Shown here: piece after piece, positions 1 through 64,000 of the stretch | Layout: every line of letters begins with the position of its first letter | How positions within the stretch are numbered: the stretch's first letter is position 1 | NCBI GenBank assembly: GCA_041651235.1 | Contig: JBAZJQ010000001.1 | Span: forward strand, 31,673-95,672 | Source: Candidatus Pacearchaeota archaeon | GTDB lineage: Archaea > Nanobdellota > Nanobdellia > Pacearchaeales > GW2011-AR1 | Reading direction: 5' to 3' | Length of the DNA: 64,000 nt | The notes under the pieces: generated by a model | Seen by the model: the letters and a program-made list of their open reading frames with translations, nothing else | Database searches by the model: none | What the model was told of the DNA's origin: nothing | Program-made: the position numbers and the translations under genes

Positions 1-417
1 GCCTTTTTTTGAATTTTTTAATAGCTTTTCATAAGCAGTTCTTAATCCTTTTTTTCCAATAAATATTTCTGCTTCCTGATGGGGTTTTATTTCCTGAAGT
101 TTTTCTAAATCTGGAAGAATTTTATTTAAAGATTGTTTTTGCTCTAATATTTCTGTTTCTTTTTTGTCTAAATAATCAACTAAATTATATGGAGATGATG
201 CTTGAAAATACTTTGTTTTATTTTTTATAATAAAACTTACAACTCCTTTATCTATAAGTCTGTTAAGTATATCATAAACATTAGAATAAGATACTCCTGA
301 CTTTTTTACAATAAATCCTGCTGTTGTGCTTCCTAGCTCACTTAAAGCTAAGTAGACTTTTGCTTCTCCTTCTGTAAGTCCTATTTTTAATAAATTAAAA
401 ATTTCATTATTTATCAT
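1..417 (-). CDS. TrmB-family transcriptional regulator (partial, C-terminus runs off window edge)
   Basis: Reverse-strand ORF starting at ATG 417, open through position 1. N-terminus MINNEIFNLLKIGLTEGEAKVYLALSELGSTTAGFIVKKSGVSYSNVYDILNRLIDKGVV is a typical TrmB wHTH. Not in the ORF track because it is truncated by the window edge. Confidence 0.6.
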   Translation of the reverse strand, partial: MINNEIFNLLKIGLTEGEAKVYLALSELGSTTAGFIVKKSGVSYSNVYDILNRLIDKGVVSFIIKNKTKYFQASSPYNLVDYLDKKETEILEQKQSLNKILPDLEKLQEIKPHQEAEIFIGKKGLRTAYEKLLKNSKKG

Positions 418-528
418 GGTTGTTTTAAGGAATTATAATATAAAAATCTTTTTATTACTCCTACTGTACAGGGGAACTAATTATTATAATTAAACTTTGC
501 TAAATATTATGGAGGGTTAGGAGGAAAC

Positions 529-1014
529 ATGCCCATATGCGGATTTAATCAAAAAATGCTTGAAGGACTAGAAGCATTTAATCTTGGGCTTATAGAAAAA
601 ATGCCATTATGCGGATTTAATAAAAGAATGCTTGAAGGTCTCACAAACTTGAATGAAGGATTAGTGGAACATGGATTATTTTCAAGAGCTGAAAAAAATA
701 ATGAAACTTTAGACCAAGCAATAAAACGAGAGATTTCAGATATGTCCAGATTAATTCTGGAACTTAATAGGATTGATGATACTGCTAAGAGAATTTTAAC
801 AGAAGGCATAGTAAAATATGCTATGGGATTCTATTTAATTATGAGAGCAAATGGAGTAAATAATATTCAAACAAATTATAAAGATATAATTGAGGGACTC
901 AGCAATTATTTTTTTGAAATGGATAAAAAATATTATGGAGAATTAGAAGGCAAGCCAGAAGATATGAAAGAGCTTGCTCAATATCTAAATCAAATGAATT
1001 TACTGGAGAAATAA
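529..1014 (+). CDS. hypothetical protein with duplicated MPxCGFNxxMLEGL N-terminal motif
   Basis: 161-aa ORF. GGAGG-like RBS at 511-526. Internal repeat MPICGFNQKMLEGL / MPLCGFNKRMLEGL. Paralogous to the next ORF. Confidence 0.5.
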   Translation: MPICGFNQKMLEGLEAFNLGLIEKMPLCGFNKRMLEGLTNLNEGLVEHGLFSRAEKNNETLDQAIKREISDMSRLILELNRIDDTAKRILTEGIVKYAMGFYLIMRANGVNNIQTNYKDIIEGLSNYFFEMDKKYYGELEGKPEDMKELAQYLNQMNLLEK

Positions 1015-1016
1015 AA

Positions 1017-1358
1017 ATGCCGCCAAGTGGGTTTAGCCAAGAAGCAATAAATGGATTATTAGACTTTGTTGGGGATATTTATAATAATACATTAACAAAA
1101 TATAAAGGACAAAATCTTTCTGAAGAGAGATTTCTAAATCAAAGTATAGAATATTTAAATAGTATAGTAGAAAAGTCTATCCCTATAGCTTTAGATGGAA
1201 TTGTTTCAGAATTAGGGATAAAGGGTTTACAAGCATTTGTTTCTATAAACTTTAAAGATTTAATTAACGAAATTCATCAGGGCAAAAAATCAGAGGGAGA
1301 AGCTATGCAGACAGAAATAAAGCATATTGATAGTTACTTATCTAAATTCAAAATTTGA
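1017..1358 (+). CDS. hypothetical protein, paralog of preceding gene (MPPSGFSQEAINGL start)
   Basis: 113-aa ORF directly after the previous stop, with a similar N-terminal motif. Confidence 0.45.
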   Translation: MPPSGFSQEAINGLLDFVGDIYNNTLTKYKGQNLSEERFLNQSIEYLNSIVEKSIPIALDGIVSELGIKGLQAFVSINFKDLINEIHQGKKSEGEAMQTEIKHIDSYLSKFKI

Positions 1359-1410
1359 TTAGATTATTACAAATAAAAAGCCTTAAAAACATTGAAATTC
1401 TTGTATTTTT

Positions 1411-1665
1411 GTAGACAGGCTGGCGCGTTAGCCCTGCGCCATTTGCAAGTGGGCTTTAGGCAGGCTTAAGGGAGGAAGTGATATGAACTTCAGAGAAACC
1501 TAAATTAGACGTTGAGGTTTTGTCCTTTTTGATCTTGCTGTTGTGAAATGAGTCAGGCCTTGATCGGAGCAGCTCTAATCAGTAGTTAAGATGCTTAGAG
1601 GGTAGCGAAACTGAGAAAGATTTAGATAACTTTTCTAAGGTTTGTTGAGCAACCTCCTGGTCTAC
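1411..1665 (+). ncRNA. candidate signal recognition particle RNA (7S/SRP RNA)
   Basis: About 50% GC island in a roughly 28% GC genome. 5' GUAGACAGG pairs with 3' CCUGGUCUAC as a terminal helix. Internal GAGUCAGGCCUUGAUCGGAGCAGCUCUAA resembles the conserved SRP helix-8 motif (GGUCAGGUCCGGAAGGAAGCAGCC). A-rich TATA-like stretch at 1366-1380 and a T-tract at 1666-1675 immediately downstream. The only ORF here (1622..2029, minus) looks spurious. Confidence 0.55.
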
Positions 1666-1675
1666 TTTTTATTTT
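1666..1675 (+). terminator. oligo-T archaeal terminator following the putative SRP RNA
   Basis: tttttatttt directly after the 3' strand of the terminal helix. Confidence 0.4.
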
Positions 1676-1778
1676 AGTATTTTTCATTAAATGTTTCTGT
1701 ATTCTACAACCGAAACATTTAAATAGTATTATGAATATATATTCATAATTAAATTGTATGAATAGGAGGAAAAATAAA

Positions 1779-2033
1779 ATGCCAAATATGGATGGAACTG
1801 GACCAAATGGAATAGGGCCTATGACTGGAAGAGGATTAGGGCCATGTGGAGCTGGTCTTAGAGGATATGGAAGAGGCTTTGGTAGAGGATATGGAAGAGG
1901 ATTTGCTTTTAGAGCAAGACTTAATCCAGTAAATCTAACAAAAGAAGAAGAAAAGAAAATTCTTGAAGCAGAGCTAAACGAAGTTAGTTTGGAAAAGCAA
2001 GAAATTGAAAAAAGATTAAAAGAAATCAAGTAA
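1779..2033 (+). CDS. DUF5320-like Gly/Arg-rich small protein
   Basis: AGGAGGA RBS at 1764-1770 then ATG 1779. MPNMDGTGPNGIGPMTGRGLGPCGAG start resembles the MPxxDGTGPxGxGPMTGRGxGxCxG family that usually pairs with DUF134. C-terminal coiled coil. Confidence 0.6.
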   Translation: MPNMDGTGPNGIGPMTGRGLGPCGAGLRGYGRGFGRGYGRGFAFRARLNPVNLTKEEEKKILEAELNEVSLEKQEIEKRLKEIK

Positions 2034-2039
2034 TTTAAT

Positions 2040-2333
2040 ATGGTAAGACCAAGATTATGCAGAAGAGTAAGATTTAATCCTAATGTGACTTATTTTAAGC
2101 CAAGAGGGATCCCTTTAAGACAGTTAAATGAAGTTATTTTAACTATTGATGAATTTGAAGCAATTAGATTAAAAGATTTAGAAAGCTTAGAACAAGAAGA
2201 ATGTGCTAAAAAAATGAATATATCTCAGCCAACTTTTCACAGATTAGTTGTAAGTGCAAGAAAGAAAATTTCTGATGCAATAATTAATGGTAAAGCAATA
2301 AAAATTGAAGGTGGAAACTTTTCTTTTAGATAA
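2040..2333 (+). CDS. DUF134/UPF0251 family predicted DNA-binding protein
   Basis: MVRPRLCRRVRFNPNVTYFKPRGIPLRQL...ISQPTFHRLVVSARKKISDAI is the typical UPF0251 sigma-70 region-4-like protein. Confidence 0.65.
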   Translation: MVRPRLCRRVRFNPNVTYFKPRGIPLRQLNEVILTIDEFEAIRLKDLESLEQEECAKKMNISQPTFHRLVVSARKKISDAIINGKAIKIEGGNFSFR

Positions 2334-2389
2334 TTTTAGTTTCCTTGCATTTCCTAAAAACTTTTAAACCATGGATTTTTTAGGGTTTT

Positions 2390-2512
2390 ATGGAAGAAGA
2401 AACAAATATACAAACAGAGGCTGCTGAAACAACAGAAAGCCCAACAGAAGAAATAACAGAAAGTGCTGAAGAAACAACTTCTACAGAAACTTCTGAAACT
2501 TCTGAAGCATAA
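2390..2512 (+). CDS. possible 40-aa acidic Thr/Glu-rich micro-protein
   Basis: Intergenic ATG ORF MEEETNIQTEAAETTESPTEEITESAEETTSTETSETSEA, followed by a T-rich terminator-like stretch. No homology inferable. Confidence 0.2.
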   Translation: MEEETNIQTEAAETTESPTEEITESAEETTSTETSETSEA

Positions 2513-2703
2513 AACTAAACTGATATGTTTTATGTATTTTTAATTTTTTATCAGGGCAGGGGGGTGGGATTTTTGTTTTAGAAAAAATTAATTATATTGA
2601 TAAGGTTAATAACTAATACTCTTGCTGATGAGGGAATTAAAATGTTTATGAGATTTCTTTTTATATTAATTATATTTATATATACTAATATATTTAATTT
2701 ATT

Positions 2704-3339
2704 ATGAATAAAAAGGAGAAAACTTTCTTAGGAAAGACAAGTTTTATCAAAGAATACCTTTTTCTGAAAAAAGGTAATCCAAAATCAACTTTCTTATTTG
2801 AAAATAAAAAAGGGCAGTTTTATCTGGTTGCAGCAATATTAATTGTTATGATACTTTTTGGTATTTTTAGTGTTAGAAGTTATGCTGTTGTTAATTCAGA
2901 ACCAAGAAAAGTGCAAGATATAAGTAGCGAATTAAAAGAAGAAACAGCAAGAATAGTTGATTATGGTATTTATTCTGCATCAAATATAACTCAGTTATAT
3001 GAAAACTTTACAGATAAGGATTATTCTGAATATTTTTTAAAGAAAACAGAACAAACTAATGTTGTTTTTATTTATGGAAATAAAACAAATCTTTATAGTA
3101 TTCAGTATCTTCCTACAGAAACAGGAACTGTTTCTGCTACTCTTGGGGGAGCCTCAACTGTATGGAATGAAGAAACAACTTATATTAATAAAACAAAAAT
3201 AATTCCTATTGCTGGAAGTACTGTACTTACTGTAAATCTTTTTGATAAAGAATTTAAATTTGATTTAAGAGAAAATCAAATGTTTTACTTTATTGTTGCT
3301 CAACAGCAAGAAGGGGAAATTTATGCTGAAAGAAATTAA
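2704..3339 (+). CDS. hypothetical membrane protein, possible prepilin-like (KKGQ|FYLVAAILIVMILFGIF)
   Basis: 211-aa ORF. Class-III-signal-like segment about 30 aa from the annotated start, so the true start is uncertain. First gene of the pilus-like locus. Confidence 0.45.
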   Translation: MNKKEKTFLGKTSFIKEYLFLKKGNPKSTFLFENKKGQFYLVAAILIVMILFGIFSVRSYAVVNSEPRKVQDISSELKEETARIVDYGIYSASNITQLYENFTDKDYSEYFLKKTEQTNVVFIYGNKTNLYSIQYLPTETGTVSATLGGASTVWNEETTYINKTKIIPIAGSTVLTVNLFDKEFKFDLRENQMFYFIVAQQQEGEIYAERN

Positions 3340-3449
3340 AAAGAATTAAATAGGAGAAAATACTGATAAGAAAATATATTAATAATCCATTAAGACACAA
3401 GCTAAGCTGAGGATATGATTAAGATATTTAAAATAAAATAGAAAATAAT

Positions 3450-5126
3450 ATGAAAAAGAGGATGAATAAATTGGGGCTGAGTTTAATTGTTTCATATGTA
3501 CTTTTAGTTTCAATTGCAGTTGCACTTGGTGCAATTTCTTATGTATTTTTAAAAGAATATCCCAGTATAATAAAAGAACCTGTTGATTGCAAAGATGATA
3601 CTTCTATAACATTAGTAGGATACACAAATTCCAGCACAGAATTAAAACTAATAATAAGGAATAATGGTTTGTTTAATGTTAATGGATTTATGATTGCTGT
3701 TGGAAATATAACTGGAAGAGTTCCTATTGAAAAATTATGGAGTGCAGATGGTTCACCTACAAATCTAACTAAAGGAAGTTACAATTTTAAAAATCCTCTA
3801 AGACCTGAAGAATCGATTCAGACTATTTTTGTTAAAGAAGCTGGTTATGATGTAAAGAAGATACAACTGCAACCATTTATTATTGGAGAAAATGGAGACC
3901 AGATATTATGTTCAAAAAAAGTTATAACTCAAAAAGTTGATGCTTCACTAACTCCAATAGAAACCTGCGGGGATAATATTAAAGACCCTGGAGAAGATTG
4001 TGATGGAAGTGATTTTGGTGCGAGTTATGATGGAACTTGTGTGAGTTATAGTTCATCTGTATATTCTTCTGGGGATTTAAAATGCACTTTTGGTTGTTCA
4101 ATTAGCACTGTTAATTGTGTTTTAATTGGAGCTCCAGAAACATGCTCAGATGGAGTTCAAAATCAGGGAGAAATAGGAATAGATTGTGGAGGGCCTTGTA
4201 CTGCTTGCACGACTGCTCCAACATGTTCAGATGGAATTCAAAATCAGGGAGAAACAGGAATAGATTGTGGAGGGCCTTGTACTGCTTGTTCTCCAGCTGG
4301 CGCTTATATAAAATTCAAGACAAGTAATTTAAATTATCCAGATACTTCACAGATATACTATAATAATGGAACTTGTGGAATTAATTTAACAGAATATAGC
4401 CGTACTAATACTTGGTATAATGATGCTGGTGTAAGTTGCGATAATCAACTTGGTGCAGGAAATTTCCTTTTCAGTATACCTGGAATAGATATGTTCACTT
4501 ATTCAGGTAAACCTCTTTGCTCAAATTTAAGATTATATAAAGACGGGGATTTCCTTAATGTTTGTGGGAATAATGGAAACTATATTGGATACAAGAGATT
4601 TACAAAAACAGCGAATAAAATATCTCGTTTTTCAACAGATTCTAGCAAGGAAATAAGTTGCACAGCAACATGCTCAGATGGAATTCAAAATCAGTATGAA
4701 ACAGGTATTGATTGCGGAGGGCCTTGTACTGCTTGTGCTTATGTTAAATTCAGGACAAATGATTTAACTTATGATACTTCAGGATCTGCAATAGCATATA
4801 CTACCTCTACAGAGTGCAATGGTTTAACTAATTTAGAAAAATTTATTGGGGGAGCTAAAATTAATGACGCAGGAACTTGTTCGAGTACTTTTAGTTCTGC
4901 GGAGGGATATGTATTAGTATTTTCAAATATTCCCGGAGATATATCTCCTTATTCTGGGACAACTTATTTATATAAAATAAATAGTCCTTCATATGGGACC
5001 TATGCTTGGGTTTGCACTTATGATGCTTCACTAGGTAGACATATCTATAAAAAATATACTAAAGATGCTGGGACAATCTCCACAGATAGGTTATCAATAG
5101 ACCCAACTAAAGAAGTATCCTGTTAA
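3450..5126 (+). CDS. secreted Cys-rich repeat protein with N-terminal hydrophobic anchor or pilin-like signal
   Basis: 558 aa. N-terminus MKKRMNKLGLSLIVSYVLLVSIAVALGAI. Three copies of the 22-aa module CSDG(I/V)QNQGE(T/I)GIDCGGPCTAC, encoded by near-identical 69-bp DNA repeats. Confidence 0.6.
   Translation: MKKRMNKLGLSLIVSYVLLVSIAVALGAISYVFLKEYPSIIKEPVDCKDDTSITLVGYTNSSTELKLIIRNNGLFNVNGFMIAVGNITGRVPIEKLWSADGSPTNLTKGSYNFKNPLRPEESIQTIFVKEAGYDVKKIQLQPFIIGENGDQILCSKKVITQKVDASLTPIETCGDNIKDPGEDCDGSDFGASYDGTCVSYSSSVYSSGDLKCTFGCSISTVNCVLIGAPETCSDGVQNQGEIGIDCGGPCTACTTAPTCSDGIQNQGETGIDCGGPCTACSPAGAYIKFKTSNLNYPDTSQIYYNNGTCGINLTEYSRTNTWYNDAGVSCDNQLGAGNFLFSIPGIDMFTYSGKPLCSNLRLYKDGDFLNVCGNNGNYIGYKRFTKTANKISRFSTDSSKEISCTATCSDGIQNQYETGIDCGGPCTACAYVKFRTNDLTYDTSGSAIAYTTSTECNGLTNLEKFIGGAKINDAGTCSSTFSSAEGYVLVFSNIPGDISPYSGTTYLYKINSPSYGTYAWVCTYDASLGRHIYKKYTKDAGTISTDRLSIDPTKEVSC
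4139..4289 (+). repeat. two adjacent near-identical 69-bp intragenic repeats (Cys-rich module)
   Basis: 4139-4207 and 4221-4289 differ at only a few positions. A third copy lies at 4688-4756. The frame-shifted ORF 4115..4327 is an artefact of this repeat. Confidence 0.85.
4688..4756 (+). repeat. third copy of the 69-bp intragenic repeat
   Basis: acatgctcagatggaattcaaaatcag...ggagggccttgtactgcttg matches the copies at 4139 and 4221. Confidence 0.8.
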
Positions 5127-5219
5127 TCAAAAATCTTTATATAGGGGAGTTGGTTTATTATCTGAAGATAATAAAAGAGCACTAAAATAGTAAAATAATA
5201 TTGAGACAGCAAAAAAGAG

Positions 5220-5684
5220 ATGGAAATGAGAAAGATTAAAACAAAAAGAGCAGTGAGTCCTGTTGTTACAACAGTTCTGTTAATTGCTATGGTGATTATT
5301 ATTGCTATTATAGTTCTCTTGTGGTCAAGGGGTTTTCTTAAAGAAAAAATATTAAAACAAATTGGAGGAGCTAACAAACCAATTGCAAGTGTTTGCAATG
5401 AAGTAAGTTTAAGAACATTTGCAAATGATGATGCAACATTTGGATTTACAAATATAGGAAATGTCCCTATTTACGGCATTCAATTGAAATTAACTGAATC
5501 TGGTTCAGGAAGTACATACACAGAAGGCATGGTTAGAAAAGTAAATCCGGGATTATCAACAACAATTGAAACTTATCCTTACACAGATTATACTAATATT
5601 GAAATAGTTCCTATTTTGCTTGGAAAAACAAAAGGAGGAGTATTAAGAGAATACAATTGTTCTGAAAATGGATTTAGGGTTTAA
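5220..5684 (+). CDS. archaeal type IV pilin (class III signal peptide)
   Basis: MEMRKIKTKRAVSPVVTTVLLIAMVIIIAIIV matches the archaeal pilin N-terminal domain pattern (KxAVSPVIATVLLI...). Confidence 0.7.
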   Translation: MEMRKIKTKRAVSPVVTTVLLIAMVIIIAIIVLLWSRGFLKEKILKQIGGANKPIASVCNEVSLRTFANDDATFGFTNIGNVPIYGIQLKLTESGSGSTYTEGMVRKVNPGLSTTIETYPYTDYTNIEIVPILLGKTKGGVLREYNCSENGFRV

Positions 5685-6186
5685 AAGAAAAAAGTTTGGT
5701 AAAGGTGCACAGTCAGATGTAATATCAACTGTTTTGTTGATTTTATTGGCAATAGTTGCTATTGGAATTTTATCTGCATTTATTGTTCCTTTTATAAAAG
5801 ACAGACTTTCTTCTGGAAATTGTCTGGATTATGTAGGTAAATTTGAAATTGCAAATAATCCTGCATATACCTGCTATAATCTTTCTGGTTTGAATAATAT
5901 GAGTTTGAAAATAGATGTTGGGGATATTCAGAATTATAAGGGATTTGCAGTTGAATTTGATTTAGGAGCTACATCAGAAACTTTTAAAATATATAATGGA
6001 ACAACAGACCCTGTAAAGATGTATAACGGTTCCAGTTCAATTAAACTCCCTGATAATAATGGAGCTGAAACTTATTTAATTGCAGTAAATCCAAAACCTG
6101 AATCAATTAGTTTGTATATTATCCTTGAAAGCGGGGAAGTATGCGACACTGCAGATTCTTTAGAGTTTATTTCAGATTGTCCATAA
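5668..6186 (+). CDS. archaeal type IV pilin-like protein
   Basis: KGAQ|SDVISTVLLILLAIVAIGIL class-III-like signal. Overlaps the previous gene by 17 nt. Confidence 0.6.
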   Translation: MDLGFKRKKFGKGAQSDVISTVLLILLAIVAIGILSAFIVPFIKDRLSSGNCLDYVGKFEIANNPAYTCYNLSGLNNMSLKIDVGDIQNYKGFAVEFDLGATSETFKIYNGTTDPVKMYNGSSSIKLPDNNGAETYLIAVNPKPESISLYIILESGEVCDTADSLEFISDCP

Positions 6187-6188
6187 AC

Positions 6189-6725
6189 ATGAAAAATATT
6201 AAATCACAAATTTGGGTTGAAAATGCAATTTATATCCTTATTGCAGTAATTATAATGGCTGGGCTGTTATCAATAGCTTATCCTCAAATAGATAAATTAA
6301 AAGACAAGAATATTATGAAGCAGACACTTAGTGCCATGAATGTTCTCGATGATAAAATAATAAAACTTCAGCAAGCAGGAGAGGGAAATGTTAGAACAGT
6401 TGATTTCAAAATATCTTCGGGGCAATTAGAGATTGATGCTCCTAATAATACTCTAAGATACATACTAGAAGATACTAGATTGGAATTATCTGAAATTGGT
6501 CAGGAAATAGAATATGAAAATAAGATATTTATTAAAACAGAAAGATTTGGAGATAATTTCAAGATAACTGCAAGAAAAGATTATTCAAATATCCTGAACA
6601 TAACTTACAAGGGACAAGAAGCAGTAAAAACACTTTATGCTGGAACAACTCCTTACTCACTTGTACTTGAAAATAAAGGTTCAGATATGGCTGCTGGAAA
6701 AACAAACATAGATATAAGTGCATAA
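6189..6725 (+). CDS. type IV pilin-like protein (start revised to ATG 6189)
   Basis: MKNIKS|QIWVENAIYILIAVIIMAGLL with Glu at +5 of the putative mature end. Track ORF 6141 begins with an implausible 16-aa Arg/Phe leader. Confidence 0.55.
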   Translation: MKNIKSQIWVENAIYILIAVIIMAGLLSIAYPQIDKLKDKNIMKQTLSAMNVLDDKIIKLQQAGEGNVRTVDFKISSGQLEIDAPNNTLRYILEDTRLELSEIGQEIEYENKIFIKTERFGDNFKITARKDYSNILNITYKGQEAVKTLYAGTTPYSLVLENKGSDMAAGKTNIDISA

Positions 6726-6806
6726 AATTTGAATAATTTATTAAGGCATAACAAAGATTTTTTAAACTACAAAACATGTTATATTATACAAACTAAAAGA
6801 GGAAAA

Positions 6807-8405
6807 ATGAGCTTAATAGAAATTAATTTAAATCCCAGTATCCCTGCATTGCCTAAAATAGAGGATAAAACAAAGATAAATATAAGGTATGCTCTTATTC
6901 CTCCTTATGCAAGTGTTCATATTTATTGGGATAAAAAAGAAGGAGAATTAATTTATCATCTTGAGGAGCCTATTTTAAATAGTTATGAAAAACAATTATT
7001 AGAAACCCTTGAAAGAACCTTAGGAGAGATGGTTAATGTTAATGTTTTAATTGAAAAAACAGTTGAGTCTATGATAGCTTATATCGACCAAACTTCAAGA
7101 TTATTAATTGAAGAATTAGCATTAAAAGTAGATACTACATCTTATAAAAAAATATTTTATTATTTGTTTAGGGATTTTGTTGGATTAAATAAAATTGAGC
7201 CTTTAATGAAAGATTATTTTATTGAAGATATAGAATGTAATGGAATTGATACTCCTGTTTACATTGTTCACAGGCTATACAGGAATATGAAGACAAATAT
7301 TGTTTATAATTCACTTGATGATCTTTCTAGTTTTGTTGAAAAAATAGCACAGAGATGCGGGAAATATGTTTCTTATGCAAATCCTTTGCTTGATGGAAGT
7401 TTGCCTGATGGAAGCAGAGTTAATGCAACATATACTAAAGATATTACCAGCAGAGGCCCTACTTTTACTATAAGACGTTTTACTAAAACTCCCTGGACTC
7501 CAATTCAATTATTGAATATGAAAACACTAAGCCCAGAAATGCTTGCTTATTTCTGGATATTATTAGATTATAAATCAAATATTTTAATTACTGGAGGAAC
7601 TGCTTCTGGTAAAACAACTTTGCTTAATGCAATTGCATTTTTTATTCCTCCTGAATCAAGAGTAGTTTCAATTGAAGACACAAGAGAATTAAATCTCCCA
7701 AGAGAAAACTGGCTACCGAGTGTTGCAAGAAGTGCACTTGGAACAGGAAGTGTTGGAGAAGTTGATTTATTCAGTTTATTAAAAAATTCATTTAGACAGA
7801 ATCCAGATTATGTAATTGTTGGAGAAGTTAGAGGAAAGGAAGCTTTTGTATTATTTCAGGGAATGGCCTCTGGACACTCTTCTATCAGCACTATGCACGC
7901 AGATTCAGTTGATACATTAGTTAAAAGGTTAGAGACTCCTCCAATTGAATTATCCCCTACTTTGCTGAATACTTTGGATTGTGTTGCTGTAATGACTCAT
8001 GCAGTTGTTAATAAACAAGAAACAAGAAAATTAAGAGAAGTTATTGAAATTGTTAATGTTGACAATGCAGGAACTGCACTAACAAATACTCCTTTTATAT
8101 GGAATGCAAGAGAAGATGTATTTTATTTTAAAAAAGACAGCAGAGTTTTTCAAAAAATATCCAAAAAATTTGGATTAACATTTGAAGAATTAAACAGAGA
8201 ATTTGACTTAAGAGCGAGATTATTATATGAAATGCAAAAAAGAGGAATTTCTGATTTCAACAAAACTCAGAAAATAATTAATGAATATCATAAAAATCCT
8301 CAGGTAGTTCTTCAGACATTTGGCATAATGGGCAGTCCAGCTGGCAGCCAGCAAACAGAAAATTCTGGTGAGAGTATTCAAGACAGTATGAAGGATTTTA
8401 TGTGA
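6807..8405 (+). CDS. type IV pilus/archaellum assembly ATPase (FlaI/TadA/VirB11 family)
   Basis: Walker A GGTASGKTTLLNAIAFF. SIEDTRELNLP and VIVGEVRGKEAFVLFQGMASGH motifs. Start placed at ATG 6807 (MSLIEINL), in frame with track ORF 6729. Confidence 0.85.
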   Translation: MSLIEINLNPSIPALPKIEDKTKINIRYALIPPYASVHIYWDKKEGELIYHLEEPILNSYEKQLLETLERTLGEMVNVNVLIEKTVESMIAYIDQTSRLLIEELALKVDTTSYKKIFYYLFRDFVGLNKIEPLMKDYFIEDIECNGIDTPVYIVHRLYRNMKTNIVYNSLDDLSSFVEKIAQRCGKYVSYANPLLDGSLPDGSRVNATYTKDITSRGPTFTIRRFTKTPWTPIQLLNMKTLSPEMLAYFWILLDYKSNILITGGTASGKTTLLNAIAFFIPPESRVVSIEDTRELNLPRENWLPSVARSALGTGSVGEVDLFSLLKNSFRQNPDYVIVGEVRGKEAFVLFQGMASGHSSISTMHADSVDTLVKRLETPPIELSPTLLNTLDCVAVMTHAVVNKQETRKLREVIEIVNVDNAGTALTNTPFIWNAREDVFYFKKDSRVFQKISKKFGLTFEELNREFDLRARLLYEMQKRGISDFNKTQKIINEYHKNPQVVLQTFGIMGSPAGSQQTENSGESIQDSMKDFM

Positions 8406-8417
8406 ATCTTTGATGTT

Positions 8418-8516
8418 TATAATCTATTAAGACATAAGATTTGCGGATGAGAAGATTAAAATGGTTATTATTAATTTGATGTTAGTAGATTCTTTGATTG
8501 TTTTATTAAGATATAA
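8418..8516. repeat. intergenic repeat family copy A (MITE-like or sRNA candidate)
   Basis: tataatctattaagacataag-a-tttgcggatgagaagattaaaatgg ... ttttattaagatat. Imperfect terminal inverted repeats. Lies between convergent genes. Confidence 0.6.
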
Positions 8517-8536
8517 ACATTTTAATTTATTATTAA

Positions 8537-8803
8537 TCACAATTCAAATTCTTCGATAAAATTAACTATTGTTTTGTATTTTTCTATGAATTTAAATCCT
8601 TTTTCAGTTAGAGAAACAAATCTCTGGTTTTTTGCTGATATTTCTTTAATAAACCCTCTGCTTAATAAATCTAAATAATATTCTTTAAATCTACTTGAAG
8701 ATAAATTAGATTTTCTTAATAAGGGAGTTGATTTTATATAATTATGATTATCCTGAATTATTTTTAAAATATCCCTCATTATTTCTAGTTTTCCTCTCTT
8801 CAT
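8537..8803 (-). CDS. small winged-helix DNA-binding protein
   Basis: 88 aa. EIMRDILKII...LLRKSNLSSSRFKEYYLDLLSRGFIKE...LTEKGFKFIEKY looks like a wHTH transcription regulator. Confidence 0.5.
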   Translation of the reverse strand: MKRGKLEIMRDILKIIQDNHNYIKSTPLLRKSNLSSSRFKEYYLDLLSRGFIKEISAKNQRFVSLTEKGFKFIEKYKTIVNFIEEFEL

Positions 8804-8804
8804 T

Positions 8805-9512
8805 TTAGTTGCCTGTTTTTTTAATTACTTTAAATAGAATTAGCAAGAAAATTCCTGTTGATGCAAGATAAATAAACAGCTGGAAATTATTGAAAACATC
8901 TGGAATTAATATGTCCAGGATGTTTAATATCCAAAAAATAAATAGTAACAGATAAATCATGTATAAATTATTTTTCTTATGTTTGTTATTGTGAGCAAAA
9001 TAAAGCATTATTGAAATGGATATAACTAATATTAGATTTAATAAAAGATGGATTATAGGGTTTCTCGTTATAATACTTATCACCGCAATTAAAACAGCTA
9101 ATGCATGGAAACTATAAATTTTATTTGAATTATTTGATTTCCACATAACACTATATAACAAATAAAATATAGACATTGCACTGAAATACATAAATAATAA
9201 CAGAGTTAGATTTCCAAACTGATTAAAAACTTTTGGTGAAAAATCAATTATCCGGTTTATCCCAAAATACAATAAAATAACCTTGATAAATGACCTGAAG
9301 AAATAAGCTAATGCAAAAAACAAGAAACTTAATCTAAAATACTTTAATCCTTTGTAAGAACTTAATTCGTAAAGTTCTTTTGTTCCAAAATAAATAATTA
9401 AGCTGCATGCAATTATAATAAAAGAATATAAAATTTCTGTTCCAAACCCAGCTACAAGAAATTTATCTGCTAGTTGATTCCCTAGAATAACTTTTCCTGA
9501 AATTGGTGGCAT
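8805..9512 (-). CDS. polytopic integral membrane protein, function unknown
   Basis: 235 aa with 6-7 hydrophobic segments. No A24 (prepilin peptidase) Asp motifs seen. Confidence 0.5.
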   Translation of the reverse strand: MPPISGKVILGNQLADKFLVAGFGTEILYSFIIIACSLIIYFGTKELYELSSYKGLKYFRLSFLFFALAYFFRSFIKVILLYFGINRIIDFSPKVFNQFGNLTLLLFMYFSAMSIFYLLYSVMWKSNNSNKIYSFHALAVLIAVISIITRNPIIHLLLNLILVISISIMLYFAHNNKHKKNNLYMIYLLLFIFWILNILDILIPDVFNNFQLFIYLASTGIFLLILFKVIKKTGN

Positions 9513-9641
9513 TTTAGTTAATTATACATATTCTTTTTATATTTAAGTCTTTATAAGACCTATGGATTTTTAATCCATCTTCTTTAAATAAGAAATTTTT
9601 CTAATAAAATTATGAAATTCATATCAATGAAAGGAGGTAAA

Positions 9642-10034
9642 ATGGAAAGAAAATATGTACTAACAATAATGGCTGTGTCCCTTGTTGCTATTCTTGGGGT
9701 TGGAGCTGTTTCTGCATTTGGTTTTGGAAATGGATTCTTTAATTCTGCAACTGATGAAGAAAAAGCTGCTATGAAAGAAAACCAAGATGCAATGAGAACT
9801 GCTATTGAAAATAATGATTATGCGACATGGAAAACTCTAATGGAAGGACAAATTGCACAAATGCAATCTAAGATAACTGAAGAGAATTTCAATGATATAG
9901 TTGCAAATCATGCAAAAATGTCTGAGATGCAGTCAGAAATGAATACTTTAAGACAAAAGTATGGCATGGAAAGCGAAAATCCTGGCATGAGAGGCGCGGG
10001 AAAAGGTGAAGGGAAATGTCCTTTTGCTGAATAA
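9642..10034 (+). CDS. small secreted protein (signal peptide, C-terminal Gly-rich tail with Cys)
   Basis: Strong RBS AAGGAGGT at 9631-9638 then ATG 9642. MERKYVLTIMAVSLVAILGVGAVSA signal peptide. Track start 9612 is less likely. Confidence 0.55.
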   Translation: MERKYVLTIMAVSLVAILGVGAVSAFGFGNGFFNSATDEEKAAMKENQDAMRTAIENNDYATWKTLMEGQIAQMQSKITEENFNDIVANHAKMSEMQSEMNTLRQKYGMESENPGMRGAGKGEGKCPFAE

Positions 10035-10106
10035 AATTATTTTTTTTAATTCTTAAATGGATTTGAAGTCCATTTGGCTTATAAATAAAGATATCTAAAT
10101 TGGATT

Positions 10107-10427
10107 ATGAAAAATAAAATTGGGATTATCTTGATAGTGATTATTATTGCTGTATCCCTTGTTGGAGGATATTTCTTAATAAATAATAAACATAATCGCA
10201 CTGATTTTCCAGGTATACAAAACAATGAATTTGACAAAAAGGGATTTAATCAAACATTTAATGAAGACACAAAAAGTGAAATAATTTCTTTTTTTGAAAA
10301 TAATGAAGCAGAGAGTATAAAAGATTATTGTAATAAAAATCCTCCTTATTGCATGTATTATTGCAGAGAAATAGATTCTTCAAATGAAATCTGTTCGCAG
10401 ATGCAACCCCCGGACCCAAGAAAATGA
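10107..10427 (+). CDS. small membrane-anchored or secreted Cys-containing protein
   Basis: TATA-like cttataaataaa at 10078-10089. N-terminal TM KIGIILIVIIIAVSLVGGYFLI. 4-nt overlap with the ABC ATPase gene. Confidence 0.5.
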   Translation: MKNKIGIILIVIIIAVSLVGGYFLINNKHNRTDFPGIQNNEFDKKGFNQTFNEDTKSEIISFFENNEAESIKDYCNKNPPYCMYYCREIDSSNEICSQMQPPDPRK

Positions 10428-11116
10428 AACAGGATACGATTATTAGAATAGAAAATGTTTGGAAAAAATATGAGATGGGGAAAGCAGAACCTCTTGTGGT
10501 TTTAAAAGAGATAAATCTAGACATTAAAAAAGGAGAATTTGTTGCAATAACCGGCCCTTCTGGAAGTGGAAAAAGTACAATGGTGAATATTGTTGGTGCT
10601 TTAGACCGCCCCTCCTGGGGAAATGTGTTTTTAGAAAATAAAAATATAGAAGAAATGGATGAATCTTCTCTTGCTTTTCTAAGAGGAAAAACAATTGGAT
10701 TTATTTTTCAGCAATTTAATTTACTTCCAACTCTAACTGCACTTCAGAATGTTATGCTCCCTATGGAAATGACTGGTGAAGATGAATTAGTCGCAAAACA
10801 AAGAGCAACAAAATTATTAGAATCTTTGGGGCTGGGAGATCGATTAGATCATAAACCCAATGAATTATCTGGGGGACAACAGCAAAGAGTTGCTATTGCA
10901 AGAGCCTTATCTAATAATCCCAAATTAGTATTAGCAGATGAACCTACAGGAAATCTTGACAGCACAACAGGGAAATTTGTTATGGATTATTTAGGAAAAT
11001 TAAATCAAGAAGGAAAAACGATTGTTCTTATCACCCATGATTTAAATCTTGTGAAATATGCAAAAAAAATTGTGTATATTAAAGATGGTAAAATTGAAAA
11101 AGAGGCAAAAAATTAG
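10424..11116 (+). CDS. ABC transporter ATP-binding protein (MacB/LolD/FtsE-like)
   Basis: Walker A GPSGSGKST. Signature LSGGQQQRVAIARAL. Walker B LVLADEPTGNLD. Confidence 0.9.
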   Translation: MKQDTIIRIENVWKKYEMGKAEPLVVLKEINLDIKKGEFVAITGPSGSGKSTMVNIVGALDRPSWGNVFLENKNIEEMDESSLAFLRGKTIGFIFQQFNLLPTLTALQNVMLPMEMTGEDELVAKQRATKLLESLGLGDRLDHKPNELSGGQQQRVAIARALSNNPKLVLADEPTGNLDSTTGKFVMDYLGKLNQEGKTIVLITHDLNLVKYAKKIVYIKDGKIEKEAKN

Positions 11117-11165
11117 TGGATCTCGGGTCCATTTTATTTATAAACAAATTTTGAATGATTAAAAA

Positions 11166-12251
11166 ATGAAAAGAGAAAAAAAACATATAATAAACCTTTT
11201 TACTATTATATTTTTAATTGTAATTTTTATGAATTATGTTTCTGCTTCATATTCAGGTACTCCTTGCAGTTTAACGGTTAATATGATTAATCAAGACCCT
11301 TATCCGGCTGTCCCTAATGAATACGTAGATGTTGTTTTCCAGGTAAGCGGAGTTTCAAATACAAACTGTGAAGGAACTATCTTTGAATTAATACCTACCT
11401 ATCCTTTTTCACTTGATGGTAGCGACGCAGTTAAAGTTCTTGAAGGAAGCACCTGGACTTCTAATTCAAAAAAAGACTGGATGATTCCCTATAAATTAAG
11501 AATTGATAAAGATGCATTAGATGGAGATAATGAAATTGAAATTTATTATACTGAAGGAGATAATACTCCTAAAACTCAAATAACTAAAATATTTAATATC
11601 ACAATACAGGACTCAAGAACAAGTTTTGATGCAGTAATTCAAGAGACAAGTGGAAGTGATGTTTCGATAGCTATTGCAAATGTAGGAAAATATGCTGCTA
11701 ATTCAGTTATTGTAAAAATCCCTGAACAAGATTCATTTACAACAAGCGGAACTAATGGGCAAATGGTTGGAAATTTAGAAAGTGGGGATTATACTTTAGT
11801 TGGATTTACAATTACTAAAAAAATGGGTATGCCTAATGATTTTAAAAATAAAACTTCTGATACAAATATACAGACAAATTCTGATACATTAAAATTTGAT
11901 ATTTATTATACAGATAATATTGGAGAAAGAAGAGTAGTCAATATGGAGTTACCCTTGCAAATTGCAGGCAATTCTTCGATGGCTCAATTTAATGGAAATT
12001 TTCCTGGAAGAAAGACAAGTTCCTGGTGGTCTAATTGGTACATCTTACTGATAATTTTAATTTGTGTTATTATATTTTTCTTTATATACAAGAGATACCC
12101 TAGACAAACAAAAGACTTCTTAAATAAACTAAAAAGTAAATTAAAAAAAACATCAGAAAAAGAAGAAGAAGCAATTATTAGAGATTTCAATAAAGTATCT
12201 GCAAAAATACCTGATTGGGTTAAGAATTCAAAGACAAAGGAGAAAAAATAA
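11166..12251 (+). CDS. secreted protein with C-terminal TM anchor, ABC-transporter associated
   Basis: 361 aa. N-terminal signal/TM. C-terminal WWSNWYILLIILICVIIFFFIY followed by a Lys-rich tail. Sits between the ATPase and the FtsX permease. Confidence 0.5.
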   Translation: MKREKKHIINLFTIIFLIVIFMNYVSASYSGTPCSLTVNMINQDPYPAVPNEYVDVVFQVSGVSNTNCEGTIFELIPTYPFSLDGSDAVKVLEGSTWTSNSKKDWMIPYKLRIDKDALDGDNEIEIYYTEGDNTPKTQITKIFNITIQDSRTSFDAVIQETSGSDVSIAIANVGKYAANSVIVKIPEQDSFTTSGTNGQMVGNLESGDYTLVGFTITKKMGMPNDFKNKTSDTNIQTNSDTLKFDIYYTDNIGERRVVNMELPLQIAGNSSMAQFNGNFPGRKTSSWWSNWYILLIILICVIIFFFIYKRYPRQTKDFLNKLKSKLKKTSEKEEEAIIRDFNKVSAKIPDWVKNSKTKEKK

Positions 12252-12266
12252 ATAGTCTCTTTTAAA

Positions 12267-13541
12267 ATGAGATTAAAAAAATCTTTTCAACTGGCCCTTA
12301 ATATTTTTGTCCACAGCAAATTGAGAAGCTGGTTAACTATTATTGGAATAATCATTGGAATTGCTGCAGTAGTTAGTATTATTTCTATGAGCCTTGGTGC
12401 TCAGCAGCAATTAGAAGAAAGACTTGGAAGTCTTGGAGCAGATATTCTTACAGTCAGCCCAGGAATGTCAAGAGCACAGGGAATTGGATTTGGAGGAGGA
12501 CCTATGGAGGAAAGAAGTTCATCTAGTTCTACTTCTAGTGACTCAAAAAATTTAACTGCAAAAGATGTTATGGTTTTGAAAAGTATTTCTAATGTAAAAT
12601 ATGTTATGGGAAGTGTATCTGGAAGAGCAGATGTAACTTATTCAAGTAAAACTGCAAAAGACCAAAGCATTAGCGGGGTTGATACTTCTATATGGAAGGA
12701 AATTACTACTGAAACACTAAGTTCTGGGAGATTTTTAACAGAGGGGGATATGTATTCAGTAGTGATAGGAGAAAATTTAGCTGAATCTACTTTTGATTCT
12801 GAAATATCCATAAACACTAAAATAATTATTGAAGGCAAGTCTTTTAATGTTGTTGGAATTCTTAGTGGAGGCAGAACAATCTACATGCCTATAGGTGCTG
12901 CTAGAATAGTCTTAGAAGATGTTGGAAATAATGAATTTAATTCTATCTCTGTAAAAATAGAAGATGTAAGTATCTCTGAAGATACAGTAACTGCGATTAC
13001 TAAAAAATTAATGATGGCCCGGGGAATAGTTTCTGAAAAAAAAGTTGATTTCTCGGTTACAAATCCCTCATCAATGCAGGAAACTATGGAAGAAACAATG
13101 AATACTATGACTCTTTTCTTGGGAGCAATAGCAGCAATTTCTTTATTAGTTGGAGCAATTGGAATTGCAAATACTATGTTCACTTCGGTTTTGGAAAAAA
13201 CAAAAGAGATAGGAATAATGAAAGCCATAGGTGCACAAAATAAAGATATTTTAGCTATTTTTCTTTTAAATTCAGCGTTAATAGGATTAATCGGGGGACT
13301 GGGAGGGGTAATTTTAGGAATAATTTCTTCAACTACTATAAACAGTTTTGCAGGAATAGGAAGTTCTGTTAGTGGTCCTGGAAGAGGAATGTTAGGGGCT
13401 CTTGGGAGCTCTTCATCAATTAGTTTTACACTTATTTTTGGGTCCTTGTTCTTTGCAGTTATAATTGGGATGATTGCCGGAGCAATTCCTGCTTATAGAG
13501 CATCTAAATTAAATCCAGTTGATGCTCTTAGATATGAATAA
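12267..13541 (+). CDS. ABC transporter permease, FtsX/MacB family
   Basis: N-terminal TM. Large extracytoplasmic domain. C-terminal FtsX-like four-helix region ending ...AYRASKLNPVDALRYE. Confidence 0.85.
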   Translation: MRLKKSFQLALNIFVHSKLRSWLTIIGIIIGIAAVVSIISMSLGAQQQLEERLGSLGADILTVSPGMSRAQGIGFGGGPMEERSSSSSTSSDSKNLTAKDVMVLKSISNVKYVMGSVSGRADVTYSSKTAKDQSISGVDTSIWKEITTETLSSGRFLTEGDMYSVVIGENLAESTFDSEISINTKIIIEGKSFNVVGILSGGRTIYMPIGAARIVLEDVGNNEFNSISVKIEDVSISEDTVTAITKKLMMARGIVSEKKVDFSVTNPSSMQETMEETMNTMTLFLGAIAAISLLVGAIGIANTMFTSVLEKTKEIGIMKAIGAQNKDILAIFLLNSALIGLIGGLGGVILGIISSTTINSFAGIGSSVSGPGRGMLGALGSSSSISFTLIFGSLFFAVIIGMIAGAIPAYRASKLNPVDALRYE

Positions 13542-13585
13542 AAACAAATATAAACTCCTTTTTAGATATAATATAAAAGAGGAAA

Positions 13586-13750
13586 ATGGGATTACAGGAC
13601 ATTCAAATTTTAGCGCAGTTATCTGATAATTTAGATATAACCCTGCGAAGATTAGAAGAAGCTTATGAGAAAAAGGATAGTGAAAATTTTTTTCTTGCTA
13701 AAAAGGAGATTCTAGAGACACAGAAAAAAATCTCAGAGGTATTAAAATGA
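13586..13750 (+). CDS. 54-aa micro-ORF translationally coupled (ATGA overlap) to the TadC-like gene
   Basis: AAGAGGA RBS then ATG 13586. Translation MGLQDIQILAQLSDNLDITLRRLEEAYEKKDSENFFLAKKEILETQKKISEVLK. Stop TGA at 13748-13750 overlaps the ATG at 13747. Not in the ORF track. Confidence 0.45.
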   Translation: MGLQDIQILAQLSDNLDITLRRLEEAYEKKDSENFFLAKKEILETQKKISEVLK

Positions 13751-15117
13751 GTCTCGAAGCATTAAAAGAAAATATTGCACATTCTAAGGAGATAATTCGG
13801 GAAATATATATCTTCTCAAATCAGTTAGAAATAATACATGCTTTAGAGAGCAAAGGCAGAAGCGCTATTGATGAAAATGAGAAAAGACTTTTAGTAGATG
13901 CTATTAGCGGGTTATGGGGGCAATTAAGAATATTAAATGGGTCAATTCCCAGTTTAGTGGAGAATATTGGATTTTACAAACAACTTGAAACAACTTCTGC
14001 AAATGTTTCTGAAAGAACTGAAAAAATCCCTAAAAAGTTAATCCAGATTAAATATAAACCTGGGGAACAGCAATCGGATATTTCTTTAACTATTAGTGAA
14101 AAAGACAGAATGGCTTTCCTGGAAAATTTAAGCAAGAGCAATCTTTCTATAAATCAATTAAAAAAGAAATATGGTGTTGAAAAACCAACAGGATCAACTT
14201 TTGGGAAACCAAATTTTTATGCTAAAATATCTAATAAACTTTTTCGAGAATTTTCTAATAAGTTATTGCAAAAAGGAAAGTTAGATAAAATAAACAAAGA
14301 TTTAAGAAAAATGAATTCTCCTTTTTTAGTTACTACTTACACTTCAATGATATTTTTTACTATGATTATTACTTTAGTTGCAAGTATCTTTATTTTTATT
14401 TTATTATTATTTTACAACATTGGATTAACATTTCCATTTTTAAGTCCCTATGAGGGAGATATCTTGACCAGAATAATCCAAACTCTCTGGATAATTATTG
14501 TAATCCCCTCGACAACAGGAATATTAATGTATTTATATCCTTCAAGTGAAGCTAAAAATATTGGCGGGAAAATTGATCAAGAACTTCCTTTTATTACAAT
14601 TCATATGTCTGCTATATCTACTTCAGGAGTAGAGCCTCAGAATATATTTAAAATTATCCTTAAGAGCAAAGAATATAAGTATTCAAATATGGAATTTAGA
14701 AAATTAATTAATCTTGTTAATTTCCAAGGATATGACTTAGTTACTGCATTAAAGAAAAGTGCTAAATCTTCTCCTTCTGTTAAACTAAGGGAATTATTAA
14801 ATGGATTTGCTACTGCAATTACTTCTGGAGGAAATTTACATGAGTTTTTAGACAAACATGCAGATACGCTGCTTTTTGATTATAAATTAGAAAGAGAAAA
14901 GTATACAAAAACTTCAGAAACATTTATGGATATCTATATCAGTGTTGTAATTGCTGCTCCAATGATCTTACTAATGCTGTTTATAATCATGGGAAGCACA
15001 GGAATGAACTGGATGGGGATTAGTTCTTCAATTATGGGATTTTTAATTATACTTATGATTGCTTTCCTTAATGCTGCTTTCCTGATGTTCTTAAAATTAA
15101 AACAACCGGTATTTTAA
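13747..15117 (+). CDS. type II secretion system F-domain membrane protein (TadC/FlaJ-like platform)
   Basis: 456 aa. The C-terminal half carries the T2SSF-like domain (..ISTSGVEPQNIFKII...LLNGFATAITSGGNLHEFL...) with flanking TM helices. Confidence 0.75.
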   Translation: MSLEALKENIAHSKEIIREIYIFSNQLEIIHALESKGRSAIDENEKRLLVDAISGLWGQLRILNGSIPSLVENIGFYKQLETTSANVSERTEKIPKKLIQIKYKPGEQQSDISLTISEKDRMAFLENLSKSNLSINQLKKKYGVEKPTGSTFGKPNFYAKISNKLFREFSNKLLQKGKLDKINKDLRKMNSPFLVTTYTSMIFFTMIITLVASIFIFILLLFYNIGLTFPFLSPYEGDILTRIIQTLWIIIVIPSTTGILMYLYPSSEAKNIGGKIDQELPFITIHMSAISTSGVEPQNIFKIILKSKEYKYSNMEFRKLINLVNFQGYDLVTALKKSAKSSPSVKLRELLNGFATAITSGGNLHEFLDKHADTLLFDYKLEREKYTKTSETFMDIYISVVIAAPMILLMLFIIMGSTGMNWMGISSSIMGFLIILMIAFLNAAFLMFLKLKQPVF

Positions 15118-15118
15118 A

Positions 15119-16000
15119 ATGAAAACTGATAAAATAATAAGATTTGTAAAAATAAATAAACAAAAAATAATAGCGATAGTTATTGCTTTAATTACCGCGA
15201 TACTTTCTTATATATTCCTAAATGGAAGCGACATATTTTATTTTATCCTTGGAATAGCTTTTGTAATTGCTTCTTTGCCTTTTATTATCTCTTTAATTTT
15301 AGCAGGTGATGCAGAAAGAAAAAAAGATGAGATGTTTCTAGAGTTTGCAAGAAACTTAGTTGAGAGTGTTAAAGCAGGAACTCCAATAAGCAAGAGCATC
15401 TTAAACATAAGAAACAAGGACTTTGGTCCATTAAATCCTTATGTGGATAAATTAGCAAATCAAATTTCATTAGGAATACCAGTAAAAGCTGCATTAGACA
15501 CTTTTGCAAGAGATATTGGAAGCCAGACAATAACCAGAGCAGTAACTATTATAAGTGAATCTGAAAAGGCAGGAGGAAGAATAGAAGATATTTTGGACTC
15601 TGTTGCTAAATCTGTTTCTCAAGTTGAAATACTTAAAAAAGAAAGAAGAGCAACAATGTATAATCTTGTTGTTCAGGGATATATTATATTCATGATATTT
15701 ATTGTAATAATCTTAGTATTGCAATTTAAGGTTCTTCCAATTGCTGCTCAATTAGGAAGTGCAGATGTAGAGGGAGCTAATATTCCGGTTAGTTTGGGGG
15801 GATTTGGAGGAGGGAATGTTGCAAGTGTAGAAGACTTAACGAGACCTTTTATTTATTTATTATTAGTCCAAGGATTTTTCGCGGGATTAGTAATTGGAAA
15901 ACTATCTGAAGGAAAAATAAAAGCAGGACTAAAACATTCATTTGTCTTGATAATCTTAGCTATATTAATTTCAACAGGAGCTAAAGCATTTTTATCATAA
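15119..16000 (+). CDS. second T2SSF-domain membrane protein (TadB/FlaJ-like)
   Basis: 293 aa. DTFARDIGSQTITRAVTIISESEKAGGRIEDILDSVA matches a GspF/TadB-type domain, plus TM helices. 1-nt gap to the previous gene. Confidence 0.7.
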   Translation: MKTDKIIRFVKINKQKIIAIVIALITAILSYIFLNGSDIFYFILGIAFVIASLPFIISLILAGDAERKKDEMFLEFARNLVESVKAGTPISKSILNIRNKDFGPLNPYVDKLANQISLGIPVKAALDTFARDIGSQTITRAVTIISESEKAGGRIEDILDSVAKSVSQVEILKKERRATMYNLVVQGYIIFMIFIVIILVLQFKVLPIAAQLGSADVEGANIPVSLGGFGGGNVASVEDLTRPFIYLLLVQGFFAGLVIGKLSEGKIKAGLKHSFVLIILAILISTGAKAFLS

Positions 16001-16097
16001 AATGAAAAACTTTTTTTATATTTTTTAAGTGATGATAAAATTAAGAAAAGTTTTTTAAAGTAGAAGATAATGATTATGTTATATAAAAGGAAATGAT

Positions 16098-16742
16098 ATG
16101 AAGAATAAACTTAATAAATTAATAGAGGATAAGGGTGCACAGGCGCATGTAGAAATGATTTTATCAATTACATTGTTTGTTGGATTTTTGGTTTTTATTT
16201 TTATAATATTGAATCCATTTGGTGATTCAAAAAATGCCTCCTTTATCGGAAATGTTGAAAGAGCGGTTATGACAAACATAACTGAAAATTTTGGCAAATT
16301 AAGTATTATAATGGATGTTGCTAACACTTGTTATAGCAGTATTCCTCCAGGATATCCTGGAAACTATCAAGGAAAAAAGATTAATGACCGATTATATCAT
16401 GTTTATTTTTCAGATTCCTTTTCAAATAATCTGGGCTGTACTGGCCCCGATGGAACTTATAGCATTGGAACTTTTTCAAATGAAGAAATTGTTAGTTATG
16501 ATAATTTACAAAAATTAAAAACAAATTATGAAAATGAGTATAATAGATTAAGAACAAGTTTAGGCTTGGGAAATGAATTTACATTTACTATTAGAACATT
16601 GGAGGGATTAGATATTGGATTAAATCCAATTGTTAAAAATCCTCCAAAGGGAGTTAATGTTGAAGCAAAAGATATTCCAATAAGAGTTATTAACTCCAGT
16701 GGAGATATATCTGAATTAATATTAAATATAAAAGCGTGGTAG
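16098..16742 (+). CDS. type IV pilin-like protein
   Basis: MKNKLNKLIEDKGAQ|AHVEMILSITLFVGFLVFIFIIL class-III signal-like. Confidence 0.6.
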   Translation: MKNKLNKLIEDKGAQAHVEMILSITLFVGFLVFIFIILNPFGDSKNASFIGNVERAVMTNITENFGKLSIIMDVANTCYSSIPPGYPGNYQGKKINDRLYHVYFSDSFSNNLGCTGPDGTYSIGTFSNEEIVSYDNLQKLKTNYENEYNRLRTSLGLGNEFTFTIRTLEGLDIGLNPIVKNPPKGVNVEAKDIPIRVINSSGDISELILNIKAW

Positions 16743-16771
16743 GTGTATAAATAAAAGAATAAACAATGAAG

Positions 16772-16822
16772 CTACTGATATTAAGCTTAATCAACAGAAG
16801 TTAAGATGTTTAAATTTACATA
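16772..16822. repeat. partial copy of intergenic repeat (GATTAAGCTTAATC palindrome module)
   Basis: ctgatattaagcttaatcaacagaagttaagatgtttaaattta is near-identical to 59416-59459. Confidence 0.55.
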
Positions 16823-16845
16823 TTACCAAAATACAACAAGACAAA

Positions 16846-17253
16846 ATGGCAAAAAGATTTGATAGAAAGGCGTGGATAAAAATTGTAGAGGCATTTTTAG
16901 CTATTTTAATCATAAGCACAGCCTTGTTAGTTATTTTATCTGAACAGCCTAAAAAAATAGATAACAGCGAGGATATTTATTTATTGCAAAGACAGATTCT
17001 AGAAATTATAAGCAAAAATAATAGTTTAAGAGAAGATGTTTTGGGTTTAGATTATGCTCCCATTAATAACACCATAAGAAAAATGCTTTCACCTGCATTT
17101 GATTTTGACACTAAGATATGTGATTTAAAAGAAATATGCAATCCTTCAAATCTTCCAACAGATAAAGATGTTTATTCAACTGAAATTGTAATAACCGCTA
17201 CATTAACACAATATCAACCCCAAAAATTAAGATTCTTTGTCTGGGGAAAATAA
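16846..17253 (+). CDS. pilin-like small protein
   Basis: MAKRFDRKA|WIKIVEAFLAILIISTALLVIL. Hydrophobic pilin-like N-terminus with Glu at +6. Confidence 0.5.
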   Translation: MAKRFDRKAWIKIVEAFLAILIISTALLVILSEQPKKIDNSEDIYLLQRQILEIISKNNSLREDVLGLDYAPINNTIRKMLSPAFDFDTKICDLKEICNPSNLPTDKDVYSTEIVITATLTQYQPQKLRFFVWGK

Positions 17254-17283
17254 GAAGAGAAAATAATAAAAGAAATAATGATT

Positions 17284-17350
17284 AATAATCTCTACACTTA
17301 GATAGTTTGCAGATGAGGAGATTAAAATATTTTTGAGATTATTTATTGTG
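17284..17350. repeat. intergenic repeat family copy B
   Basis: aataatctctacacttagatagtttgcagatgaggagattaaaatat. Lies between convergent genes. Confidence 0.55.
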
Positions 17351-17364
17351 GAGAATATATAAAA

Positions 17365-17898
17365 TTATTTACAACAAACCATATATAAAACATTTTTAGA
17401 GCCAGAGGCATCTCCATCGTCTGCTAAACATCCATTATCATACATTGATGCATCTAAGTCATCAGTGCCTACAGCTAGATGAACACACCCCGTTCTCATC
17501 CATCCATTTTTACAGTTCATACCAAATGAAGGGCCCACATCAGGATCTGAATAATCATTTACTTGATCGATAATATTAGTTATTGCTCCAGGATTTGAAC
17601 CAGTATAACTAACCATCGTTGCAGTTCCGTCTTCAACTCTTTTTAGAGTAACACAGCTTAAACTACTTGCAGAACATTCCCACCCATTTCCTGCAGAATT
17701 AACTTTTAAATAAGTTCCTGCTGTACAACCAACTCCAGAGGGAGCAGAAATCGCACTCAAATCATGACCTGGATTTTCAGCAACTCCCGGAGACCAAGAA
17801 ATTACAAACCCCACACTAATCAAAAAAATCATTAAAGCTCCTAATAGAAATAAATTTCTTTTTTCAAGTTTTAAATTGATATTAATGCTTTTTGCCAT
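17365..17898 (-). CDS. secreted Cys-rich protein, compositionally atypical (about 40% GC)
   Basis: 177 aa. N-terminal TM/signal. Ten Cys, ending ...LYMVCCK. Markedly higher GC than its neighbours. Confidence 0.55.
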   Translation of the reverse strand: MAKSININLKLEKRNLFLLGALMIFLISVGFVISWSPGVAENPGHDLSAISAPSGVGCTAGTYLKVNSAGNGWECSASSLSCVTLKRVEDGTATMVSYTGSNPGAITNIIDQVNDYSDPDVGPSFGMNCKNGWMRTGCVHLAVGTDDLDASMYDNGCLADDGDASGSKNVLYMVCCK

Positions 17899-17948
17899 CT
17901 CTTTTCTAAAATATATAGAAAACTATTATTTATAAATATTGGGGTATT

Positions 17949-18398
17949 TTGTTATTTATGAAGAATATGGGAAATTTTGAAAATAAAGATAAGTTCAAAT
18001 TCTTAGAACATACAGCAGATATTAAGTTTCAGGCATTTGGAGAAACACTTGAAAAAGCATTTGAAAATTCTGCTTATGCATTAAAAGATATTATAAGCAA
18101 AGATAAAACTAAGAATGAAATAATAAAGAGGATTAAAATTAATGGGAAGGATCTTGAAAGTTTGCTATTGAATTTTTTAGAAGAATTTTTGATTTTATTT
18201 GACATGGAAGGTTTTTTACTTTCAGAAATCTCAAAGATTAAAATAGATAAGAATAATTTTGTCTTAACTGCAGAAATTTTTGGAGATTATGCAGGAAAAT
18301 ATGAAATTAGAAATCATGTTAAAGCAATTACCTATAATGAAATGTTTGTTAAAAAGCATAAAAATACTTATATAATCCAAGTTGTAGTTGATGTGTAA
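17949..18398 (+). CDS. archease (RtcB activator)
   Basis: FLEHTADIKFQAFGETLEKAFENSA ... TAEIFGD ... KAITYNEMFV match conserved archease motifs. Confidence 0.8.
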   Translation: MLFMKNMGNFENKDKFKFLEHTADIKFQAFGETLEKAFENSAYALKDIISKDKTKNEIIKRIKINGKDLESLLLNFLEEFLILFDMEGFLLSEISKIKIDKNNFVLTAEIFGDYAGKYEIRNHVKAITYNEMFVKKHKNTYIIQVVVDV

Positions 18399-18670
18399 TG
18401 TTCAGAAAATTGATTTTGTCAATAAGAAATTTATATTCTTTTTTAAAAGAAGTAGACAATCTATGCCAAAACGTTATAGAGAAAAGAGAATATATTAAAC
18501 CAAAACGCTTTTATTCTATGACCAGAAGAGGAAAATTAGCAGAATTAGACTATAATATTGAAGTCCCTGATGGAGGATTTGTACACAGAGGGAAATATGA
18601 TGGTAAAAATTATTTTACATTCACTGAAAATAGAGTTATCGGATTAGAAAGCAGATGTGAGAATAGATAA
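18398..18670 (+). CDS. hypothetical small protein
   Basis: 90-aa ORF between archease and the nucleotidyltransferase. Confidence 0.4.
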   Translation: MFRKLILSIRNLYSFLKEVDNLCQNVIEKREYIKPKRFYSMTRRGKLAELDYNIEVPDGGFVHRGKYDGKNYFTFTENRVIGLESRCENR

Positions 18671-18700
18671 AATTAAATAATGAATTTTTCTTGATAAAAT

Positions 18701-19093
18701 ATGGAAATTTTAAAAGAATTAAATAAATTAAATCTTCCAAAAAATCAATTTGCAGTTTTTGGAAGCGGGCCTCTTACAATTAGAGGCATAAGAGAAAATA
18801 AAGATATAGATATAATTGTTAAAAAAGATTTATGGGATAAATTAATTAAAAAATACCAGATAATTGATTTTAAAAAAATAGATATTGAAAATATTGAAAT
18901 TTATAAAGATTGGAAGCCTTGGTTTAATGATGTTGATAAATTAATTGATGATGCGGATATTTTTAATGGAATAAGATTTGTTAAATTAAAATATGTTCTA
19001 AAATGGAAAGAAGAGTTTGGAAGAGAAAAAGATAAAAAAGATATTAAATTAATTAAAAAATACTTGGAAAATGGAATTAAAGAAGATATCTGA
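18701..19093 (+). CDS. minimal nucleotidyltransferase (Pol beta superfamily)
   Basis: FAVFGSGPLTIRGIRENKDIDIIV gives the hG[GS] motif plus DxD. Confidence 0.55.
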   Translation: MEILKELNKLNLPKNQFAVFGSGPLTIRGIRENKDIDIIVKKDLWDKLIKKYQIIDFKKIDIENIEIYKDWKPWFNDVDKLIDDADIFNGIRFVKLKYVLKWKEEFGREKDKKDIKLIKKYLENGIKEDI

Positions 19094-20447
19094 TAATGAA
19101 TGGGAAATCCCAAAACAAAATGGAATGAATGTTCCTGGAAAAATATTTGCTAGTGAGAAACTTCTTAATGACATAAAAAAAGACAAAACACTTGAACAAG
19201 TTAAAAATGTTGCAAAACTTCCTGGGATTATTGGTTCTAGCATAGCACTTATGGATGCTCATCAAGGCTATGGATTTAGTATCGGAGGTGTTGCTGGATT
19301 TGATATTGAAAAAGGAGTTATTAGTCCAGGAGGTGTTGGTTATGATATTGACTGCAGTGTTAGATTATTAAAAACTAACTTAAAATTATCTGATTTAAAA
19401 AAAATTGGAATAAAAGAATTAACACACTCTCTTTTCAGGGCAATTCCTTCTGGTGTTGGAAGAGGAAGCAAGATTAATCTTAAGTATAATGAATTAGATG
19501 AAATTTTAAAAAAAGGGGCTAGATGGGCAGTTGAAAATGGATATGGAATAAATGAAGATTTAAAGCATTTAGAAGATAATGGAAATCTTCTTCCTGCAAA
19601 TCCAGATGATGTTTCTAAAAGAGCAAAATCTCGTGGAATTGGGCAATTAGGAACATTAGGAGCTGGAAATCATTTTTTAGAAATTGGAATTGTTGATGAA
19701 GTTTATGATAGAGAATTTGCTAAAAAATTTGGATTAGAAAAAGGACAAATTACAATTATGATACATTGTGGATCAAGAGGATTAGGACATCAGGTTGCAT
19801 CAGATTACATTAAATTAATGGAAGATAAATATGGCTGGCCTGAATTTGACAGGGAGCTAGTTAATGCTCCAATAAAAAGCGAGCTTGGAGAAAAATATTT
19901 CTCTGCTATGAATTGTGCTGCAAATTTTGCATTTGCAAACAAACAGGTAATTACTCACTGGATTAGAGAAAACATGAAGCATTATTTTCCAAATGTAAAG
20001 ATTGATGTTGTTTATGAAGTATGCCATAATATTGCTAAATTTGAAGAGCATAAAATTAATGGAAAATTAAAAAAAATATTAGTTATGAGAAAAGGAGCTA
20101 CTCGTTCGTTTCCGAATCAGCCTGTTTTAATTCCTGGAAGCATGGGAACTTCTTCTTATGTTTTAGTTGGAACTGAAAATGCAATGGAAAAAAGTTTTGG
20201 AAGTACTGCACATGGTGCAGGAAGAGTTTCATCGAGGACAGCTGCACGAAAAAACTTGCATGCTGATGAAATTAAAAAAGAATTAAGCAAAAAAGGAATT
20301 GAAATTGAAGCTGGAAGTTTTCAGGGAATTGTTGAAGAGGCTCCAGAAGTTTACAAAGATATTGATGAAGTTGTAAGAGTTAGTCATGAAGCAGGCATTG
20401 GAGATTTAGTTGTAAAATTAAAACCTCTTGGTGTTGTTAAAGGATAG
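19071..20447 (+). CDS. rtcB: RNA-splicing ligase RtcB
   Basis: GYDIDCSVRLL, GAGNHFLEIG, HCGSRGLGHQVA and STAHGAGR motifs. 458 aa. Confidence 0.9.
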   Translation: MELKKISDNEWEIPKQNGMNVPGKIFASEKLLNDIKKDKTLEQVKNVAKLPGIIGSSIALMDAHQGYGFSIGGVAGFDIEKGVISPGGVGYDIDCSVRLLKTNLKLSDLKKIGIKELTHSLFRAIPSGVGRGSKINLKYNELDEILKKGARWAVENGYGINEDLKHLEDNGNLLPANPDDVSKRAKSRGIGQLGTLGAGNHFLEIGIVDEVYDREFAKKFGLEKGQITIMIHCGSRGLGHQVASDYIKLMEDKYGWPEFDRELVNAPIKSELGEKYFSAMNCAANFAFANKQVITHWIRENMKHYFPNVKIDVVYEVCHNIAKFEEHKINGKLKKILVMRKGATRSFPNQPVLIPGSMGTSSYVLVGTENAMEKSFGSTAHGAGRVSSRTAARKNLHADEIKKELSKKGIEIEAGSFQGIVEEAPEVYKDIDEVVRVSHEAGIGDLVVKLKPLGVVKG

Positions 20448-20487
20448 GCAATATTTATAAATATCTTATATCTTTATAGAATATAAA

Positions 20488-21357
20488 ATGAGGTGGAAAA
20501 TATTATTTTTAGTTGCAAGTTTATTATTAGTTATTCAAATGAGTAATCTTGTCTGTGCTGGAAATTGTTCTCCTGAATTTGCTGCATTAGGTGCAACAAT
20601 CTGTGATGAAAGTGGGAAGCCGATAAGTATTGTTGGACTTAAATCCTGTAAAGTATATGAAACTTATACAGAATGGATTAATTCAAGTGGAAATTTTCCC
20701 ATATTACCTAATGGAAATGAAAAGTGTTTTGTAGATACTGCTTTGGAACTTGTTGAAAGTTCAGATACTTGCTGTCCTGATGAAAGTGAGTGTGTGACTG
20801 ATCCTCCTACTGCAGGAGACTATGGGATGTGCAGAGTCAGTCTTGCAGATATGTGTATGGACTACCAAACTGAAGAGGCATGTAAAGGGCATTCACAATA
20901 TTCTGCAGATAATACAGAAAATGCTAAATATGGGGAAGGATTTTGTGGAACTTGGGGAGATTTAGGTAATGGATGTTTTTCAGAAATATATTGTAGTTGT
21001 GTTTGGAATGCAAGTGGAGGAATATGCCAAGGACAATTTGATAATCAAACATTTGGTGATCCTGCTATTTGTACTGCTACTTCTGGAGGATGTAAAGATT
21101 ATGCTGCTAATTGGGATGAAGAATTTACAAGTCAATGTGAAACAGGAGATATAGTTACAATTCATTGGGGCTCTGAACCTTGGGGGAATTATTCAACTAA
21201 CCCCCTATTAGCTGCATTATGTGTTGCATCTGATATTGAATATCCTTGTTCTATGGGCAAGAAGCTTCCTTTTTTCACTTCATTTAATTTTATTCTTAGT
21301 ATAATTTCTATAATGGGGATATACTATTTTTTAATAAAGAAGAATAAGATAAAATAA
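20488..21357 (+). CDS. secreted Cys-rich surface protein with C-terminal TM anchor
   Basis: Signal peptide MRWKILFLVASLLLVIQMSNLVCAG. More than 25 Cys. C-terminal hydrophobic FFTSFNFILSIISIMGIYYFLIKK. Confidence 0.55.
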   Translation: MRWKILFLVASLLLVIQMSNLVCAGNCSPEFAALGATICDESGKPISIVGLKSCKVYETYTEWINSSGNFPILPNGNEKCFVDTALELVESSDTCCPDESECVTDPPTAGDYGMCRVSLADMCMDYQTEEACKGHSQYSADNTENAKYGEGFCGTWGDLGNGCFSEIYCSCVWNASGGICQGQFDNQTFGDPAICTATSGGCKDYAANWDEEFTSQCETGDIVTIHWGSEPWGNYSTNPLLAALCVASDIEYPCSMGKKLPFFTSFNFILSIISIMGIYYFLIKKNKIK

Positions 21358-21397
21358 TTTTTTAAGTATTCGGAATATATTTGATTTTCTAACTTAT

Positions 21398-21522
21398 TTA
21401 TAATCTATTAGGACATTCGCTGATTTGAGGATAGAATTAAGATATTTATGCTGTTGATTATGGTTTATGAATAATATTCATCTTTAAATAATCTGCAGAT
21501 AGTATAATTAAGATGTTAATGA
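21398..21522. repeat. intergenic repeat family copy C (degenerate, composite)
   Basis: tttataatctattaggacattcgctgatttgaggatagaattaagatattt ... aataatctgcagatagtataattaagatgtt. Confidence 0.45.
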
Positions 21523-21608
21523 CAAAATAAAAATTAACTGAGGTTTTATTAGGATATAAATATTTTTTATTTCTGAAATATTTATAAAGATGTTTTCTAT
21601 GTATATTT

Positions 21609-24266
21609 ATGAAAAAGGGGTTAATATTAAGTTTAATTTTTATTGTGATTTTATCTGGGATAGTTTTTGCTGATATTCAATTAAAAAGTTATACTTTAGA
21701 AAAAACATATTCTCCAGGTTCTGCAATTAAAGGAACAATAATATTAGATATAAAAAATGTTTCTGAAAATACATTGTTTACTGGATTTAGTTCAAATATT
21801 AGTTTAATTGATTTCTTAGATGCAAATGATGCAAGTTATACTTGTTCTCCTAATTGTGAAGTAAAATATTCAAGAATTGGAAGTGCAGGTGAGACAAAAC
21901 AAATTGCATTAACTGCAGGTGAAACAAAAACCATAGGAATCAGGCTTGTTGGGAATATTACTTCAATAAATGGTTTAAAATTTGATATTACAAGCAATGC
22001 AGAAAGTTCTTGCACTCCTCCGTTAAAAATAGATATTTTAAGTGATGAAGCAATGGATTGGACAGCTGCAAATGGAGTTGAAGATTTTATCTGCCCTGTT
22101 TATCGTCCTTTTGGATGTTATAATGATTTAAATTTCAGCGGTGTTGTTGCAGATTTAAGTTCAAATTGGTATTGTGAAAGAATTAATATCCCTCCTTCAA
22201 TAATCTACAAAGTTGGAGCTAATATAACTAAAGCCTATGATGGAGTTGAGGATGTTGATATTTACTTTAGTGTGATTAGTGAGAGTATAAATGTTGGTTG
22301 TGATAATTCTACTCATGCAAATGGAGAAGTAAGCTGCATTGTTCAGATTGATAATGAAGAGTCTCAAGAGGTTGATGTATGCATTAGTGTTGATGAAGAA
22401 AATGCAGGAAAATATAAAATAAGAACAGAAGAAGTTGAACCTTGCGGTTACACAGATAATGATGAAGGAATAGACTTTCCGATTTTTATTAGGCCTGGAA
22501 AATATGGAATGTCTGGAAGCTTAACTTATAATGAATCTATTGAAGATGAGATTGATGATTATATTTCTGAAAAATATAATTATGATTGCAACCCTGAATG
22601 TATAATCCCAATTAGTTTTAGTGGGACTAGCCAAACAATAAGTGTATCTAATTTGAATTTAAAATATTCAACTAAAGTGGATTTAACTGAAAAAAATATT
22701 TATGATTTGCAGGAAGTTTCTCACTTGATAAGTTTAACTTCGGAGGATTTAGATTTATCGAAAGGAAATTTTATAGTTCCTTCTACAACCGGAATCAAAG
22801 AATTTAAATTAAAATTAGGGGACAAAGAACTAATTAAAGAGAATATTAATATAAGTGCTTCCAGTTCCAAGATAAAATCTATAATCCCCTCTATTACTGG
22901 AGCATTAGTCCCTACTTATTTTGCAGTAATCGGAGATTTTTCAACTAATACCACTTATTCCTGGGATTTTGGAGATGGGGACAAAGAAACAACTACTTCA
23001 AATATTGTATTGCATCTTTATCAAGAAATTAAAGTTTATGATTTAAAAGTTACTGCTAAAAACAGCCAGGGAGAATTCACTAAAATAGTTTCAATAAATG
23101 TAACTAATCCAAAAACTTCTATTCCGATTATACTCTCTAGATATAATGCTAATTTAGATAAAATACAGGCTAAATTAAATGTTCTTCCTGCATGGATTAA
23201 GACTTCCATTGGTTCGCAAATAGAGATAACTGAATTAAAAAAAGAATTAGGAAATTTATCTGCGAGGTATAATTCTACAACAAGTAACGAAGGTTATATT
23301 GATATTATGGAAGATTTGCTTTTATTAGATATTCCAGATTCTTTAGATGAAAAAGAATTAATTAAATCATTCCCATTACTTTTAGTAACTGAATCATTTT
23401 ATTCAGATGTTATGTCTGAACTAGGATTAGTTTCTGTTGATGAAGATTTGTATACTAGTGCAGTTAATTCCTGGATAATGGAAAATCTTAATATGAAAGT
23501 GGATGTAAAAACTTATTCTCTTGATTATGGCTATGATGAACCTGCTTTGTATTCTTATCTTAAGGTGAGTATCACTCCTAGAACATCTCTGAGCGAATTT
23601 TATTTTATTGTAAATGATTATCCTGATGAAGTTGTTTTTGCAGAAGATTATGGACAGGAAATAGTTGAAAGCAGCAATGTTATTTCTTATACAGGACTAG
23701 ATACAACAAAAACAATTGAATTTTTGTATCCTAGTGAGATTAATGTGGGATATTTTCCTGTTTATATTTTTGCCCCTGAAATTGATGTAAGTGAATTTAT
23801 TGTTGGAGAAGAAACTTGTGGGGATGGTTTTTGTGATAATGTGGGTGGAGAAGATTATAAGAATTGCAGAGAAGATTGCAAACCAATAGGATGGACAGTT
23901 TTCTTATTAATCGGTTTGTTAGTTGGTGCATTTATACTTTATATAATCCTGCAGGAATGGTATAAAAGACATTATGAAAAACATTTATTCCCTGACAGAA
24001 ATCACTTGTTTAATTTAATTAATTTCATGAATAATGCAAATAATCAGGGGGTTAAAAAAGGCGATATTTTTAGTGGATTATATAAAATGGATTGGAGAAG
24101 AGAGCAAGTTGGTTATGCATGGAAAAAGTTAAATGGATTAAGAACAGGTATGTGGGAAATACCTATATTTAAATTTGTTGAAAGGAAAGAAGTTAAAAGA
24201 GAATTAGAAAAGAGAACTGGAACTAATGTTAGACCTAATTTTAAAGGTTCTATGTTAAGGAGATAA
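21609..24266 (+). CDS. large surface protein with PKD-like domain and C-terminal Cys-knot plus TM anchor
   Basis: 885 aa. Signal peptide. WDFGDGD...YDLKVTAKNSQGE PKD-like motif. EETCGDGFCDNVGGEDYKNCREDC followed by TM WTVFLLIGLLVGAFILYIIL and a cytoplasmic tail. Confidence 0.6.
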   Translation: MKKGLILSLIFIVILSGIVFADIQLKSYTLEKTYSPGSAIKGTIILDIKNVSENTLFTGFSSNISLIDFLDANDASYTCSPNCEVKYSRIGSAGETKQIALTAGETKTIGIRLVGNITSINGLKFDITSNAESSCTPPLKIDILSDEAMDWTAANGVEDFICPVYRPFGCYNDLNFSGVVADLSSNWYCERINIPPSIIYKVGANITKAYDGVEDVDIYFSVISESINVGCDNSTHANGEVSCIVQIDNEESQEVDVCISVDEENAGKYKIRTEEVEPCGYTDNDEGIDFPIFIRPGKYGMSGSLTYNESIEDEIDDYISEKYNYDCNPECIIPISFSGTSQTISVSNLNLKYSTKVDLTEKNIYDLQEVSHLISLTSEDLDLSKGNFIVPSTTGIKEFKLKLGDKELIKENINISASSSKIKSIIPSITGALVPTYFAVIGDFSTNTTYSWDFGDGDKETTTSNIVLHLYQEIKVYDLKVTAKNSQGEFTKIVSINVTNPKTSIPIILSRYNANLDKIQAKLNVLPAWIKTSIGSQIEITELKKELGNLSARYNSTTSNEGYIDIMEDLLLLDIPDSLDEKELIKSFPLLLVTESFYSDVMSELGLVSVDEDLYTSAVNSWIMENLNMKVDVKTYSLDYGYDEPALYSYLKVSITPRTSLSEFYFIVNDYPDEVVFAEDYGQEIVESSNVISYTGLDTTKTIEFLYPSEINVGYFPVYIFAPEIDVSEFIVGEETCGDGFCDNVGGEDYKNCREDCKPIGWTVFLLIGLLVGAFILYIILQEWYKRHYEKHLFPDRNHLFNLINFMNNANNQGVKKGDIFSGLYKMDWRREQVGYAWKKLNGLRTGMWEIPIFKFVERKEVKRELEKRTGTNVRPNFKGSMLRR

Positions 24267-24483
24267 ATACCCAGAACTATATTCTTGGTAATGTCAAAAT
24301 TTTATACCTTATGCAGATGATATAGTTTAATGCCAGTAGATAATATGTTTGCTTTAATAATCGGCTATAATTATTAAAGATGTATAGTTTATAGGCATAC
24401 TTTAAAACAGTTATAATATTCGAGTATAGAAACCTTAATAAATATAAACTTTCTTTTTACAAAATAGAAAAAAATTAAAAGAA

Positions 24484-25125
24484 ATGGCAATAACAATTTT
24501 AAAAAATTTCACAAAGAGGATGTTTGCCCTGTTTTTCAGGAAAAAAAGAGATATAAGTATAGGATTTTATGGGCCCCCAAATGCAGGAAAAACTTCTCTA
24601 GCAAACAGAATCTGTAAAGACTGGACAGGAGAAGAAATTGGCAGTGTAAGCAAAATTCCTCATGAAACAAGACATGTTCAATTTAGAGAAGAAGTTGAAA
24701 TAAAATATAAAGAAAAAACTTTGAAATTCAAATTAATTGATACTCCTGGAATTGCCACTAAAATTGATTATGAAGATTTCATGAAGATGAAACTAAAGAA
24801 AAATGAAGCTCAAAAAAGAGCAAAAGAGGCAACACAAGGAATTGTCGAGGCGATTAAATGGCTGGATGATGTTGATGCTGTTGTAGTTGTTGTTGATGCA
24901 AGCCAGAATCCTTATTCACAAGTAAACATTACTATTGTTGGAAACTTAGTTGCTAGAAAAATACCTGTTTTAGTTGTTGCAAATAAAATTGATTTAAGAA
25001 AAGCTGATGTAAAAAAAGTAGAAGCAGCTTTTCCTGAATATGATGTTGTTGGAATTAGTGCAAAAAGCGGCAAAAATATGAATGAGTTTTATGAATCAAT
25101 ATTTAAATTAGCTAAGAAAGCCTGA
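24484..25125 (+). CDS. small Ras-like GTPase
   Basis: G1 GPPNAGKTS. G3 DTPG. G4 NKID. G5 SAK. 213 aa. Confidence 0.75.
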   Translation: MAITILKNFTKRMFALFFRKKRDISIGFYGPPNAGKTSLANRICKDWTGEEIGSVSKIPHETRHVQFREEVEIKYKEKTLKFKLIDTPGIATKIDYEDFMKMKLKKNEAQKRAKEATQGIVEAIKWLDDVDAVVVVVDASQNPYSQVNITIVGNLVARKIPVLVVANKIDLRKADVKKVEAAFPEYDVVGISAKSGKNMNEFYESIFKLAKKA

Positions 25126-25199
25126 TTCATAAAAATAAAAAACATTTAAAAACTAAAATATATATTAGATAATATACATACTAAAATAAAAAGAGGAAA

Positions 25200-25589
25200 A
25201 TGGCAAAAGATAAAATAAAAGGATTGACATTGCAATTTATGCCTTTTAGTGAAATTGCGAAGTTAGACACTGTTGAGAGAATAAAAAAACTTCTTAAGGT
25301 AATATTAAGCAATAAAGTAATTGTCTTGCAGGGAAGATTAAAACCAGAAGAAGAAACAAGATTAATCGAAGATACTATGATTATGGTTGGAAATTTAAAG
25401 GGATTTAAGGGAGTTGAATTAGCTGTTATTGAATCTGGTTCGGAACAATCAGGAGTTATGCAAAAAATGAAATTTGGATTAGCAAGAGCATTAACAGGAA
25501 CTCAAAATGCGCTTACAATTATTGGACCTGCAACTGTTGTTAAAGAAATGAAAAAAGATCCTACAAAATTAGAAGTTATGATGAGGTGA
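25200..25589 (+). CDS. conserved archaeal protein commonly paired with the GTPase (DUF2073-like, from memory)
   Basis: 129-aa ORF immediately downstream of the GTPase. Family assignment is from recollection only. Confidence 0.4.
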   Translation: MAKDKIKGLTLQFMPFSEIAKLDTVERIKKLLKVILSNKVIVLQGRLKPEEETRLIEDTMIMVGNLKGFKGVELAVIESGSEQSGVMQKMKFGLARALTGTQNALTIIGPATVVKEMKKDPTKLEVMMR

Positions 25590-25613
25590 TTAATAAAAGT
25601 GAAAGGAGGTAAA

Positions 25614-26504
25614 ATGAAAAAAATAATATTAAGTATTTTAATGATTAGTCTATTTAGTGTTGTATTGGTTTCAGCTTTCTGGCCTTTTGATGGAGCTTCA
25701 ATAACTGGTAATGCGGTAGTTTCTATTTGTGAAGAAGTTAATGGAGGAATTGTTATGAAATCAGTTAATAAATATAATAATTTAATTGTAGAACCAATAA
25801 CTTATAACAAATGCAGTTCTATAAGTAAAAAAACTTTAATTAAGTATTCTTGTATAGAAGGTACTAAAAAGCAAACTGAAAGAATTAAATGTGAAGGAGA
25901 ATGTGCAATTGATCCAGAAACTTATCTAGCTTATTGTAAAGATGAAGCTATAACTTGTACTGAACTTCAAAGTGGAAAGGGAGTAAAGGATCAAACAGGA
26001 AAGAAATATGAAAATTCTTGCAACAATGATATCTTTAATGGATATACTTGTGTGGATAATATCCCCACTTTAGCTACTCCTCAATATTGTAAAACTCAAG
26101 GAAAAGTCTGTACTGAAAAAGGATGCAAAGGAAAAGGAGAATGTTTTATGGATGAAGATAAAATAATGGCAATTGCATCAACAGGAATTATTGAGCTTAA
26201 ATCGAATACATGCCAAGATTCTACAAATGGGTTTAATTATGAATGTTCAGCTACTGGAAATCTAAAAGAAACTGCTGTTAATTGCGGTTCAACAAAAGAA
26301 TGCCAAAAAGTAGAAGGTATTGCAAAATGTGTAGCTAAAACAACCCCTACAACTACACCGACAACTACAACTCCTACTACAACCCCTACAACTACACCGA
26401 CAACTACAGCTACTCAAACAACTGACGAGAAATTAACTGCTTTGATAACTGCACTTTGTACAGATGCAAGTTTAAAAACAAAATTAGGGAGTCTTTGTAA
26501 TTAA
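25614..26504 (+). CDS. secreted Cys-rich protein with Thr/Pro-rich linker
   Basis: RBS AAGGAGGT then ATG 25614. Signal peptide. About 30 Cys. Linker TTPTTTPTTTTPTTTPTTTPTTTATQTT. Track start 25599 is a GTG. Confidence 0.55.
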   Translation: MKKIILSILMISLFSVVLVSAFWPFDGASITGNAVVSICEEVNGGIVMKSVNKYNNLIVEPITYNKCSSISKKTLIKYSCIEGTKKQTERIKCEGECAIDPETYLAYCKDEAITCTELQSGKGVKDQTGKKYENSCNNDIFNGYTCVDNIPTLATPQYCKTQGKVCTEKGCKGKGECFMDEDKIMAIASTGIIELKSNTCQDSTNGFNYECSATGNLKETAVNCGSTKECQKVEGIAKCVAKTTPTTTPTTTTPTTTPTTTPTTTATQTTDEKLTALITALCTDASLKTKLGSLCN

Positions 26505-26686
26505 TTTTTATTGTATTTCTTTTCATTTATTTTTTTATTTATAATATAGAGAAATCCATCGAGAAATATTTATACAAACTTTCTTTAAAAAGACAAGTTT
26601 GAACAAAGCAATCTTTCTTTTTAGAAAAAATACAAGCTTGAACAAAGAAAAACTAAGTTTGATACAAAAAGTTAAATCAAAAGCAA

Positions 26687-26712
26687 ATAAATATTTCTCG
26701 AGAAATATTTAT
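26687..26712. promoter_or_regulatory. 26-bp perfect palindrome about 25 bp upstream of the 26737 gene, embedded in short direct repeats
   Basis: ataaatatttctc|gagaaatatttat. cgagaaatatttata is also present at 26560-26574. Three ACAAGTTTGAACAAAG-like repeats lie between. Confidence 0.4.
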
Positions 26713-26736
26713 AAAGTGTTTTTATATTGATATAAT

Positions 26737-29049
26737 ATGGAAAAGAGGGTAATTGGAATATTTATTTTTTTAATAGTTTTAGTTAGCTTGAATTTTATAA
26801 GTGCTGATGTTGGAACCTGTACTTACCCTATACTTTATATTTCAAATACAACAAATGCTCATGCATCTACAACAGGTAGTTATTCTCAGAAAGTTTGTCT
26901 TCCAGGGACATCTAGTCCAATAAATGGAGCAGGACCAATTGCATTATACTTATCTTCTGCTGGAAATGCTCATGCTTCTTATTCAAATAGTGCCTGGACT
27001 CCAATTCAAGTTGGAAGTAATTATTCTTCTTGTCAATTAGGTGCAACTTGTACTGCAGAGCAAGATTGCTTGTTAAGTTTATCTTCTCAAGATAATGCCC
27101 ATGTAGGAAATTGTGCTGCATATCCTTCAAATAAAATTTGCTGTACAAAAAAAGTAACAACCTCCTGCACTACAGAAAACACAGCAGCAGGAAATTGCGC
27201 TGATGGAGTTGATAATGATTGTGATGGATTAACTGATTGTGGAGAAACTACTGATTGTGCAACAGCAGCTAATTGCGTTGCTGATTGTGAAATAACAGAT
27301 GCTTATTTTGTAGATTCTGATGATAATGTTTTATTGGGTGATGCTGAAGTTTATTTGGGAGATAGTGTTTATCTAACTGTTGAAGGGTCTTCCGGGTGCA
27401 ATGGAAAATCTGTAAATTTCTCTATAAAAGAAGCTGATTGTGTTTTAGGAATTTGCAGTCTAGCTAATACTCCTTTTACAATTGCAAATTCTGTCTTTGG
27501 AGCAGATAATACCTTGCAGAAGGAATGGGCAACTCAATGGGTTGATGATTCTGGAGGAACAAATATTAATCCAGAATATGTTTTTATAACTACTTTACTT
27601 TCTGATGCGAGTGAAACAAAAAATTCTAAGGATTATAGTGGTGGAAAGTCAAGTATTAAATTATTAAAATGTGGTGATGGCACTTGCTCTGAAACTTTTG
27701 GAGAAACTTGTTCTAATTGTCCTGGAGATTGCGGGGTTTGCACTTGTACATACACTGTTTACCATAATCATACTGCATGTTATGGAGATAATATATATTG
27801 GTATGATGATTGTGGAATTAAAAATGATCTTTTCCAAAATTGTGGTACAGATACTTGTACTTGGAGTGCTTGGACTTGTTTAGATAGTGATACAAAAACT
27901 CACTCACGATCCGGAACTAATTATGGATGTTCAAATAATGCGTGTACTGTTGGTTCATGTACTGGAACTGAAACAGAAAACTGTCTTTCTGGGCAAATCT
28001 GCAGTTTAGGAGAATGTATTACTCCGCCATCTGACAGATACTGGGCAAATACAAATGGAATTGAAATAGAAGATGCGCAGTTGGGAGATACTGTATTGAT
28101 GATTGATGAATCTTTAACAACAGGAACTCATTTATTTGAAATATATGAAAAAGATGGCTTAACAGCAGATGAGGAAATAAGAACTGGAACAAATGGAATT
28201 AATTCTGAAATAATAAATGGATATGCTACTGGAACTTGGAAGATTTTACAAGAAGACTTAGCAAAAACCTCAGATTATGATAATTTCGAGTTTGAAGTTG
28301 ACGAAGGAGCTAGATCTAAAGACTTGAAGATACTTGCATCTGTTTCAAACTCAAAACCTGTTGCAGTTATAACTGCCCCTCCTGCAAATAATAAATATTC
28401 AATTAGTAAAAATAGCCCTAATCCTTCAACAGGAAATATTGATTTCAAACAAGAAAGCTATGATGCTGATGATTTATTAAATATAAGATGGGATTATGGA
28501 GATGATTATAATGAAAGTTGTACAGATTATAGTTTACTTACTCCAAATAAATGTGACAAAATTCATGCATATACTTCAAGTGGTTCAAAGCTAATTAAAC
28601 TTACAGCAAAAGAAATGACTAGAATACAATCAGATACAGATACAAGATATGTGTTTGTTTATCAAGAAGGAATAAATGTATTTTCAGTTATTAGTGACCC
28701 AATTACTTATGGGAAAGTTGCAAAAATGTATGGAGGAGATAGTTATGTTAGTGATTGTGATACTGCTACTCCTTGTGATACTAGTAGTGGTGAATACCAA
28801 GTTAATCCTGTTGCTGGAAGCGGAAATCCTGTATTATGTTGTAAAGATAGGCCTAAACCTGAAACTGGAGGAAATTATGACTTTTTAATGCAATGGATAT
28901 TTGATGGAGATTCTACTAAAGCAATACTTGGAAAATGGACTACTAATTATGATAACGTTGTTAATTTTACTTATTTTTTTCAAGAATCAGGAGAACATGA
29001 AGCAAATTTAAAAATTGGATTTATACCTTGCGGCGGTTCTTGCCCTTAA
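26737..29049 (+). CDS. large secreted Cys-rich surface protein
   Basis: 770 aa. Signal peptide. Many Cys clusters including CGDGTCSETFGETCSNCPGDCGVC. Confidence 0.55.
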   Translation: MEKRVIGIFIFLIVLVSLNFISADVGTCTYPILYISNTTNAHASTTGSYSQKVCLPGTSSPINGAGPIALYLSSAGNAHASYSNSAWTPIQVGSNYSSCQLGATCTAEQDCLLSLSSQDNAHVGNCAAYPSNKICCTKKVTTSCTTENTAAGNCADGVDNDCDGLTDCGETTDCATAANCVADCEITDAYFVDSDDNVLLGDAEVYLGDSVYLTVEGSSGCNGKSVNFSIKEADCVLGICSLANTPFTIANSVFGADNTLQKEWATQWVDDSGGTNINPEYVFITTLLSDASETKNSKDYSGGKSSIKLLKCGDGTCSETFGETCSNCPGDCGVCTCTYTVYHNHTACYGDNIYWYDDCGIKNDLFQNCGTDTCTWSAWTCLDSDTKTHSRSGTNYGCSNNACTVGSCTGTETENCLSGQICSLGECITPPSDRYWANTNGIEIEDAQLGDTVLMIDESLTTGTHLFEIYEKDGLTADEEIRTGTNGINSEIINGYATGTWKILQEDLAKTSDYDNFEFEVDEGARSKDLKILASVSNSKPVAVITAPPANNKYSISKNSPNPSTGNIDFKQESYDADDLLNIRWDYGDDYNESCTDYSLLTPNKCDKIHAYTSSGSKLIKLTAKEMTRIQSDTDTRYVFVYQEGINVFSVISDPITYGKVAKMYGGDSYVSDCDTATPCDTSSGEYQVNPVAGSGNPVLCCKDRPKPETGGNYDFLMQWIFDGDSTKAILGKWTTNYDNVVNFTYFFQESGEHEANLKIGFIPCGGSCP

Positions 29050-29135
29050 TTAATATTTTTGAAATCAATAAAGCTTATTAACTAATAAAAGCATTTAGGA
29101 TAAATAAAAGAGAAACAAATACTTAATTTTATAAA

Positions 29136-29597
29136 ATGGGTCATCAATGCACACATTGCGGAAAGATTTATCCTGATGCATCTCAGGAGCTATTAACTGG
29201 ATGTTCTTGTGGAGCTCGGTTTTTTTATTATATTAAACAAGAAAAAATAGAGCAATTAGAAAGAGAAACTCAGAATAAGATAGAACTTCTCAATCGAGCA
29301 GATAAAATACAAGTTGAAAAAGATATTAGAGAAATAACTGGATTAGATGAAGAACCAGATAAGCCAGTTATATTAGATTTAGAATCTATTAAAATACTTG
29401 AACCAGGAAAATTTGAAATCGATATTATTAATTTATTTTCAAGAAATCGTCCTTTAATATACAAATTAGAAGAAGGAAAATATATTATTGATTTATCAAG
29501 TAGTTTGAAAGTAGATACCGATGAAATTAATAAAAAAATCAGAAATCCTGATTTGTTGAAACAAGAAGAAAGAGAGAGAAAGGAAGAAGAAAAATGA
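29136..29597 (+). CDS. Zn-ribbon protein (DUF2072-like, from memory)
   Basis: MGHQCTHCGKIY...GCSCGARFF gives a four-Cys ribbon. Lys/Glu-rich C-terminus. Confidence 0.5.
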   Translation: MGHQCTHCGKIYPDASQELLTGCSCGARFFYYIKQEKIEQLERETQNKIELLNRADKIQVEKDIREITGLDEEPDKPVILDLESIKILEPGKFEIDIINLFSRNRPLIYKLEEGKYIIDLSSSLKVDTDEINKKIRNPDLLKQEERERKEEEK

Positions 29598-29848
29598 AAG
29601 CTTATTTGAAGGTATATGGTATTAGGGAAGGGCAATTTTCAAATGAAAATGTTGTTAGATGTACGACTTTTACTGGTTCTGAAATATCTGGATTTTTTGA
29701 TAAAAGGTTTATATGTCCCTTGGGTTTAGAAGTGAAAGTTTTGGATAATCAAGGAGAAGCAACTTGCATTGTCCCTCAAGGAGGAAACTTCTTAGAAGAA
29801 AATAATCCTATTTGGGTTAATTCATCTGGTATAACTTATGAAAACTAA
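29594..29848 (+). CDS. hypothetical small protein
   Basis: 84-aa ORF overlapping the previous stop by 4 nt. Confidence 0.4.
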   Translation: MKAYLKVYGIREGQFSNENVVRCTTFTGSEISGFFDKRFICPLGLEVKVLDNQGEATCIVPQGGNFLEENNPIWVNSSGITYEN

Positions 29849-29870
29849 GTTTTAAATAATATATTTCTTT

Positions 29871-31136
29871 GTGTATAATATGAAAATTAATGATATTCTT
29901 AAAGAGCAAATTGAATTAATCAAGCCATCTTTGGAAACTCAAGATAAAATAAACAAAACTACTAAGGAGTTTATGAGTTATCTTGATAAAAATCTAAAGA
30001 AAAATAAAATGAAAGCAGATGTTTTTCTTGGGGGAAGTGTTGCAAAATCAACTTTAATCAAAAAGGAAATCTATGATGTTGATATTTTTATCAGATTTGA
30101 AAATTCAAAAGATATGGGTAAATTGCATAAGATTTTGAAAAAAGCTAAAAAAGTCCATGGTTCAAGAGATTATTATCAATTAGAAGTTAGTGGGGTTGTT
30201 ATGGAAATAATCCCTGTTTTGAAGATTAAAAAACCAGAACAAGCTGAAAATGTAACTGATTTAAGTTATTTTCATGTTAAATATGTTTTAGATAAAATTA
30301 AGAAAAATAAAAGATTAGCAGATGAAATAAGACTAGCAAAGACATTTTGTCATGCAAATAATTGTTATGGTGCAGAAAGTTATATTCATGGATTTTCAGG
30401 TTATGCATTAGAATTATTAATCTGTCATTATAAAAGTTTTTTGAGTTTTATTAAAGCTATTGCTAAGATTAATATAGATAAAAAAGAAAAGTTAGTTATA
30501 GATGACTCTAAGTTTTATCTAGGTAAAAACATTATTTATGAATTAAATGAAGCTAAAACCCAGAGCCCAATAATTTTAGTTGATCCTACATTTAAAGAAA
30601 GAAATGCTCTTGCTGGATTGAATCATGAAACTTTTTTTCATTTTCAGAAGACATGCAAGGAATTTTTAAGAAAACCTAGCAAGGGATATTTTATCAACAA
30701 GGATATTCATGAGGAATTAACTAAAAAATACCAAAACAAATTGAAAATTGTTTCGGTTAAAACAAGCAAACAAGCAGGGGATATTTCCGGGAGTAAATCT
30801 CTTAAATTCTTTTATTTTTTTGTAGATAGATTAAACAGAGAATTTATTGTTAAGGTTTCTGAATTTAATTATAACGATGAAAAGAATACTGCATACTTTT
30901 ACCTGGTATTAGACAAAAAGAGAGATGAAATAAGAAAGGGGCCAAAAGTTGTTGATGTTAATAATTTAACCAGATTTAAAAAAATACATAAAAATGCATT
31001 CATAAAAAATAACGTTGCTTATGCCAAAATTAATCATAATCTAAGTTTTGAAAAATGGCTTAAAGAATTTAATAAAAAAGAAAAAGAGATTATAAAACAA
31101 ATGAGTGTTAAAAAAATAGACTTAAATAATATATAA
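29871..31136 (+). CDS. cca: CCA-adding enzyme (archaeal class I tRNA nucleotidyltransferase)
   Basis: ADVFLGGSVAKSTLIKKEIYDVDIFIRF matches the GS.AR.T.L...DiDiF NTase motif. 421 aa. Confidence 0.7.
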   Translation: MYNMKINDILKEQIELIKPSLETQDKINKTTKEFMSYLDKNLKKNKMKADVFLGGSVAKSTLIKKEIYDVDIFIRFENSKDMGKLHKILKKAKKVHGSRDYYQLEVSGVVMEIIPVLKIKKPEQAENVTDLSYFHVKYVLDKIKKNKRLADEIRLAKTFCHANNCYGAESYIHGFSGYALELLICHYKSFLSFIKAIAKINIDKKEKLVIDDSKFYLGKNIIYELNEAKTQSPIILVDPTFKERNALAGLNHETFFHFQKTCKEFLRKPSKGYFINKDIHEELTKKYQNKLKIVSVKTSKQAGDISGSKSLKFFYFFVDRLNREFIVKVSEFNYNDEKNTAYFYLVLDKKRDEIRKGPKVVDVNNLTRFKKIHKNAFIKNNVAYAKINHNLSFEKWLKEFNKKEKEIIKQMSVKKIDLNNI

Positions 31137-31520
31137 TCAATCTGATTCTTCAGAATCTAGAATGTTCATTCTAGATAAATAAATTTGATTAACTCTTAAT
31201 GAAATAGTTTTAGATAAACTAAGATGATTATTACTCATTATGTTTCTATCCATTATCAACCCTCTAATTTCATTGAGTCTCTGCTCTAAAATTTTTTCTT
31301 TTTGTCTTTCACTAAGAGATCTAAATCCATTGTTTGCTTCTTTTCTCATTCTTCTTAAATTATATGCTAATTCTTTTCGTAAGTTTAGATATTCTGGATT
31401 AATATTTTGTCTAATCTCTCTGCATTTAACTTCATCATCATAAGAAGAATGCCATTCTCCAGACTGTTCTCTGTGTAATGTATTTGTTCCTGCAGAATAT
31501 CCAAATTCTTCTGTTTCCAT
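31137..31520 (-). CDS. hypothetical protein
   Basis: 127-aa ORF convergent with cca. Confidence 0.4.
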   Translation of the reverse strand: METEEFGYSAGTNTLHREQSGEWHSSYDDEVKCREIRQNINPEYLNLRKELAYNLRRMRKEANNGFRSLSERQKEKILEQRLNEIRGLIMDRNIMSNNHLSLSKTISLRVNQIYLSRMNILDSEESD

Positions 31521-31561
31521 TTTAATCTATAATATCTTCTAATCAAAAATATCTTTTAAAC

Positions 31562-32338
31562 TTATTCATTAAATGCTTTGTCAAATAAACATGACAATGC
31601 TGAAGTGAAAAAAGGAGTATTAAGCCAAACAGCTAATTCTTCTTCGGGATTTCCTTTTGAAATTGTGAATAATACCTGATCATTATCTGCTACATAGAAT
31701 TTAGCGTCGATTGTGGTTGGTTTTGCTTTTATTTTGAATTTTGCATTTATCTTTTTAATTTCCTTATCATTACCTGACAAAGCAATTTTTATTTTAATAT
31801 CATTCTGATTTAATCTGTCAAATATTGCTGCAAAAAATCTTGATTTATTCATAACTTCTGCAACAGATGTGCAAATTATAACTTCTTTTTTTGCATTTTC
31901 TAATATTTCCTTTATATGAGAATAAATTGTTGATTTTCCTTTTATTGCTCCGGAAATATCTTCATGTCTTACAGGCACTATCCCGGTATTGTAAAGCTGT
32001 TCCAATTCAGAATATTCTTTTGTGTTCTTTAAATCTCCTAAGACCTTGATTTTTTCATCTGCATTTCTTAAGGTATTTGATTTTAACTTTTCAATAATTA
32101 CATTAGGTTTAACTGCAACATATTTAACTGGTTTTCCTAGTTTCATTATTGCAAAACCTTGTTTTTCCAATGATTCAAGAACATCATAAGTTCTGCTTCT
32201 TGGAACTCCGGACATTTCAGCAATTTCTCCTGCAGAAGCCACTCCTTTGCTAAGCAGTGCTAGCCAGACTTTAGTTTCATAAATGTTTAAGTTAAAGTGT
32301 TCTTTAATTTGCTTAACAAGTTCTTGTTTAATTATCAT
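31562..32338 (-). CDS. TrmB-family transcriptional regulator
   Basis: IYETKVWLALLSKGVASAGEIAEMSGVPRSRTYDVLESLEKQGF is the TrmB N-terminal wHTH. C-terminal effector-type domain. Confidence 0.75.
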   Translation of the reverse strand: MIIKQELVKQIKEHFNLNIYETKVWLALLSKGVASAGEIAEMSGVPRSRTYDVLESLEKQGFAIMKLGKPVKYVAVKPNVIIEKLKSNTLRNADEKIKVLGDLKNTKEYSELEQLYNTGIVPVRHEDISGAIKGKSTIYSHIKEILENAKKEVIICTSVAEVMNKSRFFAAIFDRLNQNDIKIKIALSGNDKEIKKINAKFKIKAKPTTIDAKFYVADNDQVLFTISKGNPEEELAVWLNTPFFTSALSCLFDKAFNE

Positions 32339-32455
32339 ATTCCCTATAATGTTAAAAATTAAAATCAGAACCTATTTATAAAGCTTTCTAGTGTTGTCAC
32401 TGATGAATTAGAACAAAAGCATAAAGTTTAAAAACAAGAATAGACAAAGAATTTT

Positions 32456-32782
32456 ATGGCAAAGGAAAGAACTGGATTTGGAGTGGGATTTGGAAAAACT
32501 GAACCTCCTAGAACAATATATGAGGATTATATTGGTAAACTTATAATTACAAATAACTCCGATGGTAAAAGCATTGTTGGGGTCTTACAAAAAATTGATA
32601 AAGAAAATAATGTTGCTGTTTTTAGTCCGTTTATGGGATATAAAGGAGATGATTCAGCATATGTTAATAAAGAACCTGCGATATTAGCGTTGCCTTTAAC
32701 TGCAATATATCCTGGACAATTTGATTTAGGAGAATATGTTGCTGGTTATAATAAAAAATTAGAGCAAAGAAGTCCAAAATAA
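32456..32782 (+). CDS. hypothetical protein (possible Sm-like fold)
   Basis: 108 aa. GKLIITNNSDGKSIVGVLQKIDKENNVAVF weakly resembles an Sm motif. Confidence 0.35.
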   Translation: MAKERTGFGVGFGKTEPPRTIYEDYIGKLIITNNSDGKSIVGVLQKIDKENNVAVFSPFMGYKGDDSAYVNKEPAILALPLTAIYPGQFDLGEYVAGYNKKLEQRSPK

Positions 32783-32783
32783 A

Positions 32784-33212
32784 ATGGAAAAATTCACAGT
32801 TGATTTATCTGGAATAAGCAGACATATAGATGGATTTGAGAAAGAATATGAACAGATATTAAAAGGACAGTTATTAAAACATGGGTTTTATAATAAAAAT
32901 TGCTTGTATTCTGTTTTTGATGATTTTTTTACAAAGAAGTTAGAAGAAACTGGAACTTATAGATTTAACAAATCAGGAGAAGCAAAAAAAGGAATTTTTG
33001 CTTTTAAAAAACAGGATTTAATATGGGCTCCTGATGAAAACACTAATATCTGGTTTTATATTGAATCACAATTAAACCCTGGAATTGCTATTTATGACAA
33101 AAGACAATTTAATAATGAAGATGATGATCCGAGAAGCCCATATATTTTTAAAAACCCTAATAAGAAATTAGATGCTTTGCTTGGAATAGCTTCAATTAAA
33201 TTTGTTGATTAA
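32784..33212 (+). CDS. hypothetical protein
   Basis: 142-aa ORF, 1-nt gap to the previous gene. Confidence 0.4.
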   Translation: MEKFTVDLSGISRHIDGFEKEYEQILKGQLLKHGFYNKNCLYSVFDDFFTKKLEETGTYRFNKSGEAKKGIFAFKKQDLIWAPDENTNIWFYIESQLNPGIAIYDKRQFNNEDDDPRSPYIFKNPNKKLDALLGIASIKFVD

Positions 33213-33224
33213 AATTATATTTAT

Positions 33225-34145
33225 TTAAAAAAGAAGCCAGCTGATAACCATTCCAATATACATTGCAATTGTTAAAAAAGGCATGGCAGGATAGAACTTA
33301 CCTTTCTCTGAATTAATTAAAAGATATAATAATCCTAATGATGCACTTAATGCAATTATTAAAGCAGAACCTACTCCATAAACTTTTAAGAAAACACCTG
33401 AGGCAATTATTGGGAAAACTATGTCTCCTCCGCCTAAAATAGCTAAATTAATTTTTATCTTTGCTTTTTTGAATGCATTTTCCATTATTTTTTCTGATTT
33501 GCCTTTGTATTTTTGTTTTATATTTTTTATTTTTACTCTATCATGTCTTTTTATATATGGAATAAAAAATCCTCCAAACACCTTCAATGTATTCATTTGA
33601 TATTTCGCCATTTTTTGCATAAATCCTGAATGCCAAACTGCCCATATATCATAAAGAGAAATTGCTAATAACAATAATATAATTCCTAGAACTCCTAAAA
33701 TTGAAACAAAAACAGCTGCAATTCCTGGATAAATCATTAGTTCTGTTATATTATGAATTAAGATATTTCTTTTAAATATCTTAAAGAAAGCTAATGGCAA
33801 TGCAATTACAACTGCAATTATAGAAGCATGGATTAAATTCATTTTAAATAAAACTACATTTAAAGTCAAAGAAATTGCTAATATAGTTACAATAAAAAAC
33901 CAGGCTCTAAGAAATTTCTCTGCTTTTATCTTTGTTAAAATAAATAATAAGAATATTGCAAATGCAAAAGAAATCATTATCTGAATTAAAAGTCCTGTTC
34001 CTTCTACTTGTTTTATCTCTTCAGGAGGCTGCATTCCATAAGGAAGAGTTTGAGTTTGGTAAGAATTAACAATCCAAATTCCGATTAATTGAGTTATCAA
34101 AAACATTGCAATAATTATTCCAGTTATTTTCCAGTTATGTTTCAT
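33225..34145 (-). CDS. presenilin/signal-peptide-peptidase-like GxGD intramembrane aspartyl protease
   Basis: Multi-TM. AISLYDIWAVW (YD), LAILGGGDIVFPI (GxGD) and C-terminal FYPAMPFL (PAL-like) match presenilin homolog motifs. ATG 34145 preferred over the TTG start at 34151. Confidence 0.6.
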   Translation of the reverse strand: MKHNWKITGIIIAMFLITQLIGIWIVNSYQTQTLPYGMQPPEEIKQVEGTGLLIQIMISFAFAIFLLFILTKIKAEKFLRAWFFIVTILAISLTLNVVLFKMNLIHASIIAVVIALPLAFFKIFKRNILIHNITELMIYPGIAAVFVSILGVLGIILLLLAISLYDIWAVWHSGFMQKMAKYQMNTLKVFGGFFIPYIKRHDRVKIKNIKQKYKGKSEKIMENAFKKAKIKINLAILGGGDIVFPIIASGVFLKVYGVGSALIIALSASLGLLYLLINSEKGKFYPAMPFLTIAMYIGMVISWLLF

Positions 34146-34216
34146 GGGCAAGGGGACCCCCCTTCCATATCCCCGAAGTTATTCTCATGGTTTTTCATCT
34201 TTTTATTATATTTATT

Positions 34217-34300
34217 TATAATCTATTAAGACATAAGTTTTGCAGATGAGTTGATTAAGCTTAATCTTTATCCTCTTTGTTGTTTGTCTTAATAAGATAT
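34217..34300. repeat. intergenic repeat family copy D
   Basis: tataatctattaagacataagttttgcagatgagttgattaagcttaatc ... gtcttaataagatat. The ends are imperfect inverted repeats (12/15). Confidence 0.6.
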
Positions 34301-34397
34301 TGATAAATTTTATTATACTTATTAAAAGTAAAGATAGTTTTTAAATTATTAGTATATGATAATTTATAATAAAGCTTAAAAATAGAATTCGGATAGA

Positions 34398-34973
34398 TTG
34401 TTCATGCAAATATTAGAAAGAAAAAAAGAGGAAGTTGAAGCTAAGGCTGAAAAAATGTCAGATTTCTTAAAAATGGAGTATTTAGAAAATTGTTTAAAGC
34501 ATAATATTGATATTGCTGCTCAAAGATATTGCTGTATGGAGCTTTCTAAAGTATATGAAAAAAGAATTATGTATCCTCAGGCAATAAAATATTTATCTAA
34601 TCTTGAAGGGCTTGGAATTGGAGACAGAGAAAAAATAAGCATTTATCTTAAGCAAGCAGAACTAATGATTAAAGCAGGACTTTATGAGCAAGTTAATTAT
34701 CCCTACAAAAAAGCTGCTTCTATAATAAATGAAGGAGAAAGACATGAATTAAGAAGAAGAATAATCGGATTCTATAAAGCACAAGCAGAAACACTTGAAA
34801 AAACAAGGAAGATCGCTGCAGCATTAAAACTTTATGAAAGATTAGTCCATCTTGTTACAGATGCAGAACAAATAGAAGTTAAGAAGAAAATGCTTGAAAG
34901 CTATAACAAATTAGGAAAAGTAAGAGAATATGTTGAGTTGAAAAAAGAATTAGAGAGACTACCTCAATTATAA
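34398..34973 (+). CDS. hypothetical helical protein
   Basis: 191-aa ORF rich in predicted helices. Confidence 0.4.
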   Translation: MFMQILERKKEEVEAKAEKMSDFLKMEYLENCLKHNIDIAAQRYCCMELSKVYEKRIMYPQAIKYLSNLEGLGIGDREKISIYLKQAELMIKAGLYEQVNYPYKKAASIINEGERHELRRRIIGFYKAQAETLEKTRKIAAALKLYERLVHLVTDAEQIEVKKKMLESYNKLGKVREYVELKKELERLPQL

Positions 34974-35046
34974 AAATAATCTTGCTAAAATAAAGAATCC
35001 TATAAAAATTAATTATATTTATATAATCTAAATTAATAATTTTATT

Positions 35047-37524
35047 ATGAAAAAAAGAGGGCAGAGTCAAATTATTACAACTATTTTGATAATCTTATTA
35101 GTCCTTGTTGCAATTATTGTTATTTGGAATGTTGTTTCAGGAGTTATAAAAACTAGTTCTGATAAAATAACAATAGCCCCGTTTGTGAACCAAGCTGAAA
35201 TTGAATCTTTAACATTACAAAACGGAGGGGTAACTGCTTTAGTTGGAGTTAAGAGAACAGGGGGAGATGATGAATTAGCTGGATTAAAAATCATATTTGA
35301 AGATGGAAATAAAAATATTTATATTTATGAAAATTTAACAGATTATCCTAAAAATTTAGAAACTAAATATTATACTATCCAAAACACAGATACTAAACCA
35401 GAAATTTCTAATTTCAGTATTGTAGAAAAAACATCTGTTGTTCTTTTAGTAATGGATAGTACTAAAGATAAAACCAATTGTACTGCTGAAGCCAATGTTA
35501 TTACTTGTGGGACTTGGGTATGTGGAAATAAAATAAATAATTGCGGACAAAGTGTAAGCTGTGGAAATTGCAGTGGAAATTGCAATAATGGGAATTGTGA
35601 ATTGATTAATATTGGATATTCCAATAATATCACCCAATATGGAATTACTTGGCATTTTGATAAACAAATGGAATTTGGGACTTATGCAAACGGCGACTAT
35701 TGGGTTGTTGGTCCAGTGAATATTACTCAAATTGAACCGGAACCTGTTTGCGACATAAGTAATGGAAGGCATGGAACTATGATTAATCCAAGATTTAATA
35801 ACCAGCAAGGATATGATGCACGAGCACCAGGATATAATCTTACCTTATGCAAAGTAAAAGCTAGTGCATCTCCAGGAGATTCAGTTATTTCAACAATTAG
35901 CTTGCCTAACCAGATTGGATTTACATTTGTTAAATCTGCATCTGTATTAACTATTGTGGATGTACCTCAATCTTCAGATAAATTCAGACCTCCTTATACA
36001 AGACCAACAAGAATAAAAGAAAGCTCGCAAGATAATTTGGTTTATTCCTCCAATAATATTAATTATGAGCTTCTTCCAAAATTAATGCCAATTTCAGCTA
36101 CCCCCCTTTTATCCCAAACAGAAAAAAAATTTGAAAGAGTTTGGATAGAGCATTTTGAAGGATGGGAACTTGGAAGAATCCAGCCATATGATAATATGGC
36201 AGACTATGGCAGAGAGAATAGTGTGGATGTATCTGAAGCATCTTTACAATTACTTCTTAATTATTCAAATCAGGACAAGAAAAAACTTTTAATTGGATTT
36301 ATGCAATATGGGATCGATCTCTATGGAATTTATCTTGATAATGGAGAATGGCATCCGGATGGAGGTATATTTATGGGGAGAAAGTGGCCTTTATTATTTA
36401 CTGGGATAATGTTGAATAATTCTATCAAAAATATAGAGATGAATCCAGAAAGATTTCAAGAAGATGGCCAAACCTTTTATGTTAGCCCCCCTGAAATTTA
36501 TTCTATTCCCTATTATTTAAATTCAAATGGATTATACTCTACATTATCTGAAGGGAAAGCAAAAATAACAAATTCAAGTAATGTTGTGGAGGGGATAAAC
36601 ACATTATGGAAAAGTTCAGGTATAATCGAAGGAGACAGCATAATTGGAACTGATGGAAAAAAATATACCTGTATAACTAAACATATTTCAAATGAATCTA
36701 CAAGGCCTATATCTGGCAATGTCTGGCAAAATTATTGGATATTGAATAATAATGCCCAATATGTCTTTAGCTGGGCAAATAATTCAGAATATAAAATTGC
36801 ATTTTTTGGGGTTGAAAATGATTCTTATGAGGCTTATAACCCTAATGGAAAAGCTCACGTTATAAGTAAAATAATCGACGATACTCATCTTCTTCTTGAA
36901 GATAACTATCGTGGAAATACAGACTTGAGCGGAAATGCAAATTTTAAAATAGGAAATATTTTAGTTTATTATGGTCATGGCAATCCTTCTAAAGTATTTG
37001 ACTTTACAGAATATACAAATAATAATCTTGGACTTCCTGAGTGGGGATTACAACATGCAACTCAGCCGGGAATTGATGGATTAAATTGGTGGGATGCTGA
37101 TTATAGAACATTAAATGGAGCTTCTTGGCCAGGGACTATTCTTGCGGTGCTTATCCTAGACCAAAATACTTCTTCAAGAAAATTATGGGATCATAATTCT
37201 TTATTTGATTATCAAGATAGATATATGGAAGTAGAATCTATAGATTTTAGTATCTGGGATGGTGTTGGGAAATACAATCGAGCTCTAAAAAATCAGTTTA
37301 TTGAAGGTATGTGGGATACATATAGAAAAAATTATGGATGTATTTGGGTTAGAAACAATAAGACAGATATTTATTCTCAGGGGCATTATGAATGTGAAAA
37401 TAAAAATATTTCATGCGCTTGGCAAGCTGAAATGTGTGTAGGGTGTATCCAAGTTTCAAGCTGTCCCTCTTATCCTAACCAAAGAGCATATGATTATGAC
37501 CCTTGTAATTTGGGATGTAATTAA
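35047..37524 (+). CDS. large pilin-like adhesin (class III signal KRG|QSQIITTILIILLVLVAIIV) with Cys-rich modules
   Basis: 825 aa. N-terminus is a classic archaeal prepilin signal with Gln at +1. CGNKINNCGQSVSCGNCSGNCNNGNC cluster. Confidence 0.65.
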   Translation: MKKRGQSQIITTILIILLVLVAIIVIWNVVSGVIKTSSDKITIAPFVNQAEIESLTLQNGGVTALVGVKRTGGDDELAGLKIIFEDGNKNIYIYENLTDYPKNLETKYYTIQNTDTKPEISNFSIVEKTSVVLLVMDSTKDKTNCTAEANVITCGTWVCGNKINNCGQSVSCGNCSGNCNNGNCELINIGYSNNITQYGITWHFDKQMEFGTYANGDYWVVGPVNITQIEPEPVCDISNGRHGTMINPRFNNQQGYDARAPGYNLTLCKVKASASPGDSVISTISLPNQIGFTFVKSASVLTIVDVPQSSDKFRPPYTRPTRIKESSQDNLVYSSNNINYELLPKLMPISATPLLSQTEKKFERVWIEHFEGWELGRIQPYDNMADYGRENSVDVSEASLQLLLNYSNQDKKKLLIGFMQYGIDLYGIYLDNGEWHPDGGIFMGRKWPLLFTGIMLNNSIKNIEMNPERFQEDGQTFYVSPPEIYSIPYYLNSNGLYSTLSEGKAKITNSSNVVEGINTLWKSSGIIEGDSIIGTDGKKYTCITKHISNESTRPISGNVWQNYWILNNNAQYVFSWANNSEYKIAFFGVENDSYEAYNPNGKAHVISKIIDDTHLLLEDNYRGNTDLSGNANFKIGNILVYYGHGNPSKVFDFTEYTNNNLGLPEWGLQHATQPGIDGLNWWDADYRTLNGASWPGTILAVLILDQNTSSRKLWDHNSLFDYQDRYMEVESIDFSIWDGVGKYNRALKNQFIEGMWDTYRKNYGCIWVRNNKTDIYSQGHYECENKNISCAWQAEMCVGCIQVSSCPSYPNQRAYDYDPCNLGCN

Positions 37525-37536
37525 CAAAGACATTAA

Positions 37537-37565
37537 TTTGATTTACCTCAATTCGATAAATCAAA
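37537..37565. terminator. hairpin (9-bp stem tttgattta/taaatcaaa) plus T-rich tail between convergent genes
   Basis: Also an 18-bp direct repeat aatttgatttacctcaat at 37534-37551 and 37589-37606. Confidence 0.35.
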
Positions 37566-37595
37566 TCTTGGTTTATATTTTATTGCTAATTTGAT

Positions 37596-39500
37596 TTACC
37601 TCAATCTTAAAGTCTCTAGATTTCTTGGGACATTTGTTTCAATGTGATGTAATTTGTATATGCTGGATGCTAAATCCATGCATTTACTTTGCTCTCCATG
37701 ATTAATAATAATTCTATTTGCTCTTGGTTGAGTCCTATTTGCAAATTCTAGTAATTCATTTCTTCCTGCGTGAGCAGTTAGTCCTGCGATTGTAGTTATC
37801 TGCATATTTACTTCAACTAATTCTTCTTTTCCATCAATATTCATTTGAACTTGTTTTGCTCCATCTTGTACTTGTCTTCCTAAAGAACCAACTCCCTGAT
37901 AACAAACAAAACACATTCTGTTATTTGGATTTGTTGCAAAATGTCTAAAGTATTCTACTGAAGCTCCTCCAACTAACATTCCTGAAGTTGCAAGAACAAC
38001 ACAAGGTCCTCCTTCAATAACTTGCTTTCTTTCAGACGGGCTTCCTACTCTCTGAAAAGTATCTGAAACAAAGGGGTTATTATCTTGGAAAATCTCTGTT
38101 CTTACATTTGCATTTAAGAAATCAGGATAAGCTGTATGAATTCCATTAATATCCCAAATCATACCATCAATATAAATAGGAACTTTTGGAAGCCTGTTTT
38201 GCCTCATTGCTTCTTCTAAAACAAGCATTGTTTCCTGAGCTCTTCCTAATCCTAGTTCTGGAATTAAAACTTTTCCGCCCTTGTCAATTGTTTCTTTAAT
38301 ATTATTAATTAATTCATCTTCTGAATCTTTTCTTGGAGGAAGAACATCATTTTTGCTTCCATAAGTTGATTCAATAATCATTGTTTCTAGTCTTGGGAAA
38401 TTTGCAATTGCTCTTTCTAATAGTTTTGTTCTCTGGAACTTCATATCTCCTGTGTAAAGCAAATTATGAGCTCCATTTCCAATATTTATATGAACCATTG
38501 CACTTCCTAGTGCATGTCCTGAATTATAAAATGTAATTCTCATGTCAGGTGCAATATCAGAAACTTCATTATAATCAAGACAAATAGTATGCTTGACCAT
38601 TTCTTTTATATCTGTTGAAGAAAATAAGGGTGCTGATGCTTGTTTATATGCAACTCCAATAAAATCTAATGCTAATAATGCGGCAATATCTCTTGTGGGT
38701 GCAGTCATATAAACTGGACCAGTATAACCCATTTTAAATAAATAAGGAACTAACCCTGAATGGTCTAGATGAGCATGACTTAAAATAATTGCATCTAGCT
38801 CGTTTATTTTAAATTCACTTACATCTAGATAAGGAAATTTTTCTTTTCCTCTTCCAGCAACATCAATTCCACAATCTAAAAGGACTTTGGTGTTTTGAGT
38901 TTGGAGTAATAAACATGACCTTCCAACTTGTCTTCCTCCTCCAAGCATAGTTATCCTAATCCAGCCTTCTATTTTTTCTGGATTCCATTCTTTGTAAATC
39001 TTTTTTCCAACTGAATTTAAGAATTTTTTTCTTGAATTATTATTTGCATATAAAACAGCTCTTATGCTTTCTGTTATTTTTGATTTAATTGCAGGACTTC
39101 TTTGAACCTGAGGAGTCCATAGTGATTTATCTCTTATCTCTTTAAGAATTAATCCATTTCTCCCTATAACTAAACCTGGTCTTTTTGCCTCAATTACAAC
39201 TATACTTCTTTGAGTATCAAATAAAATATCAGTTAAATCAGCTTCTGAGGGAATTTCAGCTCTAATTATTTTTTCTGTTTCTTCTTGAGTTTTAAGAACA
39301 GTTGTTTCTGCTCTTAGCTCAATTCTCTTTTTGAATTTATTAACAAGCTCTTTAATAATGCCTCCGTTATCTCTGAAAAAATCCAAATCCTCTGTGTATA
39401 CAACTATGTTTGCTCCTTCAAAACTTGCATTGCTTATTACCTTTGGCAAATCTTTTTGTATATCCTTTAGAATATCTGTTGACATTTTTATACACCTCAA
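37596..39500 (-). CDS. fttA: aCPSF1/FttA (KH plus beta-CASP metallo-beta-lactamase ribonuclease, transcription termination factor)
   Basis: 634 aa. HAHLDHSG motif, beta-CASP region, N-terminal KH-like region. Confidence 0.85.
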   Translation of the reverse strand: MRCIKMSTDILKDIQKDLPKVISNASFEGANIVVYTEDLDFFRDNGGIIKELVNKFKKRIELRAETTVLKTQEETEKIIRAEIPSEADLTDILFDTQRSIVVIEAKRPGLVIGRNGLILKEIRDKSLWTPQVQRSPAIKSKITESIRAVLYANNNSRKKFLNSVGKKIYKEWNPEKIEGWIRITMLGGGRQVGRSCLLLQTQNTKVLLDCGIDVAGRGKEKFPYLDVSEFKINELDAIILSHAHLDHSGLVPYLFKMGYTGPVYMTAPTRDIAALLALDFIGVAYKQASAPLFSSTDIKEMVKHTICLDYNEVSDIAPDMRITFYNSGHALGSAMVHINIGNGAHNLLYTGDMKFQRTKLLERAIANFPRLETMIIESTYGSKNDVLPPRKDSEDELINNIKETIDKGGKVLIPELGLGRAQETMLVLEEAMRQNRLPKVPIYIDGMIWDINGIHTAYPDFLNANVRTEIFQDNNPFVSDTFQRVGSPSERKQVIEGGPCVVLATSGMLVGGASVEYFRHFATNPNNRMCFVCYQGVGSLGRQVQDGAKQVQMNIDGKEELVEVNMQITTIAGLTAHAGRNELLEFANRTQPRANRIIINHGEQSKCMDLASSIYKLHHIETNVPRNLETLRLR

Positions 39501-39511
39501 TAAGTATGATT

Positions 39512-40195
39512 TTACTCCCTGTTTTTGTATTCTGGAATAATCTCTTGACTAACTACATGTTTAATTCCTTCTTTAGTTAATGAATACACATCTATTCCGC
39601 TTCCTGATGCAACATCTCTTTCAGAAGAAGATTTCAAGGCTTCAACTGCTAATGCTACTCCTTCGCCCACAGAAAGATCTTCTTTATATTGTCTCTCTAA
39701 TAATCCCCAAATAAACATCATTCCACTTCCATCTGCATCATAAGTGTTTATTTCTTTTATTGCTCCATCTGGTGAAATATTGTATAATTCTGCTTTACCA
39801 TCTTCATTAACTCCTGCAACTAAACTTGCAACAATTGCTGGAATCATTGAAGGCTGCCTTATATTTTGAAAATAAAAAGATGAAATAAAATGAGCAGATT
39901 CTTTTACAGAAGCTCTTTTTTTAGATTTTAATTCTTTTAGTCTTAATTGAGCTCCAACCATTTTTAGAGCCATTTGAGCATCAGAAACCTGCCCTGCAAT
40001 TGAGACAAGTAAATAATCATTAACTTTGTAAATTTTCTGGAAATTTTTATGTGCAATAATCTGGCCTCCTAGAGTCATTTTTCTATCTGCAGCTAATACT
40101 ACTCCGTCTTTGCAAACAATTCCAACTAAACTTGTACCAGTTTTTAGAATATTTTTCTTTAAATCTTCATCCATTTTATATGTATTAAAATCCAT
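39512..40195 (-). CDS. psmB: proteasome beta subunit
   Basis: Propeptide then TSLVGIVCKDGVVLAADRKMT, which is Ntn Thr with the proteasome beta signature. Confidence 0.85.
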   Translation of the reverse strand: MDFNTYKMDEDLKKNILKTGTSLVGIVCKDGVVLAADRKMTLGGQIIAHKNFQKIYKVNDYLLVSIAGQVSDAQMALKMVGAQLRLKELKSKKRASVKESAHFISSFYFQNIRQPSMIPAIVASLVAGVNEDGKAELYNISPDGAIKEINTYDADGSGMMFIWGLLERQYKEDLSVGEGVALAVEALKSSSERDVASGSGIDVYSLTKEGIKHVVSQEIIPEYKNRE

Positions 40196-40235
40196 AATTC
40201 GTTTAGAATCTATAAATTTGATAAAGATTATGGGT

Positions 40236-40508
40236 TTATAAAGTTTTTTGTTGAAGGTATTCAGCTACATTTATTGCTCTTTTGGTTAGATTTTTCAAAT
40301 CTTCATATATATTCCTCTGAGCTGTCATAATTAATATTCCTTCAGCAATTGCAAAATCTTTTACTCTTATATCCATATCAGCTAGATGTCTTATTAATCC
40401 CTCTTGAGAATCTTCGTAATGAGGAATCTTACTAAAACATAATTTATTGGTTACATTTCTTATAATATCTCCATGAAGTATATAGGTTTTAAAATCTGAT
40501 TCTTCCAT
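40236..40508 (-). CDS. hypothetical protein
   Basis: 90-aa ORF. tttttataaaag TATA-like sequence lies about 25 nt upstream of it on the minus strand. Confidence 0.4.
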   Translation of the reverse strand: MEESDFKTYILHGDIIRNVTNKLCFSKIPHYEDSQEGLIRHLADMDIRVKDFAIAEGILIMTAQRNIYEDLKNLTKRAINVAEYLQQKTL

Positions 40509-40610
40509 TTTGTTTTTGCCTGCATCTTTTTATAAAAGACGCATCAGAACTCTTTTTCCCTTTGGGCTGATTTTAATGATAGTTGGATATTTATAAAGTT
40601 TTTTGTTTAG

Positions 40611-41015
40611 TTAAAATAAAACATCAATAATCTCTTCTGTTGATAAAACTCTTATTTTATCTTGGGCTTTTAATAAAGAGTCATTACTCCAAAGAAAACA
40701 GGAATATTTTAAGCATAAAGCAATAAATTCTGTATCTCCTTTGTCGGGGGATAATTTTTCTGCTTCTTTTAAAAAATCATAATAATCTTTTTTATCTATA
40801 AAATTAATTATCTCTTTTAAATTGTTTATTTCTATATCAAACTCTTTTCTTGTTAGATTTGTTTTATTTATTATTTCTTTGGAATATTTTTCTAATTCTT
40901 TTAAAGTGATTATTGGCGATATAAGTTCGAGATTAGAAGTAGTTAAAAGTTTTCTTGTTATAGATTTTTTCCAAAAAAAACTAAACAGAATATTAGTATC
41001 TACTACTATTTTCAT
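40611..41015 (-). CDS. vapC: PIN-domain toxin (VapC-like)
   Basis: MKIVVDTNILFSFF has the N-terminal PIN acidic motif. 134 aa. Confidence 0.65.
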   Translation of the reverse strand: MKIVVDTNILFSFFWKKSITRKLLTTSNLELISPIITLKELEKYSKEIINKTNLTRKEFDIEINNLKEIINFIDKKDYYDFLKEAEKLSPDKGDTEFIALCLKYSCFLWSNDSLLKAQDKIRVLSTEEIIDVLF

Positions 41016-41236
41016 TTTCTCCCTTCTCTTACTAAATTAACTGCCCATTCATTAAACTCTTTCTCTTTTTTTAGCTGGCTTAATAGCTCTTCTTTTATAG
41101 CAAGTTTTCTAGCTTTCTCGCTAATACATTGTCTTACTAAACCACTCCAATTAACTTCAGGGAATTTTTTCATTAATTCTCTTACTTCTTCTGGAACTGA
41201 TATTGTTATGCTTACCATTTTTATGTGTAAAAACAT
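41012..41236 (-). CDS. vapB: VapB-like antitoxin (ribbon-helix/AbrB-type), 4-nt overlap with vapC
   Basis: 74-aa ORF (or from MVSITISVPEEV at 41218). Small DNA-binding-like protein immediately upstream of the PIN gene. Confidence 0.5.
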   Translation of the reverse strand: MFLHIKMVSITISVPEEVRELMKKFPEVNWSGLVRQCISEKARKLAIKEELLSQLKKEKEFNEWAVNLVREGRK

Positions 41237-41304
41237 AAATACGTTATAATATTTAAACCTTTCTCTTTAGATAAAATTATAAACTAAGAGATTTTTGTAG
41301 GAAA

Positions 41305-42903
41305 ATGGATAAAGAAGATGAAATAAGGAATTTTATTGAAGAAATTACAAATAAGATTAAGCCTGTTACAAAAGAGGCTCAGTTGTCTTATTGGAATGCT
41401 GCTCTTTCTGGGAAAAAAGAAGATTATGATAAATATGAAGAATTGCAAGTAAAACTTGAGGAATTATTCCATAATAAAGAAGATTTTGAAAAATCTAGAG
41501 AATTTTTGAAACAAGATGCAGATGAATTGAGCAAAAGGCAAATTGATATTTTGTATAGAGCTTTTCTTGGGTCTCAGGGAGATATTAATCTTATCAAAGA
41601 GATTATAAAAAAGTCAACTGAAATAGAAAAAAAGTTCAATACATTCAGAGCAAAGGTTAATGATAAAGAATATACAGATAATCAAATAAAAGATATACTA
41701 AAAGAAGAAAATGACTCTGAGAAACTTAGAGAGTTTTGGGAGGCAAGTAAAAAACAAGGAGAACTTGTTGAAAAAGAGCTTATAGAGATAATAAAATTAA
41801 GAAATGAGCTAGCAAAAAGTCTTGGATTTGAGAATTATCACACAATGTCTTTAGAGTTAAGTGAGCAGAAAGTAGAAGATATAAGTTCTGTTTATGATAA
41901 GCTTGCTGAATTAACTGAAATTCCTTTTAGGAATTTAAAAAATGAAATGGATTCTATTTTAGCAAAAAGATATAATATTGAAGTGAGTGAATTAAAACCA
42001 TGGCACTATCATGATTTATTTTTTCAAGAAGGTCCAAGAGTGTATAAGATTGATTTAGATGAATATTATTCTGAAGATGTTATTGAATTTGCTAAGAAAT
42101 TCTATAAAAGTATTGGTTTAGATGCTGAAGATATTTTAGATAGAAGTGATTTATATGAAAAACCTGGAAAATATCAACATGCATGCTGTATAGACATAGA
42201 CAGAGAGGGAGATGTAAGAATTATACAAAACACAAAAAATGACTATCATTGGATGAGTACTACTTTACATGAACTTGGGCATGCTGTTTATGACAAAAAT
42301 ATTAATAAAAATCTTCCTTATTTTTTAAGAAGTCACGCTCATATTTTTGTTACAGAAGCTATTGCCATGTTAATGGGAAGATTAGTAGAAAATAAAAATT
42401 TTATTGAAAAATATTGTTCAAAAGAATTAGATGAAGAAATCTCTAGGGAGATATTTAAATCTTTAAAATCAAGACAGCTTGTTTTTGCAAGATGGGCTCA
42501 AGTTATGTTTAATTTTGAAAAAGAGTTATATAAAAATCCTGAACAGGATTTAAACAAATTATGGTATAATATTGTTAAAAAATATCAGATGCTGAATTTT
42601 TTCAGAGATAAACCTGACTGGGCTTCAAAAATACATTTTGTAAGCTCTCCTGCTTATTATCATAATTATCTTTTAGGGGAATTATTAGCTTCTCAGTTAA
42701 ATAATTACATAGCTAAGAATATAATTAAAACAGATTCTCTTAAAATTGATTATTCAGATAATAGAGAAATTGGGACGTATCTTAAAGAAAAAATATTTTC
42801 TCCTGGAAGAAAATATAAATGGAAGGAATTAATTGAAAAAGCAACAGGAGAAAAGTTAAATCCTGAATATTTTGTTAAAGAATTTGTGGATCCTACTGGA
42901 TGA
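41305..42903 (+). CDS. M32-family metallocarboxypeptidase (Taq-like), possibly M3
   Basis: HELGHAVYD zinc motif embedded in DYHWMSTTLHELGHAVYDK. 532 aa. Confidence 0.6.
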   Translation: MDKEDEIRNFIEEITNKIKPVTKEAQLSYWNAALSGKKEDYDKYEELQVKLEELFHNKEDFEKSREFLKQDADELSKRQIDILYRAFLGSQGDINLIKEIIKKSTEIEKKFNTFRAKVNDKEYTDNQIKDILKEENDSEKLREFWEASKKQGELVEKELIEIIKLRNELAKSLGFENYHTMSLELSEQKVEDISSVYDKLAELTEIPFRNLKNEMDSILAKRYNIEVSELKPWHYHDLFFQEGPRVYKIDLDEYYSEDVIEFAKKFYKSIGLDAEDILDRSDLYEKPGKYQHACCIDIDREGDVRIIQNTKNDYHWMSTTLHELGHAVYDKNINKNLPYFLRSHAHIFVTEAIAMLMGRLVENKNFIEKYCSKELDEEISREIFKSLKSRQLVFARWAQVMFNFEKELYKNPEQDLNKLWYNIVKKYQMLNFFRDKPDWASKIHFVSSPAYYHNYLLGELLASQLNNYIAKNIIKTDSLKIDYSDNREIGTYLKEKIFSPGRKYKWKELIEKATGEKLNPEYFVKEFVDPTG

Positions 42904-42927
42904 TATTATGTTGCGATATAAATGATT

Positions 42928-43030
42928 TTTATAATATACCATTCTGATACATTTTGCAGATGAGAAGATTAAAATGGTTATGATAAACAAAAAAGAAACA
43001 GATGGCTTGTTGTTTGTTCTATTAAGATAT
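42928..43030. repeat. intergenic repeat family copy E
   Basis: ...cattttgcagatgagaagattaaaatggttatgataa ... gttctattaagatat. Lies between convergent genes. Confidence 0.6.
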
Positions 43031-43043
43031 TAATATTTTTTAT

Positions 43044-45092
43044 TTAAACTTCTACTTTAGTTATTCCTTTTTCTTTTTTAAATCTGATGATATTATCAAC
43101 AAAACCCTCTATTTTAGGTTCATGAGAAACTAAAATTAATTGTCCTGCATTTAATTCATCGAAAACTTCCCTCATTTTATCCAATTGTTGAGATGAGAAT
43201 CCATCTGTTGGCTCATCTAAAATAATTAAATTTCCTGTTTTAATTTTTGAAAGCAATGAGTTTATTACCTGATTTAGTGAAAGCCTGTATGCTAATGCTA
43301 TTGCTGTTCTTTCTCCTCCTGACAAAAAAGCATAATCTAATTCATAATCCTGCTGTTCAATTATTGGAGAGAAATCGTCATCTAACTTAGCTGTAAGAGA
43401 ATCAGAAACCAGTGTTGAAAACCATTTTGAAAATAATTTTGAAAATTCTTCCTTTAATGTTAAAAGAACTTGCTTTTCAGTAAATAAAACCAAACCCATA
43501 AATCTTTCTGAAATCCAGTATTCTATTTCTCTTAGTTTTTCTGTTTTCTGTTTTATACTCTCTTTTTTGTTTATTTGCTCTTGTTTTTCTTTAATTTGAA
43601 TTTCTGAAAACTGAACTTCCTTATTTGCTTCTGCTTTTTTAATGGCGCATTGATTTTCATTATTTTTAGCTTCAATTAATTCTTTATTTCTTTCTTTAAA
43701 TAAAATGTCATACTTTTCAAATTCAATAATAGAAATATCTAATGATTTCATATGTTTATCTAGCATTTCTAAATCTTTTTGTAATAAGTTTTTTTGTTTT
43801 TCAATTTCTAAGATTCTTTGTTCTTTTTCTTTTATATTCTCAAGTTTAATTTTTGCAAGTTCAAATTCTGATTTTTGTTTTTTGAAATCTTCTTTAATTT
43901 TTTTAGTTTGTTCTAGAGAAGCATTAGTTTGAATCTTTTTTACATTTAATTCCTGCAATTGTTTTGTTATTGTTTCTAGTTCCTGATTAATTTTATTAAA
44001 AATATTGTCTTTATATCCGCTAGACACTTCCTGAAGGCAAGTTGGACAGTTTTGAAGTTTTGAAATTTTATTTTTTAAATCATTAGATTCTTTATTTTTA
44101 TAATCTAAAGAATTTATTGCTCCAATTAGCTCCATATATTCTTTTTGAAGTTCATCTTGCCTATTTTCCTGAAATTTAATTCTTTGATTTAATGCATCAA
44201 ATTCCTCCAGATTAAAAAAGATCTTTTTTCCTTCTTCTAGCTGTAATTTTAAGCTTTTAATGCTGTTTTCAAGTGAAGTTATCTGTTGTTTTTTTTCTGA
44301 AATTAAAACAATTGATTTTGCTTTTTCTGTTTCTAGTGCTCTTTTTTCATTTATTTTCTCCTGGATTTCATTTAGTGCCTGTTCCTTTAGTGTTTTAAAT
44401 TCAGTTACTTTTTCATAATCTAAGATAGCTTGTTTTTGTTTTTCTTTTAACAAAACAAGATTCTCCTGCCTTTGTTGTAGAATCTTTTTTTCTTCTTCTA
44501 AATCATAAAACATTCCTTCATTTAATCTTATTTTTTCTCTTAGTTTAGCTGTTAAAAAAGCTGAATTTTCTTCAATTCTTTTGTATTTGTCTACTCCAAA
44601 AACATGCCTTAAGGTATTAAGTCTTGTATCTCCTGATTCAAGAATAATTTGCTTCATTTCTTCTTGAGGAGTGTAAACTGTAAATTTATACAACAAATTT
44701 GTTTTTTTAGCAAATTCAGAAGGATAATTCAGCAATTGCAATACTTTTGTTTTTATTTCAGTTACACTTCCTTCGAATTTATCTCCCTCTATGGTTATTG
44801 AAGCATAATCCTGGGAAATTGACTTGTTTTTCTTTAAAGTTCTTTCAATAATTATTTGTTTATTATCAATTTCAAATTCCAAAATTACTTTGCAATTATC
44901 TGTTCCATTTCTTAATAAAGAAGAACCTTTTTGACTGGGCTGCAAGCCAAATAAAGCAAATTCAATTGCGAGTAAAATGCTTGTTTTTCCTGAACCAATA
45001 TCTCCTGAAAGAAGAGTTGAACCTTTTGGAAAGATTATTTCTTGTTTTTCGTAACTTCTCACATTTTCTATGTATAATTTTTTTAGTAGCAT
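43044..45092 (-). CDS. rad50: Rad50 SMC-like ATPase (short form)
   Basis: Walker A SGDIGSGKTSIL. CPTC zinc hook. LSGGER signature. DEPT Walker B. Long coiled coil. Confidence 0.85.
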   Translation of the reverse strand: MLLKKLYIENVRSYEKQEIIFPKGSTLLSGDIGSGKTSILLAIEFALFGLQPSQKGSSLLRNGTDNCKVILEFEIDNKQIIIERTLKKNKSISQDYASITIEGDKFEGSVTEIKTKVLQLLNYPSEFAKKTNLLYKFTVYTPQEEMKQIILESGDTRLNTLRHVFGVDKYKRIEENSAFLTAKLREKIRLNEGMFYDLEEEKKILQQRQENLVLLKEKQKQAILDYEKVTEFKTLKEQALNEIQEKINEKRALETEKAKSIVLISEKKQQITSLENSIKSLKLQLEEGKKIFFNLEEFDALNQRIKFQENRQDELQKEYMELIGAINSLDYKNKESNDLKNKISKLQNCPTCLQEVSSGYKDNIFNKINQELETITKQLQELNVKKIQTNASLEQTKKIKEDFKKQKSEFELAKIKLENIKEKEQRILEIEKQKNLLQKDLEMLDKHMKSLDISIIEFEKYDILFKERNKELIEAKNNENQCAIKKAEANKEVQFSEIQIKEKQEQINKKESIKQKTEKLREIEYWISERFMGLVLFTEKQVLLTLKEEFSKLFSKWFSTLVSDSLTAKLDDDFSPIIEQQDYELDYAFLSGGERTAIALAYRLSLNQVINSLLSKIKTGNLIILDEPTDGFSSQQLDKMREVFDELNAGQLILVSHEPKIEGFVDNIIRFKKEKGITKVEV

Positions 45093-45131
45093 TTTTTATT
45101 TGAATTTGTGAGTAATATTTAATTTATTTTG

Positions 45132-45208
45132 ATAATCTATTAGGACAAACTTTTTGCAGATGATAAAATGAATATATTTATGATTAACTGCGTTATTTAT
45201 TAGATTGT
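45132..45208. repeat. intergenic repeat family copy F
   Basis: ataatctattaggacaaactttttgcagatgataaaatg ... ttatttattagattg. Confidence 0.55.
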
Positions 45209-45226
45209 ATTTATTATTAATTTTTG

Positions 45227-46411
45227 TCATATTAATTCTATTTGAAAGATTTTATTTATTGTAGATAATAATCTTGATTCAAAAATAGCTGTCTTTTCTC
45301 CTTCTTGTTTTTCAATTCCTAATGCTTCCATTAATTGGGTTATTTTTTCATTAAAATTACTGGGATTTTCTTTCTCATATTTTTCTATTAAAACTTCTTC
45401 TACTTTTTCCATTTCAGAAGCATCTAATTTAACTTGCATTTCCTTTTGTTCAGTTTCAAGTTTAGAGGTATTTTTTAAAAAGCAATAGATACTCTTTTCT
45501 TCTAAAAATTTCTGTATTTCGGCGAATTTGATGTCAGAATTTTTTCCCTGAGTTATTGTTCCCCTTAACTTAAGAAGAACTATTTTATCATTTAAATCCC
45601 TTTTATTTAGCTCTAAAATTATCTTTTTAGTTGCAGTCAGTGCATTATCAATTTCGATATCAAAAACTTCTATTTCTTTTAATTTAATTTCTTTTTTTAT
45701 TATTTTTGTGTAACCTTCAACTTCAATAAGATAAAAACTCCCATACCTTAGTTCTTCTAATTCTTTGAAATTATTTGGAAATGTTGGACCTGAATAAATA
45801 ACTGGCTTTCCATTAATCTCCTGCTCAAAATCAATATGAATGTGCCCTAGTGCATAATAATCTGCTTTAGGCAAATCAGATAAACAAACAGATTCTATTG
45901 GTAAACTGCCTTTTACTTCATCTATTGTTGTATGAAGCATCAATATCCTAAAATTATTTTCATAAGGTTCATTTATCTGGATTCTTCTTAGATCAGGGAC
46001 TTCTAATCCTGATTTTTTTCCAGGATAACCATAAAGATAATTAGATTTGTGGATGCATGGTTTCAAGATTATTTTTTCTGCTTGTTCTTCATATTTACAT
46101 ATATCGCAAAAGTCTGCTTTTTCTAAAACATCTAAAAAAGTTTTTCCTGAAACAGAATAATCATGGCTTCCAGCAATTAAATAGCATTTTATTCCTGCTT
46201 CTTTTATTTTTCTAAACTCTCCAAATGTTTCTTTTAAGATTTCAATTGGAGGAAATGCTGAATCAAATAAATCTCCTGTAAAAAGAATAAATTCCACTTT
46301 TTCTTTAATACATGTGTCAATCGCTGCTTTAAAAGAATCTAAATTAAGCTGCTGTAATTCTGGCTGCCGCCAGGCTCCTAAATGACAATCAGATAAATGT
46401 GCAAATTTCAT
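45227..46411 (-). CDS. mre11: Mre11 nuclease
   Basis: Phosphoesterase motifs DCHLG, GDLFD, GSHD, GHIH. 394 aa. Confidence 0.85.
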   Translation of the reverse strand: MKFAHLSDCHLGAWRQPELQQLNLDSFKAAIDTCIKEKVEFILFTGDLFDSAFPPIEILKETFGEFRKIKEAGIKCYLIAGSHDYSVSGKTFLDVLEKADFCDICKYEEQAEKIILKPCIHKSNYLYGYPGKKSGLEVPDLRRIQINEPYENNFRILMLHTTIDEVKGSLPIESVCLSDLPKADYYALGHIHIDFEQEINGKPVIYSGPTFPNNFKELEELRYGSFYLIEVEGYTKIIKKEIKLKEIEVFDIEIDNALTATKKIILELNKRDLNDKIVLLKLRGTITQGKNSDIKFAEIQKFLEEKSIYCFLKNTSKLETEQKEMQVKLDASEMEKVEEVLIEKYEKENPSNFNEKITQLMEALGIEKQEGEKTAIFESRLLSTINKIFQIELI

Positions 46412-46533
46412 TATACCTCTTATTTAAGGCAATTTTGAAGATTATATAAGGATAATTGTGATAAAAATTAGTATTTTAAAGGGGTTAGAAAGCTTTTTAA
46501 AATAAAAAATAATATAAAAAATGGGGGTAAAAG

Positions 46534-46608
46534 ATGGCAAACGATTTTGAAGACTTCGAAGATTTTGATGAAGAAGATGAAGAAGTCGAAGAAGATGAAG
46601 AAGAATAA
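46534..46608 (+). CDS. possible 24-aa hyper-acidic micro-ORF (MANDFEDFEDFDEEDEEVEEDEEE)
   Basis: GGGGG RBS-like at 46523-46527, 6 nt before the ATG. Lies in the mre11/MTase intergenic space. Very speculative. Confidence 0.15.
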   Translation: MANDFEDFEDFDEEDEEVEEDEEE

Positions 46609-46611
46609 AAT

Positions 46612-47181
46612 TTAATTTGTTTTATTTTTTATTTTTAATATATATAGTTGTTCAAAAAATAATTTTTGATTAGATAATTCTTGGGCATGATAATTATATC
46701 TTTTTAGATATTGTTTTATTATTTCGGGTTTTGATAAACTAGATATAAGTAGTAGAATGATTCCTTTACTTGGTAAATAGGATTTTGCTTGCTCTAAAAA
46801 TCTGATTATAATTTCACAACCTTTTTTTCCTCCTGTTGTTGCTAATCTAGAATCTTTAGGTTCTCTTTTATCTAAAGGAAGATAGGGAGGATTAAATATA
46901 ATTAAATCAAATTTTTCATATTCATTTTTGGATTTTTTAATAGTTTTAAATAAATTAGAATGTATTGATTGAAAGCCTTGCTGTTTTAAATGATTTACTG
47001 CTTCTTTATTAATATCTGCTGTTAAAATATTCTTAAAACCTAAATCTCTGCAAGTTTGTGCTTGTATTCCTGAGCCACTTCCCATATCTAAAATACTAAT
47101 ATTTTTATTTTTTAGTTTAGATAAATAATCTATTAATACTTTTTGCAAAAGGTAAGAATCTTCTCTTGGTTCATATATCAT
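46612..47181 (-). CDS. HemK/Mtq2-like protein N5-glutamine methyltransferase
   Basis: SAM motif ILDMGSGSGI. NPPY motif LIIFNPPYLP. 189 aa. Confidence 0.75.
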   Translation of the reverse strand: MIYEPREDSYLLQKVLIDYLSKLKNKNISILDMGSGSGIQAQTCRDLGFKNILTADINKEAVNHLKQQGFQSIHSNLFKTIKKSKNEYEKFDLIIFNPPYLPLDKREPKDSRLATTGGKKGCEIIIRFLEQAKSYLPSKGIILLLISSLSKPEIIKQYLKRYNYHAQELSNQKLFFEQLYILKIKNKTN

Positions 47182-47182
47182 T

Positions 47183-48307
47183 TTATTGTTTTTGCTTTCT
47201 AAATTTCAAAAAAAGAAAACTAGCTATGATTATTAAAGCTATTGGAATTAATAACAAATAATAATTCTTAGAATTAGAAAGTATGCTTTGAGTATGCAAT
47301 TCTGAATTTAGAGCTACATCTGGAAGATTCTCATTGTTTTCAGAAACTTTTTTTTCAATGTTATCAAATATGTTTTCTTGTTTCTTTTCATTTGCTAAGT
47401 TCAATTGCCAGTTTAAAAATTCTTCATTCTGATTAAAAGAAACTATTTCTAAATCATTAAAAGCATATTTAGGAAAAGAATTTTTTAATTCATAAGATTC
47501 TAAGTATTTATTATTAAAATATTCCAGTTCTTTTTTATTTGGATTATTTATTTTATCTGATTTATCTTTATCAAAATATGCATAATTTTGATTATAATAA
47601 CAAATAGTTGACACATGACTGTCAAAAATAAGAGAATAGCAATTTAGTTTGGGATTATAAGCATAAAACATAGATAGAAGCAAGACACTGAAATCCTCAC
47701 AATCTCCTGATTTTAGAGACAGGGTTTGTAGGGGGGTTTGCCAGGAATTATCCTCTTCTTCTTTGTAATCAATATTGTTACTAAGATAATTTGCTATCTT
47801 AGATAAATCATTTTCAGGTTGATTAATCAAATTTAAATTATCTATATTGTCTTTGACTTTTTCAGGTTGAATAAACCCTAAAAATTCTCTATTTACAGGA
47901 TTATACGGAGTTATTTTTGTTTTAAATTCAAAAGAAGAATCTCCTAAAAAATGGTATTCTTGGATATTTGGTTTAATAAATTGGATATCAAAATATAAGT
48001 CTGGATTTTCATTAAAACATTCCCCTAATTTTCCAAAAATAGAAAGTTTATCGGATTCGTTAAAGTTTGTTATAAAATTAGAATAAGATAACTGGAACTC
48101 TTTATTTTCTGTTTTGCCAATTGGATTATCTCCAATAAAAATATATCCTCCTAAAGGACAATTAGTTGTTTCATCATAAAAAGATAACTTAACATTTTTT
48201 TCTGGTTCATTTACCAAAAATCCAGTAAACTTAAATGCTATAAGAGGGATTAATATTATTAAAATCATTATGCTGATAAATAATAATGTTCCTGCTCTTT
48301 TTTTCAT
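47183..48307 (-). CDS. membrane-anchored transglutaminase-like domain protein
   Basis: N- and C-terminal TM. KSGDCEDFSVLLLSMFYAY resembles the transglutaminase-like Cys motif. Confidence 0.5.
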   Translation of the reverse strand: MKKRAGTLLFISIMILIILIPLIAFKFTGFLVNEPEKNVKLSFYDETTNCPLGGYIFIGDNPIGKTENKEFQLSYSNFITNFNESDKLSIFGKLGECFNENPDLYFDIQFIKPNIQEYHFLGDSSFEFKTKITPYNPVNREFLGFIQPEKVKDNIDNLNLINQPENDLSKIANYLSNNIDYKEEEDNSWQTPLQTLSLKSGDCEDFSVLLLSMFYAYNPKLNCYSLIFDSHVSTICYYNQNYAYFDKDKSDKINNPNKKELEYFNNKYLESYELKNSFPKYAFNDLEIVSFNQNEEFLNWQLNLANEKKQENIFDNIEKKVSENNENLPDVALNSELHTQSILSNSKNYYLLLIPIALIIIASFLFLKFRKQKQ

Positions 48308-48337
48308 GATTTAATAAGAATTATAGAGTATAAAAAA

Positions 48338-49021
48338 TTAAGCAAACCAGGCTATTATCTTGTCTTTAAATAAAAATGTTGTAATTAATAAAACAATTAA
48401 AATTACAAGGATTATTAACAAAATTATCTCTTTAGAATGAGATTTTTTTGGGCCTATTTGTCTTAATTCTCCACTTAGTCCTGAGTTTGGATTTGGAAAT
48501 ACAAATTGGGGTGATGGAGGATTAATTTCTTCTGGCTCTTCTTCATTTTGAGAGATTTGCATTTGTTGAGGAGGCTGTATTTGTCTTTGTTGAATTTGAT
48601 TTGTATATTCTTTTTTAGTTGGCTGTGTCCCGGGAATATTAAAACTCAAACCTTGATTTGATTGCTGGTTTTGCATAGCAGATTGTGGATTATCTTGTTG
48701 AGATTTATAAGGAGCAGTATACTGGGAGGTTTGAGTTCTAGGAGTAGAATCTTGAATTATTGCTTGCTTAATTATCTGAGATTCTTGTTTTAACTTAGGG
48801 TTAAGAGGATTATTTTGAAAGTTTGATTGGTTGGAAGGCATAGAAAGATGCTCGTCTGGTTTTACTTGATAAGCAGGCATAATCCCCCCAACAAATCTAG
48901 AAGCTTCATTAACTTCCTGAGGATTATAACCGGAGTTAATCATTATTTGTATTGCCTCTTGCAAGCTATCTCCGTGTTCAATTGCATTTCTTAGAACTGT
49001 TACTATTTCTTCATTCACCAT
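48338..49021 (-). CDS. tail-anchored protein with Gln/Pro/Asn-rich low-complexity region
   Basis: Small N-terminal helical domain, long Q/P/N-rich linker, C-terminal TM IILLIILVILIVLLITTFLF. Confidence 0.45.
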   Translation of the reverse strand: MVNEEIVTVLRNAIEHGDSLQEAIQIMINSGYNPQEVNEASRFVGGIMPAYQVKPDEHLSMPSNQSNFQNNPLNPKLKQESQIIKQAIIQDSTPRTQTSQYTAPYKSQQDNPQSAMQNQQSNQGLSFNIPGTQPTKKEYTNQIQQRQIQPPQQMQISQNEEEPEEINPPSPQFVFPNPNSGLSGELRQIGPKKSHSKEIILLIILVILIVLLITTFLFKDKIIAWFA

Positions 49022-49061
49022 CTTTACATTATATAATACCTTCTTGATATTTTAAATTTTT

Positions 49062-50396
49062 TCAAAACGTCAGTTTTCCTTCATCATGTATTAAATGAAC
49101 ATTTTTATCTTTTTTATAACCCATTTCTTCTGCTAATTCAGCCATAGGTGCTATTTTTTTATGATCTCCATGGGCCGGGACTATATGTTCAGGATTTATC
49201 ATATTGATAAAATCTCTTAAATCCTCCCTTCCTGCATGTCCTGAAACATGAACATTGTTAAACATTCTTATTCCTCTTTTTTTAAGTCTAGCATCTAATT
49301 TCTCTCGATTATCTATTGTTTCCGGTGTAGGGATTATTGAAGATGAAAAAATCAAGTGGTCCTGGCTTTGAAATTTAAATGGCAACTTATTTCTTGAAAT
49401 CCTATCTAAAATACTTCCCGGCTCTCCTTGATGTCCAGTACAAACAACAACATATTTTTCCCTTTCTTTATCAATTCTTTTTAGTGTTTTCTCTAATTGA
49501 TTTTTGAATGTAGCTATCTGGATATCTCTCCTAAATGGACACATATCTACTCTAACAGCAGATGAAACATATTTATTTAAACTTCTTCCTAAAAATATAA
49601 CTTGTCTGTTTAGTTGTTTTCCAAAATCTACAATTGATTTCAGTCTTGCAATATGAGAAGAGAATGTTGTAACAAAAAGTCCTGCATTATCATTTGTTGT
49701 TGTAAGCATAACATCTTCTAATAAAGAACGTGCAACTTTTTCACTTGCTGTTTTTCTTTCATCTCCTGAATAAAGAGAATCTACAATTAATGCTTTTACT
49801 CCCTGTTTTCCAAGTTCTTTTAGTTTCTCATAATTTGGTTTTTGTCCTAAAATAGGAGAATTATCAAACTTGAAATCATTAGAATAAAGAACAATTCCCT
49901 CAGGTGTATGGAGTGCTATCATAGATGTTTGAAGCGTTGAATGAGTTATGTTAACAAAATCCACTTGATATTTCCTATTTTTACCTTGAACATAAGTAGA
50001 TGAATTTGGATGCACTGTTTTTAAATGATTTCTGATTTGTATTTTTTCGTCATTTAATAATGTTTTGAGAACTTCAATTGTATAAGGGGTTCCAATTATA
50101 TCTGCATTATATCTATGAGCTAGATAAGGTAGTCCTCCGATATGATCTAGATGAGCATGGCTTGGAAGAATAGCTCTTACTTTGTGTCTTAAATTTAATT
50201 TGTCTAAAATATCATCTGAAGGTATTGCTTTTATTTCTCTTAGTCTTTTTTCTGTATAAACTTTTTCTGATTCTTCTAAAGCTACAATTGGAGGAAGAAA
50301 CACTCCACAATCAAAGATAATTACATCATCTCCTAAATCCACTGCAGTCATATTTTTTCCTACTTCATCAAATCCGCCAATTCCATAAATATTCAT
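49062..50396 (-). CDS. rnj: archaeal RNase J-like beta-CASP ribonuclease
   Basis: MBL motif SHAHLDHIGGLPY. 444 aa, beta-CASP size. Confidence 0.75.
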   Translation of the reverse strand: MNIYGIGGFDEVGKNMTAVDLGDDVIIFDCGVFLPPIVALEESEKVYTEKRLREIKAIPSDDILDKLNLRHKVRAILPSHAHLDHIGGLPYLAHRYNADIIGTPYTIEVLKTLLNDEKIQIRNHLKTVHPNSSTYVQGKNRKYQVDFVNITHSTLQTSMIALHTPEGIVLYSNDFKFDNSPILGQKPNYEKLKELGKQGVKALIVDSLYSGDERKTASEKVARSLLEDVMLTTTNDNAGLFVTTFSSHIARLKSIVDFGKQLNRQVIFLGRSLNKYVSSAVRVDMCPFRRDIQIATFKNQLEKTLKRIDKEREKYVVVCTGHQGEPGSILDRISRNKLPFKFQSQDHLIFSSSIIPTPETIDNREKLDARLKKRGIRMFNNVHVSGHAGREDLRDFINMINPEHIVPAHGDHKKIAPMAELAEEMGYKKDKNVHLIHDEGKLTF

Positions 50397-50675
50397 TGTC
50401 TTCTTTACTCTTTTTTAATTATATCTTCTTTTTATTAAAATAATAACAGAAATCTGGTTTAAATAGGTTTGTTTGAATTATTGAATTTAGAAATTATCTT
50501 TGTTTGGAAGATTAGTTAGGCTTTTAATATAATCTTTACTAACTAATCTATATTTAAAAATATTAACTAATATATAAATATTGTGTAACTATTCTTTAAT
50601 TACTATATATTTCTAATTTATATTTGTTTTGGCTCAATTAACAATGTTTTTATAATCCAGAAATTATTTTTATTA

Positions 50676-51086
50676 ATGATTAAAAGAGGAATTAAGATCC
50701 ATCATAACTGGAAGTTGTTATTGATAATTATCTTATTGATAATACTAAGTATAACTTTATTTTACTTTGGTTATAAAAACGAAAAGGGATATTATTTATT
50801 AAATAATGATGGATGTGTAAAAATATATGTTTCTGATAAGGAATTAAATAATTATGATAAAGTTTATACAAATTTAGATGATTGTGAAAAAGAAATAAAT
50901 ACGTGTTCTGTGGATAGTGATTGTGTTCCGGATAGTTGTTGTCATGCCCAATCTTGTGTTTCATTAGATAAAAAGCCTGTTTGTGATAAAGTATTTTGCA
51001 GCCAGGTTTGTTCAGGACCTCTTGACTGCAATCAAGGTTCTTGTGAATGCATAAAAGGAAAATGCGGAGTTAAAACAAATGAATAA
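50676..51086 (+). CDS. small secreted Cys-rich protein
   Basis: TM/signal then 16 Cys in about 70 aa. Confidence 0.45.
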   Translation: MIKRGIKIHHNWKLLLIIILLIILSITLFYFGYKNEKGYYLLNNDGCVKIYVSDKELNNYDKVYTNLDDCEKEINTCSVDSDCVPDSCCHAQSCVSLDKKPVCDKVFCSQVCSGPLDCNQGSCECIKGKCGVKTNE

Positions 51087-53496
51087 AAAATGGATTTTAG
51101 GATTTATTTTTGTATTTATTTTAATTGGAATTTTTTTAGTTAATTCTGAAAATATAAAAGAAAATAAAATCCAAAAAGAGGTTTATGAAAATTTAGAAGA
51201 AGAAACTCCTGTAATAATTGATGTTAAGGAAAATGTAGACAATAGCAAGATAATAGATAAATTAGATAATGAAGCAAGAGAATCTGGAGATCTAATTTCT
51301 GTGGAAGTTTCTAAGCAAGAATTAAAAGAGTTATCTGAAAATTCAGATATTGAAAAAATTTCTTATGTTCCTAAAATTAAAGCATTTTTGCAGGATGCTA
51401 TTCCTTTAATGAATGTAAGCAATGTTTGGGGTACTCAAATAAATGGAGTTAATATAACTGGAATAGATGAAACTGTTTGTATTTTGGATACTGGAATAAA
51501 TTTTGCACATACTGATTTAACTGGAAAAAATAAAACTTGTATTATTGATTGTTATAACCAAGATTGTGTTGAGAATTGCTCTGTTGCAGATGATAATGGA
51601 CATGGAACTCATGTAGCGGGAATTGTTGCTGCAACAGGAGGAATTCAAGGAATAGGAAAAAATATTAGTTTAATTGGAGTAAAAGTTTTAGATTTGAATG
51701 GAGATGCTCATGAAACTCATGGGGTATTAGATATAAAAAATGCAATTGATTGGTGCATTGCAAATAGGGTAACTTATAATATTTCTGTAATAAGTATGAG
51801 TTTAGGAACAACTAATGTTTACACTACTGCTTGTGATTCTACATTTTCAGATACATTTACTAAGTCTATTAATAATGCAACTTATTATAATATTTCTGTA
51901 ATTGTTGCAACAGGTAATGCAGGAAGTTCTATAGGCATTGCATCACCTGCCTGTATTCAAAATTCAACTGCTGTTGGGGCAACAGACAAAAGTGATGTTG
52001 TTGCTAGTTATTCAAATAGAAATAGTTTAACTGATTTATTTGCAATAGGAAGTTCAATTAATTCTACTTTTGCAGGAGGAAGTTGTTTAATCGGATGTAG
52101 TTGTTCTGGAAATTATATGATTTGTTCTGGAACTTCGATGGCAACACCAATGGTTGCAGGTGCTGCTGCATTATTAAAACAATTTTATAGATTACAAGAA
52201 AATAGAGTTGCAAAACCTTCTGAAATTCAAAATCTCTTAAACTTAACTGGAAAACAAATTATTGATGCAGGTTCTGGATTAACTTTTTCAAGGATTGATG
52301 TTTATTCTGCTTTATGGAATATAACGAAAATTCCAAGCATAACTTCCAAAAGTCCTGCAAATAATTATTATATTAACCTCGCAAATCAAAATCAAACTTT
52401 TATTTGCAATACAAGTAGTATTAATTATAATTTAAAGAACATAACTTTTTATTTGTGGAATTCAACTGCATTGGTTAATAAATCCAATCTAAGTATAACG
52501 GGATTAACTAATTCTTCTATATTTTATTATAATTTTACAATTGAGGATTCATATAAATGGGATTGTGTTGCTTATAATATTCAGAATTTTTCAAATACCT
52601 ACTCTAATTATACTATATTTTATGATTTAACAAAACCAGTAATTAATTTGACTTCTCCTGCAAATGCAACAACTGAAACATCTTCAAATAGTATTACATT
52701 TAGTTATAATGTTTCTGATTTATCTGTTAGCAACTGCAGTTTAATAATAGATAATGTAATTGATCAGACAAATGATTCTATTGAAGTTAATTCAATTAAT
52801 TCTTTTACAAAAACAATGAGTAATGGAAATTATTTATGGAGTGTTAATTGCACTGATTCTGCTAATAATATAAATTCAAGTGAAACCAGGAATTTGACTG
52901 TTAGTTACACTGCTCCTGTTGTTAATGACAATGGGGGAGGCGGTGGTGGGGGAGGAGGAAGTCCTAAATACAAAACCTTTGTTGTAAGTGCTGAACAAGT
53001 TTCTGCTGGATATTCGAATACTTTATCTAAAGATGATAAAATAAAATTTGTGTTTTTTGATTCTTCTTCAGGGGAACATACATTGACTTTAAATGAAGTT
53101 GGAACTAATTATATTAACATAACTTTAAGAAGCAATCCAATTAATTTAAAATTAGGAATTGGACAAAGTGCAAAATTGAATTTAACTACTTCGGATTATT
53201 ATGATTTGTATGTTAAATTAAATTCTATTTCCAATTCAAAGGCAGATATTACCATTCAAACAATTAATGAAAAAATACCAAATACAATAACGGGGAATGT
53301 TGTTAATGAAGAAGATAATGCAGAAAAGGAAAAACCTACTTCTGAAAATGGAAAGAATTATGTTGCTATTATCAAAGATATCTTATTAGTAATACTTATA
53401 ATTGCTGTTGTTGTTATATTATCTATAAAAACAAATAAAAAACAAGAAGCCTTAAAAAAGTATAAAGAAAAGTTTAAAGAGATGAAGAAAAAATGA
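51079..53496 (+). CDS. subtilisin-like serine protease (S8) with C-terminal TM anchor
   Basis: Catalytic triad contexts ILDTGI, HGTHVAG and GTSMATP. Gly10 tract. C-terminal TM plus Lys-rich tail. Confidence 0.85.
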   Translation: MNKKWILGFIFVFILIGIFLVNSENIKENKIQKEVYENLEEETPVIIDVKENVDNSKIIDKLDNEARESGDLISVEVSKQELKELSENSDIEKISYVPKIKAFLQDAIPLMNVSNVWGTQINGVNITGIDETVCILDTGINFAHTDLTGKNKTCIIDCYNQDCVENCSVADDNGHGTHVAGIVAATGGIQGIGKNISLIGVKVLDLNGDAHETHGVLDIKNAIDWCIANRVTYNISVISMSLGTTNVYTTACDSTFSDTFTKSINNATYYNISVIVATGNAGSSIGIASPACIQNSTAVGATDKSDVVASYSNRNSLTDLFAIGSSINSTFAGGSCLIGCSCSGNYMICSGTSMATPMVAGAAALLKQFYRLQENRVAKPSEIQNLLNLTGKQIIDAGSGLTFSRIDVYSALWNITKIPSITSKSPANNYYINLANQNQTFICNTSSINYNLKNITFYLWNSTALVNKSNLSITGLTNSSIFYYNFTIEDSYKWDCVAYNIQNFSNTYSNYTIFYDLTKPVINLTSPANATTETSSNSITFSYNVSDLSVSNCSLIIDNVIDQTNDSIEVNSINSFTKTMSNGNYLWSVNCTDSANNINSSETRNLTVSYTAPVVNDNGGGGGGGGGSPKYKTFVVSAEQVSAGYSNTLSKDDKIKFVFFDSSSGEHTLTLNEVGTNYINITLRSNPINLKLGIGQSAKLNLTTSDYYDLYVKLNSISNSKADITIQTINEKIPNTITGNVVNEEDNAEKEKPTSENGKNYVAIIKDILLVILIIAVVVILSIKTNKKQEALKKYKEKFKEMKKK
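52933..52960 (+). repeat. GGN-rich tract encoding poly-Gly linker in the S8 protease
   Basis: gggggaggcggtggtgggggaggagga. Confidence 0.7.
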
Positions 53497-53768
53497 AACC
53501 ATTAAAACCATCACACAGAGAAAAGAAAAGATATCTTTTGATTAAAGGAAAAGATGCAGATAAGAAAAACATAGATGAATCTATATTAGAATATATTGGT
53601 ATTTTGGGTTTTGCAGAAGCAAGTCCTCAAGTTATCAAAACAAATAAAGGTTCAGTTGTCCTTGCTATTAATAGAAATTCTCTTGACAAAATTAGGGCTA
53701 GTTTTGTTATGGGTGGAAAGGATATTTCTGTTGTTAAGGTAAGCGGAAGTGTGGGGAATTTGATATAA
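53493..53768 (+). CDS. rnp2: RNase P protein component 2 (Pop5-like)
   Basis: REKKRYLLIKG...ILGFAEASPQVIKTNKGSVVLAINRNSLDKIRASF resembles Pop5. Its position upstream of psmA matches the conserved superoperon. Confidence 0.55.
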   Translation: MKPLKPSHREKKRYLLIKGKDADKKNIDESILEYIGILGFAEASPQVIKTNKGSVVLAINRNSLDKIRASFVMGGKDISVVKVSGSVGNLI

Positions 53769-54404
53769 TTATTTTTTAAAAAAATCAAATATCTTTGAGA
53801 CTAATCCCTTTTTAGGGAAATATTTAGTTACTAAAAAATTATTGGGATTTGCTTTATATTGTTCAAAGTCTTCAGTAGATTTAAACTCAAATAAGATCTC
53901 TGATTTTACATCTTCTAATTCTTCATGATTACCAAGACAAGAAACAAGTGAATCTATAAATGCACAATTTGGCTGAATTGCATAAAATGGTTTTTGTTTT
54001 TTTGATTGAGAGTCATAATATGCTTTTGCTACTCTTACATTATCTCGGGATTTATAATTACATTCATTTTGTATTTTAGAAGCATCAGGAATTATTGTTG
54101 TCTGAAAACCCATTAGATCAAAAATAGTTTTATTAGAATAATTACAAAATAAACAATTTTGACTAAAAGAACTTGGATCTGCTAATCCTCTTTGTTTAGA
54201 CATTTCAATAATCTCGTTATAATAATCTAATCCTCGATTAATTAATTCATTAGTAGTTATTGCGTAAACTTGATCATTATATTGAATCACTAATTTATTA
54301 GCAGATTTGTTTATTGGTCTTTTTTTGGGGATTGGACCAACTGAAGCTAAAACTTTCATTTCTTGAGGATTTGTTCTAGAATTAAATTCATTAGGATTAG
54401 TCAT
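53769..54404 (-). CDS. hypothetical protein inserted antisense between Pop5 and psmA
   Basis: 211-aa ORF with several Cys and no recognisable motif. Confidence 0.4.
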   Translation of the reverse strand: MTNPNEFNSRTNPQEMKVLASVGPIPKKRPINKSANKLVIQYNDQVYAITTNELINRGLDYYNEIIEMSKQRGLADPSSFSQNCLFCNYSNKTIFDLMGFQTTIIPDASKIQNECNYKSRDNVRVAKAYYDSQSKKQKPFYAIQPNCAFIDSLVSCLGNHEELEDVKSEILFEFKSTEDFEQYKANPNNFLVTKYFPKKGLVSKIFDFFKK

Positions 54405-54591
54405 TAATTTCTATTCTAAATTGAGTTTAAATAAATTATCATTTTATACTATGCAAATAGTCTAGATTCGATTATCGCAATCTTTTTAAACCCTTTAATC
54501 CTATGAAATTTATAGGAGAAAATACAGTCTGATTTCAAAGGAATAACTTCTTTGATTATTTTCCTGAAATTGAGACAAAATAGATTATAAT

Positions 54592-55311
54592 ATGGAAATA
54601 CCAGATATGCAACACCAAGTAATGGGTTATGATAGAAGTGCTACTATGTTTGCACCTGATGGACATATTCTTCAAGTAGAATATGCAGAAAAAACAGTTA
54701 GGCTTGGAAGTGCAAGTATTGGAATAAAAACTTCTGATGGAGTGATAATTATCGCAGATAAAGGTAAGAAAGATGACCTAATTATACCTGAATCAGCAGA
54801 TAAAATTCATGAAATTGATGAACATGTTATGACTAGTGCTGCTGGAATATTATCTGATGCAAGAGTTTTAATTAATCATGTAAGAGTTACTGCTCAACAA
54901 CATAGAGTTACTTACGATTCTCCAATAGATGCTGAATCAATTATAAGAGAAATTTCAGATATTCAACAACAATTTACACAACATCCTGGTGCAAGACCTT
55001 TTGGAGTAGCTGTGATGGTTGCTGGAAAAACAGGAAATGAATGTAGATTATATACCAGCGATATAACTGGAAATTATTTTGAATATAATGCTATTGCAAT
55101 TGGGGAAAACGATACTAAAATAAAAGAATTATTAAGAAAAAAATATAAGAAAGATTTGGAAATTGAATCGGGGATAAAATTGGGGTTAGAAATCTTCAAT
55201 GAAGTTCTTGGAGACAAATTTGATTTAAATAGATTTAATGTAGCTTATATAAAAAATGATGAATCAAAATTACACAGAGTGAAAGGAGAAGAATTAAACA
55301 AATATAAATAA
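54592..55311 (+). CDS. psmA: proteasome alpha subunit
   Basis: GYDRSATMFAPDGHILQVEYA is the N-terminal alpha-subunit signature. 239 aa. Confidence 0.9.
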   Translation: MEIPDMQHQVMGYDRSATMFAPDGHILQVEYAEKTVRLGSASIGIKTSDGVIIIADKGKKDDLIIPESADKIHEIDEHVMTSAAGILSDARVLINHVRVTAQQHRVTYDSPIDAESIIREISDIQQQFTQHPGARPFGVAVMVAGKTGNECRLYTSDITGNYFEYNAIAIGENDTKIKELLRKKYKKDLEIESGIKLGLEIFNEVLGDKFDLNRFNVAYIKNDESKLHRVKGEELNKYK

Positions 55312-55312
55312 G

Positions 55313-55726
55313 ATGAAAACATATGTTCAATTATACAATATAAAATCTAGTCAAGATAGCCCTGCAGTAAGTAATATTTCAAAAAATATTCATCAAGCAA
55401 TAAAAAATTGGGAACCAGTTAATGATTTTATTAGAAGATTTTCAGATGTAGATATTGTAGTTATAGCAAATGATAGACTTTCTCTTAATACTCACAAATG
55501 TTATTTTCAATTAAATAATGTAAGTGGGGAAATTGCGATTAATTTTGAAAAAAATGTTAGTCAGACAATTATCCCTTTATATGGAGAGTCTTTTGAAGAA
55601 GCAGTTTACAAACCTCATCATTCTTCTATTAAATTATTTGGATCTGAAAAAGCAAATGTTGAAAAAGTTAAAGAAACATTAGAAAATAAATTTGGAATAG
55701 ACCTTAATAGGTTTTTAGTTGGATAA
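55313..55726 (+). CDS. hypothetical protein within the exosome operon
   Basis: 137-aa ORF tightly packed between psmA and SBDS. Confidence 0.45.
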   Translation: MKTYVQLYNIKSSQDSPAVSNISKNIHQAIKNWEPVNDFIRRFSDVDIVVIANDRLSLNTHKCYFQLNNVSGEIAINFEKNVSQTIIPLYGESFEEAVYKPHHSSIKLFGSEKANVEKVKETLENKFGIDLNRFLVG

Positions 55727-56003
55727 AATGATCCTTCAAGAATTATACAAACCAAAATTAGGTAACTTAAACCTACCTGAAACGAGAGAGTTTATTATTA
55801 CTTATTTAAAATCTGAGGTAAATAAGAACATTTATCCTATGTTTCAAAATAATCATGGAGTATATTCCTTAGATAGTCCTGCTGGAACTTCAATAAGAAT
55901 TTTAGATGATGGAACCATTAGAATAATGAGCAGAAAACAAAGATATATTCATAGAGCTAAATCTAAATTATTAAAAATGATAAACGGGTTAGAATTAAAT
56001 TAA
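55719..56003 (+). CDS. hypothetical protein within the exosome operon
   Basis: 94-aa ORF overlapping its neighbours by a few nt. Confidence 0.4.
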   Translation: MDKMILQELYKPKLGNLNLPETREFIITYLKSEVNKNIYPMFQNNHGVYSLDSPAGTSIRILDDGTIRIMSRKQRYIHRAKSKLLKMINGLELN

Positions 56004-56004
56004 A

Positions 56005-56682
56005 ATGACAGACACAACAGCAAGATTAAGAAGAGGAAGCAAGATTTTTGAGACAATGGTTAATTTAGAATCAGCAATGAAATTGAGAAGAGGCGAGGCT
56101 GTTGGAATTAGTGAAGTTTCAAGAGATAATGCAATTTATACTAACTTAAAATCAGGAATGAGAGCTGCAAGCAAAGATTTAGAAGAGGCTTTTGGAACAT
56201 CTGATTTTTTAGAAATTGTTAAAAAAATTGTTGAAAAAGGAGAACTAGAAGTTACTCAAGAATTTAGAGATGAAGCTCTTGAAAAGAAAAGACGACAAAT
56301 TGTTGATTTTTTAACTAAAAATGGAATTGATGCAAGAACAAATAGGCCATTTACTGCGGATATGATTGAGAGTGCAATGAAACAAGCAGGAGTAAAAATT
56401 GATAACCAAACTGTTGAAAAACAAATTGGGGGCATAATAGAAACATTAAAAAAGGCTATTCCAATTAAAATAGAAACAAAGAAAATTAAGATTAAAATCC
56501 CTAGTCAACATACAGGAAAAGTGTATGGACTTTTACAAGAATACAGAGAAAAAGAAACTTGGCTAGGAAGCGGGGATTTAGAAGTTATTCTAAATATTCC
56601 AGTAGGATTACAATCTGATTTTTATGATAAACTAAATAGCGTAACACATGGTTCAGCTATTACAGAGGAAATAAGAGAATAA
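56005..56682 (+). CDS. sdo1: SBDS/Sdo1 ribosome maturation protein
   Basis: ARLRRGSKIFETMVNLESAMKLRRGEAVGISEV resembles the SBDS N-terminus. Size and operon position fit. Confidence 0.7.
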   Translation: MTDTTARLRRGSKIFETMVNLESAMKLRRGEAVGISEVSRDNAIYTNLKSGMRAASKDLEEAFGTSDFLEIVKKIVEKGELEVTQEFRDEALEKKRRQIVDFLTKNGIDARTNRPFTADMIESAMKQAGVKIDNQTVEKQIGGIIETLKKAIPIKIETKKIKIKIPSQHTGKVYGLLQEYREKETWLGSGDLEVILNIPVGLQSDFYDKLNSVTHGSAITEEIRE

Positions 56683-56683
56683 A

Positions 56684-57406
56684 ATGGAACAAATGAATAC
56701 CGAACAAGAAAATATGCAAGAAGAAATAGAAGAAACTACAGAATCAGCAATTGAAAGAAGATTAGTAACACCTGGAGAAGTTATTGTTTCAGGAGAAGAT
56801 TATTTGCCTGGAGATTTTACTAGAAAAGAAGGAAATGAGATAATTGCAAATAGATATGGATTAGCAGAAGAAAGCAGAAGAATTGTAAGGATTATTCCTA
56901 TTTCTGGTGTTTTTGATCCAAGAAAAGGAAATAGTGTTATTGGAAGAGTAGAAGATATTACCTTTAGTGGATGGTTGATTAATATTGATGCTCCCTATTC
57001 AGCATTCTTACCTATAATGGAATCTCCAAGATTTGTTAATAAAAATAATTTGCATGAATTTGCAAATATTGGGGATATGATTAATGCTAAAATATTTAGT
57101 GTTAAAAGAAATAGTATTGATTTAACATTAAAATCAAGAGGATTAGGGGTTTTAGAAGGCGGAAGAATAATTAAAATAAATCCTAATAAAGTTCCAAGAG
57201 TAATTGGAAAAGAAGGAAGCATGATTAATTTAATAAAAGATTCAACTCAAACTCAAATAACTGTTGGACAAAATGGAATTATCTGGATTAAAGGAGAATT
57301 AGATGGAGAAAAGAAAGCAGAAGATGCAATAAGATTAATTGAAAAGGAATCTGCTTCATCAGGATTAACTGATATTATAGAAAAATTTTTAGGGAGAAAA
57401 AGATAA
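56684..57406 (+). CDS. rrp4: exosome RNA-binding subunit Rrp4 (S1 plus KH)
   Basis: S1 region, then KH GKEGSMINLIKDSTQTQITVGQNGIIWIKG. Confidence 0.8.
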   Translation: MEQMNTEQENMQEEIEETTESAIERRLVTPGEVIVSGEDYLPGDFTRKEGNEIIANRYGLAEESRRIVRIIPISGVFDPRKGNSVIGRVEDITFSGWLINIDAPYSAFLPIMESPRFVNKNNLHEFANIGDMINAKIFSVKRNSIDLTLKSRGLGVLEGGRIIKINPNKVPRVIGKEGSMINLIKDSTQTQITVGQNGIIWIKGELDGEKKAEDAIRLIEKESASSGLTDIIEKFLGRKR

Positions 57407-57407
57407 A

Positions 57408-58118
57408 ATGTCATACACAAAAAGATTAGATGGGAGAAAAGCTGATGAACTTAGATCGATTACTGCTAAAGTAGGAATTGTTCCAAATGCAGATGGAAGT
57501 GCAATGTTTGGATTTGGGGATACTATTGCAATAGCTGCTGTTTTTGGTCCAAAACCATTACATCCACAACATATGCAAGACCCTGAAAGAGGAATTGTAA
57601 GATGCAATTATAATATGTTACCTTTTTCAGTTACTGAAAGAGCAAGGCCAGGACCAAGCAGAAGAAGCAAAGAAATCAGCACAATTAGTGAATGGGCATT
57701 ATCAAAAGTTATTGATTTAAAGAGATTCCCTGGAACTGTTATTGATATTGAAATTATGATTTTACAAGCAAATGCATCAACAAGATGCGCTGGAATTAAT
57801 GCTGCTGCAATGGCTTTGGCTCATGCAGGAGTTATTATGAAAGAAATGGTTTCAAGTGTTTCGATTGGAAAAATCGATGATAAAATAGTTAGTGATATAA
57901 CTAAAGCAGAAGAAGATTATCATGAAGGAGAAGGAGCAACAGATATTCCTTTTTCAATAACTTCAAGAAGCCAAAAAATAACTCATCTTCAATTAGATGG
58001 AAAAATACAAACTGCAAGATTTAAAGAAGCAATTGAAGCTGCAAAAAAAGCTTGCAAAAAAGTTCATGAATATCAAGTAAGAGCATTAAAAGGAGAAGAT
58101 ATAAACGAAAATAAATAA
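57408..58118 (+). CDS. rrp41: exosome subunit Rrp41 (RNase PH-like)
   Basis: RLDGRKADELRSI...NADGSAMFGFGDTIAIAAVFGP matches RNase PH domain motifs. Confidence 0.85.
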   Translation: MSYTKRLDGRKADELRSITAKVGIVPNADGSAMFGFGDTIAIAAVFGPKPLHPQHMQDPERGIVRCNYNMLPFSVTERARPGPSRRSKEISTISEWALSKVIDLKRFPGTVIDIEIMILQANASTRCAGINAAAMALAHAGVIMKEMVSSVSIGKIDDKIVSDITKAEEDYHEGEGATDIPFSITSRSQKITHLQLDGKIQTARFKEAIEAAKKACKKVHEYQVRALKGEDINENK

Positions 58119-58121
58119 AAT

Positions 58122-58943
58122 ATGGAAATATCAAATATAACTAAACGAGCAATTGCAGAACTTTTGAAACAAGACAAAAGATTAGATGGAAGAAATCCTC
58201 TTGATTATAGAGACATTGTTGTTGAAACTAATATTTCAAAAAATGCAGAGGGAACTGCAAGAGTAAGAATAGGAAAAACAGAAGTTATTGTTGGAGTTAA
58301 AATGGATACTCAAGAACCTTATCCGGATCATGAAGATGAAGGAACCATGATGACTTCAATGGAATTCAGCCCAATTTGCGGTTCTAGATATGAATCAGGA
58401 CCTCCAAAAATGAATGCAATTGAAACAGCAAGAGTTGTTGATAGAGGAGTAAGAGAATCTGGATTTATTAACTGGAAAAAATTATGCATTAAAGAAGGAG
58501 AAAAAGTCTGGAGTATTTCAATTGATATTTATTGTATAAATGATGATGGAAATGTTTTAGATGCAAGTGCTATTGGTGCTGTAACTGCATTAAAACTTAC
58601 AAGATTACCTGTTTATGATGAAAAAGAAGGAAAAGTTAAATATGGTGAATTTACAGATGAAAAATTACCTTTAACAGATAATGTCCCATTTACAATGACT
58701 TTCTTTAAAATAGGAAATAAGATAATTATTGACCCTAATAGAGAAGAAGAAGACACTGCAAGTGCAAGAGTTACATTTGCTGTATCTAAAGGAAAAAAAG
58801 AACATATGATTAATGCTATGCAGAAAGGAGAAATGGATTCAGTTAGTGCTGATGAACTAATTGAAATGGTAAACTCTGCTGAAAAAGTATATGATGAATT
58901 ATTCCCTAAAATTGAGAAAAAAATCAAAAGTTTAGAAAAGTAA
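58122..58943 (+). CDS. rrp42: exosome subunit Rrp42
   Basis: RLDGRNPLDYRDI...GTARVRIGKTEVIVGVK is an RNase PH-like inactive subunit. Confidence 0.8.
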   Translation: MEISNITKRAIAELLKQDKRLDGRNPLDYRDIVVETNISKNAEGTARVRIGKTEVIVGVKMDTQEPYPDHEDEGTMMTSMEFSPICGSRYESGPPKMNAIETARVVDRGVRESGFINWKKLCIKEGEKVWSISIDIYCINDDGNVLDASAIGAVTALKLTRLPVYDEKEGKVKYGEFTDEKLPLTDNVPFTMTFFKIGNKIIIDPNREEEDTASARVTFAVSKGKKEHMINAMQKGEMDSVSADELIEMVNSAEKVYDELFPKIEKKIKSLEK

Positions 58944-58944
58944 A

Positions 58945-59337
58945 ATGAGCACAACTTTAACTCAAAGAGCAATGAATCTTGATGAAGTTAAGAGGGTTGT
59001 TGCTGAAGCTCTTTCTGAAGATGTAGAAAACTTAAATGCAAATACTAGAATTGAGAGTATTGTTGGAAGCGAACAGATATTAATTTTGGATTTATTGTGT
59101 AAACTAGGAATTCCTTATGAAGAATACATTCAAGATGGTCAGATGACTGAAACAGGAATAAGCAAACTAAGAGAAGTTTATAGATATATCCTAGAAGAGG
59201 ATAATTATGATACAGATGATTGTGTTAGAATGGGAATATTATCAAATTCTAGAACTGCTAAAGAATTCTTAGGTAAACTAACAATTCAACATTTACAGTA
59301 TATTCAAAATCATAAAACAAGAGAGAGTAAAGCTTAA
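58945..59337 (+). CDS. hypothetical protein at the end of the exosome operon
   Basis: 130-aa ORF. Confidence 0.4.
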   Translation: MSTTLTQRAMNLDEVKRVVAEALSEDVENLNANTRIESIVGSEQILILDLLCKLGIPYEEYIQDGQMTETGISKLREVYRYILEEDNYDTDDCVRMGILSNSRTAKEFLGKLTIQHLQYIQNHKTRESKA

Positions 59338-59385
59338 AAACACTCAAAAATCATTATTATTACTGGAAACATTAAATTTAATATT

Positions 59386-59520
59386 TATAATCTATTAAAA
59401 CAAACAACAAGACAACTGATGATTAAGCTTAATCAACAGATGCTAAAATGTTTAAATTATAGATTATTAATTAATAACCTGCAAAACTAAGATGTTGTGC
59501 AGATGAGATGATTAAAATAG
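59386..59520. repeat. intergenic repeat family copy G (two modules)
   Basis: tataatctattaaaac...ctgatgattaagcttaatcaacagatgctaaaatgtttaaatta...tgtgcagatgagatgattaaaatag. Confidence 0.55.
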
Positions 59521-59572
59521 GGTTGAGTATTACCAAAAAATCAAATAAATAAAATAATAAAAACTCCCAAAA

Positions 59573-60016
59573 ATGATAGAAAAACTTGAAGGAAAATTTT
59601 CAAAATATGAAGTGGCAAGAATTCTTGGAGCTAGAAGCTTACAGTTAGCAATGGATGCTCCTGTTTTATTGAAATTATCTAAAGAAGAAATGGATGATTT
59701 GAATTATGATTCTCTAAAAATAGCTGAAAAAGAATTAGAAGCTGGAATCTTACCAATTAGTGTAAGAAGACCTTTACCTAAAAAATCTGAAAAAACAGTT
59801 AAGAAATTAACAGAAGAAGAAATCAAAGAAAGATTAGAAAAAGAAAAATCTAAAGAGCAAAAAGAAGTTGAACCTAAAAAAGAAGCAGAAGAAGCAGAAG
59901 CTGGAGAAGAAACAGAAGAAAAGAAAGTTAAAGAAGAAGGGGAAATAATGGAACTTGCTCAGCCAGATGATGAAGTTGAAGTTGAAGAATCTGATAGTGA
60001 TGAAGAAGTGATGTAA
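59573..60016 (+). CDS. rpoK: RNA polymerase subunit Rpo6/RpoK with long Lys/Glu-rich C-terminal extension
   Basis: YEVARILGARSLQLAMDAPVL...LKIAEKELEAGILPISVRR is the RpoK core, followed by about 70 aa of KE-rich tail. Confidence 0.8.
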   Translation: MIEKLEGKFSKYEVARILGARSLQLAMDAPVLLKLSKEEMDDLNYDSLKIAEKELEAGILPISVRRPLPKKSEKTVKKLTEEEIKERLEKEKSKEQKEVEPKKEAEEAEAGEETEEKKVKEEGEIMELAQPDDEVEVEESDSDEEVM

Positions 60017-61002
60017 TTTTGATAAGAGTTTTTTATAATTCCTAACTCAGATATTTCTTTTTGAAGAGTTTCTATTCTTTCATTCATTAGATTAATAAGA
60101 TTTATTTCATAAATAGCTTTATCATTACTAAAATGAAGATCTACTCCTTTGGAAGCTAGAATAGCATAATCTAATCCTTTGCAAAAAGGACTTTTTTCAT
60201 TTGCATAATTTACAGCACCAGTAACAATATCTATTGCTTCATCTAATTTAATAGTTCTGTCTAAACTGCTTTCCATACTATGAAAAAATTTAAACTCATC
60301 AGTTCCAAGCCTTTTTCTCATGTATTCTAGAGCATAAATTCCACCACACCCTTTTGCATAATATTGTCTTTGAGTTAATGCTCCTGTTAAAGCAATATCT
60401 AAAAGCAAAGGTGTTGAATTGCCCTTAATATTAAATGTTTTAGAAAAGAGATATTCGCTTAGTTCTGCATTATAATTTCTATCCCACCATGCAAATCTAA
60501 GAATAGAAGTATTCACTTCATGTTTTGTTGCAACAGCCATGTCAAAGATTCTTCTTACTTCAGGAATATACCCTTTTTTTAATGTATTAACTAAATCGTA
60601 TGTAGATTTGTAATGATTTGTGCCATCTTTAATTAATTCTGTAGGTAAATCAAAGGGAAATAATAGCTTAGTTAAAAATTCATCTTGGTTTAAAAAACGA
60701 GGATTATTAAGCAGAAACTTACAGATTTGTTTATTAGCATCATTATCTACTCCTGTATGGGCAAGCAAAGCATCTTTATCTCTTGAAACTTTAATTTTTC
60801 TCCCAAACCCCATTTTAATTTTATCCATTTTACTTTCTTTAAGAAACTTAAAACAATAAGAAAGATTATTAGGATTTTTAGATTGCAGATACCGAAGAAA
60901 TTGGGATGTTGCCAAATGCCCATTAACCTGAAGTCTATCTGCTCCAATAACAACTGCTTTTTCTCCATTAGCAACTGCTTCTAATCCTACAATTACAGTC
61001 AT
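59959..61002 (-). CDS. hypothetical protein with proteasome-beta/Ntn-hydrolase-like N-terminus (MTVIVGLEAVANGEKAVVIGADRL)
   Basis: ATG 61002 preferred over TTG 61020. The 3' end overlaps the rpoK tail convergently by 58 nt, and its Ser/Thr-rich C-terminus is antisense to the rpoK Glu codons. Confidence 0.45.
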   Translation of the reverse strand: MTVIVGLEAVANGEKAVVIGADRLQVNGHLATSQFLRYLQSKNPNNLSYCFKFLKESKMDKIKMGFGRKIKVSRDKDALLAHTGVDNDANKQICKFLLNNPRFLNQDEFLTKLLFPFDLPTELIKDGTNHYKSTYDLVNTLKKGYIPEVRRIFDMAVATKHEVNTSILRFAWWDRNYNAELSEYLFSKTFNIKGNSTPLLLDIALTGALTQRQYYAKGCGGIYALEYMRKRLGTDEFKFFHSMESSLDRTIKLDEAIDIVTGAVNYANEKSPFCKGLDYAILASKGVDLHFSNDKAIYEINLINLMNERIETLQKEISELGIIKNSYQNYITSSSLSDSSTSTSSSG

Positions 61003-61083
61003 GGAATCGAAGATAAACAAAGGTTTAAAAATATTTATATTATATTTAACAACCTTTTTATATTAAGAAAACATCTTTCTTTT

Positions 61084-62268
61084 ATGCAAATAAAAAGAGT
61101 TGATGCTAAATCTATTTTAGATTCTAGAAAAGAAAGAACAATTCTTGTTAGGGTTAAAACTGAAAATGGGAATTTTATTACCTCTGCTCCTGCTGGGAAA
61201 TCAACAGGAAAATATGAAATTAAAAGTTATAAGAAAAATTTAAATTCAGATATTAATGAAATAAATAAATTAAAAATCGATAAACTAAATCAGATACTAG
61301 ATAATAAAATAAAAAATTGGGATGAAGCTTCTGTTGTTCTAAGTTTTATTGAAAAATTTATTGGAAATAAAATAGGGGGGAATTCTCTTTTTTGCTTGGA
61401 AGCTTGTTTGTTAAAAGCAATTGCTGCTGCGAATGGAAAAGAACTTTTTGAATTTCTGGGGGGTAAAAAAGTTAGTTTGCGACCTGTTGGAAATACAATT
61501 GGAGGGGGATTGCATTCTTCTGGAATAAATGGAAAAAAACCTGATTTTCAGGAATTTTTATTTATTGGAAATGGAAAAACATTTGCTGAAAGTGTTAAGA
61601 TAAATAAAATTGCATATAAACTCGCTGGAAATATGCTAAAAGCGAAATCAAGAAATGATGAAGGTGCCTGGGAAACTTCATTAGATAACGAGGCTGTTTT
61701 GATTATTATGAACAAAATAAAAGAAAAATTATTGCAGAAAAAATTAAATGTAGATATTGGAATTGATATTGCTAGTTCAAGTTTTTATTCTGAAAATTAT
61801 TCTTATAAAAATCTGCCTGATAAAAAAAATACAAAGGCTCAAATTGATTTTGTAAATTATTTAATTAAAGAATATAATTTGTTTTATGTTGAAGATCCTT
61901 TAAATGAAAATGATTTTTCTGGATTTAGTGAATTAAAAAGAAAAACAAGTTGTTTAGTTGTTGGAGATGATTTAACAACAACAAATCCTTTTAGATTAAT
62001 GAAAGCTATAAAAAATAAAAGCATTAATGCAATTATTGTAAAACCAAATCAGATTGGAAGTTTATTAAAAGTTAAAGAAGTAATTGATTTAGCTAAAAAA
62101 AATAATATTAAAACAATAATTTCTCATCGAAGCGGAGAAACTTCTGATTTTACTATTGCTGATTTAGGTGTTGGTTTTGGATGTGATTTTATTAAAACAG
62201 GAATTTATGGAGCTGTTCGCGAGGCTAAATTAAAAAGAATAATTGAAATTGAGAAGAAGTTGAGATGA
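61084..62268 (+). CDS. eno: enolase
   Basis: ILDSRKERTILVRV...SAPAGKSTGKYE N-terminus. SHRSGETSDFTIADLGVGF signature. Confidence 0.85.
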   Translation: MQIKRVDAKSILDSRKERTILVRVKTENGNFITSAPAGKSTGKYEIKSYKKNLNSDINEINKLKIDKLNQILDNKIKNWDEASVVLSFIEKFIGNKIGGNSLFCLEACLLKAIAAANGKELFEFLGGKKVSLRPVGNTIGGGLHSSGINGKKPDFQEFLFIGNGKTFAESVKINKIAYKLAGNMLKAKSRNDEGAWETSLDNEAVLIIMNKIKEKLLQKKLNVDIGIDIASSSFYSENYSYKNLPDKKNTKAQIDFVNYLIKEYNLFYVEDPLNENDFSGFSELKRKTSCLVVGDDLTTTNPFRLMKAIKNKSINAIIVKPNQIGSLLKVKEVIDLAKKNNIKTIISHRSGETSDFTIADLGVGFGCDFIKTGIYGAVREAKLKRIIEIEKKLR

Positions 62269-62393
62269 ACTTTTGATAATATCTAATTTAGAACAATGAA
62301 AAATCTGTTCATTAAAATTTTAATTATATCTCCGGTAAAATGTTTGTCTTAATAAGCTATAAATATTTTTAGAATTATAAAATTAGTAGAATT

Positions 62394-63194
62394 TTAATCC
62401 TGCCTCGCATCCTCTAGTTTTCCTGTGAAATCTTCCAAAGATGCATTGAAAGGCATTTTTTTTGCTTTGCAATATTCTCTTGCAAGAATATACAAAATAC
62501 AACCAATTGATTTTTTAGCTTTGTTATTTGCAGGAATTATCTGAGTTATTTCTTTAGTAAAATTATTTGTATCACAAATTGAAATAACTGGTTTCTTTAA
62601 ATTTAAAGTATCTTGCAAAGGATTTTTATCTATCCAAGGATCACAAATTATTGTTAATTCTTTTTCAAAGAAATTTTCTAATTTTAAATTAGTAGTCATT
62701 CCTGGAGGATATTTTTTTGTGAAGACAATGATTCCAGTTACTTCTGAAAATTTTTGTGCTGCTTCCCATCCTGCTTCTCTTTTACAAGCAAGATAAATCT
62801 CTTCAGGAGCATAATTAATCATTAATTTAATTGCTTCTCTTAATTTTTCGTCTATAGCTGCTGTATTGATTACTGCTAATCCATCTGCTCTTCTCTTGTA
62901 AACATATTTTCTCATATGTGGTGTAATTACTTTTGTTCCAAGATGAACTGCACATTTAATATAATCTTCAAGCGGAATTAAAGTTTCTTTTTCAACTTTC
63001 TGACTTTTTACTTCTTCTTCTATTTCTTTTTTAGAAATTTTTTGTGAAACTTCTTCTATTTCTTCATCTGTTAAATCTTCTTGTTTTTTTTGTCTAGGAG
63101 TATCTAAATCTTCATTCATTCTTTCTTCTAATTCTTGTCTTAAAGATTTAACTACAATTTCTTCATTTTTCTTTTTAGTTTTCTTTTCAGCCAT
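62394..63194 (-). CDS. rps2: ribosomal protein uS2 with N-terminal Lys/Glu-rich extension
   Basis: VHLGTKVITPHMRKYVYKRRADGLAVIN...KREAGWEAAQKFSEVTGIIVFTKKYPPGMTTN is the uS2 core, with about 75 aa acidic/KE extension at the N-terminus. Confidence 0.85.
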   Translation of the reverse strand: MAEKKTKKKNEEIVVKSLRQELEERMNEDLDTPRQKKQEDLTDEEIEEVSQKISKKEIEEEVKSQKVEKETLIPLEDYIKCAVHLGTKVITPHMRKYVYKRRADGLAVINTAAIDEKLREAIKLMINYAPEEIYLACKREAGWEAAQKFSEVTGIIVFTKKYPPGMTTNLKLENFFEKELTIICDPWIDKNPLQDTLNLKKPVISICDTNNFTKEITQIIPANNKAKKSIGCILYILAREYCKAKKMPFNASLEDFTGKLEDARQD

Positions 63195-63243
63195 AGGATT
63201 TTATTGAAGAATCGGTTTATAAATGTTTTGAGTTGTTTGATAA

Positions 63244-63738
63244 TTAGTTTTCATTAAGTATTTTAGAGAATAATCTTTCTAAAGAATCATCATTTGCCAT
63301 TTGTATAAATTTGTTGGTTGGTATTGGAAAAAAATCTTTGCCAGACACAGAAGATTTGCATTCTTTAATTCCTGATTCTAAAACTTTAGAGACTGGAATC
63401 CATAACCAAGTTTTATAATCGAAATCTTCATTAGAAATAACAAACCAGACATGTAAGTTAAATTTTCTTTGCAAAAAAGAATATTTTTCAGTTTCTTCAA
63501 AATCAATAGGATATGTTTTGAATTCTTGATTTAATTTTTTATATTTTATATCTACAAATATAAATCCAAAATTAGGAATTAATATCATAAAATCTGGTCT
63601 TTTTCCCGAGAAATCTTTAAATGCAGAAGCAAATGTTTCTTTATCTTGTTGTATATATAAATAAGGAATTTTGTGTTTGTCTAACCATTCTTTAAACTTT
63701 ATTTCAGCTTCTTTTCCTTTTTCGTCTTCTTGACTCAT
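63244..63738 (-). CDS. PD-(D/E)xK nuclease-fold protein (Hjc/NucS-like)
   Basis: E...PDFMILIPNFGFIFVDIKYKK has a PD...(D/E)xK arrangement. Confidence 0.45.
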   Translation of the reverse strand: MSQEDEKGKEAEIKFKEWLDKHKIPYLYIQQDKETFASAFKDFSGKRPDFMILIPNFGFIFVDIKYKKLNQEFKTYPIDFEETEKYSFLQRKFNLHVWFVISNEDFDYKTWLWIPVSKVLESGIKECKSSVSGKDFFPIPTNKFIQMANDDSLERLFSKILNEN

Positions 63739-64000
63739 GAATTATAAAAATTATTTAGATATTTAATTATTTATATTTTAAAATATATTCTTTTTTCCTC
63801 GGAAAATTGAAATTTTTTAATAAATTTTTTAGCGAAACCTTTAAATACCTTCTTATATCCTAAATTTTATAAAATGTTCAACAAAACATTAACTAGAATG
63901 ATTGCCTTAAATTATTTTTAGGTATGATGTAGGTAACATCTAGTTGTATTTCTGTTAATTCCAAAAACAGTGAAGTTGGGAGGATCAATTTGATTCATAA

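Follow-up and report, generated by a model that had tools for sequence, protein, structure and literature searches.

Type IV pilus genes of a Pacearchaeota archaeon: a well-conserved cluster with an inserted MacB-type exporter cassette

Introduction

Several described systems serve as references for the locus presented here. Pili of the euryarchaeal clade 2, or 'system 2', are represented by PilA1-6 of Haloferax volcanii with PilB3-PilC3, and by afGspE of Archaeoglobus fulgidus; many clade 2 loci carry two tadC-like genes (Makarova 2016). Clade 1, or 'system 1', includes the Epd pili of Methanococcus maripaludis (Makarova 2016), and Epd-type pili have been reported in DPANN. Two-gene platforms in DPANN filament loci were also described previously. 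Homologous components occur in the bacterial Tad pilus (CpaF/TadA, TadB, TadC, Flp, TadE/F) and in the archaellum (FlaB, FlaF/G/H, FlaI, FlaJ, FlaK), and similar genes of Woesearchaeota are often annotated as archaellum genes (flaB, flaI, flaJ).

Genetic organization of the pilus locus

The window, i.e. the whole 64,000-nucleotide stretch that was analysed, comes from a Candidatus Pacearchaeota genome and contains eleven pilus genes: seven for prepilins, one for an ATPase, a 54-aa gene (orf54) and two platform genes (Table 1). Operon 1 encodes five prepilins and the FlaI/GspE-type ATPase, while operon 2 encodes the 54-aa protein, the two-gene platform (FlaJ/TadC halves) and two further prepilins. 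The genes follow this order in 58 of the 60 related loci used for comparison, which were taken from species-representative genomes of Pacearchaeota, Woesearchaeota and Nanoarchaeota. The cluster is well conserved and encodes a type IV pilus of a tiny DPANN (Pacearchaeota) archaeon, not an archaellum. As a whole, it very probably represents the type IV filament machinery that is standard in Pacearchaeota and Woesearchaeota, arranged in two adjacent operons, between which an ABC module with no role in the pilus has been inserted.

An earlier note on this DNA had read the locus as that of an archaeal type IV filament in a DPANN-like genome and had suggested a synteny comparison with other Pacearchaeota and Woesearchaeota. 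The name of the source and the colinear gene order bear this out. All the elements that it listed are present at the coordinates it gave, including the FlaI/TadA-type ATPase (confirmed by its T2SSE match), two T2SSF membrane proteins forming a split platform, a 54-aa ORF coupled to the TadC-like gene, and a MacB-like exporter (ATPase, secreted protein, FtsX permease) at 10424-13541.

Table 1. Features of the pilus locus and of other regions of the window (the arrow marks the cleavage site)
Position	Strand	Feature	Basis
2704..3339	+	Pilin-like protein, family 1, 211 aa	Signal KKG↓QFYLVAAIL, motif scan
3450..5126	+	Modular pilin, 558 aa	Pilin domain residues 1-164, signal NKLG↓LSLIVSYVLL
5220..5684	+	PilA-type pilin, 152-154 aa, signal KRA↓VSPVVTTVLLIAMVI	TIGR02537, 32.3 bits (cutoff 20)
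5668..6186	+	Pilin-like protein, 172 aa, signal KG↓AQSDVISTVLLIL	Motif scan, orthologues
6189..6725	+	Pilin-like protein, 178 aa, signal KS↓QIWVEN, Glu at +5	Orthologue motif
6807..8405	+	Assembly ATPase, FlaI/GspE (VirB11) superfamily, 532 aa	Pfam T2SSE, E 8e-30
8406..13585	.	5.2-kb insertion between the two pilus operons, seven genes	Gap comparison with relatives
8537..8803	-	Winged-helix regulator, HTH_45 / Sso10a family, first cassette gene	PF14947, E 5.5e-13
8805..9512	-	Polytopic membrane protein, 235 aa, cassette	50-58% identical in L071-L073
9612..10034	+	Secreted 140-aa protein, faint CpxP/ZraP-like matches	Within insertion, absent from relatives' cassette
10107..10427	+	Small membrane-anchored protein, 106 aa, cassette	Homologues just upstream of ABC ATPase gene in L071-L073
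10424..11116	+	ABC ATPase, LolD/MacB type	ABC_tran, E 1e-34; LolD and MacB models
11166..12251	+	Extracytoplasmic partner, 361 aa	N-terminal signal and C-terminal membrane anchor
12267..13541	+	MacB-type permease	MacB_PCD, E 1.5e-28; FtsX, E 3e-20
13545..13558	+	Promoter-like element CAAATATAAACTCC	28-41 nt upstream of orf54
13586..13750	+	54-aa protein, coiled-coil character, conserved	Translationally coupled to first platform gene
13747..15117	+	Platform protein 1, 456 aa	One T2SSF domain, Pfam E 5e-14
15119..16000	+	Platform protein 2, 293 aa, C-terminal half of FlaJ	One T2SSF domain, E 1e-14
16098..16742	+	Pilin-like protein, 214 aa, signal DKG↓AQAHVEMIL, Glu near +5	Orthologue motif
16846..17253	+	Pilin-like protein, 135 aa, signal RKA↓WIKIVEAFLAIL	Motif scan, orthologues
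33225-34151		Presenilin/SPP-type GxGD protease	PF06550, E 4e-10; PSH model match
35047..37524	+	825-aa protein, signal KRG↓QSQIITT	TIGR02537, 19.5 bits (cutoff 20)

Prepilins

A mechanical motif scan of all ORFs showed that class III signals cluster in the pilus locus. Each of the seven pilin families keeps its cleavage motif across ~30-45 orthologues (from ~60 genomes), therefore the number of prepilins in the locus is seven; the earlier note correctly assigned class III signals and undercounted their carriers (five or six, with a further pilin-like protein at 35047).

The product of gene 2704 has an unusually long leader of 37 residues; its start codon was checked and no nearer one was found. 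KRG↓QFY is retained by the orthologues at this position, and the gene occurs in 21 of the 30 loci with enough upstream DNA. Corresponding motifs are K.[AS]↓QSE for 5668 (gene in 25 of 30 loci), K[GAS]↓Q[VI]W[VI]ET.IYTLIGL for 6189 (27 of 30) and K[GA]↓W[LI]RI[VI]EA for 16846 (33 of 40). The signal of 16098 fell outside the strict hydrophobicity cutoff of the scan; its orthologues keep K[AS]↓QGH[VI]E.I.SF. The 6189 and 16098 products are probable minor pilins.

The 5220 product is our candidate for the major pilin. Its orthologues (n=45) keep KK[GA]↓VSPV..TVLL, and more distant homologues match PF07790. The AlphaFold model (pLDDT 91.9; helix 12-37 and a beta-sandwich) predicts a pilin fold, and in a Foldseek search the archaeal type IV pilin 8FK7 of Pyrobaculum ranked first among the full-length matches.

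The protein encoded by 3450 (orthologue motif K[KR][GA]↓[VL]S.M.SYVLL; weak match to the UpsA model, E 3e-4) is a candidate adhesin. Its N-terminal 164 residues match the same-slot gene in more than 30 relatives, where the usual length is 153-200 aa and long extensions occur in 6 of 32 cases. The C-terminal extension is Cys-rich and lineage-specific, contains three CSDG.QNQ.E.GIDCGGPCTAC repeats and gave no match in the Pfam profile search. Outside the locus, the large 35047 protein, which the earlier note had called a giant pilin-like adhesin, carries a class III signal, with a TIGR02537 score just below the cutoff. Its N-terminal 150 residues are similar to the product of a gene that the related locus L006 carries as an insert between the ATPase gene and orf54, and the protein is probably a pilus-associated adhesin or cargo.

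Assembly ATPase, platform and orf54

Among PDB entries, the ATPase matched afGspE of A. fulgidus best (2OAP, 373 bits), followed by FlaI (266) and CpaF (150), and its orthologues show 57-82% identity over the aligned segments. The 13747 and 15119 products align to positions 42-248 and 264-544, respectively, of the 555-position FlaJ model, and are therefore two halves of one platform. Such a split is not new, as it has a precedent in other DPANN filament loci. In platform protein 1, a conserved cytoplasmic N-domain of ~190 aa precedes the N-terminal half of FlaJ; its model (pLDDT 71.8) predicts a helical hairpin (3-71), a low-confidence linker and a TM helix (195-222). This protein has more than 2000 homologues, the best 120 of which are 57-65% identical and nearly all full-length. 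Platform protein 2 was found in 39 of 40 loci.

The stop codon of orf54 overlaps the start codon of the first platform gene (ATGA). The 43 orthologues of orf54 encode 53-69 aa with the consensus LQxLAQLxDNME...KLEKAY, and the junction with the platform gene is a 4-nt overlap in 14 of them and a 1-2 nt gap in 13. A comparison of the upstream regions of ~40 loci identified CAAATATAAACTCC as the counterpart of CTTAATAAACTT, which lies upstream of orf54 in relatives; the element may act as a promoter.

The inserted exporter cassette

A gap of 5180 nt separates the ATPase gene from orf54 here; in most relatives for which the two genes lie within range, it measures ~11-340 nt. The cassette genes were found in none of the 60 related loci, and no direct repeats flanking the insertion were detected. 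A six-gene unit (HTH_45 regulator, membrane protein, small protein, ABC ATPase, 361-aa protein, MacB permease) recurs in three relatives (L071-L073), headed by regulator copies that are 64% identical, and there it adjoins unrelated housekeeping genes, never pilus genes. The 361-aa partner has no family match in Pfam or NCBIfam; the named ones among its 404 homologues are mostly from Pacearchaeota, Woesearchaeota or Nanoarchaeia, and in all three contexts examined the homologue sits between the ABC ATPase and MacB genes. The 8805 membrane protein likewise has no Pfam or NCBIfam match; it lacks the GxGD motif and does not belong to the A24 peptidases. Other genomes carry different inserts at the ATPase/orf54 junction: L059 and L006 have class III adhesins there, L003 an integrase element. 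In this lineage only, a self-contained six-gene module, in which a MacB-type exporter is accompanied by a regulator and a membrane protein, was inserted between the operons. On these sequence comparisons, the exporter is regarded as an unrelated cassette and not as a pilus component.

Alternative explanations

The earlier note had suggested that the pilus and the exporter form one adhesin-export system, in which the exporter delivers or matures the Cys-rich pilins. The cassette does lie physically inside the locus, on the strand of operon 2, and the permease gene stops only 44 nt before orf54, so that read-through co-transcription is possible in this genome. However, the absence of its genes from all 60 related loci, its conservation as a unit that brings its own divergent regulator and lies in unrelated contexts, the promoter-like element kept directly upstream of orf54 and the unrelated inserts at the same junction in other genomes all speak against a joint system. 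Synteny largely refutes this reading, which we consider very unlikely. That the locus encodes an archaellum, a motility organelle, is extremely improbable. FlaI and FlaJ are the best NCBIfam matches, JGI gives homologues of 5220 the label 'flagellin-like', and published papers list fla genes for Woesearchaeota; however, the scores (FlaI 381 bits against a cutoff of 550; FlaJ 60-85 bits against cutoffs of 400-570) are too low, the ATPase is nearer to afGspE than to FlaI, and the pilins, just 135-214 aa long, fall into seven distinct families. Profile searches for the archaellum signatures that the earlier note had named as evidence to the contrary (FlaB, FlaF, FlaG, FlaH) gave no archaellin-domain, FlaH, FlaF/G, FlaX or FlaCDE match among the locus proteins.

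A short pseudopilus or display platform (bindosome- or T2SS-like), or a DNA-uptake machine, seems unlikely. In place of a long adhesive pilus, such an apparatus would serve to present or secrete proteins with class III signals, for example 35047. Glu at +5 or +6 is a feature of bacterial minor pilins and pseudopilins and occurs in three pilin families here; several large class III-signal proteins lie outside the core (35047 and, in L059 and L006, the inserted genes). Proposals of 'functionalised' filament machineries also exist for archaea. On the other hand, the locus has conserved a PilA-type pilin, whose fold is that of a standard pilin, and inspection of the locus revealed neither a substrate-binding domain nor a gene for DNA uptake. 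Moreover, 'flaB' is among the most highly expressed genes of Woesearchaeota, which fits an abundant filament subunit, and we infer that these 'flaB' genes encode pilins of the 5220 type.

A further question concerns prepilin processing. As the earlier note had observed for the locus, no A24 peptidase was found, nor was one present in the rest of the 64-kb window, in 10 kb upstream, in the ~1.6 kb of contig remaining downstream, or in 1.1 Mb of related loci; the search in the source contig covered ~74 kb of at least 648 kb. The nearby GxGD protease is, as noted earlier, presenilin-like and not PibD-like. A genome devoid of A24 peptidase, with prepilins processed by another enzyme such as this protease, is nevertheless highly improbable, even though two nanoarchaea with a secretion ATPase and no A24 peptidase were noted by Makarova et al. 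2016. The presenilin-type gene is absent near all 60 related loci. Presenilin homologues are widespread among archaea that also carry PibD, and archaeal A24 genes often lie away from pilus loci. The description of processing as 'unexplained' was therefore overstated, since absence from 64 kb says little, and flaK is reported in most Woesearchaeota genomes examined (PMC11606122, PMC8407392, PMC5994134). The peptidase is missing from the examined stretch and is assumed to be encoded elsewhere in the genome; as no class III signal peptidase was found, one core component is thus assumed.

Proposed mode of action

In the standard filament machinery that we favour, the ATPase hexamer would dock on the heterodimeric platform, perhaps with the 54-aa protein and the helical N-domain of platform protein 1 as contacts, and drive polymerisation of the PilA-type pilin. 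The remaining six pilins would be minor or priming subunits, and the variable Cys-rich module of the 3450 protein may serve as adhesin. By analogy and given the DPANN lifestyle, the pilus is probably used for attachment; the filament would most likely bind the cell to a host or surface, with no contribution from the ABC module.

Comparison with known systems

The inserted cassette resembles MacB/LolCDE-type (type VII) exporters in its LolD/MacB-like ATPase and its permease with MacB_PCD and FtsX domains. It differs in having an uncharacterised anchored partner instead of a MacA-type adaptor, and in the addition of a divergent wHTH regulator and a polytopic membrane protein; across the 60 loci and three cassette contexts it shows no conserved link to pili. 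With the archaellum, the locus shares a homologous ATPase and platform and class III signals, whereas scores below the equivalog cutoffs, the lack of archaellins and FlaF/G/H among its proteins, and the split platform set it apart. The bacterial Tad pilus is similar in its platform of two separate one-domain T2SSF proteins, its CpaF-related ATPase and Glu at +5 in minor pilins, but the locus has no Flp-type short pilin, TadZ, secretin or TadV peptidase, and for its platform halves archaeal FlaJ is a better match than the bacterial models.

As in system 1, there are two platform genes and many pilin families, and several pilins have Gln at +1 and Glu at +5, presumably resembling Epd-type (DUF361) signals; PF04021 (DUF361) gave no match at E <= 0.1 in the Pfam profile search of the locus proteins. 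In contrast to system 1, the locus contains no EppA-type peptidase, and its ATPase is not strongly divergent from FlaI/afGspE, while clade 1 is described as fast-evolving. System 2 differs in its platform, described as the product of a single gene, and in the MinD/FleN gene that this locus lacks. Nevertheless, the alignment of the ATPase with afGspE spans almost the entire length, and the protein weakly matches PilB3_C; it is thus a candidate member of clade 2. The 5220 pilin has a PilA-type N-terminus (K/R-G/A↓VSPV..TVLL; TIGR02537), and adhesion would, by analogy, be the expected function in both.

Gene content and conservation of the pilus locus

The pilus locus is real and cleanly defined, and it belongs to a known kind of system rather than revealing a new one. 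The window has a G+C content of ~29% and carries typical archaeal housekeeping genes (exosome, proteasome, Mre11/Rad50, RtcB). Profile searches and reading of the ORFs recovered all of the elements of the locus named in the earlier note.

Features of the window and of related loci (window coordinates unless a locus is named)
Feature	Position	Remarks
Prepilin family 2704	start 2704	
Prepilin family 3450	start 3450	558 aa
Prepilin family 5220	5220-5684	TIGR02537 above cutoff
Prepilin family 5668	start 5668	
Prepilin family 6189	start 6189	Glu at +5
Secretion ATPase	6807-8405	PF00437 (T2SSE), E 8e-30
Insertion at the ATPase/orf54 junction	8406-13585	5.2 kb
Six-gene ABC exporter cassette	8537-13541	
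Polytopic protein of the cassette	8805-9512	235 aa
Anchored protein of the cassette	11166-12251	361 aa; no family match
orf54	13586-13750	54 aa
Platform protein 1	13747-15117	PF00482 (T2SSF), E ~1e-14
Platform protein 2	15119-16000	PF00482 (T2SSF), E ~1e-14
Prepilin family 16098	start 16098	Glu at +5
Prepilin family 16846	start 16846	Glu at +6
Small secreted Cys-rich protein	17365-17898 (-)	177 aa; weak PCSK9 C-terminal-domain match
Archease and RtcB	17958-20447	tRNA ligase pair
Large secreted proteins, downstream	20488-29049	289, 885, 301 and 770 aa
Large secreted proteins, upstream	L067 1234-9146	1543 and 835 aa
Presenilin homologue	33225-34151	PF06550, 40.2 bits (cutoff 23.9), positions 2-280 of 283
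Transglutaminase-like protein	47183-48307 (-)	PF01841, E 3.5e-6
Element with tyrosine integrase	L003 5102-9518	upstream of orf54
ATPase gene with intein	L004 6320-9352	1010-aa product

The secretion ATPase is a member of the VirB11/GspE/FlaI family, and the platform is encoded by two adjacent membrane-protein genes with a single T2SSF domain each. The NCBI FlaJ model (555 positions) is matched over 42-248 by platform protein 1 and over 264-544 by platform protein 2, so that both genes together correspond to one FlaJ, which bears out the split platform proposed previously. Platform protein 1 has an extra conserved N-terminal region of ~190 residues, which appears as a helical domain in a model of the whole protein of moderate confidence (pLDDT 71.8). 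Its gene start overlaps the 54-aa ORF (orf54) by four bases, in agreement with the coupling noted earlier. Another 54-aa gene, adjoining the exporter cassette in L072, was considered as a relative of orf54 and rejected, as comparison showed the two to be unrelated.

A homologue search with platform protein 1 returned more than 2000 sequences, the best 120 of which were 57-65% identical, nearly all of them along their whole length. Scanning with one genome per species yielded 61 loci from Pacearchaeota, Woesearchaeota and Nanoarchaeota. When all window proteins were compared with these loci by tblastn, the following shared order emerged: 2704, the 3450 N-domain, 5220, 5668, 6189, ATPase, orf54, platform 1, platform 2, 16098 and 16846; it was colinear in 58 of 60 loci. 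Among the 30 loci with sufficient upstream DNA, the ATPase and 5220 were each retained in 28, 6189 in 27, 5668 in 25, the 3450 N-domain in 22 and 2704 in 21. Downstream, where 40 loci offered sufficient DNA, platform 2 was present in 39, 16846 in 33 and 16098 in 27.

In several related loci (L004, L007, L061 and L065) the pilus ATPase gene is split by an intein (Intein_splicing and LAGLIDADG domains). Downstream of the pilus locus, archease and RtcB genes follow in roughly every second related genome, a conserved neighbourhood in which no link in function is obvious.

Prepilin families and surface proteins

Across the 64 kb, a mechanical search for the pattern K/R-G/A/S with a hydrophobic stretch behind it picked out ten ORFs, of which five belong to the locus. 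Comparison of orthologues (~30-45 sequences per family) revealed hydrophobic helices and family-specific class III motifs kept at the N-termini, and this conservation defines seven prepilin families in the locus. The presence of class III prepilins claimed in the earlier note is thus confirmed, although their number, given there as five or six, has to be raised to seven. The glutamate residues at +5 or +6 in three of the families (see table) are reminiscent of bacterial minor pilins. The 5220 family has a PilA-type N-terminus, and the AlphaFold model of its window member (pLDDT 91.9) combines a long N-terminal helix with a beta-sandwich, i.e. the 5220 product is predicted to have a pilin fold.

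Over its first 164 residues the 3450 protein is typical of its pilin family, whose orthologues are mostly 153-200 aa in length; the Cys-rich remainder is lineage-specific. Other long extensions occur in 6 of 32 orthologues. To judge from these sequences, the 3450 protein looks like a modular pilin that may carry a variable adhesin.

Large secreted proteins, which are Cys-rich or contain PKD or cadherin-like domains, are packed around the locus on both sides, and the whole region has the appearance of an island of cell-surface or adhesion genes. In L024 and L045, relatives of the small secreted Cys-rich protein are encoded close to the pilus genes. The N-terminus of the transglutaminase-like protein fits the class III pattern (MKKRA|GTLLFISIMIL); transglutaminase-family surface peptidases have been linked to some archaeal type IV pili (Makarova et al. 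2016).

The ABC exporter cassette

As described in the earlier note, there is an ABC ATPase, an anchored protein of 361 aa and a permease with MacB_PCD and FtsX domains. They belong to a cassette whose HTH_45 (wHTH) regulator and ~230-aa polytopic membrane protein are encoded on one strand; the opposite strand encodes a small protein, the MacB-type ABC ATPase, the anchored protein and the MacB permease. Where both genes fall within range, most relatives have 11-340 nt between the ATPase stop and the orf54 start, as against 5180 nt here, the largest distance seen.

The 60 related pilus loci contain no gene of the cassette. Homologues of the 361-aa protein number 404, and those that are named come mainly from Pacearchaeota, Woesearchaeota or Nanoarchaeia. 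In the three Pacearchaeota/Woesearchaeota contigs examined (L071-L073) the six-gene unit is intact around the gene for this protein, its products sharing 34-79% identity with those of the window. There, the cassette adjoins RadA, ribosomal protein S10 and seryl-tRNA synthetase, or ribosomal proteins and IF-2, with no pilus genes nearby. The absence of the cassette from 60 pilus loci and the occurrence of the same unit in unrelated contexts show that it is an independent module, which in this lineage has been inserted at the pilus locus. The suggestion that the exporter is a component of the pilus system is therefore abandoned. No convincing direct or inverted repeats flank the cassette, and around it both an integrase and a tRNA, as mobile-element signatures, are absent.

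In other genomes, the ATPase/orf54 junction holds a gene for a class III protein (628 aa in one case, 375 aa in another), an element with an integrase, or genes of an unrelated kind, which indicates that this site tolerates insertion. A conserved motif upstream of orf54 in the relatives (CTTAATAAACTT; CAAATATAAACTCC in the window) suggests that operon 2, comprising orf54, the platform genes and the last two prepilin genes, may have its own promoter, and this would explain why inserts at the junction are harmless. In L003, the inserted element includes a row of small ORFs in addition to the tyrosine integrase gene, and the 10 kb upstream contain no ATPase gene; it resembles a mobile element or virus that has integrated.

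Prepilin processing

The earlier note found no A24 prepilin peptidase in the locus, and this was borne out on a larger scale: no PibD, FlaK or EppA homologue was detected in the window, its available flanks and 73 related loci totalling 1.1 Mb. Precomputed Pfam listings showed none in the 10 kb that precede the window or in the ~1.6 kb of contig remaining downstream. A phmmer search (--max) of all ORFs of at least 80 aa in 1.1 Mb of window material and related loci, with the exact FlaK sequence of PDB 3S0X as the query, gave no match, and a GxGD scan of all polytopic ORFs in the window and 66 loci revealed none besides the presenilin homologue. The 235-aa polytopic protein was discarded as a hidden peptidase, since it has neither a GxGD motif nor a family match and belongs to the ABC cassette. 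What these searches show is that an A24 peptidase gene is unlinked to the pilus locus, rather than absent from the genome.

Strictly conserved cleavage motifs argue that prepilin processing takes place. According to Makarova et al. (2016), an A24 peptidase accompanies the secretion ATPase in most archaea that have the latter; two nanoarchaea are named there as exceptions. Searches of the literature on Pacearchaeota or Woesearchaeota turned up almost nothing specific on pilins or prepilin peptidase; three genome surveys do report flaI, flaJ and flaK in Woesearchaeota (PMC11606122, PMC8407392, PMC5994134). These flaK reports, together with the small part covered of a genome whose source contig measures at least 648 kb, account for the peptidase missing from the window, and signal processing, regarded earlier as unexplained, is probably no anomaly. 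A very improbable other reading is that Pacearchaeota of this group have no A24 peptidase at all and that their seven prepilin families, with their strictly conserved cleavage motifs, are matured by another enzyme, most plausibly the presenilin-type GxGD intramembrane protease, which would constitute a new route for class III signal processing. The GxGD protease of the window, previously called presenilin-like, is indeed a presenilin/SPP (A22) homologue with a near-full-length PF06550 match and the motifs SLYDIW, LGGGDIV and PAMPF (YD and GxGD present), scoring 47 bits against the NCBIfam PSH equivalog (cutoff 125). Its gene lies near none of the 60 related pilus loci.

Comparison with known filament systems

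Pili are leading candidates for the attachment of DPANN archaea to their hosts. Our analysis provides a parts list for the Pacearchaeota/Woesearchaeota pilus, in which eleven genes encode seven pilin families, the ATPase, a platform in two halves and a small protein coupled to it. It also brings out an adhesin slot that varies and a junction prone to insertion, and dispels the attractive but mistaken link between the pilus and an ABC exporter. The two seemingly unusual points, the embedded exporter, explained by comparison with relatives, and the missing peptidase, do not hold; what remains of interest is the detailed conserved architecture and the small chance of a true absence of the A24 peptidase.

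Archaellum identity, named earlier as a finding that would overturn the pilus assignment, was rejected. The ATPase scored 381 bits with the FlaI model (equivalog cutoff 550) and the platform proteins 60-85 bits with FlaJ models (cutoffs 400-570), the closest solved structure to the ATPase is the non-archaellar afGspE of A. fulgidus (373 bits) with FlaI behind it (266), and no archaellin, FlaF, FlaG or FlaH signature was found in any locus protein (Pfam, NCBIfam). Homologues of the 5220 pilin (P0245, P0254, P0257 and others) bear JGI names such as 'flagellin-like' or 'FlaG/FlaF family archaellin'. Pilus genes of this kind are easily mislabelled as archaella, and in view of these labels the published highly expressed 'flaB' and archaella of Woesearchaeota may be this pilus.

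With its secretion ATPase, T2SSF platform and class III filament subunits, the locus has the features of the archaeal type IV filament (TFF) superfamily. For clade 1 and many clade 2 systems, loci with a pair of tadC-like genes have been described (Makarova et al. 2016), and a 2026 preprint describes two-gene platforms for system 1 in DPANN and two platform proteins for subsystem 4A in some DPANN. The platform architecture of the window locus is similar to that of system 1, of subsystem 4A and of the bacterial Tad pilus. System 1, or Epd-like, pili share the two-gene platform but have a dedicated EppA, often in the gene context, whereas no A24-like gene that could encode this 9-TM enzyme lies near the window locus or its 60 relatives. 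The high similarity of the ATPase to afGspE and FlaI also speaks, weakly, against clade 1 membership. In ATPase similarity and pilin type, the nearest counterparts of the locus appear to be the clade 2 systems of euryarchaea.

Follow-up and report, generated by a model that had tools for sequence, protein, structure and literature searches.

A possibly mobile, MITE- or REP-like family of intergenic repeats with a predicted inward-facing promoter in Pacearchaeota

MITEs that carry promoters are known, for example the Correia elements (PMC10969869). The Correia elements of Neisseria (CREE/NEMIS) are MITEs of ~100 to 155 bp that end in 26-bp terminal inverted repeats, duplicate a TA target, and carry sigma-70-type promoters. 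A MITE census found very high densities in some DPANN genomes, 105 to 146 per Mb, with a Woesearchaea genome at 105 per Mb (PMC11602168). The REP/BIME/REPIN repeats of bacteria, which are mobilized by RAYT transposases, are intergenic and imperfectly palindromic, are frequently located behind genes or between convergent ones, form tandem or mosaic clusters, and make no target duplication; REPs are 20 to 40 bp long and form stable GC-rich hairpins. To our knowledge, RAYTs are known from bacteria only. Among archaea, the MJRE repeats of Methanocaldococcus jannaschii, which Suyama, Lathe and Bork are said to have described in 2005, are reportedly short, old, diverged, palindromic, and extragenic, number more than 100 copies, and have no transposase known to act on them; we know of no description of a promoter-like end or an orientation bias in that family.

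The repeat family described here occurs in a 64-kb stretch of DNA from an uncultured Pacearchaeota (DPANN) archaeon (the window). Like the Correia elements, its copies are short, non-coding, and intergenic, with inverted ends, many copies for a small genome, and subtypes that differ internally. Both contain promoter sequences, which can drive transcription in Correia elements (PMC10969869) and are predicted from sequence here. In contrast to the Correia elements, we found no target duplication, the promoter-like feature is an archaeal TATA box pointing inward, and it is the internal core, not the terminal repeat, that different lineages have in common. The likeness to prokaryotic MITEs in general extends to size, lack of coding capacity, intergenic position, terminal inverted repeats, patchiness, and high density: extrapolated from copy counts, ~200 per Mb in the window and ~350 per Mb in loci of a related genome (H43), against 105 to 146 per Mb in the DPANN genomes of the census (PMC11602168). 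The family differs from such MITEs in its strong orientation bias and in that neither a target-site duplication nor a parent insertion sequence with the same ends was found. It shares with the REP group the imperfectly palindromic, intergenic copies, the placement after genes or between convergent genes, and the tandem or mosaic clusters, and no target duplication was found in it, whereas its copies are longer (90 to 150 bp), AT-rich, and weakly folding. From what is reported of MJRE, the present family is likewise archaeal, short, old, diverged, palindromic, and extragenic, although the sequences and the host lineage are unrelated.

The existence of the family in the window is confirmed by motif counts far in excess of chance. 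The core TTTGCRGATGAGRAGATTAAAATGG occurs four times with up to three mismatches (at 8440, 17306, 42953, and 59496), where 0.00 occurrences are expected; the terminal box TATAATCTATTAAGAC occurs seven times with up to two mismatches, always on the plus strand, versus 0.23 expected; and the palindrome GATTAAGCTTAATC occurs three times versus 0.06 expected. In total, the window has 12 to 13 copies spanning 50 to 165 bp. They make up ~2% of its sequence and occupy roughly one-third of its longer intergenic spacers. Each copy is intergenic: no open reading frame (ORF) contains one, and none of the copies has a conserved ORF of its own. The initial annotation had proposed a multi-copy intergenic family on the basis of seven full and four partial copies, and by reading the regions we could verify all of these, though it had overlooked a further copy at 3379-3437 and the structure of several others is revised below.

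Full window-type copies lie on the plus strand at 8415-8518, 34215-34302, and 42926-43033. The first, between convergent genes, has the left end GTTTATAATCTATTAAGACA, a core at 8440-8464, a T-rich tract, and the inverted right end TTATTAAGATATAAAC; its RNA folding z-score is 0.12. The second, between divergent genes, consists of a box, the core GCAGATGAGTTGATTAAG, the central palindrome GATTAAGCTTAATC, a T-rich tract, and the inverted right end GTCTTAATAAGATAT; it was detected as inverted repeat I1 and, with a folding z-score of -2.75, is the only window copy that is clearly negative. The third, between the convergent peptidase M2 and rad50 genes, has the TATA sequence TTTTTATAAT, a core at 42953-42977, the 3' motif AACAGATGG, a T-rich tract, and the inverted right end CTATTAAGATAT. 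A plus-strand copy at 45131-45210 (box GATAATCTATTAGGAC, degenerate core GCAGATGATAAAATGAA, inverted right end TTATTAGATTGTAT) sits in the rad50-mre11 spacer, antisense to both flanking genes. Another, at 17282-17350 between convergent genes, combines the degenerate box TTAATAATCTCTAC with an intact core at 17306-17330 and a short inverted match to the left end at 17335-17348 (profile E value, 3e-7; folding z-score, -1.7). The overlooked plus-strand copy at 3379-3437, which had been picked up as repeat families D1 and D2, lies immediately 5' of the ORF at 3450-5126; it has the degenerate box TTAATAATCCATTAAGAC (two mismatches) and the variant core GCTGAGGATATGATTAAGATATTTA (core profile E value, 4e-4), without a right arm. 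The sole minus-strand copy, at 62283-62367, follows a minus-strand S2 gene, with the box TTTATAGCTTATTAAGAC (62346-62363, minus strand) and the degenerate core CCGGAGATATAATTAAAAT; it coincides with inverted repeats I4 and I7, and its folding z-score is 0.02.

Other copies are composite or reduced. What had been annotated as a copy at 21398-21522 is present as a double or mosaic unit on the plus strand at 21397-21562: after the box TTTATAATCTATTAGGAC come two cores, both degenerate, at 21427-21451 and at 21504-21522, and the right box, in inverted form, occupies 21543-21562. Similarly, the copy placed at 59386-59520 turns out to be a mosaic (59384-59534, plus strand) of the box TTTATAATCTATTAAAAC, a right-half palindrome module at 59410-59460, and a left-half core at 59496-59520; profile matches cover 59476-59534 (E value, 1.5e-7) and 59413-59464, the latter to H43 element positions 73-125 (E value, 0.004). 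The right-half palindrome module occurs alone at 16772-16820 on the plus strand (CTACTGATATTAAGCTTAATCAACAGAAGTTAAGATGTTTAAAT, palindrome with one mismatch) and weakly matches positions 68-133 of the H43 element profile (E value, 0.33). The supposed core-only copy at 24309-24325 is indeed a core, and it belongs to a decayed plus-strand copy of the second, H43-type subfamily at 24284-24421, in which a different box, CTTGGTAATGTC at 24284, is followed after 13 nt by CTTATGCAGATGA and then by the right-arm remnant GGCATACTTTAAAAC at 24394-24408; positions 5-42 of the H43 full-length profile are matched (E value, 0.006). The partial copy at 2621-2644 may belong to the same subfamily. It is part of a plus-strand copy at 2594-2693 with a possible H43-type left box (ATATTGATAAGGT), the core CTTGCTGATGAGGGAATTAAAATGTTTATGAG at 2620-2652 (core profile E value, 2e-5), and, at 2680-2693, what may be an inverted right box (ATATACTAATATAT), although it matches the full-length H43 profile only weakly (E value, 0.11).

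The complete unit consists of two imperfectly inverted arms of ~45 bp flanking a variable center. The left arm comprises the terminal box, a spacer of ~10 nt, and the conserved core (T)TTGCAGATGAGNNGATTAARAT, while the right arm comprises AATCAACAGATG followed by an inverted box. Two subfamilies in the window can be told apart by the terminal box, which is mostly TATAATCTATTAAGACA, with one or two relics carrying the H43-type TTGGTAATGT. In both subfamilies, CAGATG is kept as a direct repeat at mirror positions of the two arms. The initial annotation had described MITE-like terminal inverted repeats whose ends match at 12 of 15 positions. This is correct for the copy at 34217-34300, and the window subfamily ends TATAATCTATTAAGAC and GTCTTAATAAGATAT agree to that extent, but an inverted right end is recognizable in only about half of the window copies (8415-8518, 21397-21562, 34215-34302, 42926-43033, 45131-45210, and, on the minus strand, 62283-62367), the remainder being truncated or one-armed. 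In H43, most full copies have the terminal inverted repeats ATATTGGTAATGT and ACATTACCAATAT. Copies are diverged, with a median pairwise identity of 68% and a maximum of 79%; the family is old and without sign of recent activity. Conservation is distributed in blocks, with a standard deviation of column conservation of 0.184, versus 0.089 expected under uniform decay, and between lineages the internal core is better conserved than the terminal box.

The same core is found in other low-GC DPANN contigs. The Hainich aquifer genome H43 has ~25 full copies of 114 to 151 bp in ~70 kb, with terminal inverted repeats and often in tandem, and an element is present after its peptidase ortholog. Tandem arrays occur at loci L011, L020, L004, L009, and L018. 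The most similar pair of copies (79% identity), in the H43 genome at positions 4985 and 5806 of L035, represents different loci with a common subfamily-specific internal segment. In contrast, no copy was found in ~74 kb total from four relatives that have the window's gene order, with peptidase orthologs 59 to 66% identical and flanking-gene DNA up to 79% identical. At sites filled in the window, the spacers of these relatives are merely 1 to 76 nt long. The spacer between the peptidase and the next gene is 140 nt with the element in the window, versus 3, 19, 8, and 39 nt without it in the four relatives, and rad50 and mre11 are separated by 134 nt in the window, by 76 nt in L048, and by 1 nt in L050; when aligned to L048, the extra window DNA coincides with the element. 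Because the family is absent from these relatives and their spacers are short, its distribution is patchy and the window copies look like insertions, though loss from the relatives may account for the difference instead. Such presence and absence at orthologous sites was seen between distant relatives only. At the strain level we found no insertion polymorphism: two other assemblies of the same genome, L045 and L046, do not differ from the window, and identity between duplicate Hainich contigs is 99.8 to 100%, with no indels. A search for the family in viral contigs was also negative, in that the core pattern gave one match in a coding region and the two box patterns gave 74 loci, none of which has the family, so these are chance matches.

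How well does this family fit the description of a MITE, as the initial annotation suggested? Much of the evidence is favorable: the copies are short, non-coding, intergenic, and multi-copy, both in the window and among the 25 full H43 copies; inverted ends are present in most full H43 copies and in about half of those in the window; and tandem arrangement and patchiness are evident. The case is incomplete with respect to transposition itself. We scanned 20 H43 copies for target-site duplications of 2 to 9 bp at offsets of 0 to 8, with non-cognate flanks as the control, and found none at any offset; the best of 648 combinations was a 2-nt match observed 7 times versus 2.3 expected, and the power of the scan is low because the copies are ~68% identical and their flanks are AT-rich. 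No transposase was found in the gene table or ORFs of the 64-kb window, which is part of a contig of at least 648 kb, nor was an autonomous insertion sequence with matching ends found in the window or in fragments of other genomes. The only transposase gene seen close to a copy, an IS4/IS5-type DDE_Tnp_1 gene at L020, was rejected as the autonomous partner, as its ends differ from the element termini. With no target-site duplication and no partner transposase found, strict MITE membership is unproven.

An alternative is to view each copy as a gene. The left end of window-type copies is a canonical TATA box, 27 to 29 nt before the core, in which TTTATAAT starts 27 to 28 nt before the G of GCRGATGAG. 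In at least 14 window genes the TATA box starts 27 to 29 nt before the ATG, the spacing of leaderless genes in this genome, which bears out the initial annotation's remark that the spacing is promoter-like. Since the two spacings are equal, it is plausible that the element is transcribed from its left end. The elements are not 5' UTRs or leaders of the genes downstream, which are leaderless and keep their own TATA boxes 27 to 29 nt before the ATG. T-rich tracts lie 35 to 70 nt downstream in window-type copies. Taken together, these features would suit a self-contained small-RNA gene with its own TATA box, a start at GCAGAUGAG, a 5' handle of 25 conserved nucleotides, a 3' part that varies over 20 to 40 nt and might serve as an antisense or guide segment, and a T-rich end, spread by gene duplication and not by transposition. 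The location of several copies between convergent genes, where a role as a 5' UTR is impossible, points the same way, as do the block-wise conservation and a core that hardly differs between genomes in which orthologous proteins share only ~62% identity.

However, tests for a structured RNA were negative. Rfam gave no matches in the window at the gathering score, and with E values up to 10 no match fell on a copy; its sole genuine match there is a sub-threshold SRP RNA at 1408-1668. RNAalifold predicted no consensus pairs. Cognate arms fold at -18.15 kcal/mol, compared with -18.08 kcal/mol for chimeric arms (P = 0.45). A check for covariation was negative as well: the proposed P1 helix is 63% paired (0.634), versus 65% (0.653) with partners shuffled. 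Folding z-scores have a mean of -1.1 and are mostly near zero, ranging from 1.19 to -2.75 among eight full-length window-type copies. A structured small-RNA gene is thus not supported, no secondary structure is conserved in either RNA or single-stranded DNA, and the conserved blocks are shown to be kept as sequence and not as base pairs. The variable parts also lack significant complementary targets within the window, where the longest matches, one of them in the sense direction, are 16 nt and shuffled controls reach 15 nt. In addition, the H43 subfamily box ATTGGTAATGT is unlike the usual TATA box of the H43 genome, the family is missing from the four relatives with the same gene order, and both the inverted promoter-like box in the right arm and the uniform tandem units suit a DNA repeat better. 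We therefore regard a small-RNA gene spread by duplication as unlikely.

Several specific classes of RNA were also considered. Archaeal box C/D small RNAs show some resemblance, with CAGAUGA similar to the C box (RUGAUGA), CAGA similar to the D box (CUGA), and predicted transcripts of 45 to 70 nt. However, both boxes are off consensus here, the C-D'-C'-D order and the 12-nt spacing are absent, many window copies have no 3' CAGA, and there is no Rfam C/D match on any copy; the sequence that follows the putative C box (NNGAUUAARAU) is conserved and is therefore no variable guide. A box C/D or K-turn motif (GCA[GAU]GA plus CAGAUGC) can be drawn in some H43 copies, but its 3' partner is absent from most window copies and the closing stem of the K-turn shows no covariation. 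Strings like CUGAUGAG recall the hammerhead ribozyme but come without helix II, the GAAA box, or helix III, and U4 is A in most copies. An H/ACA-like hairpin, with a lower stem GAUUAA/UUAAUC followed by ACA, fails in that its pairing is not kept. A long-hairpin RNA or DNA is ruled out by the chimera test, z-scores, and pair counts. Small ORFs starting at the AUG in GAUUAAAAUG were rejected as well, given that the codon is AUG, AUA, or AUU depending on the copy and the predicted peptides are unrelated.

The initial annotation took orientation relative to neighboring genes to be inconsistent. Instead, between co-directional genes in the window and related loci, 21 copies are sense and 3 antisense, a strong bias; a further 13 copies lie between convergent and 6 between divergent genes. 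This bias suggests that the copies exert an effect through transcription, in keeping with a small-RNA gene. Strand uniformity within contigs, as in the seven of seven window boxes on the plus strand, raises a different possibility, that of a REP- or PATE-like element which is mobilized in folded, single-stranded form by a transposase of the Y1 class (RAYT or IS200/IS605-type) or by a tyrosine recombinase. Tandem clustering and the failure to find a target-site duplication would be in keeping with this, and in a hairpin the mirrored CAGATG repeats of both subfamilies would pair as C-G, A-T, G·A, A·G, T-A, and G-C, a mismatch that could be a recognition feature. However, orientation follows the neighboring gene as well as the contig strand, as in the minus-strand copy at 62283-62367 after a minus-strand gene and the plus-strand copies at 44 and 176 of L009. 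The hairpins are weak and inconsistent, with most z-scores near zero and no compensatory changes between the arms, clear terminal inverted repeats are present, unlike in IS200/IS605 derivatives, and no Y1 transposase was seen in the proteins checked (the window plus a few ORFs of related loci). On these grounds the copies do not fit the definition of a REP/RAYT or PATE element, and we consider movement by such a mechanism very unlikely. Integron attC sites, which mark the 3' ends of promoterless cassettes beside an integrase gene, do not fit either: the inner repeats GTTATG ... CATAAC are in the reverse of the R'' (RYYYAAC) ... R' (GTTRRRY) order, and the neighbors are housekeeping genes that have promoters of their own (among them those for exosome, proteasome, rad50/mre11, RtcB, and aCPSF1).

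Conservation of sequence without structure could also mean that the blocks are non-mobile sites to which a protein of the host binds, for instance a global regulator or a factor that organizes the chromosome, and that were recruited at many intergenic places. Archaeal repressors often bind at about +1 to +25 of promoters, and the core occupies the corresponding positions relative to the promoter-like box, in copies that are strictly intergenic. Yet whole units of 90 to 150 bp are repeated, with inverted ends and tandem arrays, many of them between convergent genes where there is nothing to regulate, and relatives in which the genes and their order are the same lack the family. We give this explanation only a slim chance.

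The reading we prefer is an old, non-autonomous, MITE- or REP-like mobile repeat family with an inward-facing promoter, which has spread in the intergenic DNA of some Pacearchaeota; we put its probability at about 50%. According to this model, copies would have arisen by transposition catalyzed in trans by an enzyme encoded outside the examined DNA, and the conserved blocks would be binding sites of that enzyme or of a host protein. The left terminal box of window-type copies would be a working archaeal TATA box, with transcription starting at the G of GCAGAUGAG and proceeding rightwards to the T-rich tract 35 to 70 nt on, such that each copy would form a small rightward transcription unit. 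Copies firing against neighboring genes would be selected against, which we propose as the reason for the 21:3 sense bias.

Some observations run against a mobile origin. At least 2% of apparently useless DNA persisting in a streamlined genome argues for some function. The core is better conserved than the terminal box, the opposite of a classical MITE, and a symmetric cut-and-paste element without added selection is not expected to give a 21:3 bias.

The mobile and small-RNA views could in principle be combined. In that case the elements would be mobile, promoter-bearing small-RNA genes producing RNAs of 45 to 90 nt, with a conserved 25-nt 5' handle (GCAGAUGAGNNGAUUAARAU) bound by a DPANN protein and a copy-specific 3' segment that would guide this protein to nucleic-acid targets. 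This is compatible with the promoter geometry, the T-rich ends, the conservation of the handle across lineages, and the orientation bias. If true, it would be a guide-RNA system scattered in the manner of a transposon and not arranged in arrays; we consider it highly improbable. A guide function has no positive support, and the family is absent from close relatives.

As an old mobile repeat, this family would extend a known phenomenon, MITE-like repeats, to Pacearchaeota; it is no new kind of system. The genomes of DPANN archaea are very small and contain hardly any spare DNA, and the family nonetheless takes up a measurable share of the window, and more in the related aquifer genome. Repeats of this kind can break metagenomic assemblies, and they are possible lineage markers for these uncultured archaea. 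If the left end is a promoter, the family would scatter ready-made transcription starts through the genome, and the expression of neighboring genes could be rewired or disturbed. The antisense copy inside the rad50-mre11 pair is a local example of where such an effect may occur.

The repeat family proposed in the initial annotation is real. Pattern counts in the window gave four matches to its core (0 expected), seven to its terminal box (0.23 expected; 7/7 on the + strand), and three to its 14-bp palindrome (0.06 expected). A reading of every intergenic region recovered each copy previously listed and added one, at 3379-3437. The window-type consensus, drawn from the core profile and an alignment of window-type copies, runs from TTTATAATCTATTAAGACA through about 8 nt, TTTGCAGATGAGNNGATTAARAT, and RTTTATGA to 0-35 nt of variable sequence, a T-rich tract (TTGTTGTTTGT), and the box in inverted form (TTATTAAGATAT). 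The right arm is retained in only about half of the copies in the window, and several copies are one-armed, truncated, or mosaic. A possible extra, degenerate copy at 54480-54590 (-) has a box (TATAATCTATTTTGTC, 54589-54574) abutting the proteasome alpha gene at its ATG, with a weak core-like AGGATTAAAGGGTTTA close by.

The family extends to other genomes. When one genome per species was scanned for the exact pattern, the core turned up five times in a single Nanoarchaeota/Pacearchaeota metagenome-assembled genome from the Hainich aquifer (H43-bin046_1, here H43), and metagenomes yielded additional low-GC contigs that contain it; the 146-kb metagenome contig L024 has the terminal box seen in the window. 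In ∼70 kb of H43 contigs, a full-length profile search identified 25 complete copies of 114-151 bp, which share a box (ATATTGGTAATGT), 12 nt, GTTATG, CAGATGAGNN, GATTAAG, a variable center, and then CTTAATC, AACAGATG, 2-3 nt, CATAAC, 12 nt, and the inverted box. Unlike in a textbook MITE, it is the internal core that subfamilies and lineages have in common; their terminal boxes are different. The window itself holds an H43-type relic at 24284-24421 (profile E 0.006) and possibly another at 2594-2693 (weak match, E 0.11), so the box types are subfamilies of one family rather than strictly lineage-specific versions. Tandem arrays of two or three are frequent in H43 (e.g., L011 5031/5178/5298 and L020 997/1118). 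H43 copies begin 7-40 nt past the stop codon of the gene before them, and the gene that follows retains a TATA box of its own ∼28 nt upstream of the ATG, so the element is not that gene's leader. Several repeat families together make up a mosaic in the intergenic DNA of H43. In one element (L042 ∼12950-12975, the same region as L012 ∼1130-1190), a 20-nt tandem repeat (ATGAATCATAATCCATAAAT, three units) replaces the variable center, and further repeated modules, AGCCCTTTTNGCTAGAAG... and the hairpin CAGGATTTATCCTGACATGAT, flank many others (e.g., L009 6715-6745, L041 4440-4470, and L011 7184-7262 and 7376-7420).

Has the element moved? Relatives that share the gene order gave the most telling result. 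The copy at 42926-43033 follows a peptidase M2 gene whose orthologs are 59-66% identical in many Pacearchaeota. Four relatives keep the local gene order (OapC, CCA enzyme, TrmB, SPP, aCPSF1, proteasome, peptidase, rad50, mre11), and in one of these, L048, DNA identity to the window reaches 76-80% over aCPSF1, mre11, and TrmB. These four loci (∼74 kb in total) contain no family members, with all profile matches at E > 1, and their spacers are minimal at sites filled in the window: the peptidase-to-next-gene spacer is 140 nt in the window and 3, 19, 8, and 39 nt in the relatives, and the rad50-to-mre11 spacer is 134 nt versus 76 and 1 nt. When the latter is aligned to L048, the extra window DNA falls on the element. 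An element is also present after the H43 peptidase ortholog, which may be coincidence because elements occupy most intergenic spacers in H43. Copies at two loci (L035 4985 and 5806) have in common an internal segment specific to one subfamily. A non-autonomous transposable repeat fits the patchy distribution and the empty sites at orthologous positions, and it also fits the uniform unit size, inverted ends, tandem arrays, and subfamily-specific segment at separate loci.

Several features depart from a textbook MITE. No offset or length revealed a target-site duplication, a weak test given that copies are only 68% identical (median; maximum 79%) and flanks are AT-rich. The family is old, and near-identical pairs are absent. 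The window contains no transposase genes. The only transposase seen beside copies belongs to an IS4/IS5-type insertion sequence (L020 1-990; DDE_Tnp_1, PF01609, E 8e-18; apparent ends AGTTCCA...TGGAACT), 11 nt from two tandem elements; we rejected it as a partner, its ends being unlike the element termini. Between co-directional genes, 21 copies are oriented with the genes and 3 against; convergent gene pairs flank another 13 copies and divergent pairs 6. Because of these misfits, we describe the element as working in the manner of a MITE or REP-type repeat, without assigning it strictly to either class. The rival reading as a REP-like single-strand element seems improbable.

The left end may offer a clue to the orientation bias. 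In at least 14 window genes, TTTATAA, TTTAAAT, or TTTATAT starts 27-29 nt before the ATG (e.g., upstream of 9612, 10107, 11166, 26737, 32456, 35047, 41305, 50676, 61084, and 63194), which indicates leaderless mRNAs with the TATA box starting ∼28 nt ahead of the transcription start; Shine-Dalgarno-like sequences are present at few genes. In the window-type element, TTTATAAT starts 27-28 nt before the G of GCRGATGAG, in agreement with the archaeal promoter spacing first proposed, and T-rich tracts lie 35-70 nt downstream, so the left end cannot be told apart from a normal promoter that points into the element. In the right arm the counterpart is consistently shifted, ATATCTTA in place of ATAATCTA, and only two of the four right arms compared have a canonical TATA box. 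Judging from sequence, a rightward promoter combined with selection may underlie the bias: the predicted promoter would account for it, and selection would disfavor copies that fire against the gene upstream. Promoter-bearing MITEs are well known in bacteria, e.g., the Correia elements (PMC10969869).

The main rival is that each copy is a small-RNA gene. From the two arms one can draw a long hairpin in which CAGAUG faces CAGAUG; this would give a tandem G·A motif like that of a box C/D K-turn. However, RNAalifold predicted no consensus pairs in twelve H43 copies. When each left half of the 25 H43 copies was joined to every other right half, folding energies did not differ (true partners, -18.15; swapped, -18.08 kcal/mol; permutation p 0.45). 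Among candidate helices, the best (GTTATG/CATAAC plus extension) was 63% paired versus 65% with partners shuffled among copies, and the sides of its most variable position vary independently (T-A 8, A-A 6, T-T 5, A-T 2). Folding z-scores averaged -1.1 in H43, where only a few copies are strongly palindromic; they were 0.12, -2.75, 0.19, -1.29, -1.70, 0.02, -1.12, and 1.19 for eight full-length window-type copies (six from the window, two from L017/L024) and -0.79, -0.50, and 0.11 for three predicted transcripts. No copy matched Rfam, even with E up to 10. Structure is therefore unsupported, and the small-RNA proposal, now unlikely, is reduced to an unstructured transcript driven by the promoter. 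Readings as a hammerhead, C/D, H/ACA, small ORF, or guide RNA were all considered and dropped. Conservation is block-wise, at the level of sequence rather than structure; that the blocks are host protein-binding sites has, in our view, a slim chance.

The host window (∼29% G+C; identical in two further assemblies of the same genome) encodes archaeal housekeeping functions: exosome subunits, proteasome, aCPSF1, RtcB, CCA-adding enzyme, rad50/mre11, and type IV pilus genes. One of its proteins matches a protein of a Candidatus Pacearchaeota metagenome-assembled genome at 100% identity. An archaeal SRP RNA gene at 1408-1668 (+) matches Rfam RF01857 over its full length (model positions 1-317; E 1.2e-13) at 70.2 bits, below the gathering threshold of 96.5, and is probably a divergent DPANN SRP RNA. 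ORF 3450-5126, directly downstream of an element copy, encodes 558 aa without a Pfam match, probably a secreted or surface protein; its 74-nt Cys-rich module (about TCSDGIQNQGETGIDCGGPCTAC) occurs three times (4138-4211, 4219-4292, and 4666-4739; mutually 89-91% identical). Upstream of ORF 26737-29049 (26560-26720) is a second repeat system, unrelated to the element family, in which a 39-nt direct repeat pair (26587-26625 and 26626-26664), related to 2720-2772 within the start of ORF 2704, has a copy of CTCGAGAAATATTTATA on either side. ORFs 2704 and 35047 share 78% identity over 63 nt of promoter and start region (2651-2713 and 34994-35056); a duplication of promoter and N-terminus may lie behind this. 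Coding tandem repeats occur at 26335-26424 (12/15-nt, Thr/Pro-rich, in ORF 25599-26504) and 46542-46612 (9-nt period, acidic D/E/F, in a small ORF preceding mre11). A PIN-domain and ribbon-helix-helix gene pair at 40611-41236 (-), a toxin-antitoxin-like module between proteasome and peptidase genes, is missing at that place in the same-gene-order relatives L047, L048, and L050.

Altogether, the original observation holds with corrections, and its MITE reading is better supported than the small-RNA gene, although neither a target duplication nor, in the loci covered, a partner transposase was found. We put the probability that the family is a mobile repeat with a promoter at about 0.5. MITE-like repeats are already known, and in a census some DPANN genomes had very high MITE densities (PMC11602168); this family adds another.

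What the first reader, a model, noticed from the sequence alone, without database searches (positions are those of the whole stretch)
17365..29049. Exceptional density of secreted cysteine-rich surface proteins sharing a CGDGxC...C..DC pre-anchor module
Seen in sequence: ORFs 17365 (minus strand), 20488, 21609, 25614, 26737, and also 3450, 35047 and 50676, are all signal-peptide or pilin-signal proteins with 10 to over 60 Cys. ORF 21609 (EETCGDGFCDNVGGEDYKNCREDC then TM) and 26737 (CGDGTCSETFGETCSNCPGDCGVC) share a CGDGxC-x7-10-C-x2-DC module. ORF 21609 also has a PKD-like WDFGDGD motif, and 25614 a (TTPT)n stalk. Inference: an extracellular, disulfide-stabilised adhesin or host-interaction repertoire typical of episymbiotic archaea. 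In total these genes occupy about 9 kb of a 64-kb window.
Basis: partly seen in the sequence, partly recalled or inferred. Interest (0 to 1): 0.6.

Follow-up and report, generated by a model that had tools for sequence, protein, structure and literature searches.

The report
Cysteine-rich surface proteins beside vesicle GTPase
The cysteine-rich exported proteins seen here in a tiny DPANN archaeon are mostly not a random adhesin collection: three of them form a gene set conserved across this archaeal group that sits right next to the small-GTPase genes known to drive vesicle budding in other archaea, which suggests, but does not prove, a link between surface proteins and membrane budding.

Summary
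Observation partly confirmed. The window is from a Candidatus Pacearchaeota (DPANN) genome. The named ORFs exist, carry N-terminal signals or anchors, and are Cys-rich (8-44 Cys, not "10 to over 60"). Exported proteins hold 3.2% Cys against 0.92% for cytoplasmic ones.

The CGDGxC...C..DC element is real but small. It is a four-cysteine mini-domain next to the membrane in ORF 21609. In ORF 26737 it is internal, and that protein has no anchor.

ORF 21609 belongs to a large, uniform family of about 900 aa: signal peptide, beta-sandwich/PKD ectodomain, 4-Cys module, one TM helix and a well conserved 105-aa cytoplasmic tail. In 71 of 76 related loci its gene lies directly upstream of arvA/oapA, followed by arvB and arvC. 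This is the small-GTPase module shown to drive vesicle formation in Haloferax.

ORFs 26737 and 20488 are homologous to the two halves of one fused protein. In other genomes that protein is encoded directly upstream of the 21609-type gene. ORF 25614 is an orphan.

Coupling of the surface complex to ArvABC is inferred from gene context only. Rivals are plain adhesins and an S-layer-like envelope.

The parts
17365..17898 (-). Small N-terminally anchored protein, 177 aa, 8 Cys. The conserved N-terminal 80 aa hold a TM helix and a G-H-x-x-x-[EA]-[IM/L] motif. The C-terminal Cys-containing domain is variable.
   Evidence: for the ORF and Cys count. Homologs in 7 loci match only aa 3-86. The PCSK9_C3 match is sub-threshold (22.4 < 26.7 bits).
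20488..21357 (+). Protein B: Cys-rich type I membrane protein of 289 aa. It has a signal peptide, 20 Cys in the mature part, a C-terminal KLPFF..N motif, a TM helix and a KKNKIK tail.
   Evidence: Homologs lie directly upstream of the 21609-type gene in L001, L011, L021, L047 and others. It is fused to 26737-like sequence in L057, L040, L035, L066, L070, L041 and L044. The C-terminal signature is conserved across about 55 upstream neighbours by eye; the regex matched 30 of 58.
21609..24266 (+). Protein C: 885-aa type I membrane protein. It has a signal peptide, beta-sandwich domains, a PKD domain, a helical and mixed domain, the 4-Cys module, a TM helix and a conserved cytoplasmic tail.
   Evidence: Full-length orthologs at 27-45% identity. 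The C-terminal profile finds 1,380 representatives, nearly all of 880-990 aa. AF2 model: mean pLDDT 80.9. Fold matches are generic Ig-like/MG/PKD only.
22941..23099 (+). PKD domain of protein C (aa 445-497, includes WDFGDGD).
   Evidence: PF00801, E 3.7e-8, 33.7 bits against a cutoff of 23.5. W452, F454, G455 and D456 are invariant.
23817..23879 (+). Juxtamembrane 4-Cys module of protein C (aa 737-757, CGDGFCDNVGGEDYKNCREDC).
   Evidence: It is present in 65 of 77 full-length family members, with consensus C-N-x-[ND]-x-x-C-[ED]-x(0-4)-G-E-x3-N-C-x2-D-C-K-P. There is no Pfam or NCBIfam family; RET_CRD is sub-threshold. AF2 confidence is low here (pLDDT 47-61).
23886..23951 (+). Transmembrane helix of protein C (about aa 760-781).
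   Evidence: Hydropathy. AF2 predicts a continuous helix.
23952..24263 (+). Cytoplasmic tail of protein C (aa 782-885). It has a membrane-proximal helix (QEWYKRxYE), a three-helix bundle (about aa 797-841), the R-T-G-M-W-E-I-P-x-F motif and a basic helix.
   Evidence: It is the best conserved part of the family: 51% mean column identity against 39% for the whole protein. The AF2 tail model has pLDDT 95-97 for the bundle. There is no Pfam, NCBIfam or PDB relative.
24141..24170 (+). Conserved short motif RTGMWEIPIF (aa 845-854) in a low-confidence loop of the tail.
   Evidence: It is invariant in the 9 closer orthologs and served as the search pattern that recovered 196 genomes. pLDDT is 58-72.
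24484..25125 (+). arvA/oapA: small GTPase with a basic-hydrophobic N-terminal helix (ILKNFTKRMFALFFRKK).
   Evidence: MMR_HSR1, E 1.2e-17, and the small_GTP domain. It is 69-86% identical across loci. Its identity rests on the arvB and arvC genes downstream and on PMC10927574.
25200..25589 (+). arvB/oapB (DUF2073).
   Evidence: PF09846 OapB, E 1.8e-16.
25599..26504 (+). Orphan secreted protein (ATG at 25614): signal peptide, 20 Cys, (TTPT)n linker, no membrane anchor. It is inserted in the arvB-arvC gap.
   Evidence: No homolog in 88 loci or in the large protein database (that search may be blinded by the low-complexity stretch).
26737..29049 (+). Protein A: 770-aa secreted protein with 44 Cys and no anchor. 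It holds three NAH-motif repeats (aa 24-140), an acidic CxDGxDNDCDG stretch, the internal CGDG module, a Cys-rich region and a conserved C-terminal core with a PKD-like domain.
   Evidence: The core aa 420-765 is conserved in 18 or more loci, while the N-terminal half is variable. It usually lies upstream of B and C or is fused to B. The same arvB-arvC position occurs in the closest relative, L011.
27670..27732 (+). Internal copy of the 4-Cys module in protein A (aa 312-332, CGDGTCSETFGETCSNCPGDC).
   Evidence: It matches the module HMM at E 1.2e-3 in a database of about 950 proteins. It is 48% identical over 23 aa to the pre-TM module of P0015.
29136..29597 (+). arvC/oapC (Zn-ribbon, DUF2072).
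   Evidence: PF09845 OapC, E 1.7e-23.

Best explanation
The core of the interval is a conserved gene set of Nanoarchaeota-type DPANN archaea (records labelled Pacearchaeota, Woesearchaeota or Nanoarchaeota). It is not a free-standing adhesin repertoire.

Three exported, disulfide-rich proteins belong together:
- A (ORF 26737) is large and secreted.
- B (ORF 20488) is a type I membrane protein of about 290 aa.
- C (ORF 21609) is a type I membrane protein of about 900 aa with a PKD domain and a conserved 105-aa cytoplasmic tail.

In most relatives the order is A-B-C or AB(fused)-C, followed at once by arvA-arvB-arvC. This is the small-GTPase module that drives extracellular-vesicle formation in Haloferax volcanii. 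In this genome and its closest relative, A has moved into the arvB-arvC gap, a recurrent insertion site. Here it sits with an orphan Cys-rich gene (ORF 25614).

Proposed mechanism:
1. A is held at the surface by B. They are one chain in other genomes.
2. B and C sit side by side in the membrane as a disulfide-stabilised surface complex. The 4-Cys 'CGDGxC' element is a small stalk knot directly above C's membrane helix.
3. C's tail (a three-helix bundle plus the RTGMWEIPxF peptide) binds a cytoplasmic partner, most likely ArvA, ArvB or ArvC. Surface complex and GTPase-driven membrane budding or remodelling would then be placed together, for example by loading the complex onto vesicles or by budding at a contact site.

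Shown: architectures, export signals, Cys enrichment, family sizes, fusions, gene order.
Inferred: the A-B-C complex, any binding of the tail to Arv proteins, and any vesicle or host-contact role.

My confidence that the conserved cassette and its positional tie to arvABC are real is about 0.85. My confidence that the tie is functional is about 0.4.
For: Source and family:
- The window matches a Candidatus Pacearchaeota contig of 647,740 nt, and ORF 21609 has full-length orthologs.
- A profile of its module, TM and tail finds 1,380 representatives (531 at E <= 1e-30). Nearly all are 880-990 aa long with the match at about aa 750-900.
- 196 species genomes hold a relative.

Gene order in 76 non-redundant loci:
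- C to ArvA: 71/76 directly adjacent on the same strand, median gap 59 nt, 16 with a gap of 20 nt or less, including 4-nt overlaps.
- ArvA to ArvB: 60/71.
- ArvB to ArvC: 34/68.
- ArvC to the CCA enzyme: 29/57.
- So the C-arvA junction is the tightest in the neighbourhood, tighter than the arvA-arvB pair that has experimental support.
- Of the five exceptions, one (L043) is an ORF-calling artefact; tblastn still places ArvA next to C there. Four have small ORFs inserted (L011, L044, L050, L058).

Other evidence:
- Upstream of C, 47 of 62 immediate neighbours are same-strand proteins with at least 3% Cys. Of these, 43 have an N-terminal signal and 41 a C-terminal TM, often overlapping C by 4 nt.
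- 42 of 47 loci have such a gene within 3.7 kb upstream.
- Single proteins in L057, L040, L035, L066, L070, L041 and L044 align to ORF 26737 in their N-terminal or middle part and to ORF 20488 in their C-terminal part.
- The tail is more conserved than the ectodomain. It folds with pLDDT 95-97 as a three-helix bundle, and the invariant RTGMWEIP motif lies in a low-confidence loop, as partner-binding peptides do.
- arvB and arvC are identified by Pfam. The function of ArvA, ArvB and ArvC in vesicle formation, and their presence in DPANN, come from PMC10927574. That paper analysed only downstream genes.
Against: - All support for coupling to ArvABC is positional.
- Gene order is broadly conserved in this clade. 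The unrelated CCA-adding enzyme, TrmB and SPP genes also keep their places. Adjacency alone can therefore be inherited order rather than function.
- In the window the C-arvA gap is 217 nt and AT-rich, with a possible TATA-like box, so arvA may have its own promoter.
- The tail has no detectable relative of known function.
- No interaction could be modelled.
- ArvA function has been shown only in a haloarchaeon.
- Some family members lack the RTGMWEIP motif (P0010, P0012-P0015) or the 4-Cys module (P0011, P0014) yet keep the adjacency.
- Only the 80 best of 196 genome loci were inspected.
Confidence: 0.45

Rival explanations
1. Plain surface adhesins or host-interaction proteins. A, B, C, ORF 25614 and ORF 17365 are disulfide-stabilised binding proteins for attachment to a host or substrate. 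Their position next to arvABC is inherited gene order without functional meaning.
For: - The ectodomains are built of Ig-like and PKD beta-sandwiches, which are typical binding scaffolds.
- The ectodomains evolve fast: 26-44% identity against 45-64% for the tail.
- The N-terminal half of A, the C-terminal part of ORF 17365 and ORF 25614 are variable or orphan.
- Other unrelated genes also keep conserved order here.
Against: - It does not explain why the most conserved part of C is a 105-aa cytoplasmic tail with an invariant peptide motif.
- It does not explain why C-arvA is the tightest junction of the neighbourhood, with frequent gaps of 20 nt or less.
- C is a uniform core family rather than a variable repertoire.
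Confidence: 0.25
2. Cell-envelope (S-layer-like) components. A or AB forms an outer canopy, and B and C are membrane-anchored stalk proteins, as with SlaA/SlaB of Sulfolobales or the proposed Ig-fold, C-terminal-TM anchor proteins of Nanobdella.
For: - The set combines a large soluble protein with membrane-anchored partners encoded side by side.
- It is built of multiple Ig-like folds with a C-terminal TM helix.
- C is near-universal and uniform in the clade.
- No DPANN S-layer protein has been determined, and candidates have exactly this look (bioRxiv 10.1101/2023.10.27.564410).
- Weak fold matches include archaeal S-layer entries (1l0q and 7ptp).
Against: - S-layer anchors normally have short basic tails, not a conserved folded cytoplasmic domain (own knowledge).
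- N-glycosylation sequons are only mildly enriched in C (12 against 8.1 +/- 2.5 expected) and depleted in A (6 against 10.5).
- The fold matches are generic, with TM-scores below 0.2.
- Expression level is unknown.
Confidence: 0.2
3. Accessory proteins of the type IV pilus-like apparatus. A, B and C are pilus-associated adhesins or anchoring proteins of the neighbouring T2SSE/T2SSF/pilin cluster.
For: - In the window, T2SSF genes (13747, 15119) and pilin-like genes (16098, 16846) lie just upstream.
- Pilin-like genes lie within 3.7 kb upstream of C in 11 of 47 loci, and directly before AB-C in L005, L073, L079, L081 and L084-L086.
Against: - The link is much looser (11/47) than that to arvA (71/76).
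- It is interrupted by archease and RtcB in this window and others.
- A, B and C have ordinary signal peptides, not pilin-type ones.
Confidence: 0.07
4. Intracellular Zn-binding or otherwise non-secreted Cys-rich proteins, or non-genes.
For: No dedicated signal-peptide predictor was run.
Against: - N-terminal n-h-c signals are conserved in orthologs.
- The type I topology has a positive-inside tail.
- Cys is absent from C's tail and TM helix.
- Cys numbers in the mature parts are even.
- Long ORFs are conserved over 27-45% identity.
Confidence: 0.02

Closest known systems
ArvA-ArvB-ArvC (OapA/B/C) vesiculation operon of Haloferax volcanii and other archaea (Mills et al. 2024, PMC10927574)
   Same: The window holds the same three genes in the same order: a small GTPase with a basic-hydrophobic N-terminal helix, the DUF2073 gene directly downstream, and the Zn-ribbon DUF2072 gene further downstream.
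   Different: Here, and in 71/76 related loci, the GTPase gene is preceded by a conserved type I membrane protein with a cytoplasmic tail, and that gene by Cys-rich exported proteins. The paper analysed downstream genes only and describes no membrane partner. Two secreted-protein genes are inserted between arvB and arvC in the window. The function of Arv proteins in DPANN is untested.
Eukaryotic Sar1/Arf budding with transmembrane partners (the membrane-anchored exchange factor Sec12; cargo receptors whose cytoplasmic tail peptides bind the coat) - own knowledge
   Same: The logic would be the same if the hypothesis holds: a small GTPase with an amphipathic N-terminal helix, plus single-pass membrane proteins whose short cytoplasmic motifs connect the outside or lumenal cargo to the budding machinery.
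   Different: There is no sequence or fold relation between the tail and Sec12 or known cargo-receptor tails. This is an analogy only, resting on gene context.
Two-component archaeal S-layers (SlaA canopy and SlaB membrane stalk, Sulfolobales) and proposed Ig-fold, C-terminal-TM anchor proteins of the DPANN archaeon Nanobdella aerobiophila (10.1101/2023.10.27.564410)
   Same: A large soluble exported protein has membrane-anchored partners encoded next to it. The proteins are strings of Ig-like beta-sandwiches with a C-terminal TM helix.
   Different: No sequence similarity was found. Cys content is very high. C has a folded, conserved cytoplasmic tail. There is no strong sequon enrichment.
Small disulfide-knot repeats with a CG[DN]G start: disintegrin N-terminus and Myxococcus cysteine-rich repeat (CGNG/CGDGxxxxGEECD; own knowledge), and the acidic double-disulfide repeat NF033662
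   Same: It is a short acidic module with four cysteines and a G-[DN]-G...G-E...C..D-C pattern. It occurs singly or in tandem in extracellular proteins.
   Different: The spacing differs (C-x4/5-C-x8-12-C-x3-C, ending DCKP before a TM helix). No curated model matches the module. NF033662 touches a different stretch of ORF 26737 (aa 153-180), at 16.7 bits against a cutoff of 41.

Membership tests
PKD domain (Pfam PF00801 / PF18911) | Score above the Pfam gathering threshold | tested here: met
   ORF 21609: PF00801 scores 33.7 bits against a cutoff of 23.5, and PF18911 27.7 against 27. The WDFGDG core is invariant in orthologs. PKD structures match at TMt 0.64-0.74.
PKD domain (Pfam PF18911) in ORF 26737 | Score above the Pfam gathering threshold | tested here: inconclusive
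   21.2 bits against a cutoff of 27, E 3e-4, at aa 571-640. The homolog in L008 does carry PKD hits on record.
ArvABC / OapABC operon | [quoted passage not shown] | tested here: met
   MMR_HSR1, E 1.2e-17, and the small_GTP domain at 62.5 bits against a cutoff of 42.5. The N-terminus ILKNFTKRMFALFFRKK is in the sequence. No ArvA-specific model exists in the libraries, and no direct comparison with HVO_3014 was possible.
ArvABC / OapABC operon | ArvB (DUF2073, PF09846) directly downstream of the GTPase | tested here: met
   ORF 25200-25589: PF09846, E 1.8e-16, with a 74-nt gap after arvA.
ArvABC / OapABC operon | ArvC (Zn-ribbon DUF2072, PF09845) within two genes downstream of arvA | tested here: not met
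   ArvC is present (PF09845, E 1.7e-23), but it is the fourth gene after arvA because ORFs 25614 and 26737 are inserted. The paper itself reports this position as less conserved. In related loci ArvB is followed directly by ArvC in 34/68.
ArvABC / OapABC operon | Role in extracellular-vesicle formation | not testable with these tools
   This has been shown only for H. volcanii.
Archaeal type IV pilin / archaellin N-terminal domain (TIGR02537) for ORFs 35047 and 3450 | Class III signal peptide model above the cutoff | tested here: inconclusive
   ORF 35047 scores 19.5 bits against a cutoff of 20. ORF 3450 gives only a weak UpsA match, 20.8 against 130.
   No CARDB or DUF11 hit at E <= 1 in any of the nine proteins.
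Acidic double-disulfide repeat (NF033662) / Myxococcus-type Cys repeats | Model score above the cutoff | tested here: not met
   16.7 bits against a cutoff of 41, and at aa 153-180 of ORF 26737 rather than at the CGDG module. The module alone has no NCBIfam hit.
RET cysteine-rich domain (PF22540) | Score above the gathering threshold | tested here: not met
   17.9 bits against a cutoff of 26 for the 34-aa module.
Archaeosortase/exosortase C-terminal sorting signals (PGF-CTERM and relatives) for protein B | Short motif, TM helix and basic cluster at the C-terminus, recognised by a curated model, with a sortase gene present | tested here: inconclusive
   The three-part look is there and conserved (L-[PG]-F-F-x-x-x-N, TM, KKK). 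No sorting-domain model matches, and no archaeosortase was found among the window proteins tested. The rest of the genome was not available.
Two-component S-layer (SlaA/SlaB-like) | Lattice-forming, highly expressed, heavily glycosylated envelope proteins | not testable with these tools
   Only indirect evidence is available: generic fold matches and modest sequon counts.
Class II fusogens / fusexins | Three-domain class II fusion fold | tested here: not met
   No such entry appears among the 50 best PDB or 50 best viral-structure matches, and all matches have TM-scores of about 0.1 or less over the full length.

The most novel reading that the evidence does not exclude
In Nanoarchaeota-type DPANN archaea the ArvABC vesiculation GTPase module works with a dedicated transmembrane partner. 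The roughly 900-aa PKD protein would use its conserved cytoplasmic tail (three-helix bundle plus the RTGMWEIPxF peptide) to recruit or position ArvA or ArvB at the membrane. ArvB is the SepF-like protein reported to lack a membrane anchor of its own. The protein's disulfide-rich ectodomain, together with the A/B proteins, would define what is displayed on the bud. This would be a receptor-coupled budding or contact system, an archaeal counterpart of cargo-receptor or Sec12-type logic, and possibly the way these episymbionts exchange material with hosts.
Probability: 0.3. Interest if true: 0.8.

Novelty: new variant of a known kind. Interest (0 to 1): 0.55.

Why it matters
ArvA is so far the only small GTPase shown to drive vesicle formation in archaea. 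How it is brought to the membrane, what it loads and what it does in DPANN archaea are all open questions; the authors of the ArvA study say so themselves.

A conserved single-pass membrane protein with a folded cytoplasmic tail, encoded directly in front of arvA in 71 of 76 related loci examined, is a concrete candidate partner that can be tested. So are its Cys-rich extracellular companions.

It also reclassifies a set of 'hypothetical' or 'PKD domain' proteins of Pacearchaeota and Woesearchaeota as one three-part system, and shows that two of them are split halves of one protein.

If the linkage is only inherited gene order, the result is still useful. It shows that Cys-rich exported proteins are a general trait of this clade and that this window is not exceptional.

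Tried and rejected
- Pfam and NCBIfam scans of all nine Cys-rich proteins found only PKD, the S8 protease and sub-threshold hits. No CARDB or DUF11 was found.
- The module and the tail searched alone in Pfam, NCBIfam and PDB sequences gave nothing usable.
- Fold search of the full-length model against the PDB and viral structures gave only generic Ig-like, macroglobulin or PKD matches with TM-scores of about 0.1. No fusogen-like or specific S-layer match appeared.
- Fold search of the tail model gave no match with E below 3. The nearest resemblances (Pex14 N-terminal domain, a RecX repeat) are not significant.
- The homolog search for ORF 26737 returned only itself and one partial hit. This suggested an orphan, but local tblastn and phmmer on fetched loci showed a conserved C-terminal core. 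The 'orphan' reading was rejected.
- The homolog search for ORF 25614 found nothing, not even itself, probably because TTPT low-complexity words filled the candidate list. Its orphan status rests mainly on absence from 88 loci.
- The first genome scan with the 15-sequence alignment failed for lack of a conserved stretch. It was repeated with 9 closer sequences.
- I considered that the tail peptide EIPxF mimics the FtsZ C-terminal peptide bound by SepF, since ArvB is reported as SepF-like. The archaeal FtsZ motif is GID, not a proline motif (PMC8178401), and an ArvB profile finds no SepF in PDB sequences. The idea is kept only as speculation.
- I considered a sortase-type sorting signal at the C-terminus of B. 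There is no model match and no archaeosortase in the window.
- N-glycosylation sequon counts do not separate the S-layer rival from the others.
- I did not hand in a chimeric tail-ArvA construct for structure prediction.

Full report
**Source and setting**

The window has about 29% G+C. ORF 21609-24266 is 100% identical to a protein annotated 'PKD domain-containing protein [Candidatus Pacearchaeota archaeon]' on a contig of 647,740 nt, so the window comes from a DPANN archaeon.

Around the interval lie these genes:
- type IV pilus-like genes: T2SSE at 6729, T2SSF at 13747 and 15119, and pilin-like ORFs;
- archease (17949) and RtcB (19071);
- a small GTPase (24484);
- OapB (25200, PF09846, E 1.8e-16) and OapC (29136, PF09845, E 1.7e-23);
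- a CCA-adding-enzyme-like gene (29871), identified by the Pfam families of its homologs in the loci.

**Check of the observation**

All named ORFs exist. Cys counts are:

| ORF | Cys | Length (aa) |
|---|---|---|
| 17365 (minus strand) | 8 | 177 |
| 20488 | 21 | 289 |
| 21609 | 16 | 885 |
| 25599/25614 | 20 | 301 |
| 26737 | 44 | 770 |
| 3450 | 29 | 558 |
| 35047 | 19 | 825 |
| 50676 | 14 | 136 |

The neighbouring S8 protease (51079) has 16. '10 to over 60' is therefore wrong at both ends.

Proteins with an N-terminal signal or anchor hold 3.2% Cys, against 0.92% for proteins without a TM segment (p = 7e-5). The same contrast holds in 86 related loci (2.74% vs 1.05%). Cys-rich exported proteins are thus a clade trait rather than a peculiarity of this window.

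Mature Cys numbers are even in all five proteins of the interval. One of the 21 Cys of ORF 20488 lies in its signal peptide.

The quoted module sequences are exact and are the only CG[DN]GxC matches in six frames. Shuffling gives 0 and 3 hits in 200,000. Only in ORF 21609 does the module precede a membrane anchor. In ORF 26737 it is internal, and that protein has no anchor. The eight named genes cover 11.8 kb.

**ORF 21609 (protein C)**

Fifteen full-length orthologs at 27-45% identity align end to end. The parts in order are:
- a signal peptide;
- a beta-rich ectodomain with ten conserved cysteines;
- a PKD domain (PF00801, above the cutoff);
- a helical segment and a mixed domain;
- the 4-Cys module;
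- one TM helix;
- a 105-aa tail without cysteine.

The tail is the best conserved region: 51% mean column identity against 39% for the whole protein.

AF2 gives mean pLDDT 80.9 for the whole protein. For the tail it predicts a three-helix bundle at pLDDT 95-97. The invariant RTGMWEIPxF motif follows in a low-confidence loop, and then a basic helix.

Neither the tail nor the module has a Pfam, NCBIfam or PDB relative. The ectodomain gives only generic Ig-like, macroglobulin or PKD fold matches.

A profile of module, TM and tail finds 1,380 cluster representatives (531 at E <= 1e-30). Nearly all are 880-990 aa long with the match near the C-terminus. This is one large, uniform family, not a tail shared by many ectodomains.

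**The module**

In 65 of 77 full-length family members the juxtamembrane element reads C-N-x-[ND]-x-x-C-[ED]-x(0-4)-G-E-x3-N-C-x2-D-C-K-P. The 'CGDG' form occurs only in the window and its closest relatives (L001 has CGDG; L011 and the more distant L007 have CGNG).

An HMM of the module also finds internal, sometimes tandem, copies in Cys-rich proteins encoded upstream of C:
- L073 (E 1.3e-8);
- L085;
- L020 (two to four copies);
- ORF 26737 (E 1.2e-3 in a small database).

It is therefore a small mobile disulfide knot and a minor feature of the system.

**Gene context**

In all eight first loci, the gene for C lies directly upstream of the GTPase, OapB and OapC genes.

OapA has been renamed ArvA, the 'archaeal vesiculating GTPase'. 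According to PMC10927574:
- its knockout abolishes RNA-carrying extracellular vesicles in Haloferax volcanii, and overexpression raises them;
- arvB and arvC knockouts also change vesicle yield;
- ArvA homologs occur in seven DPANN phyla;
- the paper examined only genes downstream of arvA.

I found no paper in the searchable library that describes an upstream membrane partner.

A scan of species-representative genomes with the tail alignment found 196 relatives. Eighty loci were fetched. They are labelled Pacearchaeota, Woesearchaeota, Nanoarchaeota and once Parvarchaeota; two are labelled bacterial and are probably mis-binned.

Adjacency in the 76 non-redundant loci with enough sequence:

| Junction | Directly adjacent |
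|---|---|
| C to ArvA | 71/76 |
| ArvA to ArvB | 60/71 |
| ArvB to ArvC | 34/68 |
| ArvC to CCA enzyme | 29/57 |
| CCA enzyme to TrmB | 13/34 |

For C to ArvA the genes are on the same strand, the median gap is 59 nt, and 16 loci have a gap of 20 nt or less, including 4-nt overlaps. Of the five exceptions, L043 is an ORF-calling artefact in which an antisense ORF masks ArvA; tblastn still places ArvA next to C there. L011, L044, L050 and L058 have small ORFs inserted.

The C-arvA junction is thus the most conserved in the neighbourhood.

**Proteins A and B**

The gene directly upstream of C is a same-strand protein with at least 3% Cys in 47 of 62 loci. Of these, 43 have an N-terminal signal and 41 a C-terminal TM helix, and the gene often overlaps C by 4 nt. 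In 42 of 47 loci such a gene lies within 3.7 kb upstream.

These neighbours come in two forms:
- about 290 aa with 18-23 Cys, homologous to ORF 20488;
- 600-1,240 aa.

Seven of the long ones (L057, L040, L035, L066, L070, L041, L044) align to ORF 26737 in their N-terminal or middle part (aa 10-145 and/or within aa 420-764). They align to ORF 20488 in their C-terminal part. Where both genes are separate, the order is 26737-like, 20488-like, C, arvA (for example L021, L047, L030).

A and B are therefore two parts of one functional unit. Their shared C-terminal end, L-[PG]-F-F-x-x-x-N, TM helix, lysine run, is conserved throughout.

In the window and its closest relative L011, the A gene lies between arvB and arvC instead. 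That gap also holds unrelated secreted-protein genes in other genomes (L005, L039, L046, L062, L082).

Only the C-terminal core of A (aa 420-765) is widely conserved. Its N-terminal half, which includes the CGDG module, is variable.

**Remaining genes of the interval**

- ORF 25614 has no homolog in 88 loci or in the large database.
- ORF 17365 shares only its N-terminal 80 aa (TM helix plus a GHxxxE[IM]-type motif) with relatives. These relatives have different C-terminal domains and usually lie antisense near the cluster.

**Interpretation**

Shown:
- there is a conserved cassette of exported, disulfide-rich proteins (A, B and C);
- C has a conserved folded cytoplasmic tail;
- the cassette is tied by position to arvABC.

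Inferred:
- A, B and C form a surface complex;
- C's tail connects that complex to the Arv machinery, so that budding or membrane remodelling and surface display are coupled.

The main caveat is that gene order is generally conserved in this clade. Functionally unrelated genes such as the CCA enzyme, TrmB and SPP also keep their places. The window's 217-nt C-arvA spacer may contain its own promoter.

Rivals are plain adhesins, an S-layer-like two-component envelope and pilus accessories:
- No DPANN S-layer protein has been determined, and the proposed candidates look alike.
- Sequon counts do not decide the S-layer question.
- The pilus link is much looser (11/47 loci).

**Verdict**

Its 'adhesin repertoire sharing a pre-anchor module' reading is only partly supported. 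The more interesting content is the conserved A/B/C-arvABC arrangement, which I could not find described. It is a new variant of a known system (ArvABC), supported by comparative genomics only.

Noticed in passing
window 25590-29135 (between arvB and arvC); also L005, L039, L046, L062, L082: The arvB-arvC gap is a recurrent insertion site. ArvB is followed directly by ArvC in only 34/68 loci. The inserted genes are often secreted or Cys-rich, for example an RCC1-repeat protein of 658-663 aa in L005, 35047-like genes in L039, and a small ORF of about 98-109 aa at that position in L002, L006, L009, L016 and L021 (signal-bearing in four of the five, not L006).
   Followed up: partly
L007 4109-6127; L069 (ArvA ORF of 678 aa); L004 2446-5088: There are inteins in related genomes. 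ArvA carries an intein with a LAGLIDADG endonuclease in L007, and probably in L069. RtcB carries one in L004.
   Followed up: no
window 17365-17898 (-) and homologs in L001, L012, L015, L017, L066, L082, L083: This is a family with a conserved N-terminal TM helix and a G-H-[ST/D]-x-x-[EA]-[IML] motif, followed by unrelated C-terminal domains (0-8 Cys). The genes are mostly antisense to their neighbours. It looks like a conserved anchor with swappable heads. Function is unknown.
   Followed up: partly
window 21270-21357 (C-terminus of ORF 20488) and about 55 upstream-neighbour proteins in the loci: The C-terminal signature is conserved: L-[PG]-F-F-[GTSN]-x-x-N, a TM helix with an I-Y pair, then a lysine run. 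It resembles a sortase-type sorting signal in layout. It matches no curated model, and no archaeosortase was found in the window.
   Followed up: partly
window 50676-51086 and 51079-53496: A 136-aa membrane-anchored protein with 14 Cys overlaps by 8 nt the start of an S8 subtilase (PF00082, E 6.6e-38). The subtilase has a C-terminal TM helix and a strong excess of N-glycosylation sequons (32 against 17 expected). They may be a protease and partner or inhibitor pair.
   Followed up: no
window 3450-8405 and 13747-17253: There are two blocks of type IV pilus-like genes. They comprise a 558-aa pilin-signal protein with 29 Cys, three small pilin-like ORFs, a T2SSE ATPase, two T2SSF genes and two more pilin-like ORFs (16098, 16846). 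Homologs of the last two lie upstream of the C gene in 11 of 47 loci.
   Followed up: partly
window 26806-27160 (ORF 26737 aa 24-140): There are three repeats of about 40 aa, each with an N-A-H motif (TNAHAS, GNAHAS, DNAHVG). This suggests a three-fold repeat fold such as a beta-trefoil lectin. The region is also matched in AB fusion proteins of L057, L070, L024, L041 and L084.
   Followed up: no
window 29594-29848: A small 84-aa ORF overlaps the end of arvC by 4 nt. It has homologs after arvC in 9 locus proteins (for example L002, L025, L032, L061). It may be a further conserved member of the arv neighbourhood.
   Followed up: no
L014 (JAFCCB010000005.1) and L033 (JAUUWR010000076.1): These contigs carry the archaeal C-arvA-arvB cluster but are filed under a Dojkabacteria bin and an unnamed 'bacterium' bin. 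This is probably mis-binning.
   Followed up: no
window 47183-48307 (-): An exported and membrane-anchored transglutaminase-like protein (PF01841, E 3.5e-6). It is another envelope-acting enzyme in the window.
   Followed up: no
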